DNA of 45,132 bases, taken from contig CALVKH010000001.1 of the NCBI GenBank assembly GCA_944332575.1, positions 1-45,132 of the forward strand, written 5' to 3'. The stretch comes from an uncultured Bacilli bacterium. GTDB taxonomy: Bacteria > Bacillota_I > Bacilli_A > RF39 > UBA660. The position numbers and the translations under genes were made by a program. The notes beneath the pieces were generated by a model. That model saw only the letters and a program-made list of their open reading frames with translations, was not told the DNA's origin and searched no databases. This document shows positions 1-45,132 of this stretch, one piece after another (within the stretch, counting starts at the first letter, position 1; each line of letters starts with the position of its first letter).

Positions 1-13
1 GAAATGAGGTCTT

Positions 14-727
14 ATGAAAGTATTAGTAATTATTCCAGCATATAATGAGGAAAAAAGTATATTAAAGACTGTTAATAGTTTAGAAAAAATAAAATTAAAA
101 GGACATACTCTAGATTATATTGTGATTAATGATGGATCCGTTGACAAAACCAAAGAAGTGTGTGAATCTAATCATCTTAATTTTATTGATTTACCATTTA
201 ACCTAGGAATTGGTGGAGCTGTTCAAACGGGATATAAATATGCTTATTATAATGATTATGATGTAGCTATTCAGTTTGATGGAGATGGACAACATGATGG
301 TAGTTATATAAATAATTTAGTAACAGAAATAAAAAACGGTAATAATATTGTTATAGGGTCTAGATTTGTTAGTGAATTAAGCGAATTTAAATCAACAAAA
401 ATAAGAAGAGTAGGGATATCCTTTTTATCATGGCTAATCAAAGTGGTTACTGGTAAGAAGATATATGATCCAACCAGTGGATTTAGGGCAGCAGATAAAA
501 AGATAATTAAGTTATTTGCTAATGATTATCCAATTGATTATCCAGAACCTGATACTATTGTAACTGTTATAAAAAAAGGATATAAAGTAGCAGAGATACC
601 TGTTAAAATGAATAAACGTGAAAGTGGAAAAAGTTCTATTAATCCGGTTAAATCTATTTATTATATGATTAAAGTAAGCTTAGCTATTATTATAGCAGGA
701 GCATCTTCTAAGAAAGGAAGTGAATAA
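14..727 (+). CDS. Family-2 (GT-A) glycosyltransferase, polyprenyl-phosphate sugar transferase type (GtrB/CsbB/DPM1-like)
   Basis: 237-aa ORF with a GAGGT RBS. Motifs 'VIIPAYNEE', 'INDGSVDKT' and 'FDGDGQHD' are typical of the GT2 nucleotide-sugar/DXD region. A GtrA-like gene lies downstream. Confidence 0.85.
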   Translation: MKVLVIIPAYNEEKSILKTVNSLEKIKLKGHTLDYIVINDGSVDKTKEVCESNHLNFIDLPFNLGIGGAVQTGYKYAYYNDYDVAIQFDGDGQHDGSYINNLVTEIKNGNNIVIGSRFVSELSEFKSTKIRRVGISFLSWLIKVVTGKKIYDPTSGFRAADKKIIKLFANDYPIDYPEPDTIVTVIKKGYKVAEIPVKMNKRESGKSSINPVKSIYYMIKVSLAIIIAGASSKKGSE

Positions 728-1067
728 TATGCCTTTAAAATTAGTTATTGTTTTAATTTTATTTGCATTATTATTTGTTATTTATGTATGGACTAATGTT
801 ATTAAAAGAAATTTAATTATTAAATATGCTTTATTATGGTTAATATTTAGTGTTGCTATGACTATCGCAGTATTAATTCCAGATGTTTTAAAAGTTATTT
901 GCAATTCTATTGGTATAGCTACCGTATCTAACTTTATTTTCTTCTTAGGATTTGGAATATTACTATTTATTACTTTTGTTTTAACAGAAGTGGTATCTAC
1001 TCAAAAAGCTAAAATTACTACTCTTGCGCAAGAAGTTGCTATACTAAAGCATAAGACAGGTAAATAA
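720..1067 (+). CDS. Small polytopic membrane protein (DUF2304-like partner of GT2 genes)
   Basis: 115-aa ORF overlapping the GT2 stop by 8 nt. It has 3-4 hydrophobic helices and the position typical of this family. The family call is from memory only. Confidence 0.5.
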   Translation: MNNMPLKLVIVLILFALLFVIYVWTNVIKRNLIIKYALLWLIFSVAMTIAVLIPDVLKVICNSIGIATVSNFIFFLGFGILLFITFVLTEVVSTQKAKITTLAQEVAILKHKTGK

Positions 1068-1069
1068 GT

Positions 1070-1522
1070 ATGAATGCAGTAATTAATTTAATCAAAAAAT
1101 ATAGTGTATTTTTAAAATACATGATTTCAGCAGGTATTTCTTTTGTTTTAGATTTATCGCTTTTTACTTTATTTAATTTTCTTTTAAAAAGTTCTATAAG
1201 CGATATTTCTATCATTGTAGCAACTGTTTTAGCAAGAATCATTTCATCTTTTATTAATTATTTAATGAATAGAAATGGTGTATTTAAGAAAAATACTAAT
1301 AAGATAGATACAACTACTTTAGTAAAATATTATATTTTAGTGGTTGTTCAAATGGTTGTTTCTGCAACCTCAGTATTAGGATTATACCGATTAACTAATA
1401 TGAATGAAACTTTAATTAAAATACCAGTAGAAATTATTCTATTTTTGGTTAATTATTTTGTTCAAAAACACTTTATATTTTATGATGATAAAAAAAGGAA
1501 GTATAAACATGAAAAAGTATAG
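1070..1522 (+). CDS. GtrA-family membrane protein (putative lipid-linked sugar flippase)
   Basis: 150-aa protein with four hydrophobic segments. Its size, topology and placement next to a GT2 gene are typical of GtrA/GtcA. Confidence 0.7.
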   Translation: MNAVINLIKKYSVFLKYMISAGISFVLDLSLFTLFNFLLKSSISDISIIVATVLARIISSFINYLMNRNGVFKKNTNKIDTTTLVKYYILVVVQMVVSATSVLGLYRLTNMNETLIKIPVEIILFLVNYFVQKHFIFYDDKKRKYKHEKV

Positions 1523-3299
1523 AAATATAATTTACTTTATTTTAGGAATAATAACTACTTTTAGTTTATTATTTCCAGTAACTTCTAGTGGATTAAAATT
1601 TTCAAGAAGTAATACCATGATGATTACCTATGTAGTTTTAGCAGCTCTTTTATTTATATTTTATAGAAAATATTTTGCTAAATTTAAAAGGAAAACTACT
1701 TATAATATTATTGCTATTATTTTTAGTTTATTAATGGTATTTGGTTATAGTTATGACATTGTTCATAATGCTTCATTAGTATTAGGAGATATATCATTAA
1801 TTCTATTTTCGATTTTAAAAGGAATAGGATATTATGTTTTATTTAATACTTCCATTCATTTATTAGATGATGTGGTAAAAACTAAAAAGATGAAAGATGT
1901 TAAATTGCCTAAAATATTTGATTTGTTTGACAAACATCCATTTCTTTTTAGTTTTATAGTTATTTTACTATGTTACTTACCATATATTATTGCTTATTAT
2001 CCAGTGATTATTAACTATGATGCTGCTAATCAAATAAAAGAAGTAATGGGGATTCATACAAGATACATGGACAGTGTAATATTACTTAATCCAAATGTTT
2101 ATTTAACAAATTTTAATCCTCTGATTCATACCTTCTTAATAGGTGGATTATTTAAAGTAGGGTATTTATTAGGTAATGTTAATTTTGGAATGTTTTTATA
2201 TTCTATTATTCAAGTTACTATTGTGATAAGTGTATTTGCTTATTCTATTTATTACTTAAAAAAAATCAATGTTAATAAAATATTAATACGTATTGTAGTA
2301 GGAATATATCCATTAGTTCCATTATTTCCTTTTTATGCTATGACAGCGGTAAAAGATGTCATATTCTCTTCTTTAGTGTTTTTATATATAATTAAGATGT
2401 ATGATATTATCAAATATAAGCAGACAGTGAAACAATATATCTTATTTGCACTATTAGTTTTATTAGTTATACTATTTAGAAATAATGGTATATATACAAT
2501 TCTTCTTAGTCTTCCTTTTCTTCTTATTTTTAAGAAAGAAATTAGGATTCCTATTTTAATTGTTTTAGTGTTTAATATTACAATGTATGTTGGCTATAAC
2601 AAAGTATTGCTTCCAAGTTTTGAAATTGCTAATACTAGTATTAGAGAAGTATTATCAGTTCCTTTTCAACAGACTGCACGATATGCTAAATATTATGGAG
2701 ATGAGATTAGCCTAGAAGATAGGGAAGTAATTGATAAAGTTTTAGGATATGATGATTTAGGGGAAAGATATGATACTGATTTATCGGATCCTGTTAAAAA
2801 TAAATTTAATAAATATACAACCAACGAAGAATTAAAAGAATATTTTACAGTATGGCTAAAATATTTATTCAAAAGACCTGTAGTATATATAGATGCAACG
2901 ATTAATAATATTTATGGATATTTTTATCCTAATACAAGTGCTTGGTATATTTATACAGATTTAAATCATAAATTACCAGAAGCAGGATTTGATTATCACT
3001 ATAATGGATTAAGTGGATTAAGACTTGTTTTAAAAGGTTATGGTGAAGCATTCCCTTATATTCCTATTATTGGTACTATTGCTAATATTGGAATGACAGT
3101 ATGGATTCATATATTATTAATAGGAATGTTAATTGTTAATAAGATGAAAAAACATATTGTATTATTATTACCATCTTTATCACTTATTTTAGTGTGTATG
3201 GTAGGACCAGCTAATACCTATTTTAGGTATATTTTACCTTGTGTATTTGCTTTACCTTCTATTATTTGTATTTTATATAATGAACTAAAAAATAATTAG
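1509..3299 (+). CDS. Large polytopic membrane protein, candidate GT-C-type (YfhO-like/DUF6020-like) glycosyltransferase
   Basis: Start refined to the ATG at 1509 (AGGAAG RBS; the track ORF begins at 1458). More than 10 hydrophobic helices plus an extracytoplasmic loop. It is the last gene of the GT2-GtrA module. Confidence 0.55.
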   Translation: MKKYRNIIYFILGIITTFSLLFPVTSSGLKFSRSNTMMITYVVLAALLFIFYRKYFAKFKRKTTYNIIAIIFSLLMVFGYSYDIVHNASLVLGDISLILFSILKGIGYYVLFNTSIHLLDDVVKTKKMKDVKLPKIFDLFDKHPFLFSFIVILLCYLPYIIAYYPVIINYDAANQIKEVMGIHTRYMDSVILLNPNVYLTNFNPLIHTFLIGGLFKVGYLLGNVNFGMFLYSIIQVTIVISVFAYSIYYLKKINVNKILIRIVVGIYPLVPLFPFYAMTAVKDVIFSSLVFLYIIKMYDIIKYKQTVKQYILFALLVLLVILFRNNGIYTILLSLPFLLIFKKEIRIPILIVLVFNITMYVGYNKVLLPSFEIANTSIREVLSVPFQQTARYAKYYGDEISLEDREVIDKVLGYDDLGERYDTDLSDPVKNKFNKYTTNEELKEYFTVWLKYLFKRPVVYIDATINNIYGYFYPNTSAWYIYTDLNHKLPEAGFDYHYNGLSGLRLVLKGYGEAFPYIPIIGTIANIGMTVWIHILLIGMLIVNKMKKHIVLLLPSLSLILVCMVGPANTYFRYILPCVFALPSIICILYNELKNN

Positions 3300-3314
3300 T
3301 TCATTTCTTTTTTT
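3281..3314 (+). terminator. Rho-independent terminator candidate
   Basis: TGAACTAA / TTAGTTCA stem followed by TTTCTTTTTTT. Confidence 0.45.
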
Positions 3315-3327
3315 AAATAAGTAAATA

Positions 3328-3336
3328 TGATATAAT
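3328..3336 (+). promoter_or_regulatory. Extended -10 promoter candidate (TGaTATAAT) for the amidase gene
   Basis: TG-n-TATAAT lies 25 nt upstream of the ATG at 3361. There is no good -35 element. Confidence 0.3.
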
Positions 3337-3360
3337 GTTGCTGTAGTAGGAGAAGTATAT

Positions 3361-4986
3361 ATGAAAAAAGTGTTAAATAAGAAAATTATAATTATATTCA
3401 TTGTTAGTCTAGCACTTATGTTACTAGTAGCAAGTATTTTATTATACTTCTTTTTAACTAGGGATAAATTAGTTTTTAAATTAATAGGAGAAGAAGTTTT
3501 AACTTTAGATGTTTATGAACAATATAATGATCCAGGTATTCAAGCTATTATTGATAAAGAAGATGTGTCTAGTGATGTTATTGTTGATTATTCCTTAGTG
3601 GATACTAATAAAGTAGGGACTTATGAAGTGATTTATAAAATTAATTATGATAAAAAGGAAGTACAATTAGTAAGAACAGTAAAAGTTGTTGATAGTGAAA
3701 GTCCTGTTCTAACACTGAAAGGTAACGAAGAAATAGTTGTGGAAGAAGGTAATGTTTATCAAGAACCAGGATGTAATGCCGTAGATAATTATGATCCTAA
3801 AGTAAATGATAAAATCCAGATTATTAATCATGTCAATACTAATGTAGTTGGTGTTTATGAAGTGGTTTATACTGTAGTTGATGATAGTGGTAATAAGTCC
3901 TCTATTACTAGACAAGTTGTTGTAAAACCTAAAGATGATAATGAAATTGATGATTATACTAGTTTAATGTCTTCTAATCAAATTACTAATATGTCTTTTA
4001 TTGATGATGGAGTGTATATAGAAGGATATGTAAAAGATAATAATGGAAGCTTTAAAATAAAAGTATGTAAAGATAATAAAAAAGATTGTGTGAATTATGA
4101 TATGAATAAAAAGGATGATTATTATTACTATGGTAATATAAAATTGTCTAATTTAGATAATGGGACATATTATATGTGGATAGAATCTAAAACAGCTGAA
4201 AAAGTAGTTAATAAATTAGATATGCAATATAGGATTGTAAGAGCTAAATTGAATGATAAGTTAGTAACATTTAATTATGACAATGATAATGTTACATTCA
4301 TTGTTGATGATTTTGCTTATCAATATGATATTTTAATTGATCCGGGGCATGGTGGAAGTGATCCTGGAGCATCCAATGAAACAATAGATGAGAAACAACT
4401 TAATTTAATACAATCCTTATATGAAAAGGAACGTTATGAGGAGCATGGATTAAAAGTATTAATGTTAAGAAATGATTTAACTTATGGTATGACAATGGGG
4501 GAAAGCACTTGGCCAGCCGTAAGAAAAAAAGCTTACGCATTAGGTTTTTATGGAGTAGTATCTAAAATTACTTATAGTAATCACCATAATAGTAGTCTCG
4601 ATACAACATTAAGTGGATGGGAAATCATAGTTCCAGCAACTTCTAATAAGGAATATTTGAGTACGATTTATAAAATAAGTGATCGTTGGACAAATACTTA
4701 TAACACTTTGGAAGAACACACAAGAGTGTATACAAGAAACTATAATACTGGTACAATTTTCAGTAAAGAAAATAATGATTTGTATTATTTTACGGATTAT
4801 TATGCAGTTTTAAGATTGCCATATCAATTATTTAATGTTAACAATGTATTGTTTGAAGGGTCATATTTAAGTAATAAAGCAGATTTTGAATGGTATTATA
4901 CTAATAATAATTGGAAAAAATTGAGTGAAGATAAAATAAGGACTTATGTAGAAGCATTAGGAATAGAATATATAGAACCTAAATAG
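3361..4986 (+). CDS. Membrane-anchored N-acetylmuramoyl-L-alanine amidase (Amidase_3) with two Ig-like (DUF5011-like) repeats
   Basis: N-terminal TM helix. Two repeats of the pattern G..V..Y.DPG..A.D ... VG.YEV.Y. The 'ILIDPGHGGSDPGA' motif marks the Amidase_3 zinc site. Confidence 0.8.
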   Translation: MKKVLNKKIIIIFIVSLALMLLVASILLYFFLTRDKLVFKLIGEEVLTLDVYEQYNDPGIQAIIDKEDVSSDVIVDYSLVDTNKVGTYEVIYKINYDKKEVQLVRTVKVVDSESPVLTLKGNEEIVVEEGNVYQEPGCNAVDNYDPKVNDKIQIINHVNTNVVGVYEVVYTVVDDSGNKSSITRQVVVKPKDDNEIDDYTSLMSSNQITNMSFIDDGVYIEGYVKDNNGSFKIKVCKDNKKDCVNYDMNKKDDYYYYGNIKLSNLDNGTYYMWIESKTAEKVVNKLDMQYRIVRAKLNDKLVTFNYDNDNVTFIVDDFAYQYDILIDPGHGGSDPGASNETIDEKQLNLIQSLYEKERYEEHGLKVLMLRNDLTYGMTMGESTWPAVRKKAYALGFYGVVSKITYSNHHNSSLDTTLSGWEIIVPATSNKEYLSTIYKISDRWTNTYNTLEEHTRVYTRNYNTGTIFSKENNDLYYFTDYYAVLRLPYQLFNVNNVLFEGSYLSNKADFEWYYTNNNWKKLSEDKIRTYVEALGIEYIEPK

Positions 4987-5016
4987 CGAGGATTGTCATA
5001 CAATGCTTGCTTTTTT
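4986..5016 (+). terminator. Rho-independent terminator candidate
   Basis: GCGAGGATTG / CAATGCTTGC stem (one wobble pair, one mismatch) followed by TTTTTT. Confidence 0.5.
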
Positions 5017-5069
5017 CTTTTAAGAAGAGTATAATAGCATTCGCTAACAAAATAATAAGGAGAGATACT

Positions 5070-5498
5070 ATGATAGCCAAAACAACTAGTGAGGAAGTAG
5101 ATGAAAAAATTAATTTTATTGATAATAATGGGTATGTTTTAAACAATATTTTATTTTACAAAATGGAAAATAATATACCGGTATTAGATGCGGTAGTTGA
5201 TGTAATTATTAGTGATAAACCATTAAAAGAATGCAGTTACTATTCTGAATTAAATGAAATGATTATAGAGAATAGTAGTTTTTTTGAAAAAAGAAAAGGA
5301 AAATATTCTGAATCTTTTGGGGTTATTTTTAATGTTGCTCATTATATCAATCAAAGTGTTGAAGATGAGGTGTTAAGAACGCAATTAATTGATGATTTAC
5401 GAAAATATACTTCTTCTTTTAAAGGAAGTGGTGTACCTTCAAAAGAATTAGGAAATTATATTCATTTTGACAAACCAAAAGTAATGATGCGAAAATAA
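5070..5498 (+). CDS. Hypothetical cytoplasmic protein
   Basis: Start moved to the ATG at 5070 (AAGGAGAG RBS). The 5007 ATG lies inside the upstream terminator. No motif recognised. Confidence 0.5.
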   Translation: MIAKTTSEEVDEKINFIDNNGYVLNNILFYKMENNIPVLDAVVDVIISDKPLKECSYYSELNEMIIENSSFFEKRKGKYSESFGVIFNVAHYINQSVEDEVLRTQLIDDLRKYTSSFKGSGVPSKELGNYIHFDKPKVMMRK

Positions 5499-5512
5499 AA
5501 AATGTTATACAA

Positions 5513-5543
5513 AAATAGAAAAGCTTTTTACTTTTCTATTTTT
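5513..5543. terminator. Bidirectional terminator between convergent genes
   Basis: AAATAGAAAAG / CTTTTCTATTT perfect stem flanked by A- and T-runs. Confidence 0.6.
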
Positions 5544-5602
5544 AATACAATGTACTTTTTATTTAATGTCTACTCAAAGAAGTGTATTTTATAAAGAGTT
5601 TT

Positions 5603-7237
<1,635 letters not shown>

Positions 7238-7324
7238 CTAGGCTCTTTATAATTATAACATACATTCTTTGTATATTGATTTATTTTTATAAAGTTTATA
7301 TAATAAAATTGTTTAGGTGGTTAT

Positions 7325-7954
7325 ATGAAAATAATAGAGCCAAAAATTTCTTCAGATTTAGAGGTTAAAAATAAATTTGAACCAGTAGAAGAAAATTTTT
7401 ATAATTGTATTTTCGAAAATCAACAGTTAAATAATATTAATATCAATAATATTGAATTTAATGAATGTGTATTTAAAAATATTGATTTTACTAATGCTAA
7501 ATTAGATAATATTGATTTTGTGGATTGTATTTTTGAAAACTGTGATTTATCTAATTTAGAATTTACTAAGAAGTTATTTTTAAGATGTAAATTTACCAAT
7601 TGTAGATTAGTAGGAATTATAATTAGTGAAGAATTATTACAAAATATTATTTTTGATAATTGTAATTTAAATTATGGTAATTTCCCTAATAATAAGTTTA
7701 AAAATATTTTATTTAAGGACTGTTTATTAGAAAAAAGCCGTTTTTTAGAAAATAATATGGACAATGTTAATTTTAGTAATAGTGATTTAACTTCTAGTGA
7801 AGTATTTAAAACTTCTTTAAATAAAGTTGATCTGTCTTCCTCTAAAATAGAAGGAATTGCTATTGATACTTATAGTATTAAAGGAGTAGTTGTTAATTCG
7901 TATCAAGCATTACTTTTATCTAAAATATTAGGAATAGTTATAAAAGAAGAGTAG
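7325..7954 (+). CDS. Pentapeptide-repeat protein
   Basis: Long run of A(D/N)LxX-type pentapeptides, e.g. 'FTNAKLDNIDFVDCIFENCDLSNLEF'. Confidence 0.85.
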   Translation: MKIIEPKISSDLEVKNKFEPVEENFYNCIFENQQLNNININNIEFNECVFKNIDFTNAKLDNIDFVDCIFENCDLSNLEFTKKLFLRCKFTNCRLVGIIISEELLQNIIFDNCNLNYGNFPNNKFKNILFKDCLLEKSRFLENNMDNVNFSNSDLTSSEVFKTSLNKVDLSSSKIEGIAIDTYSIKGVVVNSYQALLLSKILGIVIKEE

Positions 7955-7962
7955 GTGTATGA

Positions 7963-8892
7963 ATGAAAAAGTGTGTAGTTATATATAATCCCAATAGTGG
8001 TAAAAAGATTAAACAAGAATTTTTAGCAGCATATTTAGATATTCTTATGGATTATTCATATGAGCCAGAAGTAATCTTCTCTAAATATAAGGGGCATATT
8101 ACTAAAATAGTATCAGAATTGAGACCAGTTGATTTAGTGATTACTTTAGGTGGAGATGGAACTTTTAATGAAGCAATGAATGGTAATTTCTTAAGAGAAG
8201 AAAGATTATTACTTGCACACATTCCTCTTGGTACAACTAACGATATTGGAGCTATGTTTGGTTATGGGAAAGATGTTATTAATAATTTGAAACTTCTTCT
8301 AGAAGGAGAAGTTAGAGATATGGACATTTGTTGTGTTAATGGAAAACCTTTTGTTTATGTAGCGGGGTTTGGAAAATTCATGAATGTTCCTTATGAGACT
8401 AGTCGTGAATTAAAGAAAAAATTAGGTTATCTTGCTTATTTAGTGGAAGGTGCTAAAGAGTTTTTTAATATGACTAAGTTATATGAATTAAGTTATACTA
8501 TTGGTGATGAAACTTATCATGGACTTTATTCATTCTTAATTATTTCTAATGCTAATAGAATAGCGGGAATTAATAATTTTTATAATGATGTTAAACTAGA
8601 TGATGGAAAGTTTGAAGTGTTATTTTGTAATTTATCTAGAAAGCAAGATGTTTTAAAGACATTATATTATTTAAGAACTAGTGACATAACTAAAGTTCCT
8701 GGGTTCTATTTCCATAAAACGGATAATTTAAAAATATCCTTTAAAAAACCAGTATCATCTTGGTGTGTGGATGGGGAGCAATTAGAAGAAGAAACCAAAG
8801 ACTATGAAATTACAGTTAAGAAAAATGTTAAAATATTGTTACCCAAGAAAAATATTGATAATTTATTTCAAAAAAAGCTATCTAGTAAATAG
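7963..8892 (+). CDS. Diacylglycerol-kinase-family lipid kinase (YegS/DgkB/BmrU-like)
   Basis: 'VIYNPNSGK' N-terminus and the 'GGDGTFNEAMNG' catalytic-domain motif. About 300 aa. Confidence 0.85.
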   Translation: MKKCVVIYNPNSGKKIKQEFLAAYLDILMDYSYEPEVIFSKYKGHITKIVSELRPVDLVITLGGDGTFNEAMNGNFLREERLLLAHIPLGTTNDIGAMFGYGKDVINNLKLLLEGEVRDMDICCVNGKPFVYVAGFGKFMNVPYETSRELKKKLGYLAYLVEGAKEFFNMTKLYELSYTIGDETYHGLYSFLIISNANRIAGINNFYNDVKLDDGKFEVLFCNLSRKQDVLKTLYYLRTSDITKVPGFYFHKTDNLKISFKKPVSSWCVDGEQLEEETKDYEITVKKNVKILLPKKNIDNLFQKKLSSK

Positions 8893-8901
8893 ATAGTTTT
8901 T
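8878..8901. terminator. Bidirectional terminator candidate between convergent genes
   Basis: CTATCTA / TAGATAG stem, A-run upstream and T-run downstream. Confidence 0.4.
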
Positions 8902-9877
8902 AATTGAATAAATGTAACCATTCATTTAATTCATTTTCATAATGAAAATCTGTTAACTTATCTTTTAATTTTTGTTTATTATTTAAAATTAGTTCAATGT
9001 ATTTTTCAAAATTGTTATCTAATAAGTCAATAACGATTCCATTTTCTAAATTAGTTATTTGTTCTTTGGAACTTTCAAAATTAGTAACAATGACTGGAGT
9101 ACCTAATATTTTAGCTTCTGTTATTGAGTTACACCATGATTCATCATCACTTAATTGAACTAAATAATCAGCGTATTTTACATAGGGATAAGGATTTTCT
9201 TGGTATCCTATGAATTCAACTTCTTTAAAATTTTTAAAATTATCTTTTATTTCTTGCTCTCTTTTTCTTCCTTTTCCAACTATTTTAATAGAGAAACGAA
9301 TGTTTTTTGCTTTTAGAGTATTAGTTAGAAGTAATAATCTATCAAAACCTTTTCCGCTAGATAATCTAGATACTACAGTAAGTTTTAAAACGTTATTATC
9401 GATATCAGAATAAGGGTTAAAAATGGATGCTAATTTTTTAATATCTTTAGCCATAAAATTATGGATCACTTGTCCTTCTTTTTGTATATTCAAATGATTT
9501 TTTACTGCATTAGATACACATACAAAATTATCCATGTCATTAACAAATTCATTATCATCTAATAAGCAATTAGGAAGAATTCTTGGCATACTATGAATCC
9601 AAGCAATATTTTTTTTAGCTTTAATTAACTGTTTTAATTTTTTATAGTCAAAATATAAATAACACCATACGCATACATCACAAATAATGGTTTGATTTTC
9701 AATTTTATATACATTAGCATATTGTTTTAAAATATTAACAATATTAGGATCTAAGATAGAGTCATCAGTATATACAATATCTATATCATAATTTTTATAA
9801 ATTTCTTTCGTTAATAGCTCTAAACATTTTTCGATTCCGCCGCTAATTAGGGTTTTATTGTAGAAAACAATTTTCAT
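8900..9877 (-). CDS. GT-B fold glycosyltransferase (GT4/glycosyltransferase family 1 type)
   Basis: Start refined to the ATG at 9877 (GGAGTG RBS). C-terminal 'ESWCNSITEAKILGTPVIVTN' resembles the EX7E motif region of GT4 enzymes. Confidence 0.75.
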   Translation of the reverse strand: MKIVFYNKTLISGGIEKCLELLTKEIYKNYDIDIVYTDDSILDPNIVNILKQYANVYKIENQTIICDVCVWCYLYFDYKKLKQLIKAKKNIAWIHSMPRILPNCLLDDNEFVNDMDNFVCVSNAVKNHLNIQKEGQVIHNFMAKDIKKLASIFNPYSDIDNNVLKLTVVSRLSSGKGFDRLLLLTNTLKAKNIRFSIKIVGKGRKREQEIKDNFKNFKEVEFIGYQENPYPYVKYADYLVQLSDDESWCNSITEAKILGTPVIVTNFESSKEQITNLENGIVIDLLDNNFEKYIELILNNKQKLKDKLTDFHYENELNEWLHLFN

Positions 9878-9943
9878 AAAATCACTCCGTGGTAATACTA
9901 TACTATAGAATTTTAAGTTTATCAATATGGAAAATTTAAGTAA

Positions 9944-9972
9944 TTGACAATGCCAAAAAACTATACTACAAT
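9944..9972 (+). promoter_or_regulatory. Sigma-A-type promoter candidate, TTGACA-17-TACAAT
   Basis: Consensus -35, 17-nt spacer and a near-consensus -10, located 39 nt upstream of the 10011 ATG. Confidence 0.5.
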
Positions 9973-10010
9973 AACTTTGTTACTTGCAATTGACTTCTTA
10001 GGAGGTTCTT

Positions 10011-10706
10011 ATGAAAACACTAACGGTAGTGATACCAGCAAGAAACGAAGAGATGCATATTGCAAATGTAATTAGAAATATAAGTAAATGTGAATTAGTA
10101 AGTGAAATTCTAGTTGTAAATAATAACTCTAAAGATAATACAAGGCAAGTTGCTTTAGAAAATGGTGCAAGAGTTATTAACTGCAAAAAAGTAGGAAAAG
10201 GATATGCAATGGAAATGGGACTAAAACATGCTAGAGGAGAACTTATTTTATTTGCAGATGCTGATATTGATAATTATGATGAAAATTTTGTTATTAAAAT
10301 GATGACACCATTGTTAAAAAATAGGTGTGATTTTGTAAAATCAACATTTGAAAGAAAAGCTGGCCGGGTAACAAGTTTAGTTGCAAAACCACTTTTAGAA
10401 TTAACATTTCCTGAATTATGTAAGTATAGTCAACCTTTAAGCGGTATTATCGCAGGTAAAAAAGAATATTTTGAACAAATTATTTTTGAAAAAGATTATG
10501 GAGTAGATGTAGGGATCTTGATAGATTTATATAATATGGGAATAAGGATACGAGAAGTTAATATTGGAAATATAGAAAATGATTCTCAAGATTGGAAAAA
10601 TTTAATTGATATGTCAAGGCAAGTAACAGCGGCTATTCTAAAAAGAGCCTTTCTATTAGAAAAAAGAAATGAAGAGATTAATTTAGTTAGCTCATTAGAC
10701 TATTGA
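10011..10706 (+). CDS. Family-2 glycosyltransferase (glucosyl-3-phosphoglycerate synthase-like subgroup)
   Basis: 'VVIPARNEE', 'VVNNNSKDNT' and 'FADADI' (DXD) motifs. Soluble, 231 aa. Confidence 0.8.
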   Translation: MKTLTVVIPARNEEMHIANVIRNISKCELVSEILVVNNNSKDNTRQVALENGARVINCKKVGKGYAMEMGLKHARGELILFADADIDNYDENFVIKMMTPLLKNRCDFVKSTFERKAGRVTSLVAKPLLELTFPELCKYSQPLSGIIAGKKEYFEQIIFEKDYGVDVGILIDLYNMGIRIREVNIGNIENDSQDWKNLIDMSRQVTAAILKRAFLLEKRNEEINLVSSLDY

Positions 10707-10724
10707 ATTTCAATAGTCTTTTTT
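10697..10724 (+). terminator. Rho-independent terminator
   Basis: AGACTATTGA / TCAATAGTCT perfect stem followed by TTTTTT. Confidence 0.6.
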
Positions 10725-10854
10725 ATATAAGTGAATAGGAAAGTTCTTTTAGACTCTATTAGTGAGCTTTTTTGTAGTAAGTCTAATTTTTATCTTTATA
10801 AATTTATTCTAGTTATGTTATACTAAAAATATAGTAAAGGTGGGTATGATATCT

Positions 10855-13209
10855 ATGTATGATGTTGCTTTAGAAAATATAACAGATGAATTTCAAAAAC
10901 TTTTACGCACAGATAAGTATATAACTTTTAAAGATTACAATACATTTATAGACAAGTACCAAAAAGACTTAGAAAATAATAATTTAAATGATTTAGTCAA
11001 AGAAATAATAAATAACGGATATGCATATGTAGAAAAGCATAATAACGTATTTATTAATAGAAAATTAGAAGAAGAAAAAGAATACTTTGATAAAATGTTT
11101 GATGATATTGACCCAAACATTAAACTAGATGATGAACAAAGAAAAGCAATTTTAAATGATGAAGACTATTCTTTGATTATAGCGGGCGCGGGTGCAGGAA
11201 AGACAACGACTATGGCCGCTAAAGTAAAATATTTAATAGAAAAATGTCATGTATCACCAAGTAAGATTGCTGTAATTTCTTACACGAATAAAGCAACTGA
11301 TGAATTGGAGGATAGAATCAAATATGATTTTCATTTGCCAGTAGATATTATGACTTTCCATTCTTTGGGAATAAAAATAATAAGAAAGTTATTTTCTCAA
11401 CCATTGAAACCTTTATCTGAAAGAGAGAAAAACGATATTATATGTCATTATGTAAGTGACGTTCTATTTAATAACAAAGAATTATTAACCGAATATGTAG
11501 AAACTTTTAATAAATACCAAGATGATAGTTTTAATATGTTTTCCAAAGGATTCGTTGATAATTATCAGAAATTTAATACATTTAACGAATACTTTGAAGA
11601 TTATAAAAGAAGAAAGCAACTGCAAAACAAAGACAATCTAATAAATATTATAAAATATAGAATTGAAAACTATATAAAGCAACCGACTCCTAAATCAATA
11701 AAGAACGAAACAATGAAATCTAGAGCCGAAGCTAATATTGCGAATTTTTTATTCCTAAATGGAATTGATTATAAATATGAAGAACCATATCCTGAAAGAG
11801 TCGATCAAGAAAGAACTTATTTACCAGATTTTACAATAGAAGTTGATGGTATTCCTCTATATATAGAATATTATGGATTGTCGACAACTAGAGAAAACCA
11901 AACTTTAAGTAAAAGGACATATGACAAATATCAAGATATAAGAAAAAAGAAAAGAGAATTTCACAAAAATCAAAATAATAATTATATCGAATTAGACTAT
12001 AGAGTGATTGAAAACGAAATATCTATTAATTATATAGATGATTTAAAAAGAAAGTTATTAAGATATAACGTTAAATTTAAAAGAAGAAGTAATGAAGAGA
12101 TATATGATCAAATATTAAATAATAACATGCAGGCTGAATTTTTCCACTTTGTTAATTTTTGTAACAGTTTAATAAGTACTATAAAATCAAATGTGAATAG
12201 AAATCATATCCAAAGTATTATTAAAGATTATATTATAGAAACAGCGACGACTATCGAAGCTAAAGAAGAAATGTTAAAAGAAGTTAATCTATTTCTAAAG
12301 TTGTACAATTACTATGAATCCCAGTTAATTCCTCAAAATAGAATAGACTTTTCGGATATGATATACTATGCCAATAAATATATAGGTAATATAAAAGAAG
12401 AAAGTAAGTTGGGATATGATTATTTAATAATTGATGAATATCAAGACATCTCACTAGATAGGTATGAATTTGCTAAAAATATTGCTGAAACTTCAGATGC
12501 AAAAGTAGTATCGGTAGGAGATGATTGGCAAACGATATTCTCATTTGCAGGTTCAAGGATAGATTTGTTTTATAAGTATTCAAGTCAATTTCCTGGAGCT
12601 AAGCAATTGTTTATTAATAATACGTATAGAAACAGTCAACAATTAATTAATCTAGCAGGTAGTTTTGTAATGAAGAATCCTTTACAGATCAAAAAGAATT
12701 TGATGTCATCGAAAGCAAGGAAAAATCCAATAAAAATATGTTATTATGAACAGAATCAATATGATATAGTAGAAAGCATTATAGGGGAAATAGTGTCTAA
12801 AAATCCTAATGATAGCATTATGATTTTAGCAAGAAAAAACAAGCATATTAAAAAAATGCTAGAAACACCACTATTTGAAGAAGGAATTGACACAAGAATT
12901 ATATGCAAGAAATATCCTAATGCTTATATTAATGCTATGAGTATTCATAGTTCTAAAGGACTGGGGGCTGATCAGGTAATCATTTTAAATGCTACTAATA
13001 GCGATTTTCCTTGTCCCGAAAAAAATAATTTTTGGTTAATTGAATTATTTAAACCTCAACAGTATGACGAGCAGTTCCCGTATGCAGAGGATAGAAGAAT
13101 TTTTTATGTTGCATTAACTCGAACTAAAAAAGATGTCTACTTATTAACACCTAATGACGAAGATAGGCAATCAGTTTTTATAAAAGAGCTACAAGAGATG
13201 GATAGCTAA
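10855..13209 (+). CDS. UvrD/Rep-family DNA helicase, helicase IV (HelD)-like, with an internal nuclease-fold-like segment
   Basis: Motif I 'AGAGAGKTTTM', motif II 'IIDEYQDIS', motif III 'VGDDWQTIFSFAGS', motif V 'IHSSKGLGADQVI' and motif VI 'RRIFYVALTRTKK'. Insert reads 'ANIANFLFLNGIDYKYEEPY...YLPDFTIE...YIEYYGL'. The start is ambiguous (GTG 10840, ATG 10846 or 10855). I chose 10855 on RBS spacing. Confidence 0.85.
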   Translation: MYDVALENITDEFQKLLRTDKYITFKDYNTFIDKYQKDLENNNLNDLVKEIINNGYAYVEKHNNVFINRKLEEEKEYFDKMFDDIDPNIKLDDEQRKAILNDEDYSLIIAGAGAGKTTTMAAKVKYLIEKCHVSPSKIAVISYTNKATDELEDRIKYDFHLPVDIMTFHSLGIKIIRKLFSQPLKPLSEREKNDIICHYVSDVLFNNKELLTEYVETFNKYQDDSFNMFSKGFVDNYQKFNTFNEYFEDYKRRKQLQNKDNLINIIKYRIENYIKQPTPKSIKNETMKSRAEANIANFLFLNGIDYKYEEPYPERVDQERTYLPDFTIEVDGIPLYIEYYGLSTTRENQTLSKRTYDKYQDIRKKKREFHKNQNNNYIELDYRVIENEISINYIDDLKRKLLRYNVKFKRRSNEEIYDQILNNNMQAEFFHFVNFCNSLISTIKSNVNRNHIQSIIKDYIIETATTIEAKEEMLKEVNLFLKLYNYYESQLIPQNRIDFSDMIYYANKYIGNIKEESKLGYDYLIIDEYQDISLDRYEFAKNIAETSDAKVVSVGDDWQTIFSFAGSRIDLFYKYSSQFPGAKQLFINNTYRNSQQLINLAGSFVMKNPLQIKKNLMSSKARKNPIKICYYEQNQYDIVESIIGEIVSKNPNDSIMILARKNKHIKKMLETPLFEEGIDTRIICKKYPNAYINAMSIHSSKGLGADQVIILNATNSDFPCPEKNNFWLIELFKPQQYDEQFPYAEDRRIFYVALTRTKKDVYLLTPNDEDRQSVFIKELQEMDS

Positions 13210-13227
13210 AAAAATGTCAAAAGGGTA

Positions 13228-13256
13228 TTGCAATCCTCCAGAGGGTTAGGTATATT
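13228..13256 (+). promoter_or_regulatory. Sigma-A-type promoter candidate, TTGCAA-17-TATATT
   Basis: Good -35/-10 elements with a 17-nt spacer upstream of the 13288 gene. Confidence 0.4.
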
Positions 13257-13287
13257 ATTAGTATAATAAAAAAAGGAGGTAGAAGTA

Positions 13288-13926
13288 ATGAAAGGTATGC
13301 ACAAAAGAGTAGGCAAAGTATTTGGTTTGGTATTAACTTTGTTAGTTTTTGCTAGTCCGATGTTTGTAAAAGCTGATCAACTAACACTTAAAACTAACGC
13401 TTATTCAACTACTATCACTACAGGAAGCGAATTTACATTTGTGATGGAAGTAAATCAAAATAATTTTCAAGGCGTAGTAAATTTTGATGGTAATATCCTA
13501 GAATTTGTTGATGTTAAAACCGAGTATGCTGGAGAAAGTGGAGTTTACGGTGGAAGTCTAGGAACAGTTAATAAAGAAGTGTCTAACAATACAATTAACA
13601 TTAACTATACAAAAGGTGATAACCCTGTAACTTTATTAATAACTTTTAAAGTAAAATCAGTACCAGCAAATGGCAAAACAACAATAAAAGTAGTACCAAG
13701 TGGATACACATGGTTTGGACAACCAGAGAGTACAGTTACAATAGTAGCTGCAAAAGAATGCCAAACATCGGACGGAACAGAATGTCCTGTTTGTGAAACT
13801 TGTACAGAATCTGATGAAACGGCAAGTAACAGTAAAGATAGTAACAATATACTATTGTATGGTTCATTAGGAGCTTGTGGTGTATTAGCAATAGCAGTAA
13901 TTGTACTAGCAGTTAAGAAAAAATAA
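13288..13926 (+). CDS. Surface protein with a cohesin-like beta-sandwich domain and a C-terminal membrane anchor
   Basis: AAGGAGG RBS. Signal peptide ending 'FVKA/DQ'. 'FTFVMEVN...FQGVVNFDGNILEFVDV' resembles cohesin-type domains. Four-Cys stalk 'ECQTSDGTECPVCETC'. C-terminal TM plus KKK. Confidence 0.5.
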   Translation: MKGMHKRVGKVFGLVLTLLVFASPMFVKADQLTLKTNAYSTTITTGSEFTFVMEVNQNNFQGVVNFDGNILEFVDVKTEYAGESGVYGGSLGTVNKEVSNNTININYTKGDNPVTLLITFKVKSVPANGKTTIKVVPSGYTWFGQPESTVTIVAAKECQTSDGTECPVCETCTESDETASNSKDSNNILLYGSLGACGVLAIAVIVLAVKKK

Positions 13927-13934
13927 TAATTTAA

Positions 13935-13963
13935 AAGAATGATACCAAAATCATTCTTTTTTT
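13935..13963. terminator. Bidirectional terminator between convergent genes
   Basis: AAGAATGAT / ATCATTCTT perfect stem followed by TTTTT. Confidence 0.6.
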
Positions 13964-13968
13964 AAAAG

Positions 13969-14394
13969 CTACTCTTCGATATAGCCATTTTGGGTTAATT
14001 TTCTAATAATTTCTTTTTCACTAGGTTCACCAGTAAGACGGTTAATGGTGGTTCTTTCTTTACCATTTTCGATAAATATTACCGTAGGAGTACCAAAAGT
14101 TCCAAAATCACTTACTATTTGTGAATATTCTTCTTGGGTTATATTAGAAAAATTTAATTGTTTTGCGTATATTTGATAATCTTCTAATACATTTTCAAAT
14201 CTAGGTGTAAAAACAGCACAGTGTGTGCAACCATCTTGAATAAATTCTAAAATAAATGATTCTTCATTATCTAACATTTCGTATAATTTATCAAAACTTA
14301 TTTCTTCTAAATAGGTAGCTTTAGATTTGCTATCACATCCAGTTGCTAATATAAAAGAAGAAAATAAAATAATTAACATAGCTAATTTTTTCAT
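13969..14394 (-). CDS. Thioredoxin-fold lipoprotein (extracytoplasmic thiol-disulfide oxidoreductase candidate)
   Basis: Start refined to the ATG at 14394. Lipobox-like 'ILATGC'. CxxC 'CTHC'. cis-Pro region 'GTPTVIF'. Confidence 0.75.
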   Translation of the reverse strand: MKKLAMLIILFSSFILATGCDSKSKATYLEEISFDKLYEMLDNEESFILEFIQDGCTHCAVFTPRFENVLEDYQIYAKQLNFSNITQEEYSQIVSDFGTFGTPTVIFIENGKERTTINRLTGEPSEKEIIRKLTQNGYIEE

Positions 14395-14449
14395 AAATGC
14401 ACCTCGAATAATATAGTAACACAAATACAATTTTAACTCAATAAAATGA

Positions 14450-14478
14450 TTGTTTTTTTTTGTTTACTATAGTATACT
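14450..14478 (+). promoter_or_regulatory. Promoter candidate for the Tad-like operon, TTGTTT-17-TATACT, with a T9 tract in the spacer
   Basis: -35 at 14450-14455 and -10 at 14473-14478. The spacer contains the T9 run at 14453-14461. Confidence 0.35.
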
Positions 14479-14512
14479 ATACTTAGTATTAACATAGTAA
14501 AGGGGTTTTCAT

Positions 14513-15205
14513 ATGACTAAAAAAGTTTTGTTACAATTGTTATTTGTTTTCTTTTGCTTTTTTATAGTAGATAATGTATCAGCAGCTTGTACTACTAGTG
14601 AGTTAAATACTTTAAAACAATTAGCATACAATATTAATTTTAGTTATGAATTACATGATGACACATATAATGAAGATCATCGTTATTATTTTGATGTTTT
14701 AGCAACTAATGTTAGTGAAGATTTTTATATAAGAGTATCTAATGGTCTTTATTTTAGTTATGATAATAGTGATAATGGTAATTTATTAATACCACAATTG
14801 ACTGAAGGTAGAGCATATTATTTTGAAATTTATACTTCAAGTAAAACTAATTGTGCTGATACGAAATTAGTAACAAAGACGATAGAATTACCTTATTATA
14901 ATGATTATTCTCAAAGAGAAGAGTGCGTTGGTATTGAGGACTTTGATTTATGTCAAAGATACTATGGAGGATATATCAAATCAGAAGAGTATTTTTTAGA
15001 GCAAATCGAAAAATACAAAGATAGTTTGAATCATGTCGAAGATCCGGAAGAAAATCCAGATGAAACAATAATTGATCAATTTATTGAAATATATACTAGT
15101 AACTTAATAATTTCAATTCCAGTTACTATTGTATTCATAGGTATCATTGTGTTTATAGTAGTAAAGATTATTTTAAATAAAAGAAAAGTAAAAATTAAAA
15201 TATAG
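14513..15205 (+). CDS. Type I membrane protein of unknown function (first gene of the Tad-like operon)
   Basis: Signal peptide 'VDNVSA/AC', an ectodomain of about 170 aa with 4 Cys, an acidic linker, and a C-terminal TM plus 'NKRKVKIKI'. Confidence 0.6.
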   Translation: MTKKVLLQLLFVFFCFFIVDNVSAACTTSELNTLKQLAYNINFSYELHDDTYNEDHRYYFDVLATNVSEDFYIRVSNGLYFSYDNSDNGNLLIPQLTEGRAYYFEIYTSSKTNCADTKLVTKTIELPYYNDYSQREECVGIEDFDLCQRYYGGYIKSEEYFLEQIEKYKDSLNHVEDPEENPDETIIDQFIEIYTSNLIISIPVTIVFIGIIVFIVVKIILNKRKVKIKI

Positions 15206-15215
15206 AGGTGATAAA

Positions 15216-17957
15216 ATGCTAAAATTTAAAAGGAAAAAAAACGTAATTAAAATAATTAGTTTTTTAGTTTTGGTTTTTTTTGCTTCTGTTTTATTAGTAA
15301 ACGCAAATAATGGTAATACTACAGGTGGTTCTGGAGGAAATGAATATTCGGATTGTGACTATGAATATTGTTTTAGCCCATCTAGAAATGGATATGGTAT
15401 AAGATTATCTTTATATGAATATAATGGGACTAATTTAACTTATTATTCTTCGATTGATTTTTGTAGCGGTGGTAGTAGTTGCTTTGATGGAATGAGTGCT
15501 ACTACTACAACAAATAAAGCGGGTAAAGTAGCTTACCAAAATGGAAAATCTTCATTTAATTGGTCTAGTACAGAAACAAAATTAAAGGCTAATACAACTA
15601 TTAAATTTGCTTGTTACAATGATGAAAATTGTAGTTATATCAATGTAGAAAATCAAATAAAAGAATTGTTTAAATTTGATACTCATAGTCTTGATGAAAT
15701 AAGTTCAGCAATAGAAGATATTTTCGGGATAAGGTTATCTGATTTAACGAATACCTATATTACAGTTGAACCTACCGTTTTCTTTTATAGAAAAAGTGAT
15801 AGATCTTACTTTTATGGAACAGCATACGAATTGATAAGATCTGGTGTTGAATTTCCTGGAATGCGCAATGTTATTAGACTTGATACGCCACTTTCCATAA
15901 TGGCATCTAGCATTGCTGCTGGTCAAGTAGATGATTATAATTTTGTATCTTATGATGATAGTGGATTAGTGCAAATAGTTCCTGGAGATTTTAACAAGAC
16001 TCAAACTAATGTAACAAATTCGATGTTAAATACTAAGTATGGACTAGGTATTAATGTCTTTTGGGTTGGGTCTCCTTCTATTGTTCCAACTCCTTCTGGA
16101 ACTTGTCAAAGTACATGTGCTGGCAGAACTGGCGATGATTTGTTAGGGTGTGCAGAAAATTTTTGCCAAGCCAATAGCACTGATTCTGCAAGTAAGGGGT
16201 CTTGTATAGCTTCTTGTGGGTATAATATACCTTCATTTAGCAGTTGTGGTAGTAGCACATCTATAAATGGACAAGATACTGAGTGTGATGCGTCTACAAC
16301 TGCTTCCATTAGTAGTTGTACGGTAGCTAATACTAATACGTATTATAAGACAACTTGTACAGAATCTAGTACAATACAATACGGAAATAGTTTGCCTACT
16401 ACTTTAAGACCAGGTACTGGATTTAGTTATACGCCGATTTTAAGTGGTAGTAAAACTTGTGAAATGATTTTTGAAGCGGATAAATGGAAGTTTGATTATG
16501 CATCTGCTTATACAACTGCAGAAAGAACAAGACTTTTAGGAATTCTTCAAAATTTTCAAAAAATTGATTCAACATCGATTTGGTATAAAGATTTGAATAA
16601 TAATTATAAATATGATTCTAGTAATGCTGATATAACAATAGAAGTTAATGATAGTAAAAATGGAGATAAATCTACTACTAAGAAATTGGAATCTGACAAA
16701 ACTATTAATTTATTAGAAGATGAAATTGAAGTTAGTTCTGGTGGAACAGTTATTGTTCCGCTGTTTGCAAACGGAAATAGAACTAATCAAACTGTATTTA
16801 GAATCATAAGAACTAATTCTTCTAATAAGACTTCATATAAATTGCCCGGTGTCTGTATGCGCACAAGGGATGGGACCTTATATGATGTAGATAGTAATGG
16901 TAATTGTGAATCAAGTAATGATGGACCATATTACGATTATTTTACTGAATTAAGATTAGAAGAAGGTTTTTATGATACTGAGACTATAGTTAATAAAGGT
17001 AGTAGTAATTTAGATGTATCTAATACATGTAATTATAATATTGATAATGGTAATGAACCTGTTTCGTGTTCTATTATTAAAAATGGTGATAGATATGAAT
17101 TAAGAATTGAAAATAAAAATAATTCTAAAATAACATATGGATTATCAGATAGTGGATACAGATTAAATGGTATTACAGTATATAACAGCACTTCTCAAAA
17201 TTTTAAATTGTATGGAGCGATTGCTGTTAATGATAATATTGTAGCTACATGTAATTATGAAGACGAAGTACCGCCACTTCCTCCTGATGATGAGGACAAT
17301 ACGTGTACTGCTCTTTTTAAAGCTGCAGAATATGATAAAATCAAAGATTATTGTGAGACTAATTGGTTAAGTGATACAGCAAATTATTCTAGTGCTAAAG
17401 ATTGTTTTAACTCTTGTTCTTATGGTAACAATACATGTAAGAATAACCCTGATTTTGATTCTAGTGATGAAGCAGCGGTAGAGAGATATTGTGAAGTAAG
17501 TTATTTACAGGATGGTTATAAGAATGAGGCAAGTTGTATAAACGATTGTTTAGATTTATCTAAACCAGACGACGGAGAACTTTGCTTAGGAGTAGCTTGT
17601 GACTATTTGTATCGTCCTATATCATTAATTGATCCTTTCCCAAATAATAGACGTCCTGGCTATAACTGGTATGGAAAAGAAATTTATATCACTGATGATT
17701 TATTAAACCCAGTTTTAAATCCTAGTACACCGGCAGAGTATGTAATAGAACTGTCTCCAGATAGAATAGATACGATAAGAAGTCAAACGCTTAGATATAA
17801 TGCGACACATGAAGGCGGAAATGCATATATTGATTATGTTTACGAAAATGATAATAACCGCGATGGAAAATATGTAAGTAAATTTATTCATGCTAACGAT
17901 ATTGGCGAAGGTGGATTTTATTCTTTCTTTACCTTGATCGAAGGAAAAGGGGTGTAG
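15216..17957 (+). CDS. Large secreted Cys-rich protein (candidate pilus-associated adhesin)
   Basis: 913 aa with an N-terminal signal/anchor. I counted 32 Cys by hand, all after the signal. No LPXTG motif and no C-terminal anchor. GAGGTG RBS lies 10 nt after the upstream stop. Confidence 0.65.
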   Translation: MLKFKRKKNVIKIISFLVLVFFASVLLVNANNGNTTGGSGGNEYSDCDYEYCFSPSRNGYGIRLSLYEYNGTNLTYYSSIDFCSGGSSCFDGMSATTTTNKAGKVAYQNGKSSFNWSSTETKLKANTTIKFACYNDENCSYINVENQIKELFKFDTHSLDEISSAIEDIFGIRLSDLTNTYITVEPTVFFYRKSDRSYFYGTAYELIRSGVEFPGMRNVIRLDTPLSIMASSIAAGQVDDYNFVSYDDSGLVQIVPGDFNKTQTNVTNSMLNTKYGLGINVFWVGSPSIVPTPSGTCQSTCAGRTGDDLLGCAENFCQANSTDSASKGSCIASCGYNIPSFSSCGSSTSINGQDTECDASTTASISSCTVANTNTYYKTTCTESSTIQYGNSLPTTLRPGTGFSYTPILSGSKTCEMIFEADKWKFDYASAYTTAERTRLLGILQNFQKIDSTSIWYKDLNNNYKYDSSNADITIEVNDSKNGDKSTTKKLESDKTINLLEDEIEVSSGGTVIVPLFANGNRTNQTVFRIIRTNSSNKTSYKLPGVCMRTRDGTLYDVDSNGNCESSNDGPYYDYFTELRLEEGFYDTETIVNKGSSNLDVSNTCNYNIDNGNEPVSCSIIKNGDRYELRIENKNNSKITYGLSDSGYRLNGITVYNSTSQNFKLYGAIAVNDNIVATCNYEDEVPPLPPDDEDNTCTALFKAAEYDKIKDYCETNWLSDTANYSSAKDCFNSCSYGNNTCKNNPDFDSSDEAAVERYCEVSYLQDGYKNEASCINDCLDLSKPDDGELCLGVACDYLYRPISLIDPFPNNRRPGYNWYGKEIYITDDLLNPVLNPSTPAEYVIELSPDRIDTIRSQTLRYNATHEGGNAYIDYVYENDNNRDGKYVSKFIHANDIGEGGFYSFFTLIEGKGV

Positions 17958-17962
17958 TATAA

Positions 17963-18469
17963 ATGCAGTCATCAGTATGGGGATATTTGTTCCTAGTATT
18001 AGGATTAGTTGGAATTGTTTTGATTAATTTGTTTGGAAATATTACTGTAAGTAATGAAGACATGTACTATATATTAAAGGAAGTAACTGAAGCTTCGATG
18101 ATTGATGCTATTGATTACCAAGCTTATCGTGTTGGAGTAGGGTATGATGGAGTAACAGAAGATAGTGATCCTGATTCTATGCATTGCATTTCGGGAATAC
18201 CTGGAACTGTTCGTATAGTAAAAGAAAAATTTGTTGAAAGTTTTGTAAGAAGATTTTCGGAAGCAGTAGAGCAAAATCGTTCTTATCAAATTAGCTTTGA
18301 TGATATAGACGAATGTCCACCTAAAGTAAGTGTAACAGTGACGGCAAGAGAGTCTTATGGATGGTTATCTAAAGTATTTGGATCTGGTGCGGGTGACTAT
18401 AATTATGAAACCGATTCTGCTCAAATAGTTAATACTTTAAGCGCTATATTAGAAGATAAATTTAGATAG
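17963..18469 (+). CDS. Pseudopilin-like protein (short polar leader ending in Gly, then a hydrophobic helix)
   Basis: 'MQSSVWG|YLFLVLGLVGIVLINLF' N-terminus followed by a soluble domain of about 140 aa with 2 Cys. Located in the Tad operon. Confidence 0.4.
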   Translation: MQSSVWGYLFLVLGLVGIVLINLFGNITVSNEDMYYILKEVTEASMIDAIDYQAYRVGVGYDGVTEDSDPDSMHCISGIPGTVRIVKEKFVESFVRRFSEAVEQNRSYQISFDDIDECPPKVSVTVTARESYGWLSKVFGSGAGDYNYETDSAQIVNTLSAILEDKFR

Positions 18470-18485
18470 TAAAGGAGAAAAAGAA

Positions 18486-19400
18486 ATGAATAATTTGGGA
18501 TTAAAATTAAAAATGTTCTTAAAAAATAAGAACACAGTAACTATTTTATGTGCTCTATTAGCAATAGCAGTTTTAATTGTAGCTTATAATTGGCGAGTAA
18601 GAAGTGCTATTGATCCAATAAGAGTTCCTTATGCATTAGATACAATTGATCCAAGAACAGAAATTACTGCAGATATGATTGGCTATAGAGAAATTGCAAG
18701 ATCAGCCGTTACTAGTGATGTAATAAGAAATGCAAATGATTTGATTGGATATTATGTTAATGCAAATACTATAATTCCTAAAGGAAGCATGTTTTATAAT
18801 AGTACAATTGTTAAAAAAGAGGAATTACCAGATGCAGCTTTATATGATATGCCTCTTGATGAAACACTTTACTATTTAGGTGTAAATATTACAACATCAT
18901 ATAGTAATTCAATTTTACCTGGTAATTATATTGATATTTATATGCAAACTATAACTACAGATGTCGATGGTACTACTAAAGTTATGGTTGGTAAATTAGT
19001 GTCTGATGTTTTGGTTCGTGCAGTGAAAACGTCTAATGGATTAAATGTATTTGAGTCAAGTGATGAAGCTAGAATTCCAGCAACAATTATTTTCTCGGTA
19101 AAAGAAGATATTCATCTTTTATTAAGAAAAGCAGCTTCTATTGGAAATTTAAGTGATGAGTATAGAATTGATATCATTCCAGTACCTAATACTACAGGGT
19201 TTGATGGAAATAGCACAGAAGGTGTTGTTACCCAAGTAAGTAGTGAATATTTAAGAAATTTCATTGAAGAAAGAAGTATTTATATACCAGAAGAAGATTT
19301 AGTAGAAAATGTTGATCCTAACGAGGATGATACCACTAATGAAGATAATACCACTGGACAAAATAATGGCAATACAAATGAAGAGGATCAACAATCATGA
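18486..19400 (+). CDS. CpaB/RcpC-like Flp pilus assembly protein (TM + SAF-like domain)
   Basis: N-terminal TM. 'IRVPYALDTIDPRTEITADMIGYREI...LIGYYVNANTIIPKGSMF' fits the SAF-domain pattern of CpaB. Acidic low-complexity tail. Confidence 0.6.
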   Translation: MNNLGLKLKMFLKNKNTVTILCALLAIAVLIVAYNWRVRSAIDPIRVPYALDTIDPRTEITADMIGYREIARSAVTSDVIRNANDLIGYYVNANTIIPKGSMFYNSTIVKKEELPDAALYDMPLDETLYYLGVNITTSYSNSILPGNYIDIYMQTITTDVDGTTKVMVGKLVSDVLVRAVKTSNGLNVFESSDEARIPATIIFSVKEDIHLLLRKAASIGNLSDEYRIDIIPVPNTTGFDGNSTEGVVTQVSSEYLRNFIEERSIYIPEEDLVENVDPNEDDTTNEDNTTGQNNGNTNEEDQQS

Positions 19401-20662
19401 ATGAAGAAATGAATTTAAATGGAATTTCTTACGGTACTAATGGGGTTGCAAATACTTTTACTAATCAGTCTTTAACAGATGAAGTAATAAAAGAAGAGCC
19501 ACCTAAAGTAGAAACTATCAATTCACCTAGAGAAATAGATGATATTAGTTCTAATGATAATTATTTAAGAAGTGATAGTCTATTTTCTAGTATTGACTTT
19601 GGACCTTTAAGAAAGTATTTGTCTGATGATAATATTACTGATATTTCATATAGTAATGGTGGACAAGTATGGTTAAAATCATTAGATAAAGGTGTATATA
19701 GATCGGATGAGACTGAAATAAATGATGCTTTAATTGAAAAAATAGCTTTTCAGTGTTCTAATGTAATGGGAAAAACTTTTAATATGGCTCATCCTTTTCT
19801 AGATAGTGAATCAGCAGAATTGAGAATGAATTTCGTTCATGATTCTATTGCTAGGAATGGAATTGCAGCAGTATTTCGTAAGACTCCTGCTAAAATTAGA
19901 TTAGAGAAAGAAAAATTATTGTCAGATAGATATGTTACATTAAATATTCACGAATTTTTAATGCGTGCAGTAACTGGACATTGTAATATCATTGTAAGTG
20001 GAGAAACTGGTTCTGGTAAAACAGAGCTGGTTAAATATCTAGCTGCACATACTGCTGAAAATGAAAAAATTATAACTATAGAAGATACATTAGAATTACA
20101 CTTAGATAGAATATTTCCACATCGTGATATCGTTGCAATGAAAACAAATAATATTGCATCTTATTCTGATGTATTGGTTACTTGTATGAGACAAAATCCT
20201 AAGTGGATTTTATTATCAGAGGTTCGTAGTGCTGAAGCAGTAACAGCTGTTCGTAACTCCATTTCTTCTGGACATAATATTTTATCCACAATTCATGCGG
20301 ATAAAGCAGAAAGCATTCCTAATCGTATGTATAGTTTGTTGGAAACTAATATCGATGTAGATCAATTTTTAAAAACGATTCATCGTTATGTTCAATTAGG
20401 AATAAATGTTCGTGGACGATATGATCCTAAAGAAAAACGCTTTAGAAGAGAAATTACTGAAGTAACGGAATTTTTCGTCGATGATAATAATGAAGCTGGG
20501 CATAATACTATTTATCGTAAAACCGTAAATGGTGCTGAAACATATAACAAACCTTCTAAATATTTAAAAGAGTATCTTGAAGGGCAAGGGGTTTTTGTTG
20601 ATGACCTGTTTGATAATGTTAATAATCAAACAGTAAAATCAACAGTTGAAGAATTAATTTAA
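19397..20662 (+). CDS. Secretion ATPase of the CpaF/TadA (VirB11-related) family
   Basis: ATGA overlap with the upstream gene. Walker A 'SGETGSGKTE', Asp box 'ITIEDTLEL', 'RQNPKWILLSEVRSAEA', and His box 'LSTIHADKA'. Confidence 0.9.
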   Translation: MNEEMNLNGISYGTNGVANTFTNQSLTDEVIKEEPPKVETINSPREIDDISSNDNYLRSDSLFSSIDFGPLRKYLSDDNITDISYSNGGQVWLKSLDKGVYRSDETEINDALIEKIAFQCSNVMGKTFNMAHPFLDSESAELRMNFVHDSIARNGIAAVFRKTPAKIRLEKEKLLSDRYVTLNIHEFLMRAVTGHCNIIVSGETGSGKTELVKYLAAHTAENEKIITIEDTLELHLDRIFPHRDIVAMKTNNIASYSDVLVTCMRQNPKWILLSEVRSAEAVTAVRNSISSGHNILSTIHADKAESIPNRMYSLLETNIDVDQFLKTIHRYVQLGINVRGRYDPKEKRFRREITEVTEFFVDDNNEAGHNTIYRKTVNGAETYNKPSKYLKEYLEGQGVFVDDLFDNVNNQTVKSTVEELI

Positions 20663-20683
20663 AAAGAGAGATGGTGATAATAT

Positions 20684-21577
20684 ATGGAGATTATTATAAT
20701 TGCAGTTTTATTTATCTTTGTAGTAGTATATCGCGTAAAACAAGGAGAATCTCTATATAAATTTGTTGTTAATCAAACTAGTAATATTTACAATAAATAT
20801 GCACCATATTCATTTAAAGTTGTAAGAGAAAAGGTAAAGGAATTAGGACAAGAATATACACCTAAGCAATATTTGATTCAATTAGTTACTTTTGCTGGGG
20901 GAGGATTTCTAATTTCCTATTTGTATTTTTATAATCCTATTATTTCTATTGTTTATACTTTGTTAGTTGTAGCAATTATTCCGTACCTTACTTATTTAAG
21001 ATGTAAAAGAATATATAGTGAGTTTATTTTTGAACAGATACAAGTATATGTAACTAATACTATTATGGAGTTTCAAACTACTCAAAGCTTTGTTAAAGCA
21101 CTAGAAGGAGTTTATACATCAGGGGTACTACAAGATCCTGTTGCATCTGATGTTAAAATGATGATTGATTTAGCTTATCAAAATGGCGATGTTGATAAAT
21201 CCATTGAATATATGAATTCTAAATATAATTTTTATATGACAAGAAACATGCATCAATTATTTTTGCAGATCACTAAAGAAGGATCAAGAGATACAACCGA
21301 GGTATTAGAAAACATGCTTCAAGATATTGATATGCTTGTTGAAGGTGTATATAGAGATAGAGTTGATAGGCAAACTTTTCACAAACAATTTGTTCAATAT
21401 GGAATAATGCTATATTTGTTAGTAATGTTAGTGCAATATTTATTGGGAGTAGATACCTATCTGCAATTATTAAGTGAACCGTTTGTAAATGTTTGCTTGC
21501 ATATAATCGTGTTATTTAATAGTTATTTTCTTCTATCAGGAGAAAAATATTATAACGAGAATGTAGGTGCTGAATAA
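20684..21577 (+). CDS. TadB-like platform protein (T2SS-F domain)
   Basis: N-terminal TM, a helical cytoplasmic domain and C-terminal TMs. About 300 aa, immediately downstream of the ATPase. Confidence 0.65.
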   Translation: MEIIIIAVLFIFVVVYRVKQGESLYKFVVNQTSNIYNKYAPYSFKVVREKVKELGQEYTPKQYLIQLVTFAGGGFLISYLYFYNPIISIVYTLLVVAIIPYLTYLRCKRIYSEFIFEQIQVYVTNTIMEFQTTQSFVKALEGVYTSGVLQDPVASDVKMMIDLAYQNGDVDKSIEYMNSKYNFYMTRNMHQLFLQITKEGSRDTTEVLENMLQDIDMLVEGVYRDRVDRQTFHKQFVQYGIMLYLLVMLVQYLLGVDTYLQLLSEPFVNVCLHIIVLFNSYFLLSGEKYYNENVGAE

Positions 21578-22359
21578 TGGAAATATTTATAGTTGCTATT
21601 ATCATTCTGTTTGTATTGATTTATACTAGAAGAGTAGATACTAAAACGTTTATAGCTGAAAATGATATATATTTAAAAAGTTTAAAAGAAAAAGATTATG
21701 ATTTCTATGTTAGTGCTAAATATGGGGATAAAGTTGATCCTAATCAATTGTTTATGAAAAGATTGCAACTTACTTTTATTGGAATTTTGTTTGTTACCAT
21801 TCTTTTCATTACCAATATGAGTTTTATCAATTTTATTGCTATCATTTTAGTAGCATTTCTAATATTTAAATCTCAATATATGTCTTTAAAGAAATACTAT
21901 AAAAAATATATGCATGAGATCGATCAAATGCTCCCTTATTATTTAAAAAGCTTAGAGATTTTATGCCAAAACTATACTGTACCAGTAGCTATCTCTAGAT
22001 CGATTGATGATGCTCCGGATATATTTAAACCAGGTCTTAAAGATATGATAGCAAGAATTGATGCTGGAGACTCAACCATTAAACCGTATATGGATTTTGC
22101 TATAAAATATCCAGTTAGAGATTCTATGAGAATGATGAGATTACTTTATAGATTAAGTTTAGGAGCTCAAGAAAATAAATATCAACAATTATTGATGTTT
22201 TCTAAATCTGTATCTAACTTACAAAATAAAGCAAGAGAAGTAAAATATAAAAATAGATTATCTAATATGGAAAGACGTACAATGCTTATGTTAATAGTAA
22301 CAGGTGGTGGAACAATGGTAATTTTACTATTGTCAACTATGTTACTTTTTGGAATATAA
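21577..22359 (+). CDS. TadC-like platform protein (T2SS-F domain)
   Basis: 'LPYYLKSLEILCQNYTVPVAISRSI...LKDMIARIDAGDS...YMDFA' matches the GspF-domain pattern. Flanking TMs. Confidence 0.7.
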   Translation: MEIFIVAIIILFVLIYTRRVDTKTFIAENDIYLKSLKEKDYDFYVSAKYGDKVDPNQLFMKRLQLTFIGILFVTILFITNMSFINFIAIILVAFLIFKSQYMSLKKYYKKYMHEIDQMLPYYLKSLEILCQNYTVPVAISRSIDDAPDIFKPGLKDMIARIDAGDSTIKPYMDFAIKYPVRDSMRMMRLLYRLSLGAQENKYQQLLMFSKSVSNLQNKAREVKYKNRLSNMERRTMLMLIVTGGGTMVILLLSTMLLFGI

Positions 22360-22429
22360 ACTATTGATATAATTAATAGAATTGGATATAATTAATAATA
22401 TAGATAATAATGGAAAGGAGTTATTATAT

Positions 22430-22591
22430 ATGAAAGAAGCGACCGGAGAATTAAATATGACTTTAGTTACAATAATGGCAGTAGCAGCAATTTTGGCTTT
22501 TGTAACTTTATTTGTTCCACAAATATTGGATTCTATTCAAGATAGATGGGGATCAAATGATGAAACTGAAATTCCGATTACAAATGAATAA
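22430..22591 (+). CDS. Tiny pilin candidate (Flp-like class III signal peptide)
   Basis: Start refined to the ATG at 22430 (GGAAAGGAG RBS, 9-nt spacing). 53 aa reading 'MKEATG|ELNMTLVTIMAVAAILAFVTLFV' plus a short polar tail. The canonical G/xxxxEY motif is absent. Confidence 0.5.
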   Translation: MKEATGELNMTLVTIMAVAAILAFVTLFVPQILDSIQDRWGSNDETEIPITNE

Positions 22592-22623
22592 TTAATTATT
22601 TATATAAAAAGAGGTGATAAATA

Positions 22624-23013
22624 GTGAGAGAATCCGTTGGTGGAACTTTACTATTACAAATTGTATTAGTGTTTTTAACTGTATATATAGGATTTATGGC
22701 TATTGTCATCAATTATGGTAAGGTATTTAGATATAAAAATGCTATTATTAATAAAATAGAACAAAACGAAGGATATGGTACTTGTACTGATATAAAAGAT
22801 ATGATATCAGATGTTGGATATACTGGTAAATATAATATATCTCATGTTACTACCTCAAGAGGTGCAATTTATAAAGTACAAATTTATATTACATTCCAGC
22901 TTCCTCTTGTAAGAACGACAATAGAAATACCAGTAACAGGGGAAACTAGATTAATTGATACTGTATATGATAATTTGGATGAAGAAGGTACTTGTACACA
23001 AAAAGATTATTAG
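22624..23013 (+). CDS. TadE-like pseudopilin candidate
   Basis: GTG start with GAGGTG RBS. 'MRESVG|GTLLLQIVLVFLTVYIGFMAIVINYG', about 100 aa of soluble domain, 2 Cys. Confidence 0.45.
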   Translation: MRESVGGTLLLQIVLVFLTVYIGFMAIVINYGKVFRYKNAIINKIEQNEGYGTCTDIKDMISDVGYTGKYNISHVTTSRGAIYKVQIYITFQLPLVRTTIEIPVTGETRLIDTVYDNLDEEGTCTQKDY

Positions 23014-23024
23014 AAGGTGATTAT

Positions 23025-24005
23025 ATGAATGTTTTAATAACCAATCAACAAGAAAATATATTAGCAGGATTAAATGTCGAAATTATTAAAACTTTACGTG
23101 GTGAATATGATATTGAAGAAATTATTAATCAGTTTTCTAATTTTTTCTTTGGAAGAATGATCTTAGACATTACAGCAATGAAGGGTTTTAAAGATATTAC
23201 TACTTATCAAAAGTTATCCATTGGATTACCAGTTGATAAGATTATATTGCTTTTATCAACTGATAACGAAGTAAATAATCCCAATTTTATTTCTCAATTA
23301 ATATCATTAGGATTCTATAATTTTGGTAAGACTTTGGATGAAATATCTTATTTAATAGATCATCCTAATACTTATAAGGATGTAGCTCATTTACATCAAT
23401 TAGCACCAGTACCACCTACTCCTGTAGTAGTAGGTGGTGTTCAAGCGCCTACGCAAGCAGTAGCAACGGGACCTATGCAATCTGTTCCAGTAAGTAAAAT
23501 AATAGGTATTAAAAATGTTACTCAACATGCAGGTGCAACCACTTTGGTTTATTTGATGAAAAGAGAATTAGAAACTATTCATGGTGTTAGTGTTATGGCT
23601 ATTGAAGTGAATAAAAGAGAATTTATGTATTTCAATGATCCAAATTTAATTTCAGTTAATAAAAACGATTTAATGAATCAATTGTTAAAGGGTAGAAATT
23701 ATAATGTTGTATTAGTAGATTTAAACGATTGCGATGCTAACATGTGTGATGACATTCTTTATTTAGTAGAGCCTTCTATTTTAAAATTAAATAAATTATT
23801 AAAATTAGATGCAGATGCTTTTGATAGATTAAAAGGTCAAAAAGTAGTATTAAATAAAACGCTGGTTGCTGGTGGTAACATTGATACTTTTGAGTATGAG
23901 ACAGGGGTAAAAGTATTTGATGTTATAAAACCATTGGACGATAGATCCTCAAAACCAATGCTTACTGATTTTCTTGTAAAGCTTGGATTAATTAGTAAGA
24001 GATAA
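23025..24005 (+). CDS. TadZ/CpaE-like protein (receiver-like N-domain + degenerate ParA/MinD-type ATPase domain)
   Basis: Start refined to the ATG at 23025 (GAAGGTGA RBS). Pro-rich linker. 'IIGIKNVTQHAGATTLVYL' sits in place of the deviant Walker A, followed by 'VVLVDLND'. Confidence 0.5.
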   Translation: MNVLITNQQENILAGLNVEIIKTLRGEYDIEEIINQFSNFFFGRMILDITAMKGFKDITTYQKLSIGLPVDKIILLLSTDNEVNNPNFISQLISLGFYNFGKTLDEISYLIDHPNTYKDVAHLHQLAPVPPTPVVVGGVQAPTQAVATGPMQSVPVSKIIGIKNVTQHAGATTLVYLMKRELETIHGVSVMAIEVNKREFMYFNDPNLISVNKNDLMNQLLKGRNYNVVLVDLNDCDANMCDDILYLVEPSILKLNKLLKLDADAFDRLKGQKVVLNKTLVAGGNIDTFEYETGVKVFDVIKPLDDRSSKPMLTDFLVKLGLISKR

Positions 24006-24036
24006 TGTAAATATCTGTTAATTAATTTGAATATTA

Positions 24037-24065
24037 TTGACAATATTTGTAGAATAAAGTATTAT
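24037..24065 (+). promoter_or_regulatory. Strong sigma-A-type promoter, TTGACA-17-TATTAT
   Basis: Perfect -35, 17-nt spacer and a 5/6 -10, located 29 nt upstream of the 24094 ATG (AAGGAGG RBS). Confidence 0.55.
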
Positions 24066-24093
24066 TTAGTTAAGGAAAAAGGAGGAATTTAAT

Positions 24094-24429
24094 ATGTTAT
24101 TCATGGACACTTGTAGTGACTTAAGACCTGTAATTACATTTTTGAAAGGAATTTTAACAATTATTCAGTTTGCTATTCCTATTTTATTGATTATTATGGG
24201 AACAGTTGACTTAGGTAAAGCAGTTATGTCAAGTGACGATAAAGAAATTAAAGGAGCTACTAGTAAATTAATAAAAAGAGCTATAGCTGCAGTTGCAGTA
24301 TTCTTTGTACCATTACTTGTTAACTTATTAATCGGTATGGTTGCAAATAGTGGTGATTCCAATGCTAGTGATGCTGATAATTTCTGGACTTGTTGGAGTA
24401 GTAGCGATAAAGCTGGTTCTGGAGCATAA
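24094..24429 (+). CDS. VirB2/TrbC-like T4SS pilin-like protein (two-helix hairpin)
   Basis: 111 aa with two long hydrophobic helices separated by the loop 'KAVMSSDDKEIKGATSKLIKR'. This is the architecture of Firmicute/Mollicute T4SS pilin-like proteins. It sits upstream of VirB6/VirB3/VirB4-like genes. Confidence 0.6.
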   Translation: MLFMDTCSDLRPVITFLKGILTIIQFAIPILLIIMGTVDLGKAVMSSDDKEIKGATSKLIKRAIAAVAVFFVPLLVNLLIGMVANSGDSNASDADNFWTCWSSSDKAGSGA

Positions 24430-24437
24430 AAAATATA

Positions 24438-24468
24438 ACAAATATAGAAAATATATTTGTTTTTTTTT
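24438..24468 (+). terminator. Rho-independent terminator after the pilin-like gene
   Basis: ACAAATATA / TATATTTGT stem followed by T8. Confidence 0.55.
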
Positions 24469-24517
24469 ATTCAATTTGATATAATTTTCTTGAGTATGAA
24501 ATAAAGGTGGAGAGTTT

Positions 24518-25624
24518 ATGAAGTTAAACAAAAAAATGATTATTATGATGGCATCAGTAGTGGGAGTTATTGTTGTTTTGATTATAGTTTTATTACTTTT
24601 TGCAAGTGGAGGTAGTAAAAATTTAAGTTACAGCGAAATAGAGGAGAGAATTGTAACTAGTGGTAAATCATATTATGAAGATAATGAAGATAAATTACCA
24701 ACTGAGGGAGATGTTGAATTAAATATAAGTACTTTAGTATCTGAAGGATATATGAATGAATTATCAACTTATACAGATAATGGAGACAGTTGTAGTGGTA
24801 AATTAATTGTAACTAAAACTCCAAATGATTATTCATATTATGCTTATTTGGATTGCGGTAATGAATATACAACTAGTTTATTTAGTGAATACTTAAAAAA
24901 AGATGTTGTTACTAATGGTCCGGGACTTTATGAAATGGAACAAGTAGTACCTGGTAGTGATGAAACTTCATCTGTATATATATATCGAGGGGATAATGTC
25001 AATAATTATATAAAAGTTGGTGATTATCTTTGGCAAGTAGTAAAGATTTTGGATAACGGGGAGATTGTAGCATTAGGAGATTCCTCTTTATTAAGAGCAA
25101 CATGGGATGATAGATATAATATAGATACTAATTATTATAATGGTATTAATGACTATGAAATTAGTCGTATTAGGGAGTTCATAAATTCAGATGTTATTGA
25201 ACCAACAGATATGTTTGTCAATATTAAAGGATTGATTACTCCACATACAGCATGTGTTGCTAATCGTACAAAAGATGATACATCACGTGATGGTAGTACC
25301 GAATGTTCAAAAACTTTAGAAAATGAATATTTTAGTTTATTACCCGTATATGATTATATGAATGCTAGTTTAGATGAAAATTGTCAAAAAGCACTGAATG
25401 ATTCATGTTCAAATTATAATTATTTAAGTTCATCTAGTGATAGTAGTTGGTGGTTAGCAACTGGTGTAGGAGATGATACAGAGAGTGTTTATTATGTAGA
25501 TGGTAAAATAGAAACTAGTTACGGAAGTTATAATAGAAGTGGTAGATTAATGGTTCATTTAAATAAATATGTTTCATATGTATCTGGTAGTGGAACAGTA
25601 GATGATCCATACGTAATAAAATAA
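24518..25624 (+). CDS. Membrane-anchored extracellular protein, pilin-headgroup-like N-module, C-terminal 'G.GT..DPYVI' signature
   Basis: GGTGGAG RBS and an N-terminal TM. 'SGKSYYEDNEDKLP...CSGKLIVTK...YYAYLDC' resembles Firmicute type IV pilin globular domains (from memory). 6 Cys. C-terminus reads 'SGSGTVDDPYVIK'. Confidence 0.55.
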   Translation: MKLNKKMIIMMASVVGVIVVLIIVLLLFASGGSKNLSYSEIEERIVTSGKSYYEDNEDKLPTEGDVELNISTLVSEGYMNELSTYTDNGDSCSGKLIVTKTPNDYSYYAYLDCGNEYTTSLFSEYLKKDVVTNGPGLYEMEQVVPGSDETSSVYIYRGDNVNNYIKVGDYLWQVVKILDNGEIVALGDSSLLRATWDDRYNIDTNYYNGINDYEISRIREFINSDVIEPTDMFVNIKGLITPHTACVANRTKDDTSRDGSTECSKTLENEYFSLLPVYDYMNASLDENCQKALNDSCSNYNYLSSSSDSSWWLATGVGDDTESVYYVDGKIETSYGSYNRSGRLMVHLNKYVSYVSGSGTVDDPYVIK

Positions 25625-25632
25625 ATAATAAA

Positions 25633-25666
25633 AATAATAACAAAATGTTTTGTTATTATTTTTTTT
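25633..25666 (+). terminator. AT-rich rho-independent terminator candidate
   Basis: AATAATAACAAAA / TTTTGTTATTATT 13-bp stem followed by a T-run. Confidence 0.45.
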
Positions 25667-25667
25667 G

Positions 25668-25676
25668 TGATATAAT
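25668..25676 (+). promoter_or_regulatory. Extended -10 promoter candidate (TGaTATAAT) for the T4SS operon
   Basis: TG-n-TATAAT directly after the terminator. Poor -35. 126 nt upstream of the 25803 ATG. Confidence 0.3.
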
Positions 25677-25802
25677 ATCTTTGATTAATCGCATCTATGT
25701 AATAATTTAAATGTGATTGAATTTATAGAGATGTATTTTATTAATTTAATTATAATAGTTTCTAAATTGGTTAATAAATATCAAAAGTGAGGAGTAGATA
25801 TT

Positions 25803-27479
25803 ATGCTTACATGGATTCAAACTCAAATAAGAGGGTTGTTTGCTGGTATTAATTATTGTATCTATTCTCTGATCGAATGGATTATGTATGGAATATTCGA
25901 TATAGCATCATTAGAAATTAATTCTGGTTTATTAAATGATATATATACTAGGATCTACGCTTTTTTAGGCGTATTTATGGTTTTTAAAATCACAATATCT
26001 TTATTAAGATATGTAGCAGATCCTGATAGTATGGTTGATAAACAAAAAGGTGTGGGAAAATTAGCTACTAATACAGTGGTTATGCTATGCTTATTACTAG
26101 TTTTACCTAGAGGTTTTTCTTTATTAAGAGAAGCGCAGCATACGTTTTTACCACTTCTTCCTTATGTTGTTTTAGGAGAATCTATTGATAGTGATGAATA
26201 TGCAGAGAATAGTGCAGAAGTTATGACTCTTGCAGCTTTGAGAGCTTTTTATTCGCCGTGCAGTAGTTGTAGTGAGGCTGATAGACCTGATCCAATTTCG
26301 TCAGTCGACGATATGATGAATACGTATGGTGATAGAGTTAATGGACAATGGGCATATGATTTTAACTATATTTGGGCGCTTGTTGTTGGCGGTTTTATGG
26401 CAATATTACTTTTAGTTATAACTGTCAAAATAGGAATAAGGATGATTAAAATGTTTGTGTTAGAAATGATAGCTCCTGTACCTGTTATGAGTTATATTGA
26501 TCCTAAATCTGCTAAGGATGGAGCCTTTGCTTCTTGGCTTAAACAATTAATATCAACATTTTTTGATTTATTTATAAGGTTAGGAGTCGTTTATATAGTT
26601 GTAATGCTAATAAAGGCTTTATCTGAAGGTAGGTTAGTGGATATGTCAAGTATTACTGATCCAGTTAGACTTAGATATATAGAGATCTTATTAATAATAG
26701 CGTTATTAATGTTTGCTAAGGATGCCCCTAACTTTATTAAAGATGCCTTTGGAATTAAACATGATAAAGATACCAGTGGTGTATTAGCTGGTTTTGGAAG
26801 TGGAGCTCTTGGATTTGGAACTGGGCTTATATCAGGTGCTATATCAGGGCGAGGCATACGTGGTGCATGGACTGGAGCTGTGACTGGGGCAAGTGTTGGA
26901 TTTCAAAGTGGCTTAGCAGGAAAGAAGTCAAATGCTTGGCAAGCAGCTGGTGATGCATCACTTCAAGCAAGAACTGCCGATCCACATGCTAAGAGCGGTG
27001 TATTAGCTGCACTTCAAGCTAGTGCTACTAAATCTCAATTATCTAGAGAAGCAAGAAAGTTGAATTTAACAGATGATACATTAAAAGAAGCTAAAGAAAA
27101 TATGATTTATATGCAAGGTCTTGCCGCAAAAGCTGAGGATAATTTAAGATATGGCGAGTCTACAGGTATCTTTAGAGATTTGGAAGGTCATATTCTTGAA
27201 GATGATGAAAATGGTACAGCATATGAAAAAGCACAGAGAATTAAAGATACTGCAGCTAGTCAGTCAACTATTGCTACTAAGAACTATGAAAAAGCTAACA
27301 AAGCAGGAGATTCATATAAAATTAATAGAAGCTTTTCTGAAGACTTCAAGAAAGATAAGAAAGATGCCAAAGTTGACTTTAAACGTGGTAAGTCTACTAA
27401 ATCACAATATCAGGCTACAGGTAGATTTAATCCTAATAAAGGCGTAAAAACAGAAAAAGAAATAGATAGAAGTTCATAG
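25803..27479 (+). CDS. VirB6/TrbL-like polytopic T4SS channel protein with a Gly-rich segment and a charged C-terminal tail
   Basis: Six or more TM helices. 'MFVLEMIAPVPVMSYIDPK...WLKQLISTFFDLF' fits the TrbL/VirB6 (ConG/Orf15-like) pattern. 'GFGSGALGFGTGLISGAISGRG' repeat, then about 190 hydrophilic residues. Confidence 0.7.
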   Translation: MLTWIQTQIRGLFAGINYCIYSLIEWIMYGIFDIASLEINSGLLNDIYTRIYAFLGVFMVFKITISLLRYVADPDSMVDKQKGVGKLATNTVVMLCLLLVLPRGFSLLREAQHTFLPLLPYVVLGESIDSDEYAENSAEVMTLAALRAFYSPCSSCSEADRPDPISSVDDMMNTYGDRVNGQWAYDFNYIWALVVGGFMAILLLVITVKIGIRMIKMFVLEMIAPVPVMSYIDPKSAKDGAFASWLKQLISTFFDLFIRLGVVYIVVMLIKALSEGRLVDMSSITDPVRLRYIEILLIIALLMFAKDAPNFIKDAFGIKHDKDTSGVLAGFGSGALGFGTGLISGAISGRGIRGAWTGAVTGASVGFQSGLAGKKSNAWQAAGDASLQARTADPHAKSGVLAALQASATKSQLSREARKLNLTDDTLKEAKENMIYMQGLAAKAEDNLRYGESTGIFRDLEGHILEDDENGTAYEKAQRIKDTAASQSTIATKNYEKANKAGDSYKINRSFSEDFKKDKKDAKVDFKRGKSTKSQYQATGRFNPNKGVKTEKEIDRSS

Positions 27480-27501
27480 AATAAAAGGAGAGTGATATAT
27501 A

Positions 27502-27840
27502 GTGGAAAACAATAATAATTATTTAATTCCTGCTAATTCTAATAGAGGAAAATTAATCTTAGGATTCTTTAGAGGAATTGACTTAGCGATATTTGGAACA
27601 GGTGCTGCTATTACTTTGATTTTAATAATTGCTTTTCAAGGAATGATGACAAATTGGTTAGTAGCAATTGGAGTTTTAGCTCCTGTAGCTCTTACAGGAT
27701 TTCTAGTAATTCCAGTTCCTCATCAGCATAATGTATTAGTGTTTTTAACAAATGTCTATAAGTATTTCTTTGTTAATAGACAAAGATATTATTGGAAAGG
27801 TTGGTGTAATAATTATGGCGAAGAAACAAGTAAACAGTAG
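27502..27840 (+). CDS. PrgI/TcpE-like small membrane protein (VirB3 analogue)
   Basis: GTG start with AAGGAGAG RBS. 112 aa with two TMs. 'IPANSNRGKLILGFFRGIDLAIF' is typical of PrgI-family proteins placed just before VirB4. Confidence 0.6.
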   Translation: MENNNNYLIPANSNRGKLILGFFRGIDLAIFGTGAAITLILIIAFQGMMTNWLVAIGVLAPVALTGFLVIPVPHQHNVLVFLTNVYKYFFVNRQRYYWKGWCNNYGEETSKQ

Positions 27841-28369
27841 TAAATATACAGAAGACTGGGTACCAGTACAATCAATTGCAAATGGTATGATTATCTTAGA
27901 TAATCAATTAAAGGTAACAGGTGTAAAGATAGCACCTAGAAATATTTTTATTTTAGATGAGGAGTCACAAGCAAATGTTCTTATGAACCTAAGAAACTTC
28001 TATAACCAAATAGATTTTGAGTTTTGGTTAATCGTTGCTGATAGACCAGTGGATATTTCTGTTTATATGTCTCAATTACAACTTTTGTATAATCAAAATA
28101 ATTCCCCTGCAATTAGAAAATTGATTAGTGAAGATATTCAAAAAGGTAATAGTTTTATGAATAATAATGTAGTTGATACAGAGTATTACATCTTGTTTAA
28201 AGAAAATAATTTAGATATCATTCAAAAAAGAATTAGAATGTTGATTAACTCTTTATCAGCTTGTGGATTGTTATCAAGTCAAACTAGTAATGAGGATTTA
28301 AGAATTATATTAGATAATTTCTTAAATGGTGGTCAAACAACGGAATTTGGAACGGTGGTGGCACTATGA
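27815..28369 (+). CDS. VirB4-like ATPase, N-terminal segment encoded as a separate ORF
   Basis: Start refined to the ATG at 27815. 'TEDWVPVQSIANGMIILDNQLKVTGVKIAPRNIF' matches the N-terminus of Gram-positive VirB4 proteins (Orf16/PrgJ/TcpF type). Ends in an ATGA overlap with the next ORF. Confidence 0.6.
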   Translation: MAKKQVNSSKYTEDWVPVQSIANGMIILDNQLKVTGVKIAPRNIFILDEESQANVLMNLRNFYNQIDFEFWLIVADRPVDISVYMSQLQLLYNQNNSPAIRKLISEDIQKGNSFMNNNVVDTEYYILFKENNLDIIQKRIRMLINSLSACGLLSSQTSNEDLRIILDNFLNGGQTTEFGTVVAL

Positions 28370-30159
28370 GTACAATGAATTTTAAATCACAAATAGCTCC
28401 TAAAGGACTTAGTTTTGGATATAGTGATTTCTTTGTAAGTGATAAATATGCAACTATCCTAACAGTAATATCTTATCCTAAATTTATTGCTCCTGGTTAT
28501 TTGTCTACACTTACTACTATGCCTGGTATTAAAGTAGTTATTAAACATATACCAGTTCCATTTTCAACAATTTCTAAAATGTTGAATAAACAAATTGCTG
28601 AACTAAAAACTAGATACCAAGAAGAAAAAGATCGTACTATTCAAGAGAGAATTAGGCTAGACTATGAGTCTTTAGAGTATTTTGTAACTATGTTAGCAGG
28701 AAGTCAAGCTAGAATCTTTGATTTCCAAATGCATATTATGATTACTGCTGATACGAAAGAAGATTTAGAGTTAAAGAAAACTAATGTTAAAAATTATCTT
28801 GATGCGATGGAGTTAAAAGCAGTAGCGTTACGTTTTGAACAAGAAAAAGTATTAAAATCAATAATACCAATTTTCCCAAAACAAGATATAGAAGATCGTA
28901 TTGGTACACCAATTCCTTCTATTACCATAGCTGCTATGTATCCATTTATATTTGATAGTATTAAAGACCCAGGTTTATCTACTTTACTAGGTGTTGACTT
29001 TTCCGGTGGTGTCATACTATTTAATCAATTTTTGTATAAAATCAAAAAAGAAAATAACAGAAACAATGCTAATTTGATTTTATTAGGTACCTCTGGATCA
29101 GGTAAATCAACCGCAGCTAAATTATTACTTCGTGGGCATATTCGTAATGGTTGTCAAATTGTTGCAATTGACCCTGAAAACGAGCTAGAAGATATGACAA
29201 AAGCTTTTGGTGGAGATACTATTGACCTTGGTAAAGGTGGAGAATATGGTATGATTAATCCACTTCAAATAGTAATTGATGCTGATGAAGATGAGATTAA
29301 ACAAGGATTAGGATATACGGTATTAACTAGAACGCTACAATTCTTAAAAGCATTTATGAAGTATTATGATCCATCTATTGAGGAAGATGTATTAACATTA
29401 TTTAGTGAAGTAGTTCAAGATACTTATCGTCGTTTTGGAATAGATTTTGATAAGGACTTCTATAATTTTACAGCAAAAGATTATCCAACTTTTAGTGATG
29501 TATATGCAACTATTAAAGGTCGTCTTATGGCAATGGCTGATCATACTCATGAAAAAGATATTATGGAACGTCTTGAGTTAAAAATTAGACCATTAACTAA
29601 TGATTTAAAATATTATTTTGATGGACATACAACCATAACTCATGATAGTGATTTTATTACATTTAATATAAAAGAATTAATGAATGCGGAAGCGAATATT
29701 AGAAATGCATTATTCTTCAATATATTAAAATATGCATGGGGACTTTGTTTAAATCGTGATTTGGATACTATATTAATGGTAGATGAGGCACACGTATTAT
29801 TAGGGGATAATAACTCGCTTGGAGCTGATTTCTTAGCACAAGTTCAAAGACGCGCTCGTAAATATAACACAGGTTCCATTATTATTACTCAACAACCAAG
29901 TGATTTTGCAACTCCTAGTGTAATTACTCAAGGTAAAGCAATATTCGATAATGCTTCTTACTATATTATTATGGGATTAAAGAAACAAGCTGCTGAAGAT
30001 TTATCAAAACTTGTTGATTTGAATGATAATGAAAAAGAAAGTATTAAACGTTATTCACAAGGGGAAGCATTATTCGTTTGTGGACATCGTCGTATGAGAA
30101 TAAATATTATTGTAACTCCAGAAGAGTTAGCATCATTTGGTAGTGGAGGAGGACTATAA
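28366..30159 (+). CDS. VirB4-like T4SS ATPase (main body)
   Basis: Walker A 'LGTSGSGKST', Walker B 'ILMVDEAH', 'RRARKYNTGSIIITQQPSD'. 597 aa. Confidence 0.9.
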   Translation: MSTMNFKSQIAPKGLSFGYSDFFVSDKYATILTVISYPKFIAPGYLSTLTTMPGIKVVIKHIPVPFSTISKMLNKQIAELKTRYQEEKDRTIQERIRLDYESLEYFVTMLAGSQARIFDFQMHIMITADTKEDLELKKTNVKNYLDAMELKAVALRFEQEKVLKSIIPIFPKQDIEDRIGTPIPSITIAAMYPFIFDSIKDPGLSTLLGVDFSGGVILFNQFLYKIKKENNRNNANLILLGTSGSGKSTAAKLLLRGHIRNGCQIVAIDPENELEDMTKAFGGDTIDLGKGGEYGMINPLQIVIDADEDEIKQGLGYTVLTRTLQFLKAFMKYYDPSIEEDVLTLFSEVVQDTYRRFGIDFDKDFYNFTAKDYPTFSDVYATIKGRLMAMADHTHEKDIMERLELKIRPLTNDLKYYFDGHTTITHDSDFITFNIKELMNAEANIRNALFFNILKYAWGLCLNRDLDTILMVDEAHVLLGDNNSLGADFLAQVQRRARKYNTGSIIITQQPSDFATPSVITQGKAIFDNASYYIIMGLKKQAAEDLSKLVDLNDNEKESIKRYSQGEALFVCGHRRMRINIIVTPEELASFGSGGGL

Positions 30160-30188
30160 TTTAATTAATTTAAGTAGGTGGTGATAAA

Positions 30189-32105
30189 ATGGCTGATAAT
30201 TCAAATAACCAAAATAATACTAATATTAATAACAATAATGGTAGATTGAATATGCATGCTAGAGGATCATCACCTTCTTTTGATCCTAGACAAAATCAAT
30301 TTAAAAATAATTCTACATTAGGACAAGCAAATAGAACTGTTTTAAGATATATAGCGATAGGAGCCGCACCGTTGTTAATCATTTTATTGTTTTTTTTAAT
30401 GATCTTGAGTAAGGATACTATTAGTGGTATTGGTAATGGCGATGATATTTATGAAGATCTACGTAAAGAAATAGCTAGTGTTATGACAAGTTATAGCACT
30501 AAAGTAGATATTGATGGAGTTTTGATATTAGCTACTTTAGTTGGGTATAATGATGTAGAAGATATTGATAGTGAAGAAGCTATTTCAAAAAATATGGATT
30601 ATTTAAAAAAACAAGTACCAATATTAGCTGAGTATCAAATTATGACAACAAAACAATGCGATTATCCTTCTAATACCATGCGTGAGATCGCTAGTAATGA
30701 TGGATTATTGTCAGAAGATAATTATAATTGTGTTTCCTATGAGATGGAAGGAGAAAGTTATTCCTTATCTATTGGTTTGGGAGACTTAAATGATAATAAT
30801 AGTGGTAGTACTTATTATTGGAATTTAATTGATGAAGAATTTATATTTAATTTTTATAATGAGTATATGGTAAATCCTAATGAGAATAACGGAGAAAACG
30901 ATGAGAAAATAGATGAAATTATTCAAGAGATTTATTTATATTATGAAAGTTTATTACAAGTAGCAGATAATGATGAATTGTTTGGTATATATAATGTAGG
31001 AAATAATTATTGGTGGCCAATAGGTAGTGATGAGACAACTATTGAAAATGGTAAAACATTTGCAAGCGGTACTCCAACTCCTACTGTTATTACAGCAACT
31101 TTTGCTGGTGATGATTCTGTACATGAAGGGGATCATGGAGCTTTAGATATTTCTGGTAGTAATGCATTAAATCGTATTAATATTATTGCTTCACGAAGTG
31201 GAACGGTTATTTATCCAACCAGTAATAGTCAAACTAATTTCCCTGATAATGGATATTTGGGTAATAGAGATGGTGGAGGATATGGTAACTATGTAATTAT
31301 TGATCATGGTGATGGTGAATATACTTTGTATGCTCATTTAGCTCAAAATTCTATTACTGTTATGGCTGGTGATACTGTTGAGCAAGGCCAAGTTATTGCT
31401 AAAATGGGACATAGTGGTAATTCAACAGGAGCCCATTTACATTTTGAAATTCGTATAGGTGGTAATTCATCTTTATTTAAAGTTGATCCACAATTATATG
31501 TAGATCCTGATAATCCACGTCCTACATCAGATATTTTTACCGAATGGATAAAAACCATGGAAGGTGGAACTAGTGGACAATATGTGGATGGAGATAACTA
31601 TGTAGTATACGATGGTGGAGATGGTGTATTGACTGTTGGATATGGAATTGTAATTGTCGATTCCAGTGGAAATCAATTATATACCAATATTTATGATACC
31701 CCTGTTACCGTAGGTAGTAGAATACCTATGAAAATAGTAGATAAAATGTTTAACCAATTTATGTCGGGATCTAAGACAGTACTAGCGAATGAAAAAGCCA
31801 ATCGTAATATTACACTTACTAAGAATCAAGATGATGCAATTTTAAGTCTTATGTATAATTGTGGTACAGGATGGGCAGCCCCAGTTTTAGATGCATATGG
31901 AACTGATGGGGATACGAATGCTTTATGGAATGAAATGAGTAAATGCAAAAATGCAACAATTGATGGAGTATTTCAAGAACTTTATGGTTTAAAACTAAGA
32001 CGAGCTGAAGAATATGAATTATTCTTAGAAGGAGATTATAAATACGATCCATTAAGTTATATTTCTGGGGATCCGGTAAAATATTACGATGTTTCTAGTT
32101 GGTAA
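30189..32105 (+). CDS. Bifunctional cell-wall hydrolase: M23 metallo-endopeptidase + GH24-type lysozyme domain (VirB1/CwlT/PrgK analogue)
   Basis: Asn-rich N-tail plus a TM. M23 motifs 'HGALDISG', 'GNYVIIDHGDGEYTLYAHL', 'GHSGNSTGAHLHFEIR'. Lysozyme motifs 'MEGG...VYDGGDGVLTVGYGI', 'QDDAILSLMYNCG', 'LRRAEEYELFLEG'. Confidence 0.85.
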   Translation: MADNSNNQNNTNINNNNGRLNMHARGSSPSFDPRQNQFKNNSTLGQANRTVLRYIAIGAAPLLIILLFFLMILSKDTISGIGNGDDIYEDLRKEIASVMTSYSTKVDIDGVLILATLVGYNDVEDIDSEEAISKNMDYLKKQVPILAEYQIMTTKQCDYPSNTMREIASNDGLLSEDNYNCVSYEMEGESYSLSIGLGDLNDNNSGSTYYWNLIDEEFIFNFYNEYMVNPNENNGENDEKIDEIIQEIYLYYESLLQVADNDELFGIYNVGNNYWWPIGSDETTIENGKTFASGTPTPTVITATFAGDDSVHEGDHGALDISGSNALNRINIIASRSGTVIYPTSNSQTNFPDNGYLGNRDGGGYGNYVIIDHGDGEYTLYAHLAQNSITVMAGDTVEQGQVIAKMGHSGNSTGAHLHFEIRIGGNSSLFKVDPQLYVDPDNPRPTSDIFTEWIKTMEGGTSGQYVDGDNYVVYDGGDGVLTVGYGIVIVDSSGNQLYTNIYDTPVTVGSRIPMKIVDKMFNQFMSGSKTVLANEKANRNITLTKNQDDAILSLMYNCGTGWAAPVLDAYGTDGDTNALWNEMSKCKNATIDGVFQELYGLKLRRAEEYELFLEGDYKYDPLSYISGDPVKYYDVSSW

Positions 32106-32125
32106 GGAATAAAAAGGGTGATTTT

Positions 32126-32632
32126 ATGGATAAAACTTCATTTAGAATTTTTCTTGTGATAATAGTAGTTTCACTGATTATTTTTAGTGGATTGTTTGCT
32201 TTTGCCATGTATGAGAATAAAATTAATGAAGATAAAATAGAAGTAGAATATGTTACTAATGCTAATATCTTTTATACAGTAGAGAGTTGTGTTAATAAAT
32301 ATGTTAGTTTAATTGTAGCGCAAGATAGTATTGCTTTGTATAATGTTACTGACGAACAATATAGAGAAGAACATGGAATAACGATTAATAACGTTTTAGC
32401 TAATAATATAAAATTATCTGGAAATTATTCTTTCAATGCCCAAAAAATGCTTCAAGATAAAAATAGTGAACATACATATTATGTGAAAGGATATTTAATA
32501 GAAGAATCTTTAATGGAAGATGGATTTTCAAATGAAAAAATAGAATATGGATTAATTGTTAAATTGGATGTAGATAATAATATATATTCTATTATACCTA
32601 GTGAAGTGGAGGTATATTTTGATGAAATCTAG
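32126..32632 (+). CDS. Small N-terminally anchored protein (VirB8-like candidate)
   Basis: Start refined to the ATG at 32126 (AAGGGTGA RBS). One TM plus a soluble domain of about 130 aa. The function is inferred from position and architecture only. Confidence 0.4.
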   Translation: MDKTSFRIFLVIIVVSLIIFSGLFAFAMYENKINEDKIEVEYVTNANIFYTVESCVNKYVSLIVAQDSIALYNVTDEQYREEHGITINNVLANNIKLSGNYSFNAQKMLQDKNSEHTYYVKGYLIEESLMEDGFSNEKIEYGLIVKLDVDNNIYSIIPSEVEVYFDEI

Positions 32633-33119
32633 ATTAGTTAAACAAATTATTATATGTTGTTTTATTGTTATTATATGTGGGGTAGTAGTATTTTTGGTAA
32701 GAGGATATTTTCTTGATAGTGACAATAATAAGTTTAATGTGACAAATGAATTAAAAGAAAAATATGAATATAATGAATTTCAAGTTATTAATGTTACTAC
32801 TGAAATGTTAATTCAAAGATATTTTATTGATTTTAAGAGTAAACTTTTAACCTCTCCTAAAGAAGCATATGATTTATTAAGCAGAGAATCAAAAAAAGAA
32901 TTTGATAATTATACATCATTTTTAGAATTTATAAATAATAACATAGAACAAATACGTACATCAACGATAGAAAAGTATACTATTCAAAATTTTGATAGTA
33001 GCCAACGCTATATTGTATTAGACCAATATAATAATAAATATACTTTTACTGCTAAGGCAATTTTAGTGTATGAGGTAACACTAGATTTTAATAATGAAAT
33101 AACTAGTATTTTTGAATAA
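32622..33119 (+). CDS. Small N-terminally anchored protein (VirB8-like candidate)
   Basis: Start refined to the ATG at 32622 (GGAGGT RBS), overlapping the upstream stop. One TM plus a soluble domain of about 130 aa. Confidence 0.4.
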   Translation: MKSRLVKQIIICCFIVIICGVVVFLVRGYFLDSDNNKFNVTNELKEKYEYNEFQVINVTTEMLIQRYFIDFKSKLLTSPKEAYDLLSRESKKEFDNYTSFLEFINNNIEQIRTSTIEKYTIQNFDSSQRYIVLDQYNNKYTFTAKAILVYEVTLDFNNEITSIFE

Positions 33120-33167
33120 AATATTGTAAAATAAATTTAGTAATTTACTGAAAGAGGGAATAATAAT

Positions 33168-35516
33168 ATGAAATTGAAGTTTAGGGCTGAACCACAAGAT
33201 GTATTAATATTTGTAGTTTTTGCTATTTTTCTTTTGTATGTAATTGCTCTTGGGGTAATAAATCTACCAACATTAGCATCAGAAGGAAGATTTGCTGGAT
33301 TAAATCCATTACCAGCTTTTGAACCTGAGAATCTATTTAAGACAATTGTTTTTTACCTTATTGCTTTAGGTGCATTATTTATGAGTGTTTCTTCTTACTT
33401 TTTTGAAAGAGAAGAAGGAGTGGGACTAACTTTAAATAAAAAAGATAAAGGATATAGCAGATGGGCTAAAGAAAAAGAGATGAAAAAAGTATTAAAATGT
33501 GTTCATCCTGCTGATGAAACTAGCCAATATGCTGGTATTCCTCTTATTAGTAAAAACGGAGAACTTTGGGTTGATGATGGTGAGTATCACAACTTAGTAA
33601 TAGGTGCTACTGGTAGTGGTAAAACCGTAAGTACAATTTTACCTACTATTAAGATTCTTGCTAAAAAAGGAGAGTCAATAATTTGTACTGACCCTAAAGG
33701 AGAGTTGTTTGAAAAAACCGGTAGTATGTTAAAAGCCAAAGGATATAATATTATCTTACTTAATTTCCGTAATCCACAAAAAGGTAATGCATGGAATCCA
33801 TTAACACTACCATATCGACTATATAAAAGTGGAAATCAAGATAAAGCAATTGAGTTATTAGATGACTTAGCGCTTAATATTCTATATGAAGAAAATAATG
33901 GTAATGCTGATCCGTTCTGGGAAAAAACTTCTGCGGACTATTTTTCAGGATTAGCACTAGGAATGTTCGAAGATACTACAGAAGATAAAATAAATATTAA
34001 TAGTATTAGTTTAACAACTACAGTTGGTGAAGAGAAATGTGGAGCATCCACTTATGTTAAAGAATATTTTAATTTAAAAGATCCTAACAGTCCTGCTTAT
34101 ATAAATGCTAGCGGAACTATTATGGCTCCTAGCGAAACGAAAGGAAGTATTATTGCTGTATTTAAGCAGAAGATAAAACTATTTTCATCGCGTGAAAATT
34201 TATCAGAAATGCTTTCTTATAGCGACTTTGATATGAATTCGATTGGTAAAGAAAAAACAGCCGTTTTCATAATTATTCAAGATGAAAAGAAAACATATCA
34301 TTCACTTGCTACTATATTCGTAAAACAATGCTATGAGACATTAATTGATGTGGCTCAATCAAATGGTGGTAAATTGCCATGTCGAACTAATTTCTTATTG
34401 GATGAGTTTGCTAATATGCCACCGTTAAAGGATGTAACAACTATGATTACTGCTGCTCGTTCTAGACAGATTAGGTTCACAATGATTATTCAAAATTTTG
34501 CGCAGTTAAAACAAGTGTATGGAGCAGATAATGCTGAGACTATCAAAGGAAACTGTGGTAACTTAATTTATTTAATTTCAACAGAACTTGCTGCACTAGA
34601 GGAAATAAGCAAGTTATGTGGTGAAGTAAAATCTAAGAAAGATGATAAGACTGCATCAACTCCACTTGTAACTGTAAGTGATTTACAACGTATGAAACAA
34701 TTTGATCAAATAGTATTAAGAATGCGTATGCAGCCATTTAAGACATCATTTACTCCAGATTTTAAAATAGATTGGGGTAGAAAGTACGGTCCAATTGAAT
34801 ATCCAGAACGTGAGAAAAAACCAGTTGCGGTATTTGATGTAAGAGAATTTGTTAAAGAAAAAAGACAACAGAAAATTAAAGAAATGATGGCAAATGGTAC
34901 TCCTCCTGCGAATGGTGGAATGATGGCAGGGCCTAATATGAATAGTCCTTATCCTAATATGCCACAAATGCCTAATTTTAGTAATATGAATCAAAATCAA
35001 GCACCTAGAAATAATCCAGGACCAGATATTAATATGGATGAACTTATTAAAAAGATCGATGCTAAGATTGCTGAGATTGAAGAGGAAGAAAAGAAGGCTA
35101 AAGCATCAGAAGTTAATAAACAACCAGTGACTCCTCCAAAGGATAATGTTAATGAGCATATGAGTAACAAAACTAATGTTCAACCTTCAATTATAAGAGA
35201 ACCAATGAAGCAAGAAGTTGATCGCGTAGGAGTTGAAAATAAAGATTTAGAAAATACTAATCCAAGATTGTTTAATAATATTAAGGAACCTTCTAATTCT
35301 ACAGATATTAGTAGGATTATTGAACAAAAAGTAAATAAAGAAATGAGTAATTTTGTACCGAAGATAGAAAAGGAGGAACCAAAGAATTCTACTTTTGTTC
35401 CACCTGTGCAACCTACAAATGAAGCAAAAAAAGAGGAAGAAAAACCAAATACAACAATTACTCTTGACGAAGAAGTGGACGATAATAAATTTTTTGATGA
35501 TTTCTTCGATGATTAA
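33168..35516 (+). CDS. VirD4/TraG-family type IV coupling protein with a long low-complexity C-terminal tail
   Basis: Two N-terminal TMs. Walker A 'VIGATGSGKTVS', Walker B 'FLLDEFANMPPL', 'ARSRQIRFTMIIQNFAQLKQVYG'. About the last 200 aa are P/N/M/Q-rich and then K/E-rich, ending 'FFDDFFDD'. Confidence 0.9.
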   Translation: MKLKFRAEPQDVLIFVVFAIFLLYVIALGVINLPTLASEGRFAGLNPLPAFEPENLFKTIVFYLIALGALFMSVSSYFFEREEGVGLTLNKKDKGYSRWAKEKEMKKVLKCVHPADETSQYAGIPLISKNGELWVDDGEYHNLVIGATGSGKTVSTILPTIKILAKKGESIICTDPKGELFEKTGSMLKAKGYNIILLNFRNPQKGNAWNPLTLPYRLYKSGNQDKAIELLDDLALNILYEENNGNADPFWEKTSADYFSGLALGMFEDTTEDKININSISLTTTVGEEKCGASTYVKEYFNLKDPNSPAYINASGTIMAPSETKGSIIAVFKQKIKLFSSRENLSEMLSYSDFDMNSIGKEKTAVFIIIQDEKKTYHSLATIFVKQCYETLIDVAQSNGGKLPCRTNFLLDEFANMPPLKDVTTMITAARSRQIRFTMIIQNFAQLKQVYGADNAETIKGNCGNLIYLISTELAALEEISKLCGEVKSKKDDKTASTPLVTVSDLQRMKQFDQIVLRMRMQPFKTSFTPDFKIDWGRKYGPIEYPEREKKPVAVFDVREFVKEKRQQKIKEMMANGTPPANGGMMAGPNMNSPYPNMPQMPNFSNMNQNQAPRNNPGPDINMDELIKKIDAKIAEIEEEEKKAKASEVNKQPVTPPKDNVNEHMSNKTNVQPSIIREPMKQEVDRVGVENKDLENTNPRLFNNIKEPSNSTDISRIIEQKVNKEMSNFVPKIEKEEPKNSTFVPPVQPTNEAKKEEEKPNTTITLDEEVDDNKFFDDFFDD

Positions 35517-35524
35517 AATAATAG

Positions 35525-35551
35525 AAGCTAATATTCGAATTAGCTTTTTTT
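35525..35551 (+). terminator. Rho-independent terminator closing the T4SS operon
   Basis: AAGCTAAT / ATTAGCTT stem followed by TTTTT. Confidence 0.6.
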
Positions 35552-35625
35552 GTCGAAAAATATAGGGTGGGAGCGTATTTAAAACAAAGAAGTAACTTCT
35601 CGTCGAACTTAAAGTGGGAAGTTAA

Positions 35626-35841
35626 GTAAATAATTTACACTTTTTTTGGACAATGAGTTCAGTTGTATTTGGTAGTGCAAATTCCCATGTAGGTTATGTT
35701 GGTGAAAATGGTGCTTTGTATTACACTCGTGTTGATGCTGAAGGAGAAGGTATTCGACCTGTTATTAATTTGAAATCCAATGTTGAAATAACTAGCGGAG
35801 ATGGTACAACTAGTAATCCATACGTTATTATGACAAATTAA
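35626..35841 (+). pseudogene. 3' remnant of a gene of the same family as 24518..25624
   Basis: The frame is open from 35626 and the first ATG at 35653 has no RBS. It encodes only '...GIRPVINLKSNVEITSGDGTTSNPYVI', which matches the C-terminal signature 'GRLMVHLNKYVSYVSGSGTVDDPYVI' of the 24518 protein. Confidence 0.5.
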
Positions 35842-35842
35842 G

Positions 35843-35865
35843 AGAGTAATGAATACTCTTTTTTT
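35843..35865. terminator. Bidirectional terminator candidate
   Basis: AGAGTA / TACTCT stem followed by T6, between convergent reading frames. Confidence 0.45.
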
Positions 35866-36817
35866 ATTCTAAACCATATAATCCATTTTCACATCTATTA
35901 CCCCAAGCATCTAATAATTTATTGTTTTTCTTAATACAAATAATTTCACAATGATTAGGACATTTATTACATTCGGTACCTACTGTTTCAAACTTAGTTT
36001 CTAATATATCAAAGTTAAATTCAATTTCTTCTTTTTCTTTTTGAGATAATAAAGCAATCCCTAAAGCTCCCATCAAATGTCCATTTTCATCCACAATAAT
36101 TTCTTCCCCTAGAATGTCTTGAAAAGCTTTTTTTACTCCAGCGTTTTTACTAACTCCACCTTGAAAAATAATAGGAGGGAGTATCTTTTTACCTTTACCT
36201 ACATTATTTAAATAATTATTAGCAACACTATAACAAAGTCCTGCAATAATATCTTCTTTTTTATAACCAACTCCTGCTTTATGAACCAGATCCGATTCTG
36301 CAAAAACAGTACAACGTGCAGCTATTTTAGTTGGATTATTAGAAGTAAGAGCAATGTTACCAAAATCTTTTACATCGACTCCCAATCTTTTGGCTTGACT
36401 GGACAAAAAAGATCCGGTACCAGCTGCACAAAGTGTATTCATAGCATAATCTGTTACAATTTTATTTTCGATTAATATAATTTTAGAATCCTGTCCACCA
36501 ATTTCTAAAATAGTTCTAACATTTGGATATTTTGAGATAGTACCAACCGCGTGAGCTGTTATTTCGTTTTTTATGGTTTTAGCCCCTAAAATGGTCCCTA
36601 TTAATTTTCGAGCACTTCCCGTCGTACCAACATGAACAATTTTATATTTATTACTATCAAATCCATCCTTTAAAATTGTAATTAGTTCTTTTACTGCATT
36701 AAGGGGATTACCTTTAGTTTCAATATAACTACTTCTTACAATATTGTTGTTTTCATCAATAATAACACCTTTTGTTGAAATAGAACCTATATCAACACCT
36801 AACGCACATTTAATCAC
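35864..36817 (-). CDS. BcrAD/BadFG-family ATPase (acyl-CoA dehydratase activase, HgdC-like) with a Cys-rich C-terminal extension
   Basis: GTG start with AAGGAGG RBS. 'LGVDIGSISTKGVI' phosphate-1 motif. 'EIGGQDSK'. Cluster-bridging Cys contexts 'LCAAGTGSF' and 'ARCTVFAESD'. C-terminal 'CNKCPNHCEIIC'. Confidence 0.85.
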   Translation of the reverse strand: MIKCALGVDIGSISTKGVIIDENNNIVRSSYIETKGNPLNAVKELITILKDGFDSNKYKIVHVGTTGSARKLIGTILGAKTIKNEITAHAVGTISKYPNVRTILEIGGQDSKIILIENKIVTDYAMNTLCAAGTGSFLSSQAKRLGVDVKDFGNIALTSNNPTKIAARCTVFAESDLVHKAGVGYKKEDIIAGLCYSVANNYLNNVGKGKKILPPIIFQGGVSKNAGVKKAFQDILGEEIIVDENGHLMGALGIALLSQKEKEEIEFNFDILETKFETVGTECNKCPNHCEIICIKKNNKLLDAWGNRCENGLYGLE

Positions 36818-37886
36818 TATTATCCTCCTTTTTCATTTTTAACATATCATAAAATGCTTCTAGTCTAGTTTTTATTCCTTCTTCACTAGTTTGAGTATCA
36901 AATGAAAAGAAAATTATTGGCATTTTATAATCAGAGCATACTTTTTTTATGATTGGTATGGCACCAACTTCTGGAGTACAGCCAAAAGGTTTAATATGTA
37001 TTAATCCATCATATCCATCATCAATTAATTTCTTAGCTCGATAAATATTATCTAATCCATCTGCACCAATAGTGTACTTCATATATTCTTTTGTATATTT
37101 CAACATTTTTTTAGTATGAAGTCTCTTCTTAATCAATAAATAAGTAACATTAGTAAAACGTTTTACTTCTATATTCATTTTAGCTAATTCTTTTTCTAAA
37201 AAATAACTAGAAAACTCCTCCATCGAAGTATATAATTCTCCGATAACGCCAACTTTTAAACAATTTTGAGGTTTATTAATTTTTAATTTTTTAAATTTTC
37301 TTTTATATTTAAAATATTTACATGTTAATTTAAAAAAACTATTACATTTGGTAAACTCTTTTAACATCCTTTTCTGCAAAATTTGAAAACTATCTTTATA
37401 CACTTCAAATCCTACATTTTTTCTTATATAGTCATCAATATTGTCCATATAATTAATCATTAATAAAGTAAGTAGAGTATAATAAGCAAATTTAAAAAAT
37501 GATAATTTAGGATTTAATTTTTTAAAAGTATGATATAAATATTTGGGTGTAAATTTATCTGTATTAACTAGGTTATAAAATTCAAAACTATAACCTAGAC
37601 TTCTTAAAATGACCTCTTGCACTTCAGCATAATATCCATACCTACAACCACCACCAGCTTGGATTAAAATATTGGCGCCACTATCTAATGCCTCAATAAA
37701 ATTACCTAAATTATATTTAAATGGTAGACATACAAAATCTGGGCTATATTTACTTCCTAATTCCAGTGTTTTTTTAGTGATTGGTGGAGCAGGTACTATT
37801 TTTACTTTTAACAACTTATTTAATAAATAATTAATTGGTATGTAATAATTTCCTAAATGAGGAAAACTTACTTTTTTATCATCCAT
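36810..37886 (-). CDS. Acyl-CoA dehydratase activase-related protein (2-hydroxyacyl-CoA dehydratase/BCR-like subunit)
   Basis: Start refined to the ATG at 37886 (AAGGTG RBS). 'FPHLGNYYIP...ELGSKYSPDFVCLPFKYNLGNFIEAL...GGGCRYGYY' fits the pattern of this family. Confidence 0.7.
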   Translation of the reverse strand: MDDKKVSFPHLGNYYIPINYLLNKLLKVKIVPAPPITKKTLELGSKYSPDFVCLPFKYNLGNFIEALDSGANILIQAGGGCRYGYYAEVQEVILRSLGYSFEFYNLVNTDKFTPKYLYHTFKKLNPKLSFFKFAYYTLLTLLMINYMDNIDDYIRKNVGFEVYKDSFQILQKRMLKEFTKCNSFFKLTCKYFKYKRKFKKLKINKPQNCLKVGVIGELYTSMEEFSSYFLEKELAKMNIEVKRFTNVTYLLIKKRLHTKKMLKYTKEYMKYTIGADGLDNIYRAKKLIDDGYDGLIHIKPFGCTPEVGAIPIIKKVCSDYKMPIIFFSFDTQTSEEGIKTRLEAFYDMLKMKKEDNSD

Positions 37887-38793
37887 GTTTGACACCTTTT
37901 TTCATATTAATAATATCGATAAAACTTTCTAATCTTGTAATTAGTCCAGAAGAGTTATTTAATTCGTCAATAATAATAGAAATAATAGGAATATCTTTTA
38001 CTTTTTTTGTTATCATTTCATTACTTAATGAATCCGGACCGCATGGGAAAGTTGTTATTAAAATAATACCATCTACATAATTCTTATAATGATTGATTGC
38101 GCCCATTAATTCTTTATTATAAGTCCAATAGATAGAATTACTTATTGAACTTGCTTCATAATTGGCCTTTATATTATCGTATATATCTGAAAATATAGGA
38201 TCTATATGGTTTTCTTTTAAATATTCAATAATTGGTAAACCGATCAAATTATCATATAAATTATATGAATGTGATACTAATAATACTTTAGGATATTTAC
38301 TTTTTAAAACGATATTTTGTTCTCTTAATTTTTTAGCTAATAAATCTTTTTCTATTTTTTTAGCTTTTAAATAAGCTTTTTTTGCTTCTTTTTTACTTTT
38401 ACCTAATTCTAACCCCATATTAATAAAAGAATCCATTTCATTTATTCCTTTATCAATATCGACATTATAATTAATTATTTTAGTTTTAAAAGTATTGTTA
38501 ACTAAATCATATAAAAGAGCAAAATTAGTACACATTTTTTCTTTTTTCTTAATACTTATTAATCTAGGGATCAAAATATAGTCGGCTTTTCCTATTAATG
38601 AATTAACATGTCCAAGATAAAGTTTTAATGATAGACACGCTTCGTCTTGAGCCAAGTGACATCCATCTTCTAATATTTTTTTATTACTTTTATTACTAAT
38701 TATTACATTACAATCTAGTTCTTTGAAAAAATTAATCCACAAATCTTTGTATTTATGGAATAATAGGGCATTTGGTATTCCAATTGTAATCAT
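37879..38793 (-). CDS. Acyl-CoA dehydratase activase-related protein (DUF2229-like subunit)
   Basis: GGAGGG RBS. 'ITIGIPNALLFHKYKDLWINFFKELDCNVIIS...EDGCHLAQDEACLSLKLYLGHV' fits the DUF2229 N-terminal pattern. Confidence 0.7.
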   Translation of the reverse strand: MITIGIPNALLFHKYKDLWINFFKELDCNVIISNKSNKKILEDGCHLAQDEACLSLKLYLGHVNSLIGKADYILIPRLISIKKKEKMCTNFALLYDLVNNTFKTKIINYNVDIDKGINEMDSFINMGLELGKSKKEAKKAYLKAKKIEKDLLAKKLREQNIVLKSKYPKVLLVSHSYNLYDNLIGLPIIEYLKENHIDPIFSDIYDNIKANYEASSISNSIYWTYNKELMGAINHYKNYVDGIILITTFPCGPDSLSNEMITKKVKDIPIISIIIDELNNSSGLITRLESFIDIINMKKGVKHG

Positions 38794-38885
38794 TTTTTCC
38801 CTCCATTTCAGTATACTAAAGTAACAACGTATTTATGATAGTTTTATAATTTTTACGAAAAACATAGTAACAAATGCTTATTATA

Positions 38886-38894
38886 TGTTATAAT
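38886..38894 (+). promoter_or_regulatory. Extended -10 promoter candidate (TGtTATAAT)
   Basis: Lies 26 nt upstream of the 38920 start. Confidence 0.3.
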
Positions 38895-38919
38895 AAAAGA
38901 GTATTGAGGAGGTTTTATT

Positions 38920-39420
38920 GTGGAAAAGAAAAAAACTTTTAATAAAGAAAAATTTCAAACAGGAGTAATAATAGTTTTATCTTTAATTATTGTGTTTGGT
39001 TTAGCTTATTTTGTTCCAGAATTAAAGAATTGTGGTACTTGTAGTGAAGAGAAGAGTATAACTGAAATTACTATGGATGAGTATAGAACTTTATTAAGTG
39101 GAGAAGAGGTATCATTAATTTACATTGCTAGTCCTACATGTGCTTACTGTGCTCAACAAGAACCAATTATGAAACAATTAGTTAATGAATATGATGTACC
39201 AGTAAATTATTTAAATGTAAATAATATTACTAGCGATGAAGCTAATGAGTTATATTCTGCCTATGGTGATATGCAAGAAGAAAGATACGAAACAGATGGT
39301 GTTAGAACTCCAACAATTTTACTAGTTCAAAAAGGAGAAGTTATCGATATGAATCTTAGTACAATTTCTCTTAATGAATTAGTAGAGTTATTACAAAAAT
39401 ATATGACGATAGAGGAGTAA
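38920..39420 (+). CDS. Membrane-anchored thioredoxin-family protein
   Basis: GTG start with GAGGAGG RBS. N-terminal TM, CxxC 'CAYC', cis-Pro region 'RTPTILLV'. Paralogous in layout to the 13969..14394 protein. Confidence 0.75.
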   Translation: MEKKKTFNKEKFQTGVIIVLSLIIVFGLAYFVPELKNCGTCSEEKSITEITMDEYRTLLSGEEVSLIYIASPTCAYCAQQEPIMKQLVNEYDVPVNYLNVNNITSDEANELYSAYGDMQEERYETDGVRTPTILLVQKGEVIDMNLSTISLNELVELLQKYMTIEE

Positions 39421-39425
39421 TCATT

Positions 39426-39869
39426 ATGAATGACGTTTATGAAAAAGTAAAAGAATTTAAAACTAAGCATCCTATGACTGTAGCATGGAGATTAAAAGCT
39501 AATTCTAAAGTAGTTCAAAAACATATGAATCCAGATGAGCATGTTATTTATGCTTTTGCTGCTCAAAAGAGTAAAAGTTCACTTGATATCTTTTCTACCG
39601 CAGTAGTTGTACTTACTAATAAACGTATTTTAATAGGAAGAAAAAGAGTAGTATTTGGATACTTTCTAGATACAGTTACTCCAGATATGTTTAATGATTT
39701 AAAGGTTGTATCTAATATATTGTGGGGGAAAGTGTTTGTAGATACAGTAAAAGAATTTATTGTTTTGTCTAATATTGATAAAAACGCTTTAGATGAAATC
39801 GAAACTAATATTTCAAGCTATATGTTAGAGGAGAAGAAATTATATCCTAATCGTCAAGAAAATGAATAA
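39426..39869 (+). CDS. Bacterial PH-domain-like protein (tentative)
   Basis: 147 aa. '...VVLTNKRILIGRKRVVFGYF' resembles the bPH/YokE-like fold signature. Weak, from memory only. Confidence 0.35.
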   Translation: MNDVYEKVKEFKTKHPMTVAWRLKANSKVVQKHMNPDEHVIYAFAAQKSKSSLDIFSTAVVVLTNKRILIGRKRVVFGYFLDTVTPDMFNDLKVVSNILWGKVFVDTVKEFIVLSNIDKNALDEIETNISSYMLEEKKLYPNRQENE

Positions 39870-39874
39870 AATGA

Positions 39875-39903
39875 AAAATAGTTGTTTTAACAACTATTTT
39901 TTT
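39875..39903 (+). terminator. Rho-independent terminator
   Basis: AAAATAGTTGTT / AACAACTATTTT stem followed by TTT. Confidence 0.55.
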
Positions 39904-39926
39904 GCTATACTAATATTGGTGATAGT

Positions 39927-41147
39927 ATGAAGAAAATAATTAATTTTATTATTGTTCTAGCTATATTATTTTTAGTATTTCAATTTGGAATAACTTTTTT
40001 TAAGAATAAGCATACAGTAGAATATAATTTAAAAGTGAATAATGAAGAAGTAAAAATTCATGAAGAATACTATAAAGATAAGGAAAGTGATTATTACTTT
40101 TTTAGATTAAATATAGGGGATGATGCTTTTGTCTTTGATGTTGATAATAGTTTTAATAAACAAAAGAAAGTAATTAGTGATATTAAATTATATAAAAAAG
40201 ATGAATTAGTATGTATTTCTCCAATTTATATTAAAAATAATAATGATGCACAAATTTTCTGTAATGTTGATAATCAACAATATTCTTATACTAGTATTAA
40301 AGATAAATATAATTTAAATGAATTTATTGATACTTTAGATAATTTTGATGCAAGTAAGTATGAATCTAATGATAATACTAATAGTAGTCTTGGTAATTCT
40401 TGGGTATATAAAGATAATATGTATTCTAATGAAATATTAATTATTTATGAATATAATGATCTATTAAAAATAACTAAGCCATCTAATGAAAGAATTGATT
40501 TCGCAGATTATGATATTTATAATAATGAACTTGGAATTTTAATAGATAAATATTATATATTACCAACTTTTGAAGATCGTCCTGAATATAGAGGATTTAC
40601 TATTATTAATATTTTGAATGAAGAAAAAGAATATTTATATTTTGATAATGCAACTTCTACTAACCTTTATATTAATGGAGTAGTAGACAATAAATTATAT
40701 TTGTTTGATAAAAGTAATTTAGTGCAATATGAAATAGATCCAGAAGAAAAAACTTATCGCATAACTGGTAATAATTCTACTGGAGCCCAATATTATGATG
40801 GAGAATGGACAACTAGAAATATTTATGATTTTTCAAGGCAAGAATTAACTTTCAGTAAAGAGTTTCCACTGAAAGATAACTATGTAGAAGCTTTTGAATC
40901 AGATAAATATTATTATTACTATAATAGTGATAATGAATTTTATAAGGTGTATAAAAAAGACTTAGATAATAGAATTTATTTATTTAAATTTGATGATATG
41001 AAGGAAGTAAATGTGGTAAATAATTATATTTATTTTATAAATAATACTACTTTATATCGTTATGATGATACAGGAATAAAAAAATTATTGACTAATAAAG
41101 AATTCCAATATAATTATAACAATATATATAGTGCTTATTTTGAATAG
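39927..41147 (+). CDS. N-terminally anchored extracellular protein, possibly beta-propeller (DUF5050-like) (tentative)
   Basis: TM at the N-terminus. Repeated Y/N-rich strands such as 'NNYIYFINNTTLYRYDDTG'. No catalytic motif seen. Confidence 0.45.
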   Translation: MKKIINFIIVLAILFLVFQFGITFFKNKHTVEYNLKVNNEEVKIHEEYYKDKESDYYFFRLNIGDDAFVFDVDNSFNKQKKVISDIKLYKKDELVCISPIYIKNNNDAQIFCNVDNQQYSYTSIKDKYNLNEFIDTLDNFDASKYESNDNTNSSLGNSWVYKDNMYSNEILIIYEYNDLLKITKPSNERIDFADYDIYNNELGILIDKYYILPTFEDRPEYRGFTIINILNEEKEYLYFDNATSTNLYINGVVDNKLYLFDKSNLVQYEIDPEEKTYRITGNNSTGAQYYDGEWTTRNIYDFSRQELTFSKEFPLKDNYVEAFESDKYYYYYNSDNEFYKVYKKDLDNRIYLFKFDDMKEVNVVNNYIYFINNTTLYRYDDTGIKKLLTNKEFQYNYNNIYSAYFE

Positions 41148-41192
41148 GCACTTTTATTTTGTCATATCATATAATCTATTAGGAGGATTATA

Positions 41193-41645
41193 ATGATAAA
41201 TAGATATACGGTTGGCGAGAATGAAAATGTTGATGATATAGCTAGAAAATTTGGAGTGTCAACAATTGATATAGTGAAAGCTAATAATTTAAATAGCTAT
41301 TATTTAAAACCTGGAACAGTATTAATCATTCCTGAACAAAGTGATAGTGTTTTTTTAGATTATGTGGTAAAAAAAGGTGATAGTTTATATAGTGTTGCAG
41401 AAAATTTTAATACCGATCCAGTTATACTATCAGAAATAAATGGATTAAAGTTATACGATTATATTTATCCTAATCAAGTAATAATTGTACCAAAAGAAAA
41501 CACTAAGCTTTATATAACTAAAGAAGGGGATACAATAAATAGTTTAATAGATAGTGGAACTCTTTCTTTAGAAGATTTACAAAGATATAATAAAAACCTT
41601 TATTTAATACCTGAACAACTAATAATAAGTGTAGACCGAAAATAA
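41193..41645 (+). CDS. Triple-LysM-domain protein
   Basis: Three LysM repeats ('YTVGENENVDDIARKFGVS...', 'YVVKKGDSLYSVAENFNTD...', 'YITKEGDTINSLID...'). No signal peptide is evident. Confidence 0.85.
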   Translation: MINRYTVGENENVDDIARKFGVSTIDIVKANNLNSYYLKPGTVLIIPEQSDSVFLDYVVKKGDSLYSVAENFNTDPVILSEINGLKLYDYIYPNQVIIVPKENTKLYITKEGDTINSLIDSGTLSLEDLQRYNKNLYLIPEQLIISVDRK

Positions 41646-41676
41646 GCAATCAAATACCAATCTTTGATTGCTTTTT
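41644..41676 (+). terminator. Rho-independent terminator
   Basis: AAGCAATCAAA / TTTGATTGCTT stem followed by TTT. Confidence 0.55.
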
Positions 41677-41750
41677 ATAAAAAAAATAACTTAAATTGCA
41701 ATAAAATGATTTATATAATATAATAATACTATAATAAGGAGGATATCAAT

Positions 41751-43352
41751 ATGATCTTAAGAAAGCCATATGCATTTTTAATTAAGAATTTTAAACTAAT
41801 TCATTTAATATTAACTGGTATTCTTATTTATATTTGCTATAAAAGTTATAAAATTTTATCCTTCTTTAATACTTATATCGCTTCCACAAGACATGATGTG
41901 ATAGATGGATTAAGTGCTAATTACTTAGGCCCTTTAATTTATATAGCAATAATATTTGTTATATTGATTAGTGTTATTATCTTTTTATTAATGAAAAATA
42001 AAGATAAACCATATAAATATTATTTAGCTGCTATTATTTATTATTTTCTACTTATTATTGGGCTTATTTTTATTAGTTTACAACTTGATAATATATCTTA
42101 TAACAGAATCAATACTATGTTATTAAGAATAAGTAGGGATTTATCTTTAGTATTATTTTTAGCCCAAATACCATTTATTATTATTTCTTTAATAAGAGCA
42201 ATAGGATTTAACATTAAGAAATTTAATTTTCAAAGAGATTTAATGGAATTACAGGTTGATGAAAAGGACAATGAAGAATTTGAACTTGATATTGATATTG
42301 ATTCTGATGATGTTAAGACTAGATTTCGTCGAAGATTTAGAATTATAAAATATGTCTTAAAAGAAAACAAATTAATTGTTTTAGCTTTGATAGGAATAAT
42401 TTTAATAGTTAGTGGTTCTATTTTATATAACAATATGTATGTTAAAAACAAAGTGTATCAAGAACAAGAGATATTTAAATCTAATGGATTAGAAATGTAT
42501 GTGATAGATAGTTATCAATTAGATACTGATAGCTTTGGTAACGATATTTCATCAGGTGAATATAGTTATTTGGTAGCAAGAATATCTATTAAAAATATAT
42601 CAGATAATACTATTTCTCTTGGTACTGAGAACTTTGAATTAAGTGTGGATGGTGAAAAATATCGAACTAATAATAGATATAATGAGTATTTTATAGGATT
42701 AGGAGATACTAGTAGTACTATAACATTGGAAAGTAATGAAGAAGATATGTTTATTTTGGTTTATAGAATAGATCAAGAGTTAGTAGAAAGCAATAAGAGA
42801 TTGGAATTTGTTAGTGGATATACAGTAAATGGTGGAGAAAGAATTTATCATTATATTAATATAAATTTAAAATCTAAAACGAAAGGTGAAGAAACGAAAG
42901 TAAAAGAAGCAGCACTTAACGAAAAATTGACCTTTGAAGGAAGTATCTTAAAAAATAGTAGTATTACTATAAATAGTGTAGAAATAGAAGATAGATTTTT
43001 ATATACTTATCAGCAATGTATAAGAGAAGAATGTTATACTTTTAATAATTATGTTGTACCTAAAGTTAACACAAGTAGAGATATGACTGTAATGAAATTA
43101 GATTTTGATTTAGAGTTAGATGATAGTTTATATAATGATAAGTTAGCAAATAATTTTATTTCTACTTTAGGACATATTAGATATGTAATTGATGATAAAG
43201 AATATACGCAAAGTATAGAAATAGCGAATATTACTCCTGATGTAGTTAATAGCAGTATGTATTATGAAATAAGTGGAGATGCAAAAGATGCTGACAAAGT
43301 ATATTTAGATATTATCGTTTTAGATAAAGTATATACTTATACATTAAAATAA
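41751..43352 (+). CDS. Polytopic membrane protein with a large extracellular C-terminal domain (unknown function)
   Basis: About 5 TM helices in the first 230 aa, an acidic linker, then a beta-rich domain of about 300 aa. Confidence 0.5.
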   Translation: MILRKPYAFLIKNFKLIHLILTGILIYICYKSYKILSFFNTYIASTRHDVIDGLSANYLGPLIYIAIIFVILISVIIFLLMKNKDKPYKYYLAAIIYYFLLIIGLIFISLQLDNISYNRINTMLLRISRDLSLVLFLAQIPFIIISLIRAIGFNIKKFNFQRDLMELQVDEKDNEEFELDIDIDSDDVKTRFRRRFRIIKYVLKENKLIVLALIGIILIVSGSILYNNMYVKNKVYQEQEIFKSNGLEMYVIDSYQLDTDSFGNDISSGEYSYLVARISIKNISDNTISLGTENFELSVDGEKYRTNNRYNEYFIGLGDTSSTITLESNEEDMFILVYRIDQELVESNKRLEFVSGYTVNGGERIYHYININLKSKTKGEETKVKEAALNEKLTFEGSILKNSSITINSVEIEDRFLYTYQQCIREECYTFNNYVVPKVNTSRDMTVMKLDFDLELDDSLYNDKLANNFISTLGHIRYVIDDKEYTQSIEIANITPDVVNSSMYYEISGDAKDADKVYLDIIVLDKVYTYTLK

Positions 43353-43354
43353 CG

Positions 43355-43376
43355 AAAAGACTTCAAAGTCTTTTTT
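43355..43376 (+). terminator. Rho-independent terminator
   Basis: AAAAGACTT / AAGTCTTTT stem followed by a T-run. Confidence 0.5.
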
Positions 43377-43423
43377 CCTTTAGAAAAAAGAAAGAAAATG
43401 TTATAATAAAAATAGGTGGTAGT

Positions 43424-44854
43424 ATGAATAAATTTAGATGCGAAAACTGTGGATATATTTATAATTCAATCGATGAAATAGACCATTGTCTATTGTGCGA
43501 TGGCACAAAAAAGAATATTCTTCCATGGAATGAAAAAGAAGGATTCATTAAAGAAGAACGAGAAAAGAAAAGAGTATGGGTTTCTGATTTAAATCCTAGT
43601 ATTGCAAGAATAGAAGAATTATGTATTGATTGTGGAATGTGTCAGAAAGTATGCACAGAACAGATTAATATTTCTTATGATAAACAAAAAGCTGATAATC
43701 CTATCTGTATTAATTGTGGACAATGCATTATTAATTGTCCTACCAAAGCATTAGTACCTAAATATGATTATAAAAAAGTTTTAGATTATTTAAATGATAC
43801 AGATTATACGGTGACTATTTCAGTAGCACCTTCCGTAAGAGTAGCAATAGGGGATTTATTTGGTTTTGAACCTGGTTCTTTTCTAGAAGGTAAATTAGTT
43901 AGTGCTTTAAGAAAATTAAAATTTGATTATGTATTTGATTTAACTTTTGGAGCGGATATGACTATCATGGAGGAAGCTAGTGAATTAATAGAGCGAGTTA
44001 AGAAAAAAGAAAATCTTCCTCAGTTTACCTCTTGTTGTCCCGCATGGATTAAATATTGTGAAATATTTCACGATGAATTAATACCTAATTTATCTACTAC
44101 CAAGAGTCCTATTAGTATTCAAGGTTCATTAATAAATTCTTATTTTGTTGAATATAACAATATTGATAAAGATAAAATTATCAATGTTATGGTGGCTCCT
44201 TGTGTCGCTAAAAAATATGAAATAAAAAGAAAAGAACTCCCTGGTATGAATTATGTTATTACTACTCAAGAATTAGTTATGATGTTAAAAGAATGCGAAG
44301 TAGATTTTAATAACTTAAGCGATGATTCCTTTGATTCGCTTATGGAACGAGGTAGTAGTAGTGGATTAATTTTTGGTACTAGTGGGGGAGTAATGGAGGC
44401 ATCACTTAGAACGATGTACTACTTAATGACTAAAAGGAAAGCCCCTAACAATTTCTATAATTTAGAAGAAGTACGAGGAGTAGAAGGAATAAAAGAAGCG
44501 AAGATAAATATTGATGACTTACAGTTCAAAGTAGCAGTTGTGAATGGTATGAAGAATTTAGAAGAAATATTAAAAAGACAAGAGGAATATACTTATATAG
44601 AAGTTATGAATTGTCCAGGTGGATGTATTGGAGGAGGAGGGCAACCATTGTTACCTATAAATAAAAATAAGGACTATATAAAAGCAAGAATGAATTCGCT
44701 ATATAAGAATGATAGTGAATCTAAAATAAGAGATTGTTATGAGAATAAAGATGTAATAGATGTGTATAATTCTTATTTAGGATATCCTTTAAGTAAGAGA
44801 GCAATTGAATTACTTCATACATCATATAAAAGTAAGAAGAATATGTTTAAATAA
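43424..44854 (+). CDS. [FeFe]-hydrogenase catalytic subunit with an N-terminal rubredoxin-like Cys4 module and two ferredoxin-type [4Fe-4S] motifs
   Basis: H-cluster motifs 'FTSCCPAW', 'VAPCVAKKYE', 'EVMNCPGGCIGGGGQP'. Ferredoxin motifs 'CIDCGMCQKVC' and 'CINCGQCIINCP'. N-terminal 'CENCG...CLLCDG'. Confidence 0.92.
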   Translation: MNKFRCENCGYIYNSIDEIDHCLLCDGTKKNILPWNEKEGFIKEEREKKRVWVSDLNPSIARIEELCIDCGMCQKVCTEQINISYDKQKADNPICINCGQCIINCPTKALVPKYDYKKVLDYLNDTDYTVTISVAPSVRVAIGDLFGFEPGSFLEGKLVSALRKLKFDYVFDLTFGADMTIMEEASELIERVKKKENLPQFTSCCPAWIKYCEIFHDELIPNLSTTKSPISIQGSLINSYFVEYNNIDKDKIINVMVAPCVAKKYEIKRKELPGMNYVITTQELVMMLKECEVDFNNLSDDSFDSLMERGSSSGLIFGTSGGVMEASLRTMYYLMTKRKAPNNFYNLEEVRGVEGIKEAKINIDDLQFKVAVVNGMKNLEEILKRQEEYTYIEVMNCPGGCIGGGGQPLLPINKNKDYIKARMNSLYKNDSESKIRDCYENKDVIDVYNSYLGYPLSKRAIELLHTSYKSKKNMFK

Positions 44855-44886
44855 AAGAAGTTGTTTGAATAAAATAACTTCTTTTT
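44854..44886 (+). terminator. Rho-independent terminator
   Basis: AAAGAAGTT / AACTTCTTT stem followed by TT. Confidence 0.5.
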
Positions 44887-44952
44887 ACCTATTATTTAAG
44901 AGTAATTATATTGACAGATTTTTAAAAATATGAGAAAATTTAAATACATTGT

Positions 44953-44981
44953 GCGACAATATATTTGTTGTAACATATAAT
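44953..44981 (+). promoter_or_regulatory. Promoter candidate for tRNA-Cys, GCGACA-17-TATAAT
   Basis: The consensus -10 ends 6 nt before the mature tRNA 5' end. The -35 matches 4/6. Confidence 0.4.
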
Positions 44982-44986
44982 ATTAT

Positions 44987-45060
44987 GGGTCTATAGCCAA
45001 GTGGTAAGGCATGGGACTGCAACTCCCTGAGCGTTGGTTCAAATCCGACTAGGCCCTCCA
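44987..45060 (+). tRNA. tRNA-Cys (anticodon GCA), CCA encoded
   Basis: Hand-folded cloverleaf: acceptor GGGTCTA/TAGGCCC, D arm GCC-AAGTGGTAA-GGC, anticodon loop CTGCAAC, T arm GTTGG-TTCAAAT-CCGAC, discriminator T, 3' CCA. 74 nt. Confidence 0.92.
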
Positions 45061-45132
45061 TTGGGAAATCTGTTCGAACTTTATGTTTGAACTTAACATA
45101 TAGAATATCAATTTCTAAAAGAAGTTGATATT

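Follow-up and report, generated by a model that had tools for sequence, protein, structure and literature searches.

Several Gram-positive conjugative plasmids, namely the pLS20 family, pAW63/pXO2/pBT9727 and Listeria pLGUG1, carry inside their conjugation operons the same putative type-IV-filament module as the chromosomal locus described here (PMC8557374; PMC1196294). Their gene order starts with a large surface adhesin, a protein of ~125 aa with an N-terminal TM helix and a T2SSE ATPase called 'VirB11', continues with two membrane proteins of ~245-280 aa and small hydrophobic pilin-like peptides, and ends in a run of VirD4, VirB6, a VirB3-like protein, VirB4 and a hydrolase. Judged by this gene order, the composite of a Tad-like module and a type IV secretion system (T4SS) has its precedent in the pLS20, pAW63/pXO2 and pLGUG1 operons, and the view of the initial annotation that a pilus module beside a Gram-positive T4SS is unprecedented was overstated. 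However, the plasmids have relaxase, replication and regulatory genes, are transmissible, and encode an adhesin with a thioester domain, which the locus lacks. Conversely, the locus has additional CpaB-like and t10 genes and a split VirB4, is fixed on the chromosome, and has VirD4 last where the plasmids have it first.

The Mollicute ICEs (ICEA of Mycoplasma agalactiae/bovis) have the order pilin, polytopic protein, VirB4 in common with the locus and provide the best NCBIfam matches for these proteins (Mbov_0395, MMCAP2_0566 and Mbov_0397, respectively), all with scores below the equivalog cutoffs, in line with the resemblance to their backbone first suggested. They differ in being mobile (DDE transposase) and in having no wall hydrolase and, to our knowledge, no Tad-like module. 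Mollicute ICEs also drive relaxase-independent chromosomal transfer (PMC12857230). Similarly, the T4SS of Patescibacteria/Saccharibacteria is MPF-FATA-related, lineage-wide, chromosomal and mostly without a relaxase, and epibiotic growth of Southlakia requires both the T4SS and a type IV pilus (PMC12102498; PMC12857230). VirB2-like pilins (PF18895) and uncultured hosts with reduced genomes are common to these systems and ours. Although they belong to another phylum, and their pilus is type IVa-like, not Tad-like, and encoded apart from the T4SS, we believe that this relaxase-less chromosomal T4SS, needed for life on host bacteria, is probably the closest functional analogue.

Among pili, the R64 thin pilus is an accessory type IV pilus used for mating. 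A type IV filament encoded with VirB4 and T4CP transfer genes also serves in mating in, for example, PAPI-1 (PMC12857230), but the R64 and PAPI-1 pili are of diderm type IVb, reside on mobile elements and show no sequence relationship to the locus. The locus resembles Tad/Flp (type IVc) pili in its T2SSE ATPase of the CpaF/FlaI/VirB11 branch, its pair of separate, putative single-domain platform proteins, the ~50-aa length of its putative pilin and a weak match to CpaB.

Gene content of the locus

In the ORF map of the window, by which we mean the whole analysed stretch of 45,132 nucleotides, the locus occupies positions 14513-35516 and comprises 20 genes, all on the + strand (Table 1). The Tad-like block comes first and the Gram-positive T4SS second, with 89 nt between the end of the last Tad-block ORF at 24005 and the start of the pilin-like ORF at 24094.

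Table 1. Features of the locus and its neighbours (positions in the window).
Feature	Position	Strand	Assignment	Basis
Upstream neighbour	13969..14430	-	Thioredoxin-like lipoprotein	Pfam Thioredoxin 40.6 bits; conserved neighbour
t01	14513..15205	+	Cys-rich surface protein, 230 aa	Signal peptide, C-terminal anchor
t02	15216..17957	+	Secreted Cys-rich protein, 913 aa, putative adhesin	Position
t03	17963..18469	+	DUF5411 protein, N-terminal TM helix, minor-pilin-like candidate	PF17424 129 bits
t04	18486..19400	+	CpaB/RcpC-like protein	Sub-threshold RcpC and TIGR03177 matches
t05	19397..20662	+	T2SSE-family hexameric ATPase (CpaF/VirB11/FlaI-like)	T2SSE 94.7 bits
t06	20684..21577	+	Polytopic membrane protein, TadB-like platform candidate	Size, topology, position
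t07	21577..22359	+	Platform protein, T2SSF-like cytoplasmic domain (TadC-like)	Predicted structure
Promoter-like site	22364-22392		Near t08	11/12 positions match
t08	22430..22591	+	Flp-like small pilin, ~53 aa	Listed ORF begins 22382; homologues begin MKEATG
t09	22624..23013	+	129-aa protein, TadE-like minor pilin candidate	N-terminal hydrophobic helix; sequence shape only
t10	23025..24005	+	~326-aa protein	ORF listed from 22992; homologues begin MNVLI
Promoter-like site	24037-24065		Before v01	11/12 positions match
v01	24094..24429	+	VirB2/TrbC-like T4SS pilin, two-helix hairpin	PF18895, Mbov_0395 family
v02	24518..25624	+	Anchored Cys-rich extracellular protein, 368 aa	Between pilin and VirB6; weak DUF6273 match only
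v03	25803..27479	+	VirB6/TrbL-like polytopic channel protein	TrbL_4 27.9 bits (cutoff 27)
v04	27502..27840	+	VirB3-like small two-TM protein	TcpE E = 0.0038 (weak); overlaps VirB4 start
v05	27752..28369	+	N-terminal piece of VirB4	True start probably 27815
v06	28366..30159	+	ATPase piece of VirB4	P-loop_TraG/AAA_10 ~41 bits, above cutoffs
v07	30189..32105	+	VirB1-type cell-wall hydrolase (M23 endopeptidase + GH24 lysozyme)	Peptidase_M23 79 bits, Phage_lysozyme 37 bits
v08 + v09	32099..33119	+	Two small N-terminally anchored proteins	VirB8-like candidates
v10	33168..35516	+	VirD4 coupling protein, long low-complexity C-terminal tail	T4SS-DNA_transf 208 bits, TraG-D_C, TrwB_AAD_bind
Downstream neighbours	38920..43352	+	TraF/PedC-like thioredoxin, bPH_3 protein, 406-aa anchored protein, LysM protein, 533-aa polytopic protein	Conserved
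tRNA-Cys	44987-45060			9.5 kb from VirD4 end, as first annotated

The best match of the ATPase t05 among solved structures is CpaF (70.6 bits; FlaI 61, VirB11 60), and it is nearer to the 'VirB11-like' ATPase of pLGUG1 (30% identity, 140 bits). The putative platform protein t06 has no Pfam or PDB sequence match, but its size, topology and position agree with those of pLS20 gene 38 and pAW63 CDS21; its median identity across loci is 71%. A direct profile match was likewise not found for t07. Its AF2 model is confident (pLDDT 91.6), and the best solved match in Foldseek is SpoIIIAB (6bs9; probability 1.0, TM 0.57-0.62), with EpsF also found (2vmb; probability 0.95, TM 0.62), the E-values being weak (0.06-0.9) despite these probabilities. 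As these are platform domains of the GspF/SpoIIIAB type, the matches, for all their weak E-values, support the reading of the module as a type IV filament. In addition, a fused remote homologue, P0343, has T2SSF at 24.3 bits, and hhalign pairs t07 with a 262-aa protein of pLGUG1 (probability 80%, E = 1.4e-5). At the t03 position pLGUG1 has a 132-aa protein with a weak DUF5411 match (E = 0.0017). Both matches of t04 fall below their cutoffs (RcpC, 21.7 bits, E = 2e-4, cutoff 28.8; TIGR03177 cpaB, 29.7 bits, E = 3.6e-7, cutoff 71). The putative pilin t08 begins with MKEATGELNMTLV followed by a hydrophobic helix, conserved in ~40 species. For t10, neither the protein, its profile nor 24 homologues gave a Pfam or PDB match, its single-sequence AF2 model has a pLDDT of 31.6, and a TadZ/CpaE-like identity is only a guess. 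The label 'Tad-type' is only partly earned: no prepilin peptidase was found in the locus or elsewhere in the window, t08 is atypical in lacking the G/xxxxEY motif, the Pfam T2SSF and Flp models give no match, and TadZ is only a candidate.

Profile searches gave no family match for t01, t02 or t09. The positions of t01 (25-55% identity across loci) and t09 are conserved across loci. The fast-evolving t02 (27-60%) sits where pLS20 and pLGUG1 have the thioester adhesin Tie and pAW63 has the CDS26 surface protein, a position that suggests an adhesin. Since this large surface protein lies just upstream of the module, as in the plasmids, the module does not take the place of an adhesin, contrary to what was first proposed.

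Profile searches upheld the T4SS assignments, with VirD4, VirB4 (P-loop_TraG/AAA_10) and VirB6 above cutoffs, the hydrolase matching two domain families, and the pilin and VirB3 weaker. The pilin v01 reaches 25.5 bits with PF18895 (T4SS_pilin; cutoff 26.6) and E = 0.004 with the Mbov_0395 family; v03 matches the MMCAP2_0566 family (E = 1.3e-7) and pLS20_p028 (E = 0.0055), and v04 is 40-85% identical across species. VirB4 is encoded in two ORFs, and since independent gene calls on six other contigs gave the same two ORFs, again overlapping by 4 nt, the split is not a sequencing error. The first piece, v05, aligns with positions 91-276 of the VirB4_plasma model (E = 1.4e-15), is 56-91% identical across loci and has equivalents in other contigs that are called PF26593 TraC-like. 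The second, v06, scores 353 bits with the same Mycoplasma-ICE VirB4 model, below its cutoff of 590, and 171 bits with the clostridial CD1110 family; at 68-97% identity (median 87%) it is the most conserved gene of the locus. The catalytic domains at the v07 position vary by species (M23 only, SpoIID+CHAP, or SpoIID). Profile searches found no family for v08 and v09, nor did tblastn find similarity in divergent contigs at E<=1e-3; one or two small genes (160-245 aa) occupy their position in other species, and their size, anchor and position suggest that they are VirB8-like. VirD4 belongs to the NCBIfam CD1115 family (301 bits, above the cutoff of 250), with >7500 homologues. One gene left out of the initial annotation is v02, whose position is conserved and which is 31-57% identical across loci.

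Linkage, synteny and constraint across species

Relatives of t05 occur in at least 575 GTDB species representatives, all of them MAGs of uncultured Bacilli/'Tenericutes'. The carriers are uncultured gut Bacilli, at least partly of the order RF39, a placement that comes from one named locus, L063 (Ca. Fimihabitans), which is RF39/CAG-822 (PMC8035907). The T4SS pilin gene directly follows the Tad-like block in 53 of the 57 informative loci (93%), 31 loci reach VirB4, and the two blocks co-diverge (TadB vs VirB4N, rho = 0.87, n = 31; t10 vs pilin, rho = 0.83, n = 52). The junction first noted in the window is thus borne out, and the blocks are co-inherited. Nevertheless, the physical linkage is not obligatory, since in L062 and L076 a McrBC-like cassette cuts the Tad block after TadC and no T4SS lies within 8 kb.

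Synteny of the chromosomal flanks extends to species with ATPases 71-83% identical to that of the window. Upstream, many species have a homologue of the thioredoxin-like lipoprotein directly 5' of the gene that opens the locus, and the DAGK-thioredoxin pair recurs in other species; in L096, the closest relative, an amidase and CTP synthase extend it. Downstream, the order thioredoxin-bPH-400 aa-535 aa recurs in other species; in L090 the neighbours come straight after VirD4, in L092 they are preceded by the BcrAD/HGD cassette that the window also has, and in L088 most of the set is present. These neighbours are at most candidate partners of the machine.

Essentially every ORF of >=100 aa in the window was scanned with Pfam and, in agreement with the initial annotation, none contained a relaxase, recombinase, transposase, Rep or Par domain. 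Likewise, five other contigs, read for ~5 kb on the upstream side and for up to 10 kb on the downstream side, gave no relaxase or integrase Pfam match, nor did a further 7.8 kb downstream of the window, an absence that covers the window and the flanks read. A check for flanking att-like direct repeats found none bracketing the block.

Between the window and L096, VirB4C is 97%, VirB4N 91% and TadB 87% identical, compared with 87% for CTP synthase and 83% for DAGK, and with 51%, 55% and 54% for t02, v02 and VirB6. By these identities, the motor proteins are under stronger constraint than the adjoining housekeeping genes, whereas the surface parts are only 30-55% identical.

Competing explanations and a proposed mechanism

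We consider it probable that the locus encodes a cell-envelope machine that a large clade of uncultured gut Bacilli inherits vertically at a fixed chromosomal site and that derives from a Gram-positive conjugation apparatus; a chromosomal machine is also the best fit of the three hypotheses offered at the outset. An ordinary ICE or integrated plasmid with a Tad operon, having its relaxase, integrase and att sites beyond the ends of the window, is very unlikely and already largely refuted. Such an element would agree with the conjugative CD1115 type of VirD4, with the conjugative nature of all homologous systems of known function and with a GC content of the block (0.28-0.37) slightly above that of the flanks, but the same chromosomal neighbours stand on both sides in diverged species, the flanks that were read gave no relaxase or recombinase Pfam match, repeats do not bracket the block, and VirB4 shares only 30% identity with its closest plasmid counterpart. 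Recent horizontal spread is ruled out because divergence is far greater in the surface genes than in the CTP synthase beside the locus. We give almost no credence to a decaying ICE remnant without present function: the missing relaxase and integrase and a VirB4 in two ORFs could be taken as signs of decay, but every gene is intact, the split with its overlap is conserved in all contigs examined, and VirB4C, whose median identity is 87%, is 97% identical in the comparison that gives 87% for CTP synthase. The 'decayed' part of the original domesticated-or-decayed proposal is therefore not supported.

Two independent systems that are only neighbours, namely a Tad-like adhesion pilus and a separate T4SS, are unlikely given the adjacency in 93% of informative loci and the co-divergence of the blocks, although a strong promoter-like site accompanies each of the two pilin genes, the ATPase and platform genes of L062 and L076 stand without a T4SS next to them, and the T4P and T4SS of Saccharibacteria lie at separate loci (PMC12857230). 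Moreover, the ATPase/platform module sits within a single conjugation operon, between adhesin and VirD4, in the pLS20-family, pAW63 and pLGUG1 plasmids, a placement with little explanation other than a role in transfer. A DNA-uptake (competence) machine, in which a Tad pilus captures DNA and the T4SS imports it, has precedents in DNA capture by the Tad pilus of Micrococcus luteus and in import by the ComB T4SS of H. pylori. However, the locus encodes VirD4, which recruits cytoplasmic substrates for export and which ComB lacks, and Pfam found no ComEC- or ComEA-type gene in the locus; we regard uptake as quite improbable. Reduced RF39 genomes with many auxotrophies (PMC12306168, citing Nayfach 2019) would suit uptake, but the T4P and T4SS of Saccharibacteria were shown to have an essential function that does not depend on ComEC-mediated competence (PMC12857230).

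We propose the following model for the cell-envelope machine, in which pilus production, the joint action of both halves and the nature of the cargo are inferred, in contrast to the gene content, linkage, synteny, co-divergence and selection pattern, which were observed. The machine would have arisen from a conjugation apparatus of the pLS20/pAW63/pLGUG1 architectural type, with T4SS proteins most like those of Mollicute ICEs, whose relaxase, integrase and replication functions were lost or never nearby. First, the filament module (T2SSE ATPase, two single-domain GspF-like platform proteins, CpaB-like protein and minor-pilin-like proteins) would polymerise a short Flp-like pilus. This pilus may present, or cooperate with, the fast-evolving Cys-rich surface proteins, whose disulfides would be made by thioredoxin-like lipoproteins encoded at either end of the locus, including the one at 13969..14430. 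The filament module would then make and tighten contact with another cell, and the wall would be opened by the VirB1-type hydrolase. Once the VirB2-like pilin, VirB6, VirB3, the split VirB4 and the two VirB8-sized proteins have formed a channel, VirD4 would feed a cytoplasmic macromolecule, DNA or protein, into it. The locus itself is not mobile: hundreds of species of uncultured gut Bacilli inherit it at one fixed chromosomal site.

Composition of the locus

The locus is a conjugation-type T4SS joined to a pLS20-type filament module, and in RF39-type gut Bacilli it has become a fixed core system of the chromosome. Profile searches and window-wide domain scans confirmed the initial annotation's observation that a pilus-like block and a T4SS block are joined without mobility genes; its interpretation of that arrangement was supported in part. 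Every ORF from 14513 to 35516 lies on the forward strand. The downstream block contains a VirB4 ATPase, a VirD4 coupling protein, a VirB6-like protein and a VirB1-like hydrolase, the set that marks a Gram-positive (MPF-FATA-like) T4SS. The VirB8-sized proteins v08 and v09 had no family match in Pfam or NCBIfam.

Coordinates of features in and around the locus, with the evidence for each call
Feature	Position in window	Strand	Evidence or remark
Insert between DAGK and thioredoxin	8900-13926		GT1, GT2, 789-aa UvrD-type helicase, 212-aa anchored surface protein
UvrD-type helicase	10840-13209		Long insertion resembling PD-(D/E)xK nuclease
DUF5411 protein (t03) and CpaB/RcpC-like protein (t04)	Tad-like block	+	CpaB/RcpC matches below cutoffs
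T2SSE ATPase (t05)	19397-20662	+	T2SSE 94.7 bits
VirB2-like pilin, weaker call	24094-24429	+	T4SS_pilin PF18895 25.5 bits (cutoff 26.6)
Anchored Cys-rich protein (v02)	24518-25624	+	368 aa
TrbL/VirB6-like polytopic protein	25803-27479	+	TrbL_4 27.9 bits (cutoff 27)
VirB3/TcpE-like protein, weaker call	27502-27840	+	TcpE E = 0.004
VirB4, two ORFs	27752-28369 and 28366-30159	+	P-loop_TraG 41.6 bits, AAA_10 41.4 bits, both above cutoffs
M23 + GH24 hydrolase, VirB1-like	30189-32105	+	M23 and Phage_lysozyme above cutoffs
VirD4	33168-35516	+	PF02534 207.9 bits; NCBIfam CD1115 family 301 bits (cutoff 250)
62-aa ORF directly after VirD4	35653-35841		Homologous to C-terminal domain of v02
BcrAD/HGD-D/DUF2229 cassette	35864-38793	-	Between VirD4 and TraF-like thioredoxin
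tRNA-Cys	44987-45060		Only tRNA in window

The best NCBIfam matches of the pilin, the polytopic protein and VirB4 were Mycoplasma ICE families (Mbov_0395, MMCAP2_0566 and Mbov_0397, respectively; all scores below the equivalog cutoffs), and these matches support the earlier remark that the backbone resembles that of Mollicute ICEs. VirB4 scored 353 bits with the Mycoplasma ICE family vs 171 with the clostridial CD1110 family, and matched the VirB4_plasma model with E = 2.5e-105. The gene is split, with a 4-nt overlap, in every contig with called genes, and the split is therefore its normal state in this clade. Judging from homologues, VirB4N probably starts at 27815 (MAKKQ), as against the mechanical ORF start of 27752.

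Several parts of this block vary among species. The hydrolase at the VirB1 position keeps its N-terminal part in the window and in three other loci (L088, 6663-8912; L090, 7083-9254; L092, 6265-9234), while its catalytic domains are M23 with GH24, M23 only, SpoIID with CHAP, or SpoIID. In the closest relative, L096, whose ATPase is 81% identical to that of the window, a second, weak T4SS_pilin (PF18895) paralogue (16375-16758) stands between v02 and VirB6; at that position L088 and L090 encode a protein of 127-133 aa and the window encodes none. The 62-aa ORF after VirD4 is 50-56% identical to the v02 homologues of L090 and L097, and strains L003 and L005-L007 retain it there. The L003 and L007 metagenome contigs with the downstream flank end less than about 100 nt from the VirD4 stop (about window 35550), which may reflect differences between strains in the low-complexity 3' end of virD4.

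The upstream block is probably a type-IV-filament-type assembly module, which resembles Tad and misses several defining Tad features. Since t05 scored similarly against solved structures of CpaF, FlaI and VirB11 (70.6, 61 and 60 bits, not discriminating) and a profile search reverses the order of CpaF and VirB11, the ATPase by itself does not settle the pilus question; all NCBIfam equivalogs were far below their cutoffs. We rejected the reading of t05 as VirB11 proper, which would come without platform proteins, because TIGR02788 reached 111 bits against a cutoff of 250 and two platform-like proteins and a Flp-like peptide follow the ATPase. Four ORFs, namely the two polytopic proteins (t06, TadB-like, and t07, TadC-like), a small hydrophobic peptide (t08) and a 337-aa protein (t10), had no direct family match in Pfam or NCBIfam. 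Neither t06 nor t07 matched T2SSF (PF00482) directly, the alignment profiles of t06, t07 and t10 found nothing among PDB sequences even at E <= 10, and hhalign of t06 against t07, as possible paralogues, found no similarity between their profiles.

The fold of t07 was more informative. An exhaustive search found 514 relatives among cluster representatives, including fusions about 500 aa long; one of them gave a near-threshold T2SSF match in its other half (24.3 bits, cutoff 25.2). An AlphaFold2 model built with 39 relatives (pLDDT 91.6) had SpoIIIAB as its best solved match in Foldseek (probability 1.0, TM 0.57-0.62 on the target, weak E-value) and also matched the EpsF/GspF cytoplasmic domain (probability 0.95, TM 0.62, weak E-value). 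SpoIIIAB is a recognised GspF-like domain. A SpoIIIA-like sporulation channel, which the top fold match could suggest, is rejected: the ATPase matched SpoIIIAA with E = 0.003 only, the other SpoIIIA genes are missing, and the block is linked to a T4SS.

The small peptide t08 is Flp-like in size and shape, and its N-terminus, MKEATGELNMTLV, with the hydrophobic helix that follows, is near-invariant across about 40 species; the conserved stretch, MKEATG-ELNMTLV, contains no EY, and the peptide lacks the G/xxxxEY motif. No prepilin peptidase (TadV/CpaA, Peptidase_A24) was matched in the window. We suspected that t10 is TadZ-like, but no ParA/CpaE match was obtained by sequence, by profile or with 24 homologues, and no method assigned it; this stays a guess because the Pfam scan of the homologues returned noise and the single-sequence AlphaFold2 model (pLDDT 31.6) was useless. 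From homologues, the probable starts are 22430 (MKEATG) for the Flp-like gene vs 22382 for the ORF, and 23025 (MNVLI) for t10 vs 22992. The two best sigma-70-like sites of the block, each matching 11 of 12 positions, lie directly 5' of the Flp-like gene (22364-22392) and of the VirB2-like pilin gene (24037-24065), a hint, from a scan that overall did not exceed chance (144 sites vs 135 expected), that each of the two putative filament subunits has a strong promoter of its own.

A fixed chromosomal site and a lineage-wide trait

Outside the locus, the window (about 27% GC) encodes glycosyltransferases, CTP synthase, diacylglycerol kinase (DAGK), a UvrD-type helicase, thioredoxins, the BcrAD/HGD cassette and an Fe-hydrogenase, as identified by domain scans, and an Rfam scan of the window found no riboswitch or other feature besides the tRNA. 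An exact-protein look-up of two flank proteins gave no match. The site itself recurs. Upstream, L096 has the order amidase, CTP synthase, DAGK, thioredoxin and locus, L097 has DAGK, thioredoxin and locus, and the window keeps this order with an additional insert where L096 and L097 have DAGK and thioredoxin directly adjacent. None of the insert genes occurs in the other 80 loci; its UvrD-type helicase was rejected as a DNA-processing partner, being missing at that position in all other loci. Downstream, VirD4 in L090 is followed by a TraF/PedC-like thioredoxin and a bPH_3 protein, and then by two proteins of about 400 and 535 aa, the larger one polytopic. The window and L092 have the same genes, but after a three-gene BcrAD/HGD-D/DUF2229 cassette of the activator-like, 2-hydroxyacyl-CoA-dehydratase type, which is absent from L088 and L090.

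A search of the protein collection with the ATPase gave more than 7600 relatives, the best 120 of which are all at least 67% identical. When one genome per GTDB species was scanned, at least 575 species had a relative, and every one of these is represented by a gut MAG classed as uncultured Bacilli, 'Tenericutes' or 'Mollicutes'. One locus belongs to Ca. Fimihabitans intestinipullorum, of the order RF39 and family CAG-822 (PMC8035907). We took 80 loci, reaching up to 10 kb to either side of the ATPase; 57 of them had enough downstream sequence to judge. In 31 of the 57, pilin, VirB6, VirB3 and split VirB4 come after the Tad-like block; in a further 22 the T4SS pilin gene comes directly next and the contig or flank stops before VirB4; two have no recognisable pilin. 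In the remaining two (L062 and L076) the block is broken after the second platform gene by a McrBC-like cassette of an AAA-type (McrB-like) protein and partner proteins (L062, 13300-17072), with unrelated housekeeping genes next and no Flp, t10, pilin or VirB4 within 8 kb.

If the two blocks assorted independently, their divergence should not be coupled; we found the opposite. Identities to the window co-vary across species, both for TadB and VirB4N (Spearman 0.87, n=31) and for t10 and the pilin (Spearman 0.83, n=52). The locus is a trait of the lineage rather than an island.

This pattern bears on how the locus came to be where it is. The initial annotation had proposed a decayed ICE or, alternatively, an ICE whose DNA-processing module lies outside the window. 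Against an ICE or conjugative plasmid, the scanned ORFs of the window have no Pfam domain of a relaxase, recombinase, DDE/transposase, Rep or Par protein, no att repeats were found, and other species share the genes of the flanks. The search for flanking direct repeats that had been proposed found none bracketing the locus, only short imperfect AT-rich matches. Relaxase (MOB) domains were likewise absent by Pfam from the neighbour genes read in other contigs and beyond the right end of the window, and no relaxase or integrase match was found in these neighbourhoods or in the 7.8 kb past that end. A DNA-processing module just outside the window is therefore very unlikely, given that the flanks are syntenic and that the neighbourhoods read contain no such gene.

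Decay and recent horizontal spread are excluded by the identities, which are far from uniform. Between the window and L096 the motor and platform proteins are 80-97% identical (VirB4C 97%, VirB4N 91%, TadB 87%, TadC 86%, ATPase 80%), as against 87% for CTP synthase and 83% for DAGK in the flanks and 49-55% for the exposed proteins (t01 49%, t02 51%, VirB6 54%, v02 55%). Against L092, VirB4C is 88% and VirD4 76% identical, and BcrAD and HGD are 70%. Over the 16 loci with full VirB4C, this protein has a median identity of 87%, and t02, v02 and VirB6 have medians of 37-38%. An island acquired by recent transfer would show even similarity throughout, whereas here the exposed parts evolve far faster than the motors; a decaying island would not hold motors more conserved than CTP synthase, and the proposal of a decayed ICE fails on this comparison.

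Relation to conjugative plasmids

The initial annotation considered the composite unusual. This is understandable, but the architecture already exists in pLGUG1, pLS20 and pAW63/pXO2. Among plasmid proteins, t05 comes closest to ATPases labelled 'T2SS/T4P/T4SS family' from conjugative plasmids of Listeria and Bacillus (30% identity, 140 bits, E = 9e-42). In pLGUG1 of Listeria grayi, a thioester adhesin is followed by a 132-aa protein with a weak DUF5411 match, the ATPase, membrane proteins of 267 and 262 aa, small peptides (among them one of Flp shape and a hairpin of VirB2 shape), VirD4, a pLS20_p028-type VirB6, DUF5592 and VirB4. The t07 profile matched the 262-aa protein (hhalign probability 80%, E = 1.4e-5); comparisons of t06 with the 267-aa protein and of t03 with the 132-aa protein (BLASTP) were not significant. 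The Flp-shaped peptide (17190-17468; …DRLLWTVVTVVVVGAILLIV…) and the two-helix hairpin (19788-20078) lie just before VirD4; pLS20-type operons have been described as lacking pilin homologues.

The pLS20 family has the Tie adhesin (gene 34), 36, a 'putative VirB11' (37), 38 (268 aa), 39 (243 aa), 40 and 41 (47 aa), then VirD4 (48), VirB6 (49) and VirB4 (52) (PMC8557374), and pAW63/pXO2 have a surface protein (CDS26), 23, 'VirB11' (22), 21 (278 aa) and 20 (250 aa) (PMC1196294). Our locus has the same module: a putative adhesin, a small TM protein, a T2SSE ATPase, a pair of membrane proteins of about 260 aa each and small peptides, adjoining VirD4, VirB6 and VirB4. In the pLS20 and pAW63 papers the ATPase is treated as VirB11 and Gram-positive elements are said to make no pili (PMC8557374; PMC1196294); a 2025 review describes Gram-positive T4SSs as universally lacking VirB11 (PMC12857230). 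What is new here is a domesticated, lineage-wide chromosomal form of a known architecture and, perhaps, the view that the module is a filament machine. The predicted platform fold of t07 suggests that the long-annotated 'VirB11' of pLS20, pAW63/pXO2 and the Listeria plasmids is part of a pilus-type assembly module. Such a reading bears on the textbook claims that Gram-positive T4SSs lack VirB11 and pili (PMC12857230; PMC8557374).

Possible function in RF39

The closest functional analogue is the T4SS of Patescibacteria, which is chromosomal and MPF-FATA-related, has VirB2-like pilins and is mostly without a relaxase (PMC12102498). In Southlakia epibionticum the T4SS and a type IV pilus are both essential for growth on the host bacterium, and ComEC competence is not involved (PMC12857230). 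The order RF39, too, is uncultured and has reduced genomes and many auxotrophies (PMC12306168, citing Nayfach 2019). RF39 bacteria are predicted to be mostly walled (PMC10868615), which fits the wall hydrolase at the locus. Our literature search for RF39 with T4SS, Tad or pili found no paper connecting them.

We propose that contact with another cell would be made by the filament module together with the Cys-rich surface proteins, whose disulfides would be served by the thioredoxin-like lipoproteins encoded at either end of the locus. The hydrolase would open the wall, VirB2, VirB3, VirB4 and VirB6 would form the channel with the two small proteins (VirB8 candidates by size alone), and VirD4 would load a cytoplasmic substrate. 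A DNA and a non-DNA substrate seem to us about equally likely. Candidates are chromosomal DNA, in a relaxase-independent exchange such as that of mycoplasma chromosomal transfer, proteins, or nutrients, for which the machine might be a conduit as speculated for Saccharibacteria. A broader reading, which we consider unlikely, would make the abundant RF39 bacteria partner-dependent (epibiotic or syntrophic) and the locus their essential cell-cell conduit, a convergent or shared counterpart of the Saccharibacteria T4P and T4SS, with the pLS20-type 'VirB11' module as a cryptic type-IV-filament machine for conjugation in Gram-positives.

The order RF39, still uncultured, is widespread in human and animal guts; its genomes are small and its auxotrophies numerous. 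Nearly all sampled species keep this large envelope machine at the same site, and its motors exceed CTP synthase in conservation; it is therefore likely to be central to the RF39 lifestyle. The locus offers a concrete handle for cultivation, by seeking a partner cell, and for genetics, and the system is directly testable in pLS20. It would be the second case, following that of Patescibacteria and from a different phylum, of a conjugation apparatus made into a core chromosomal system.
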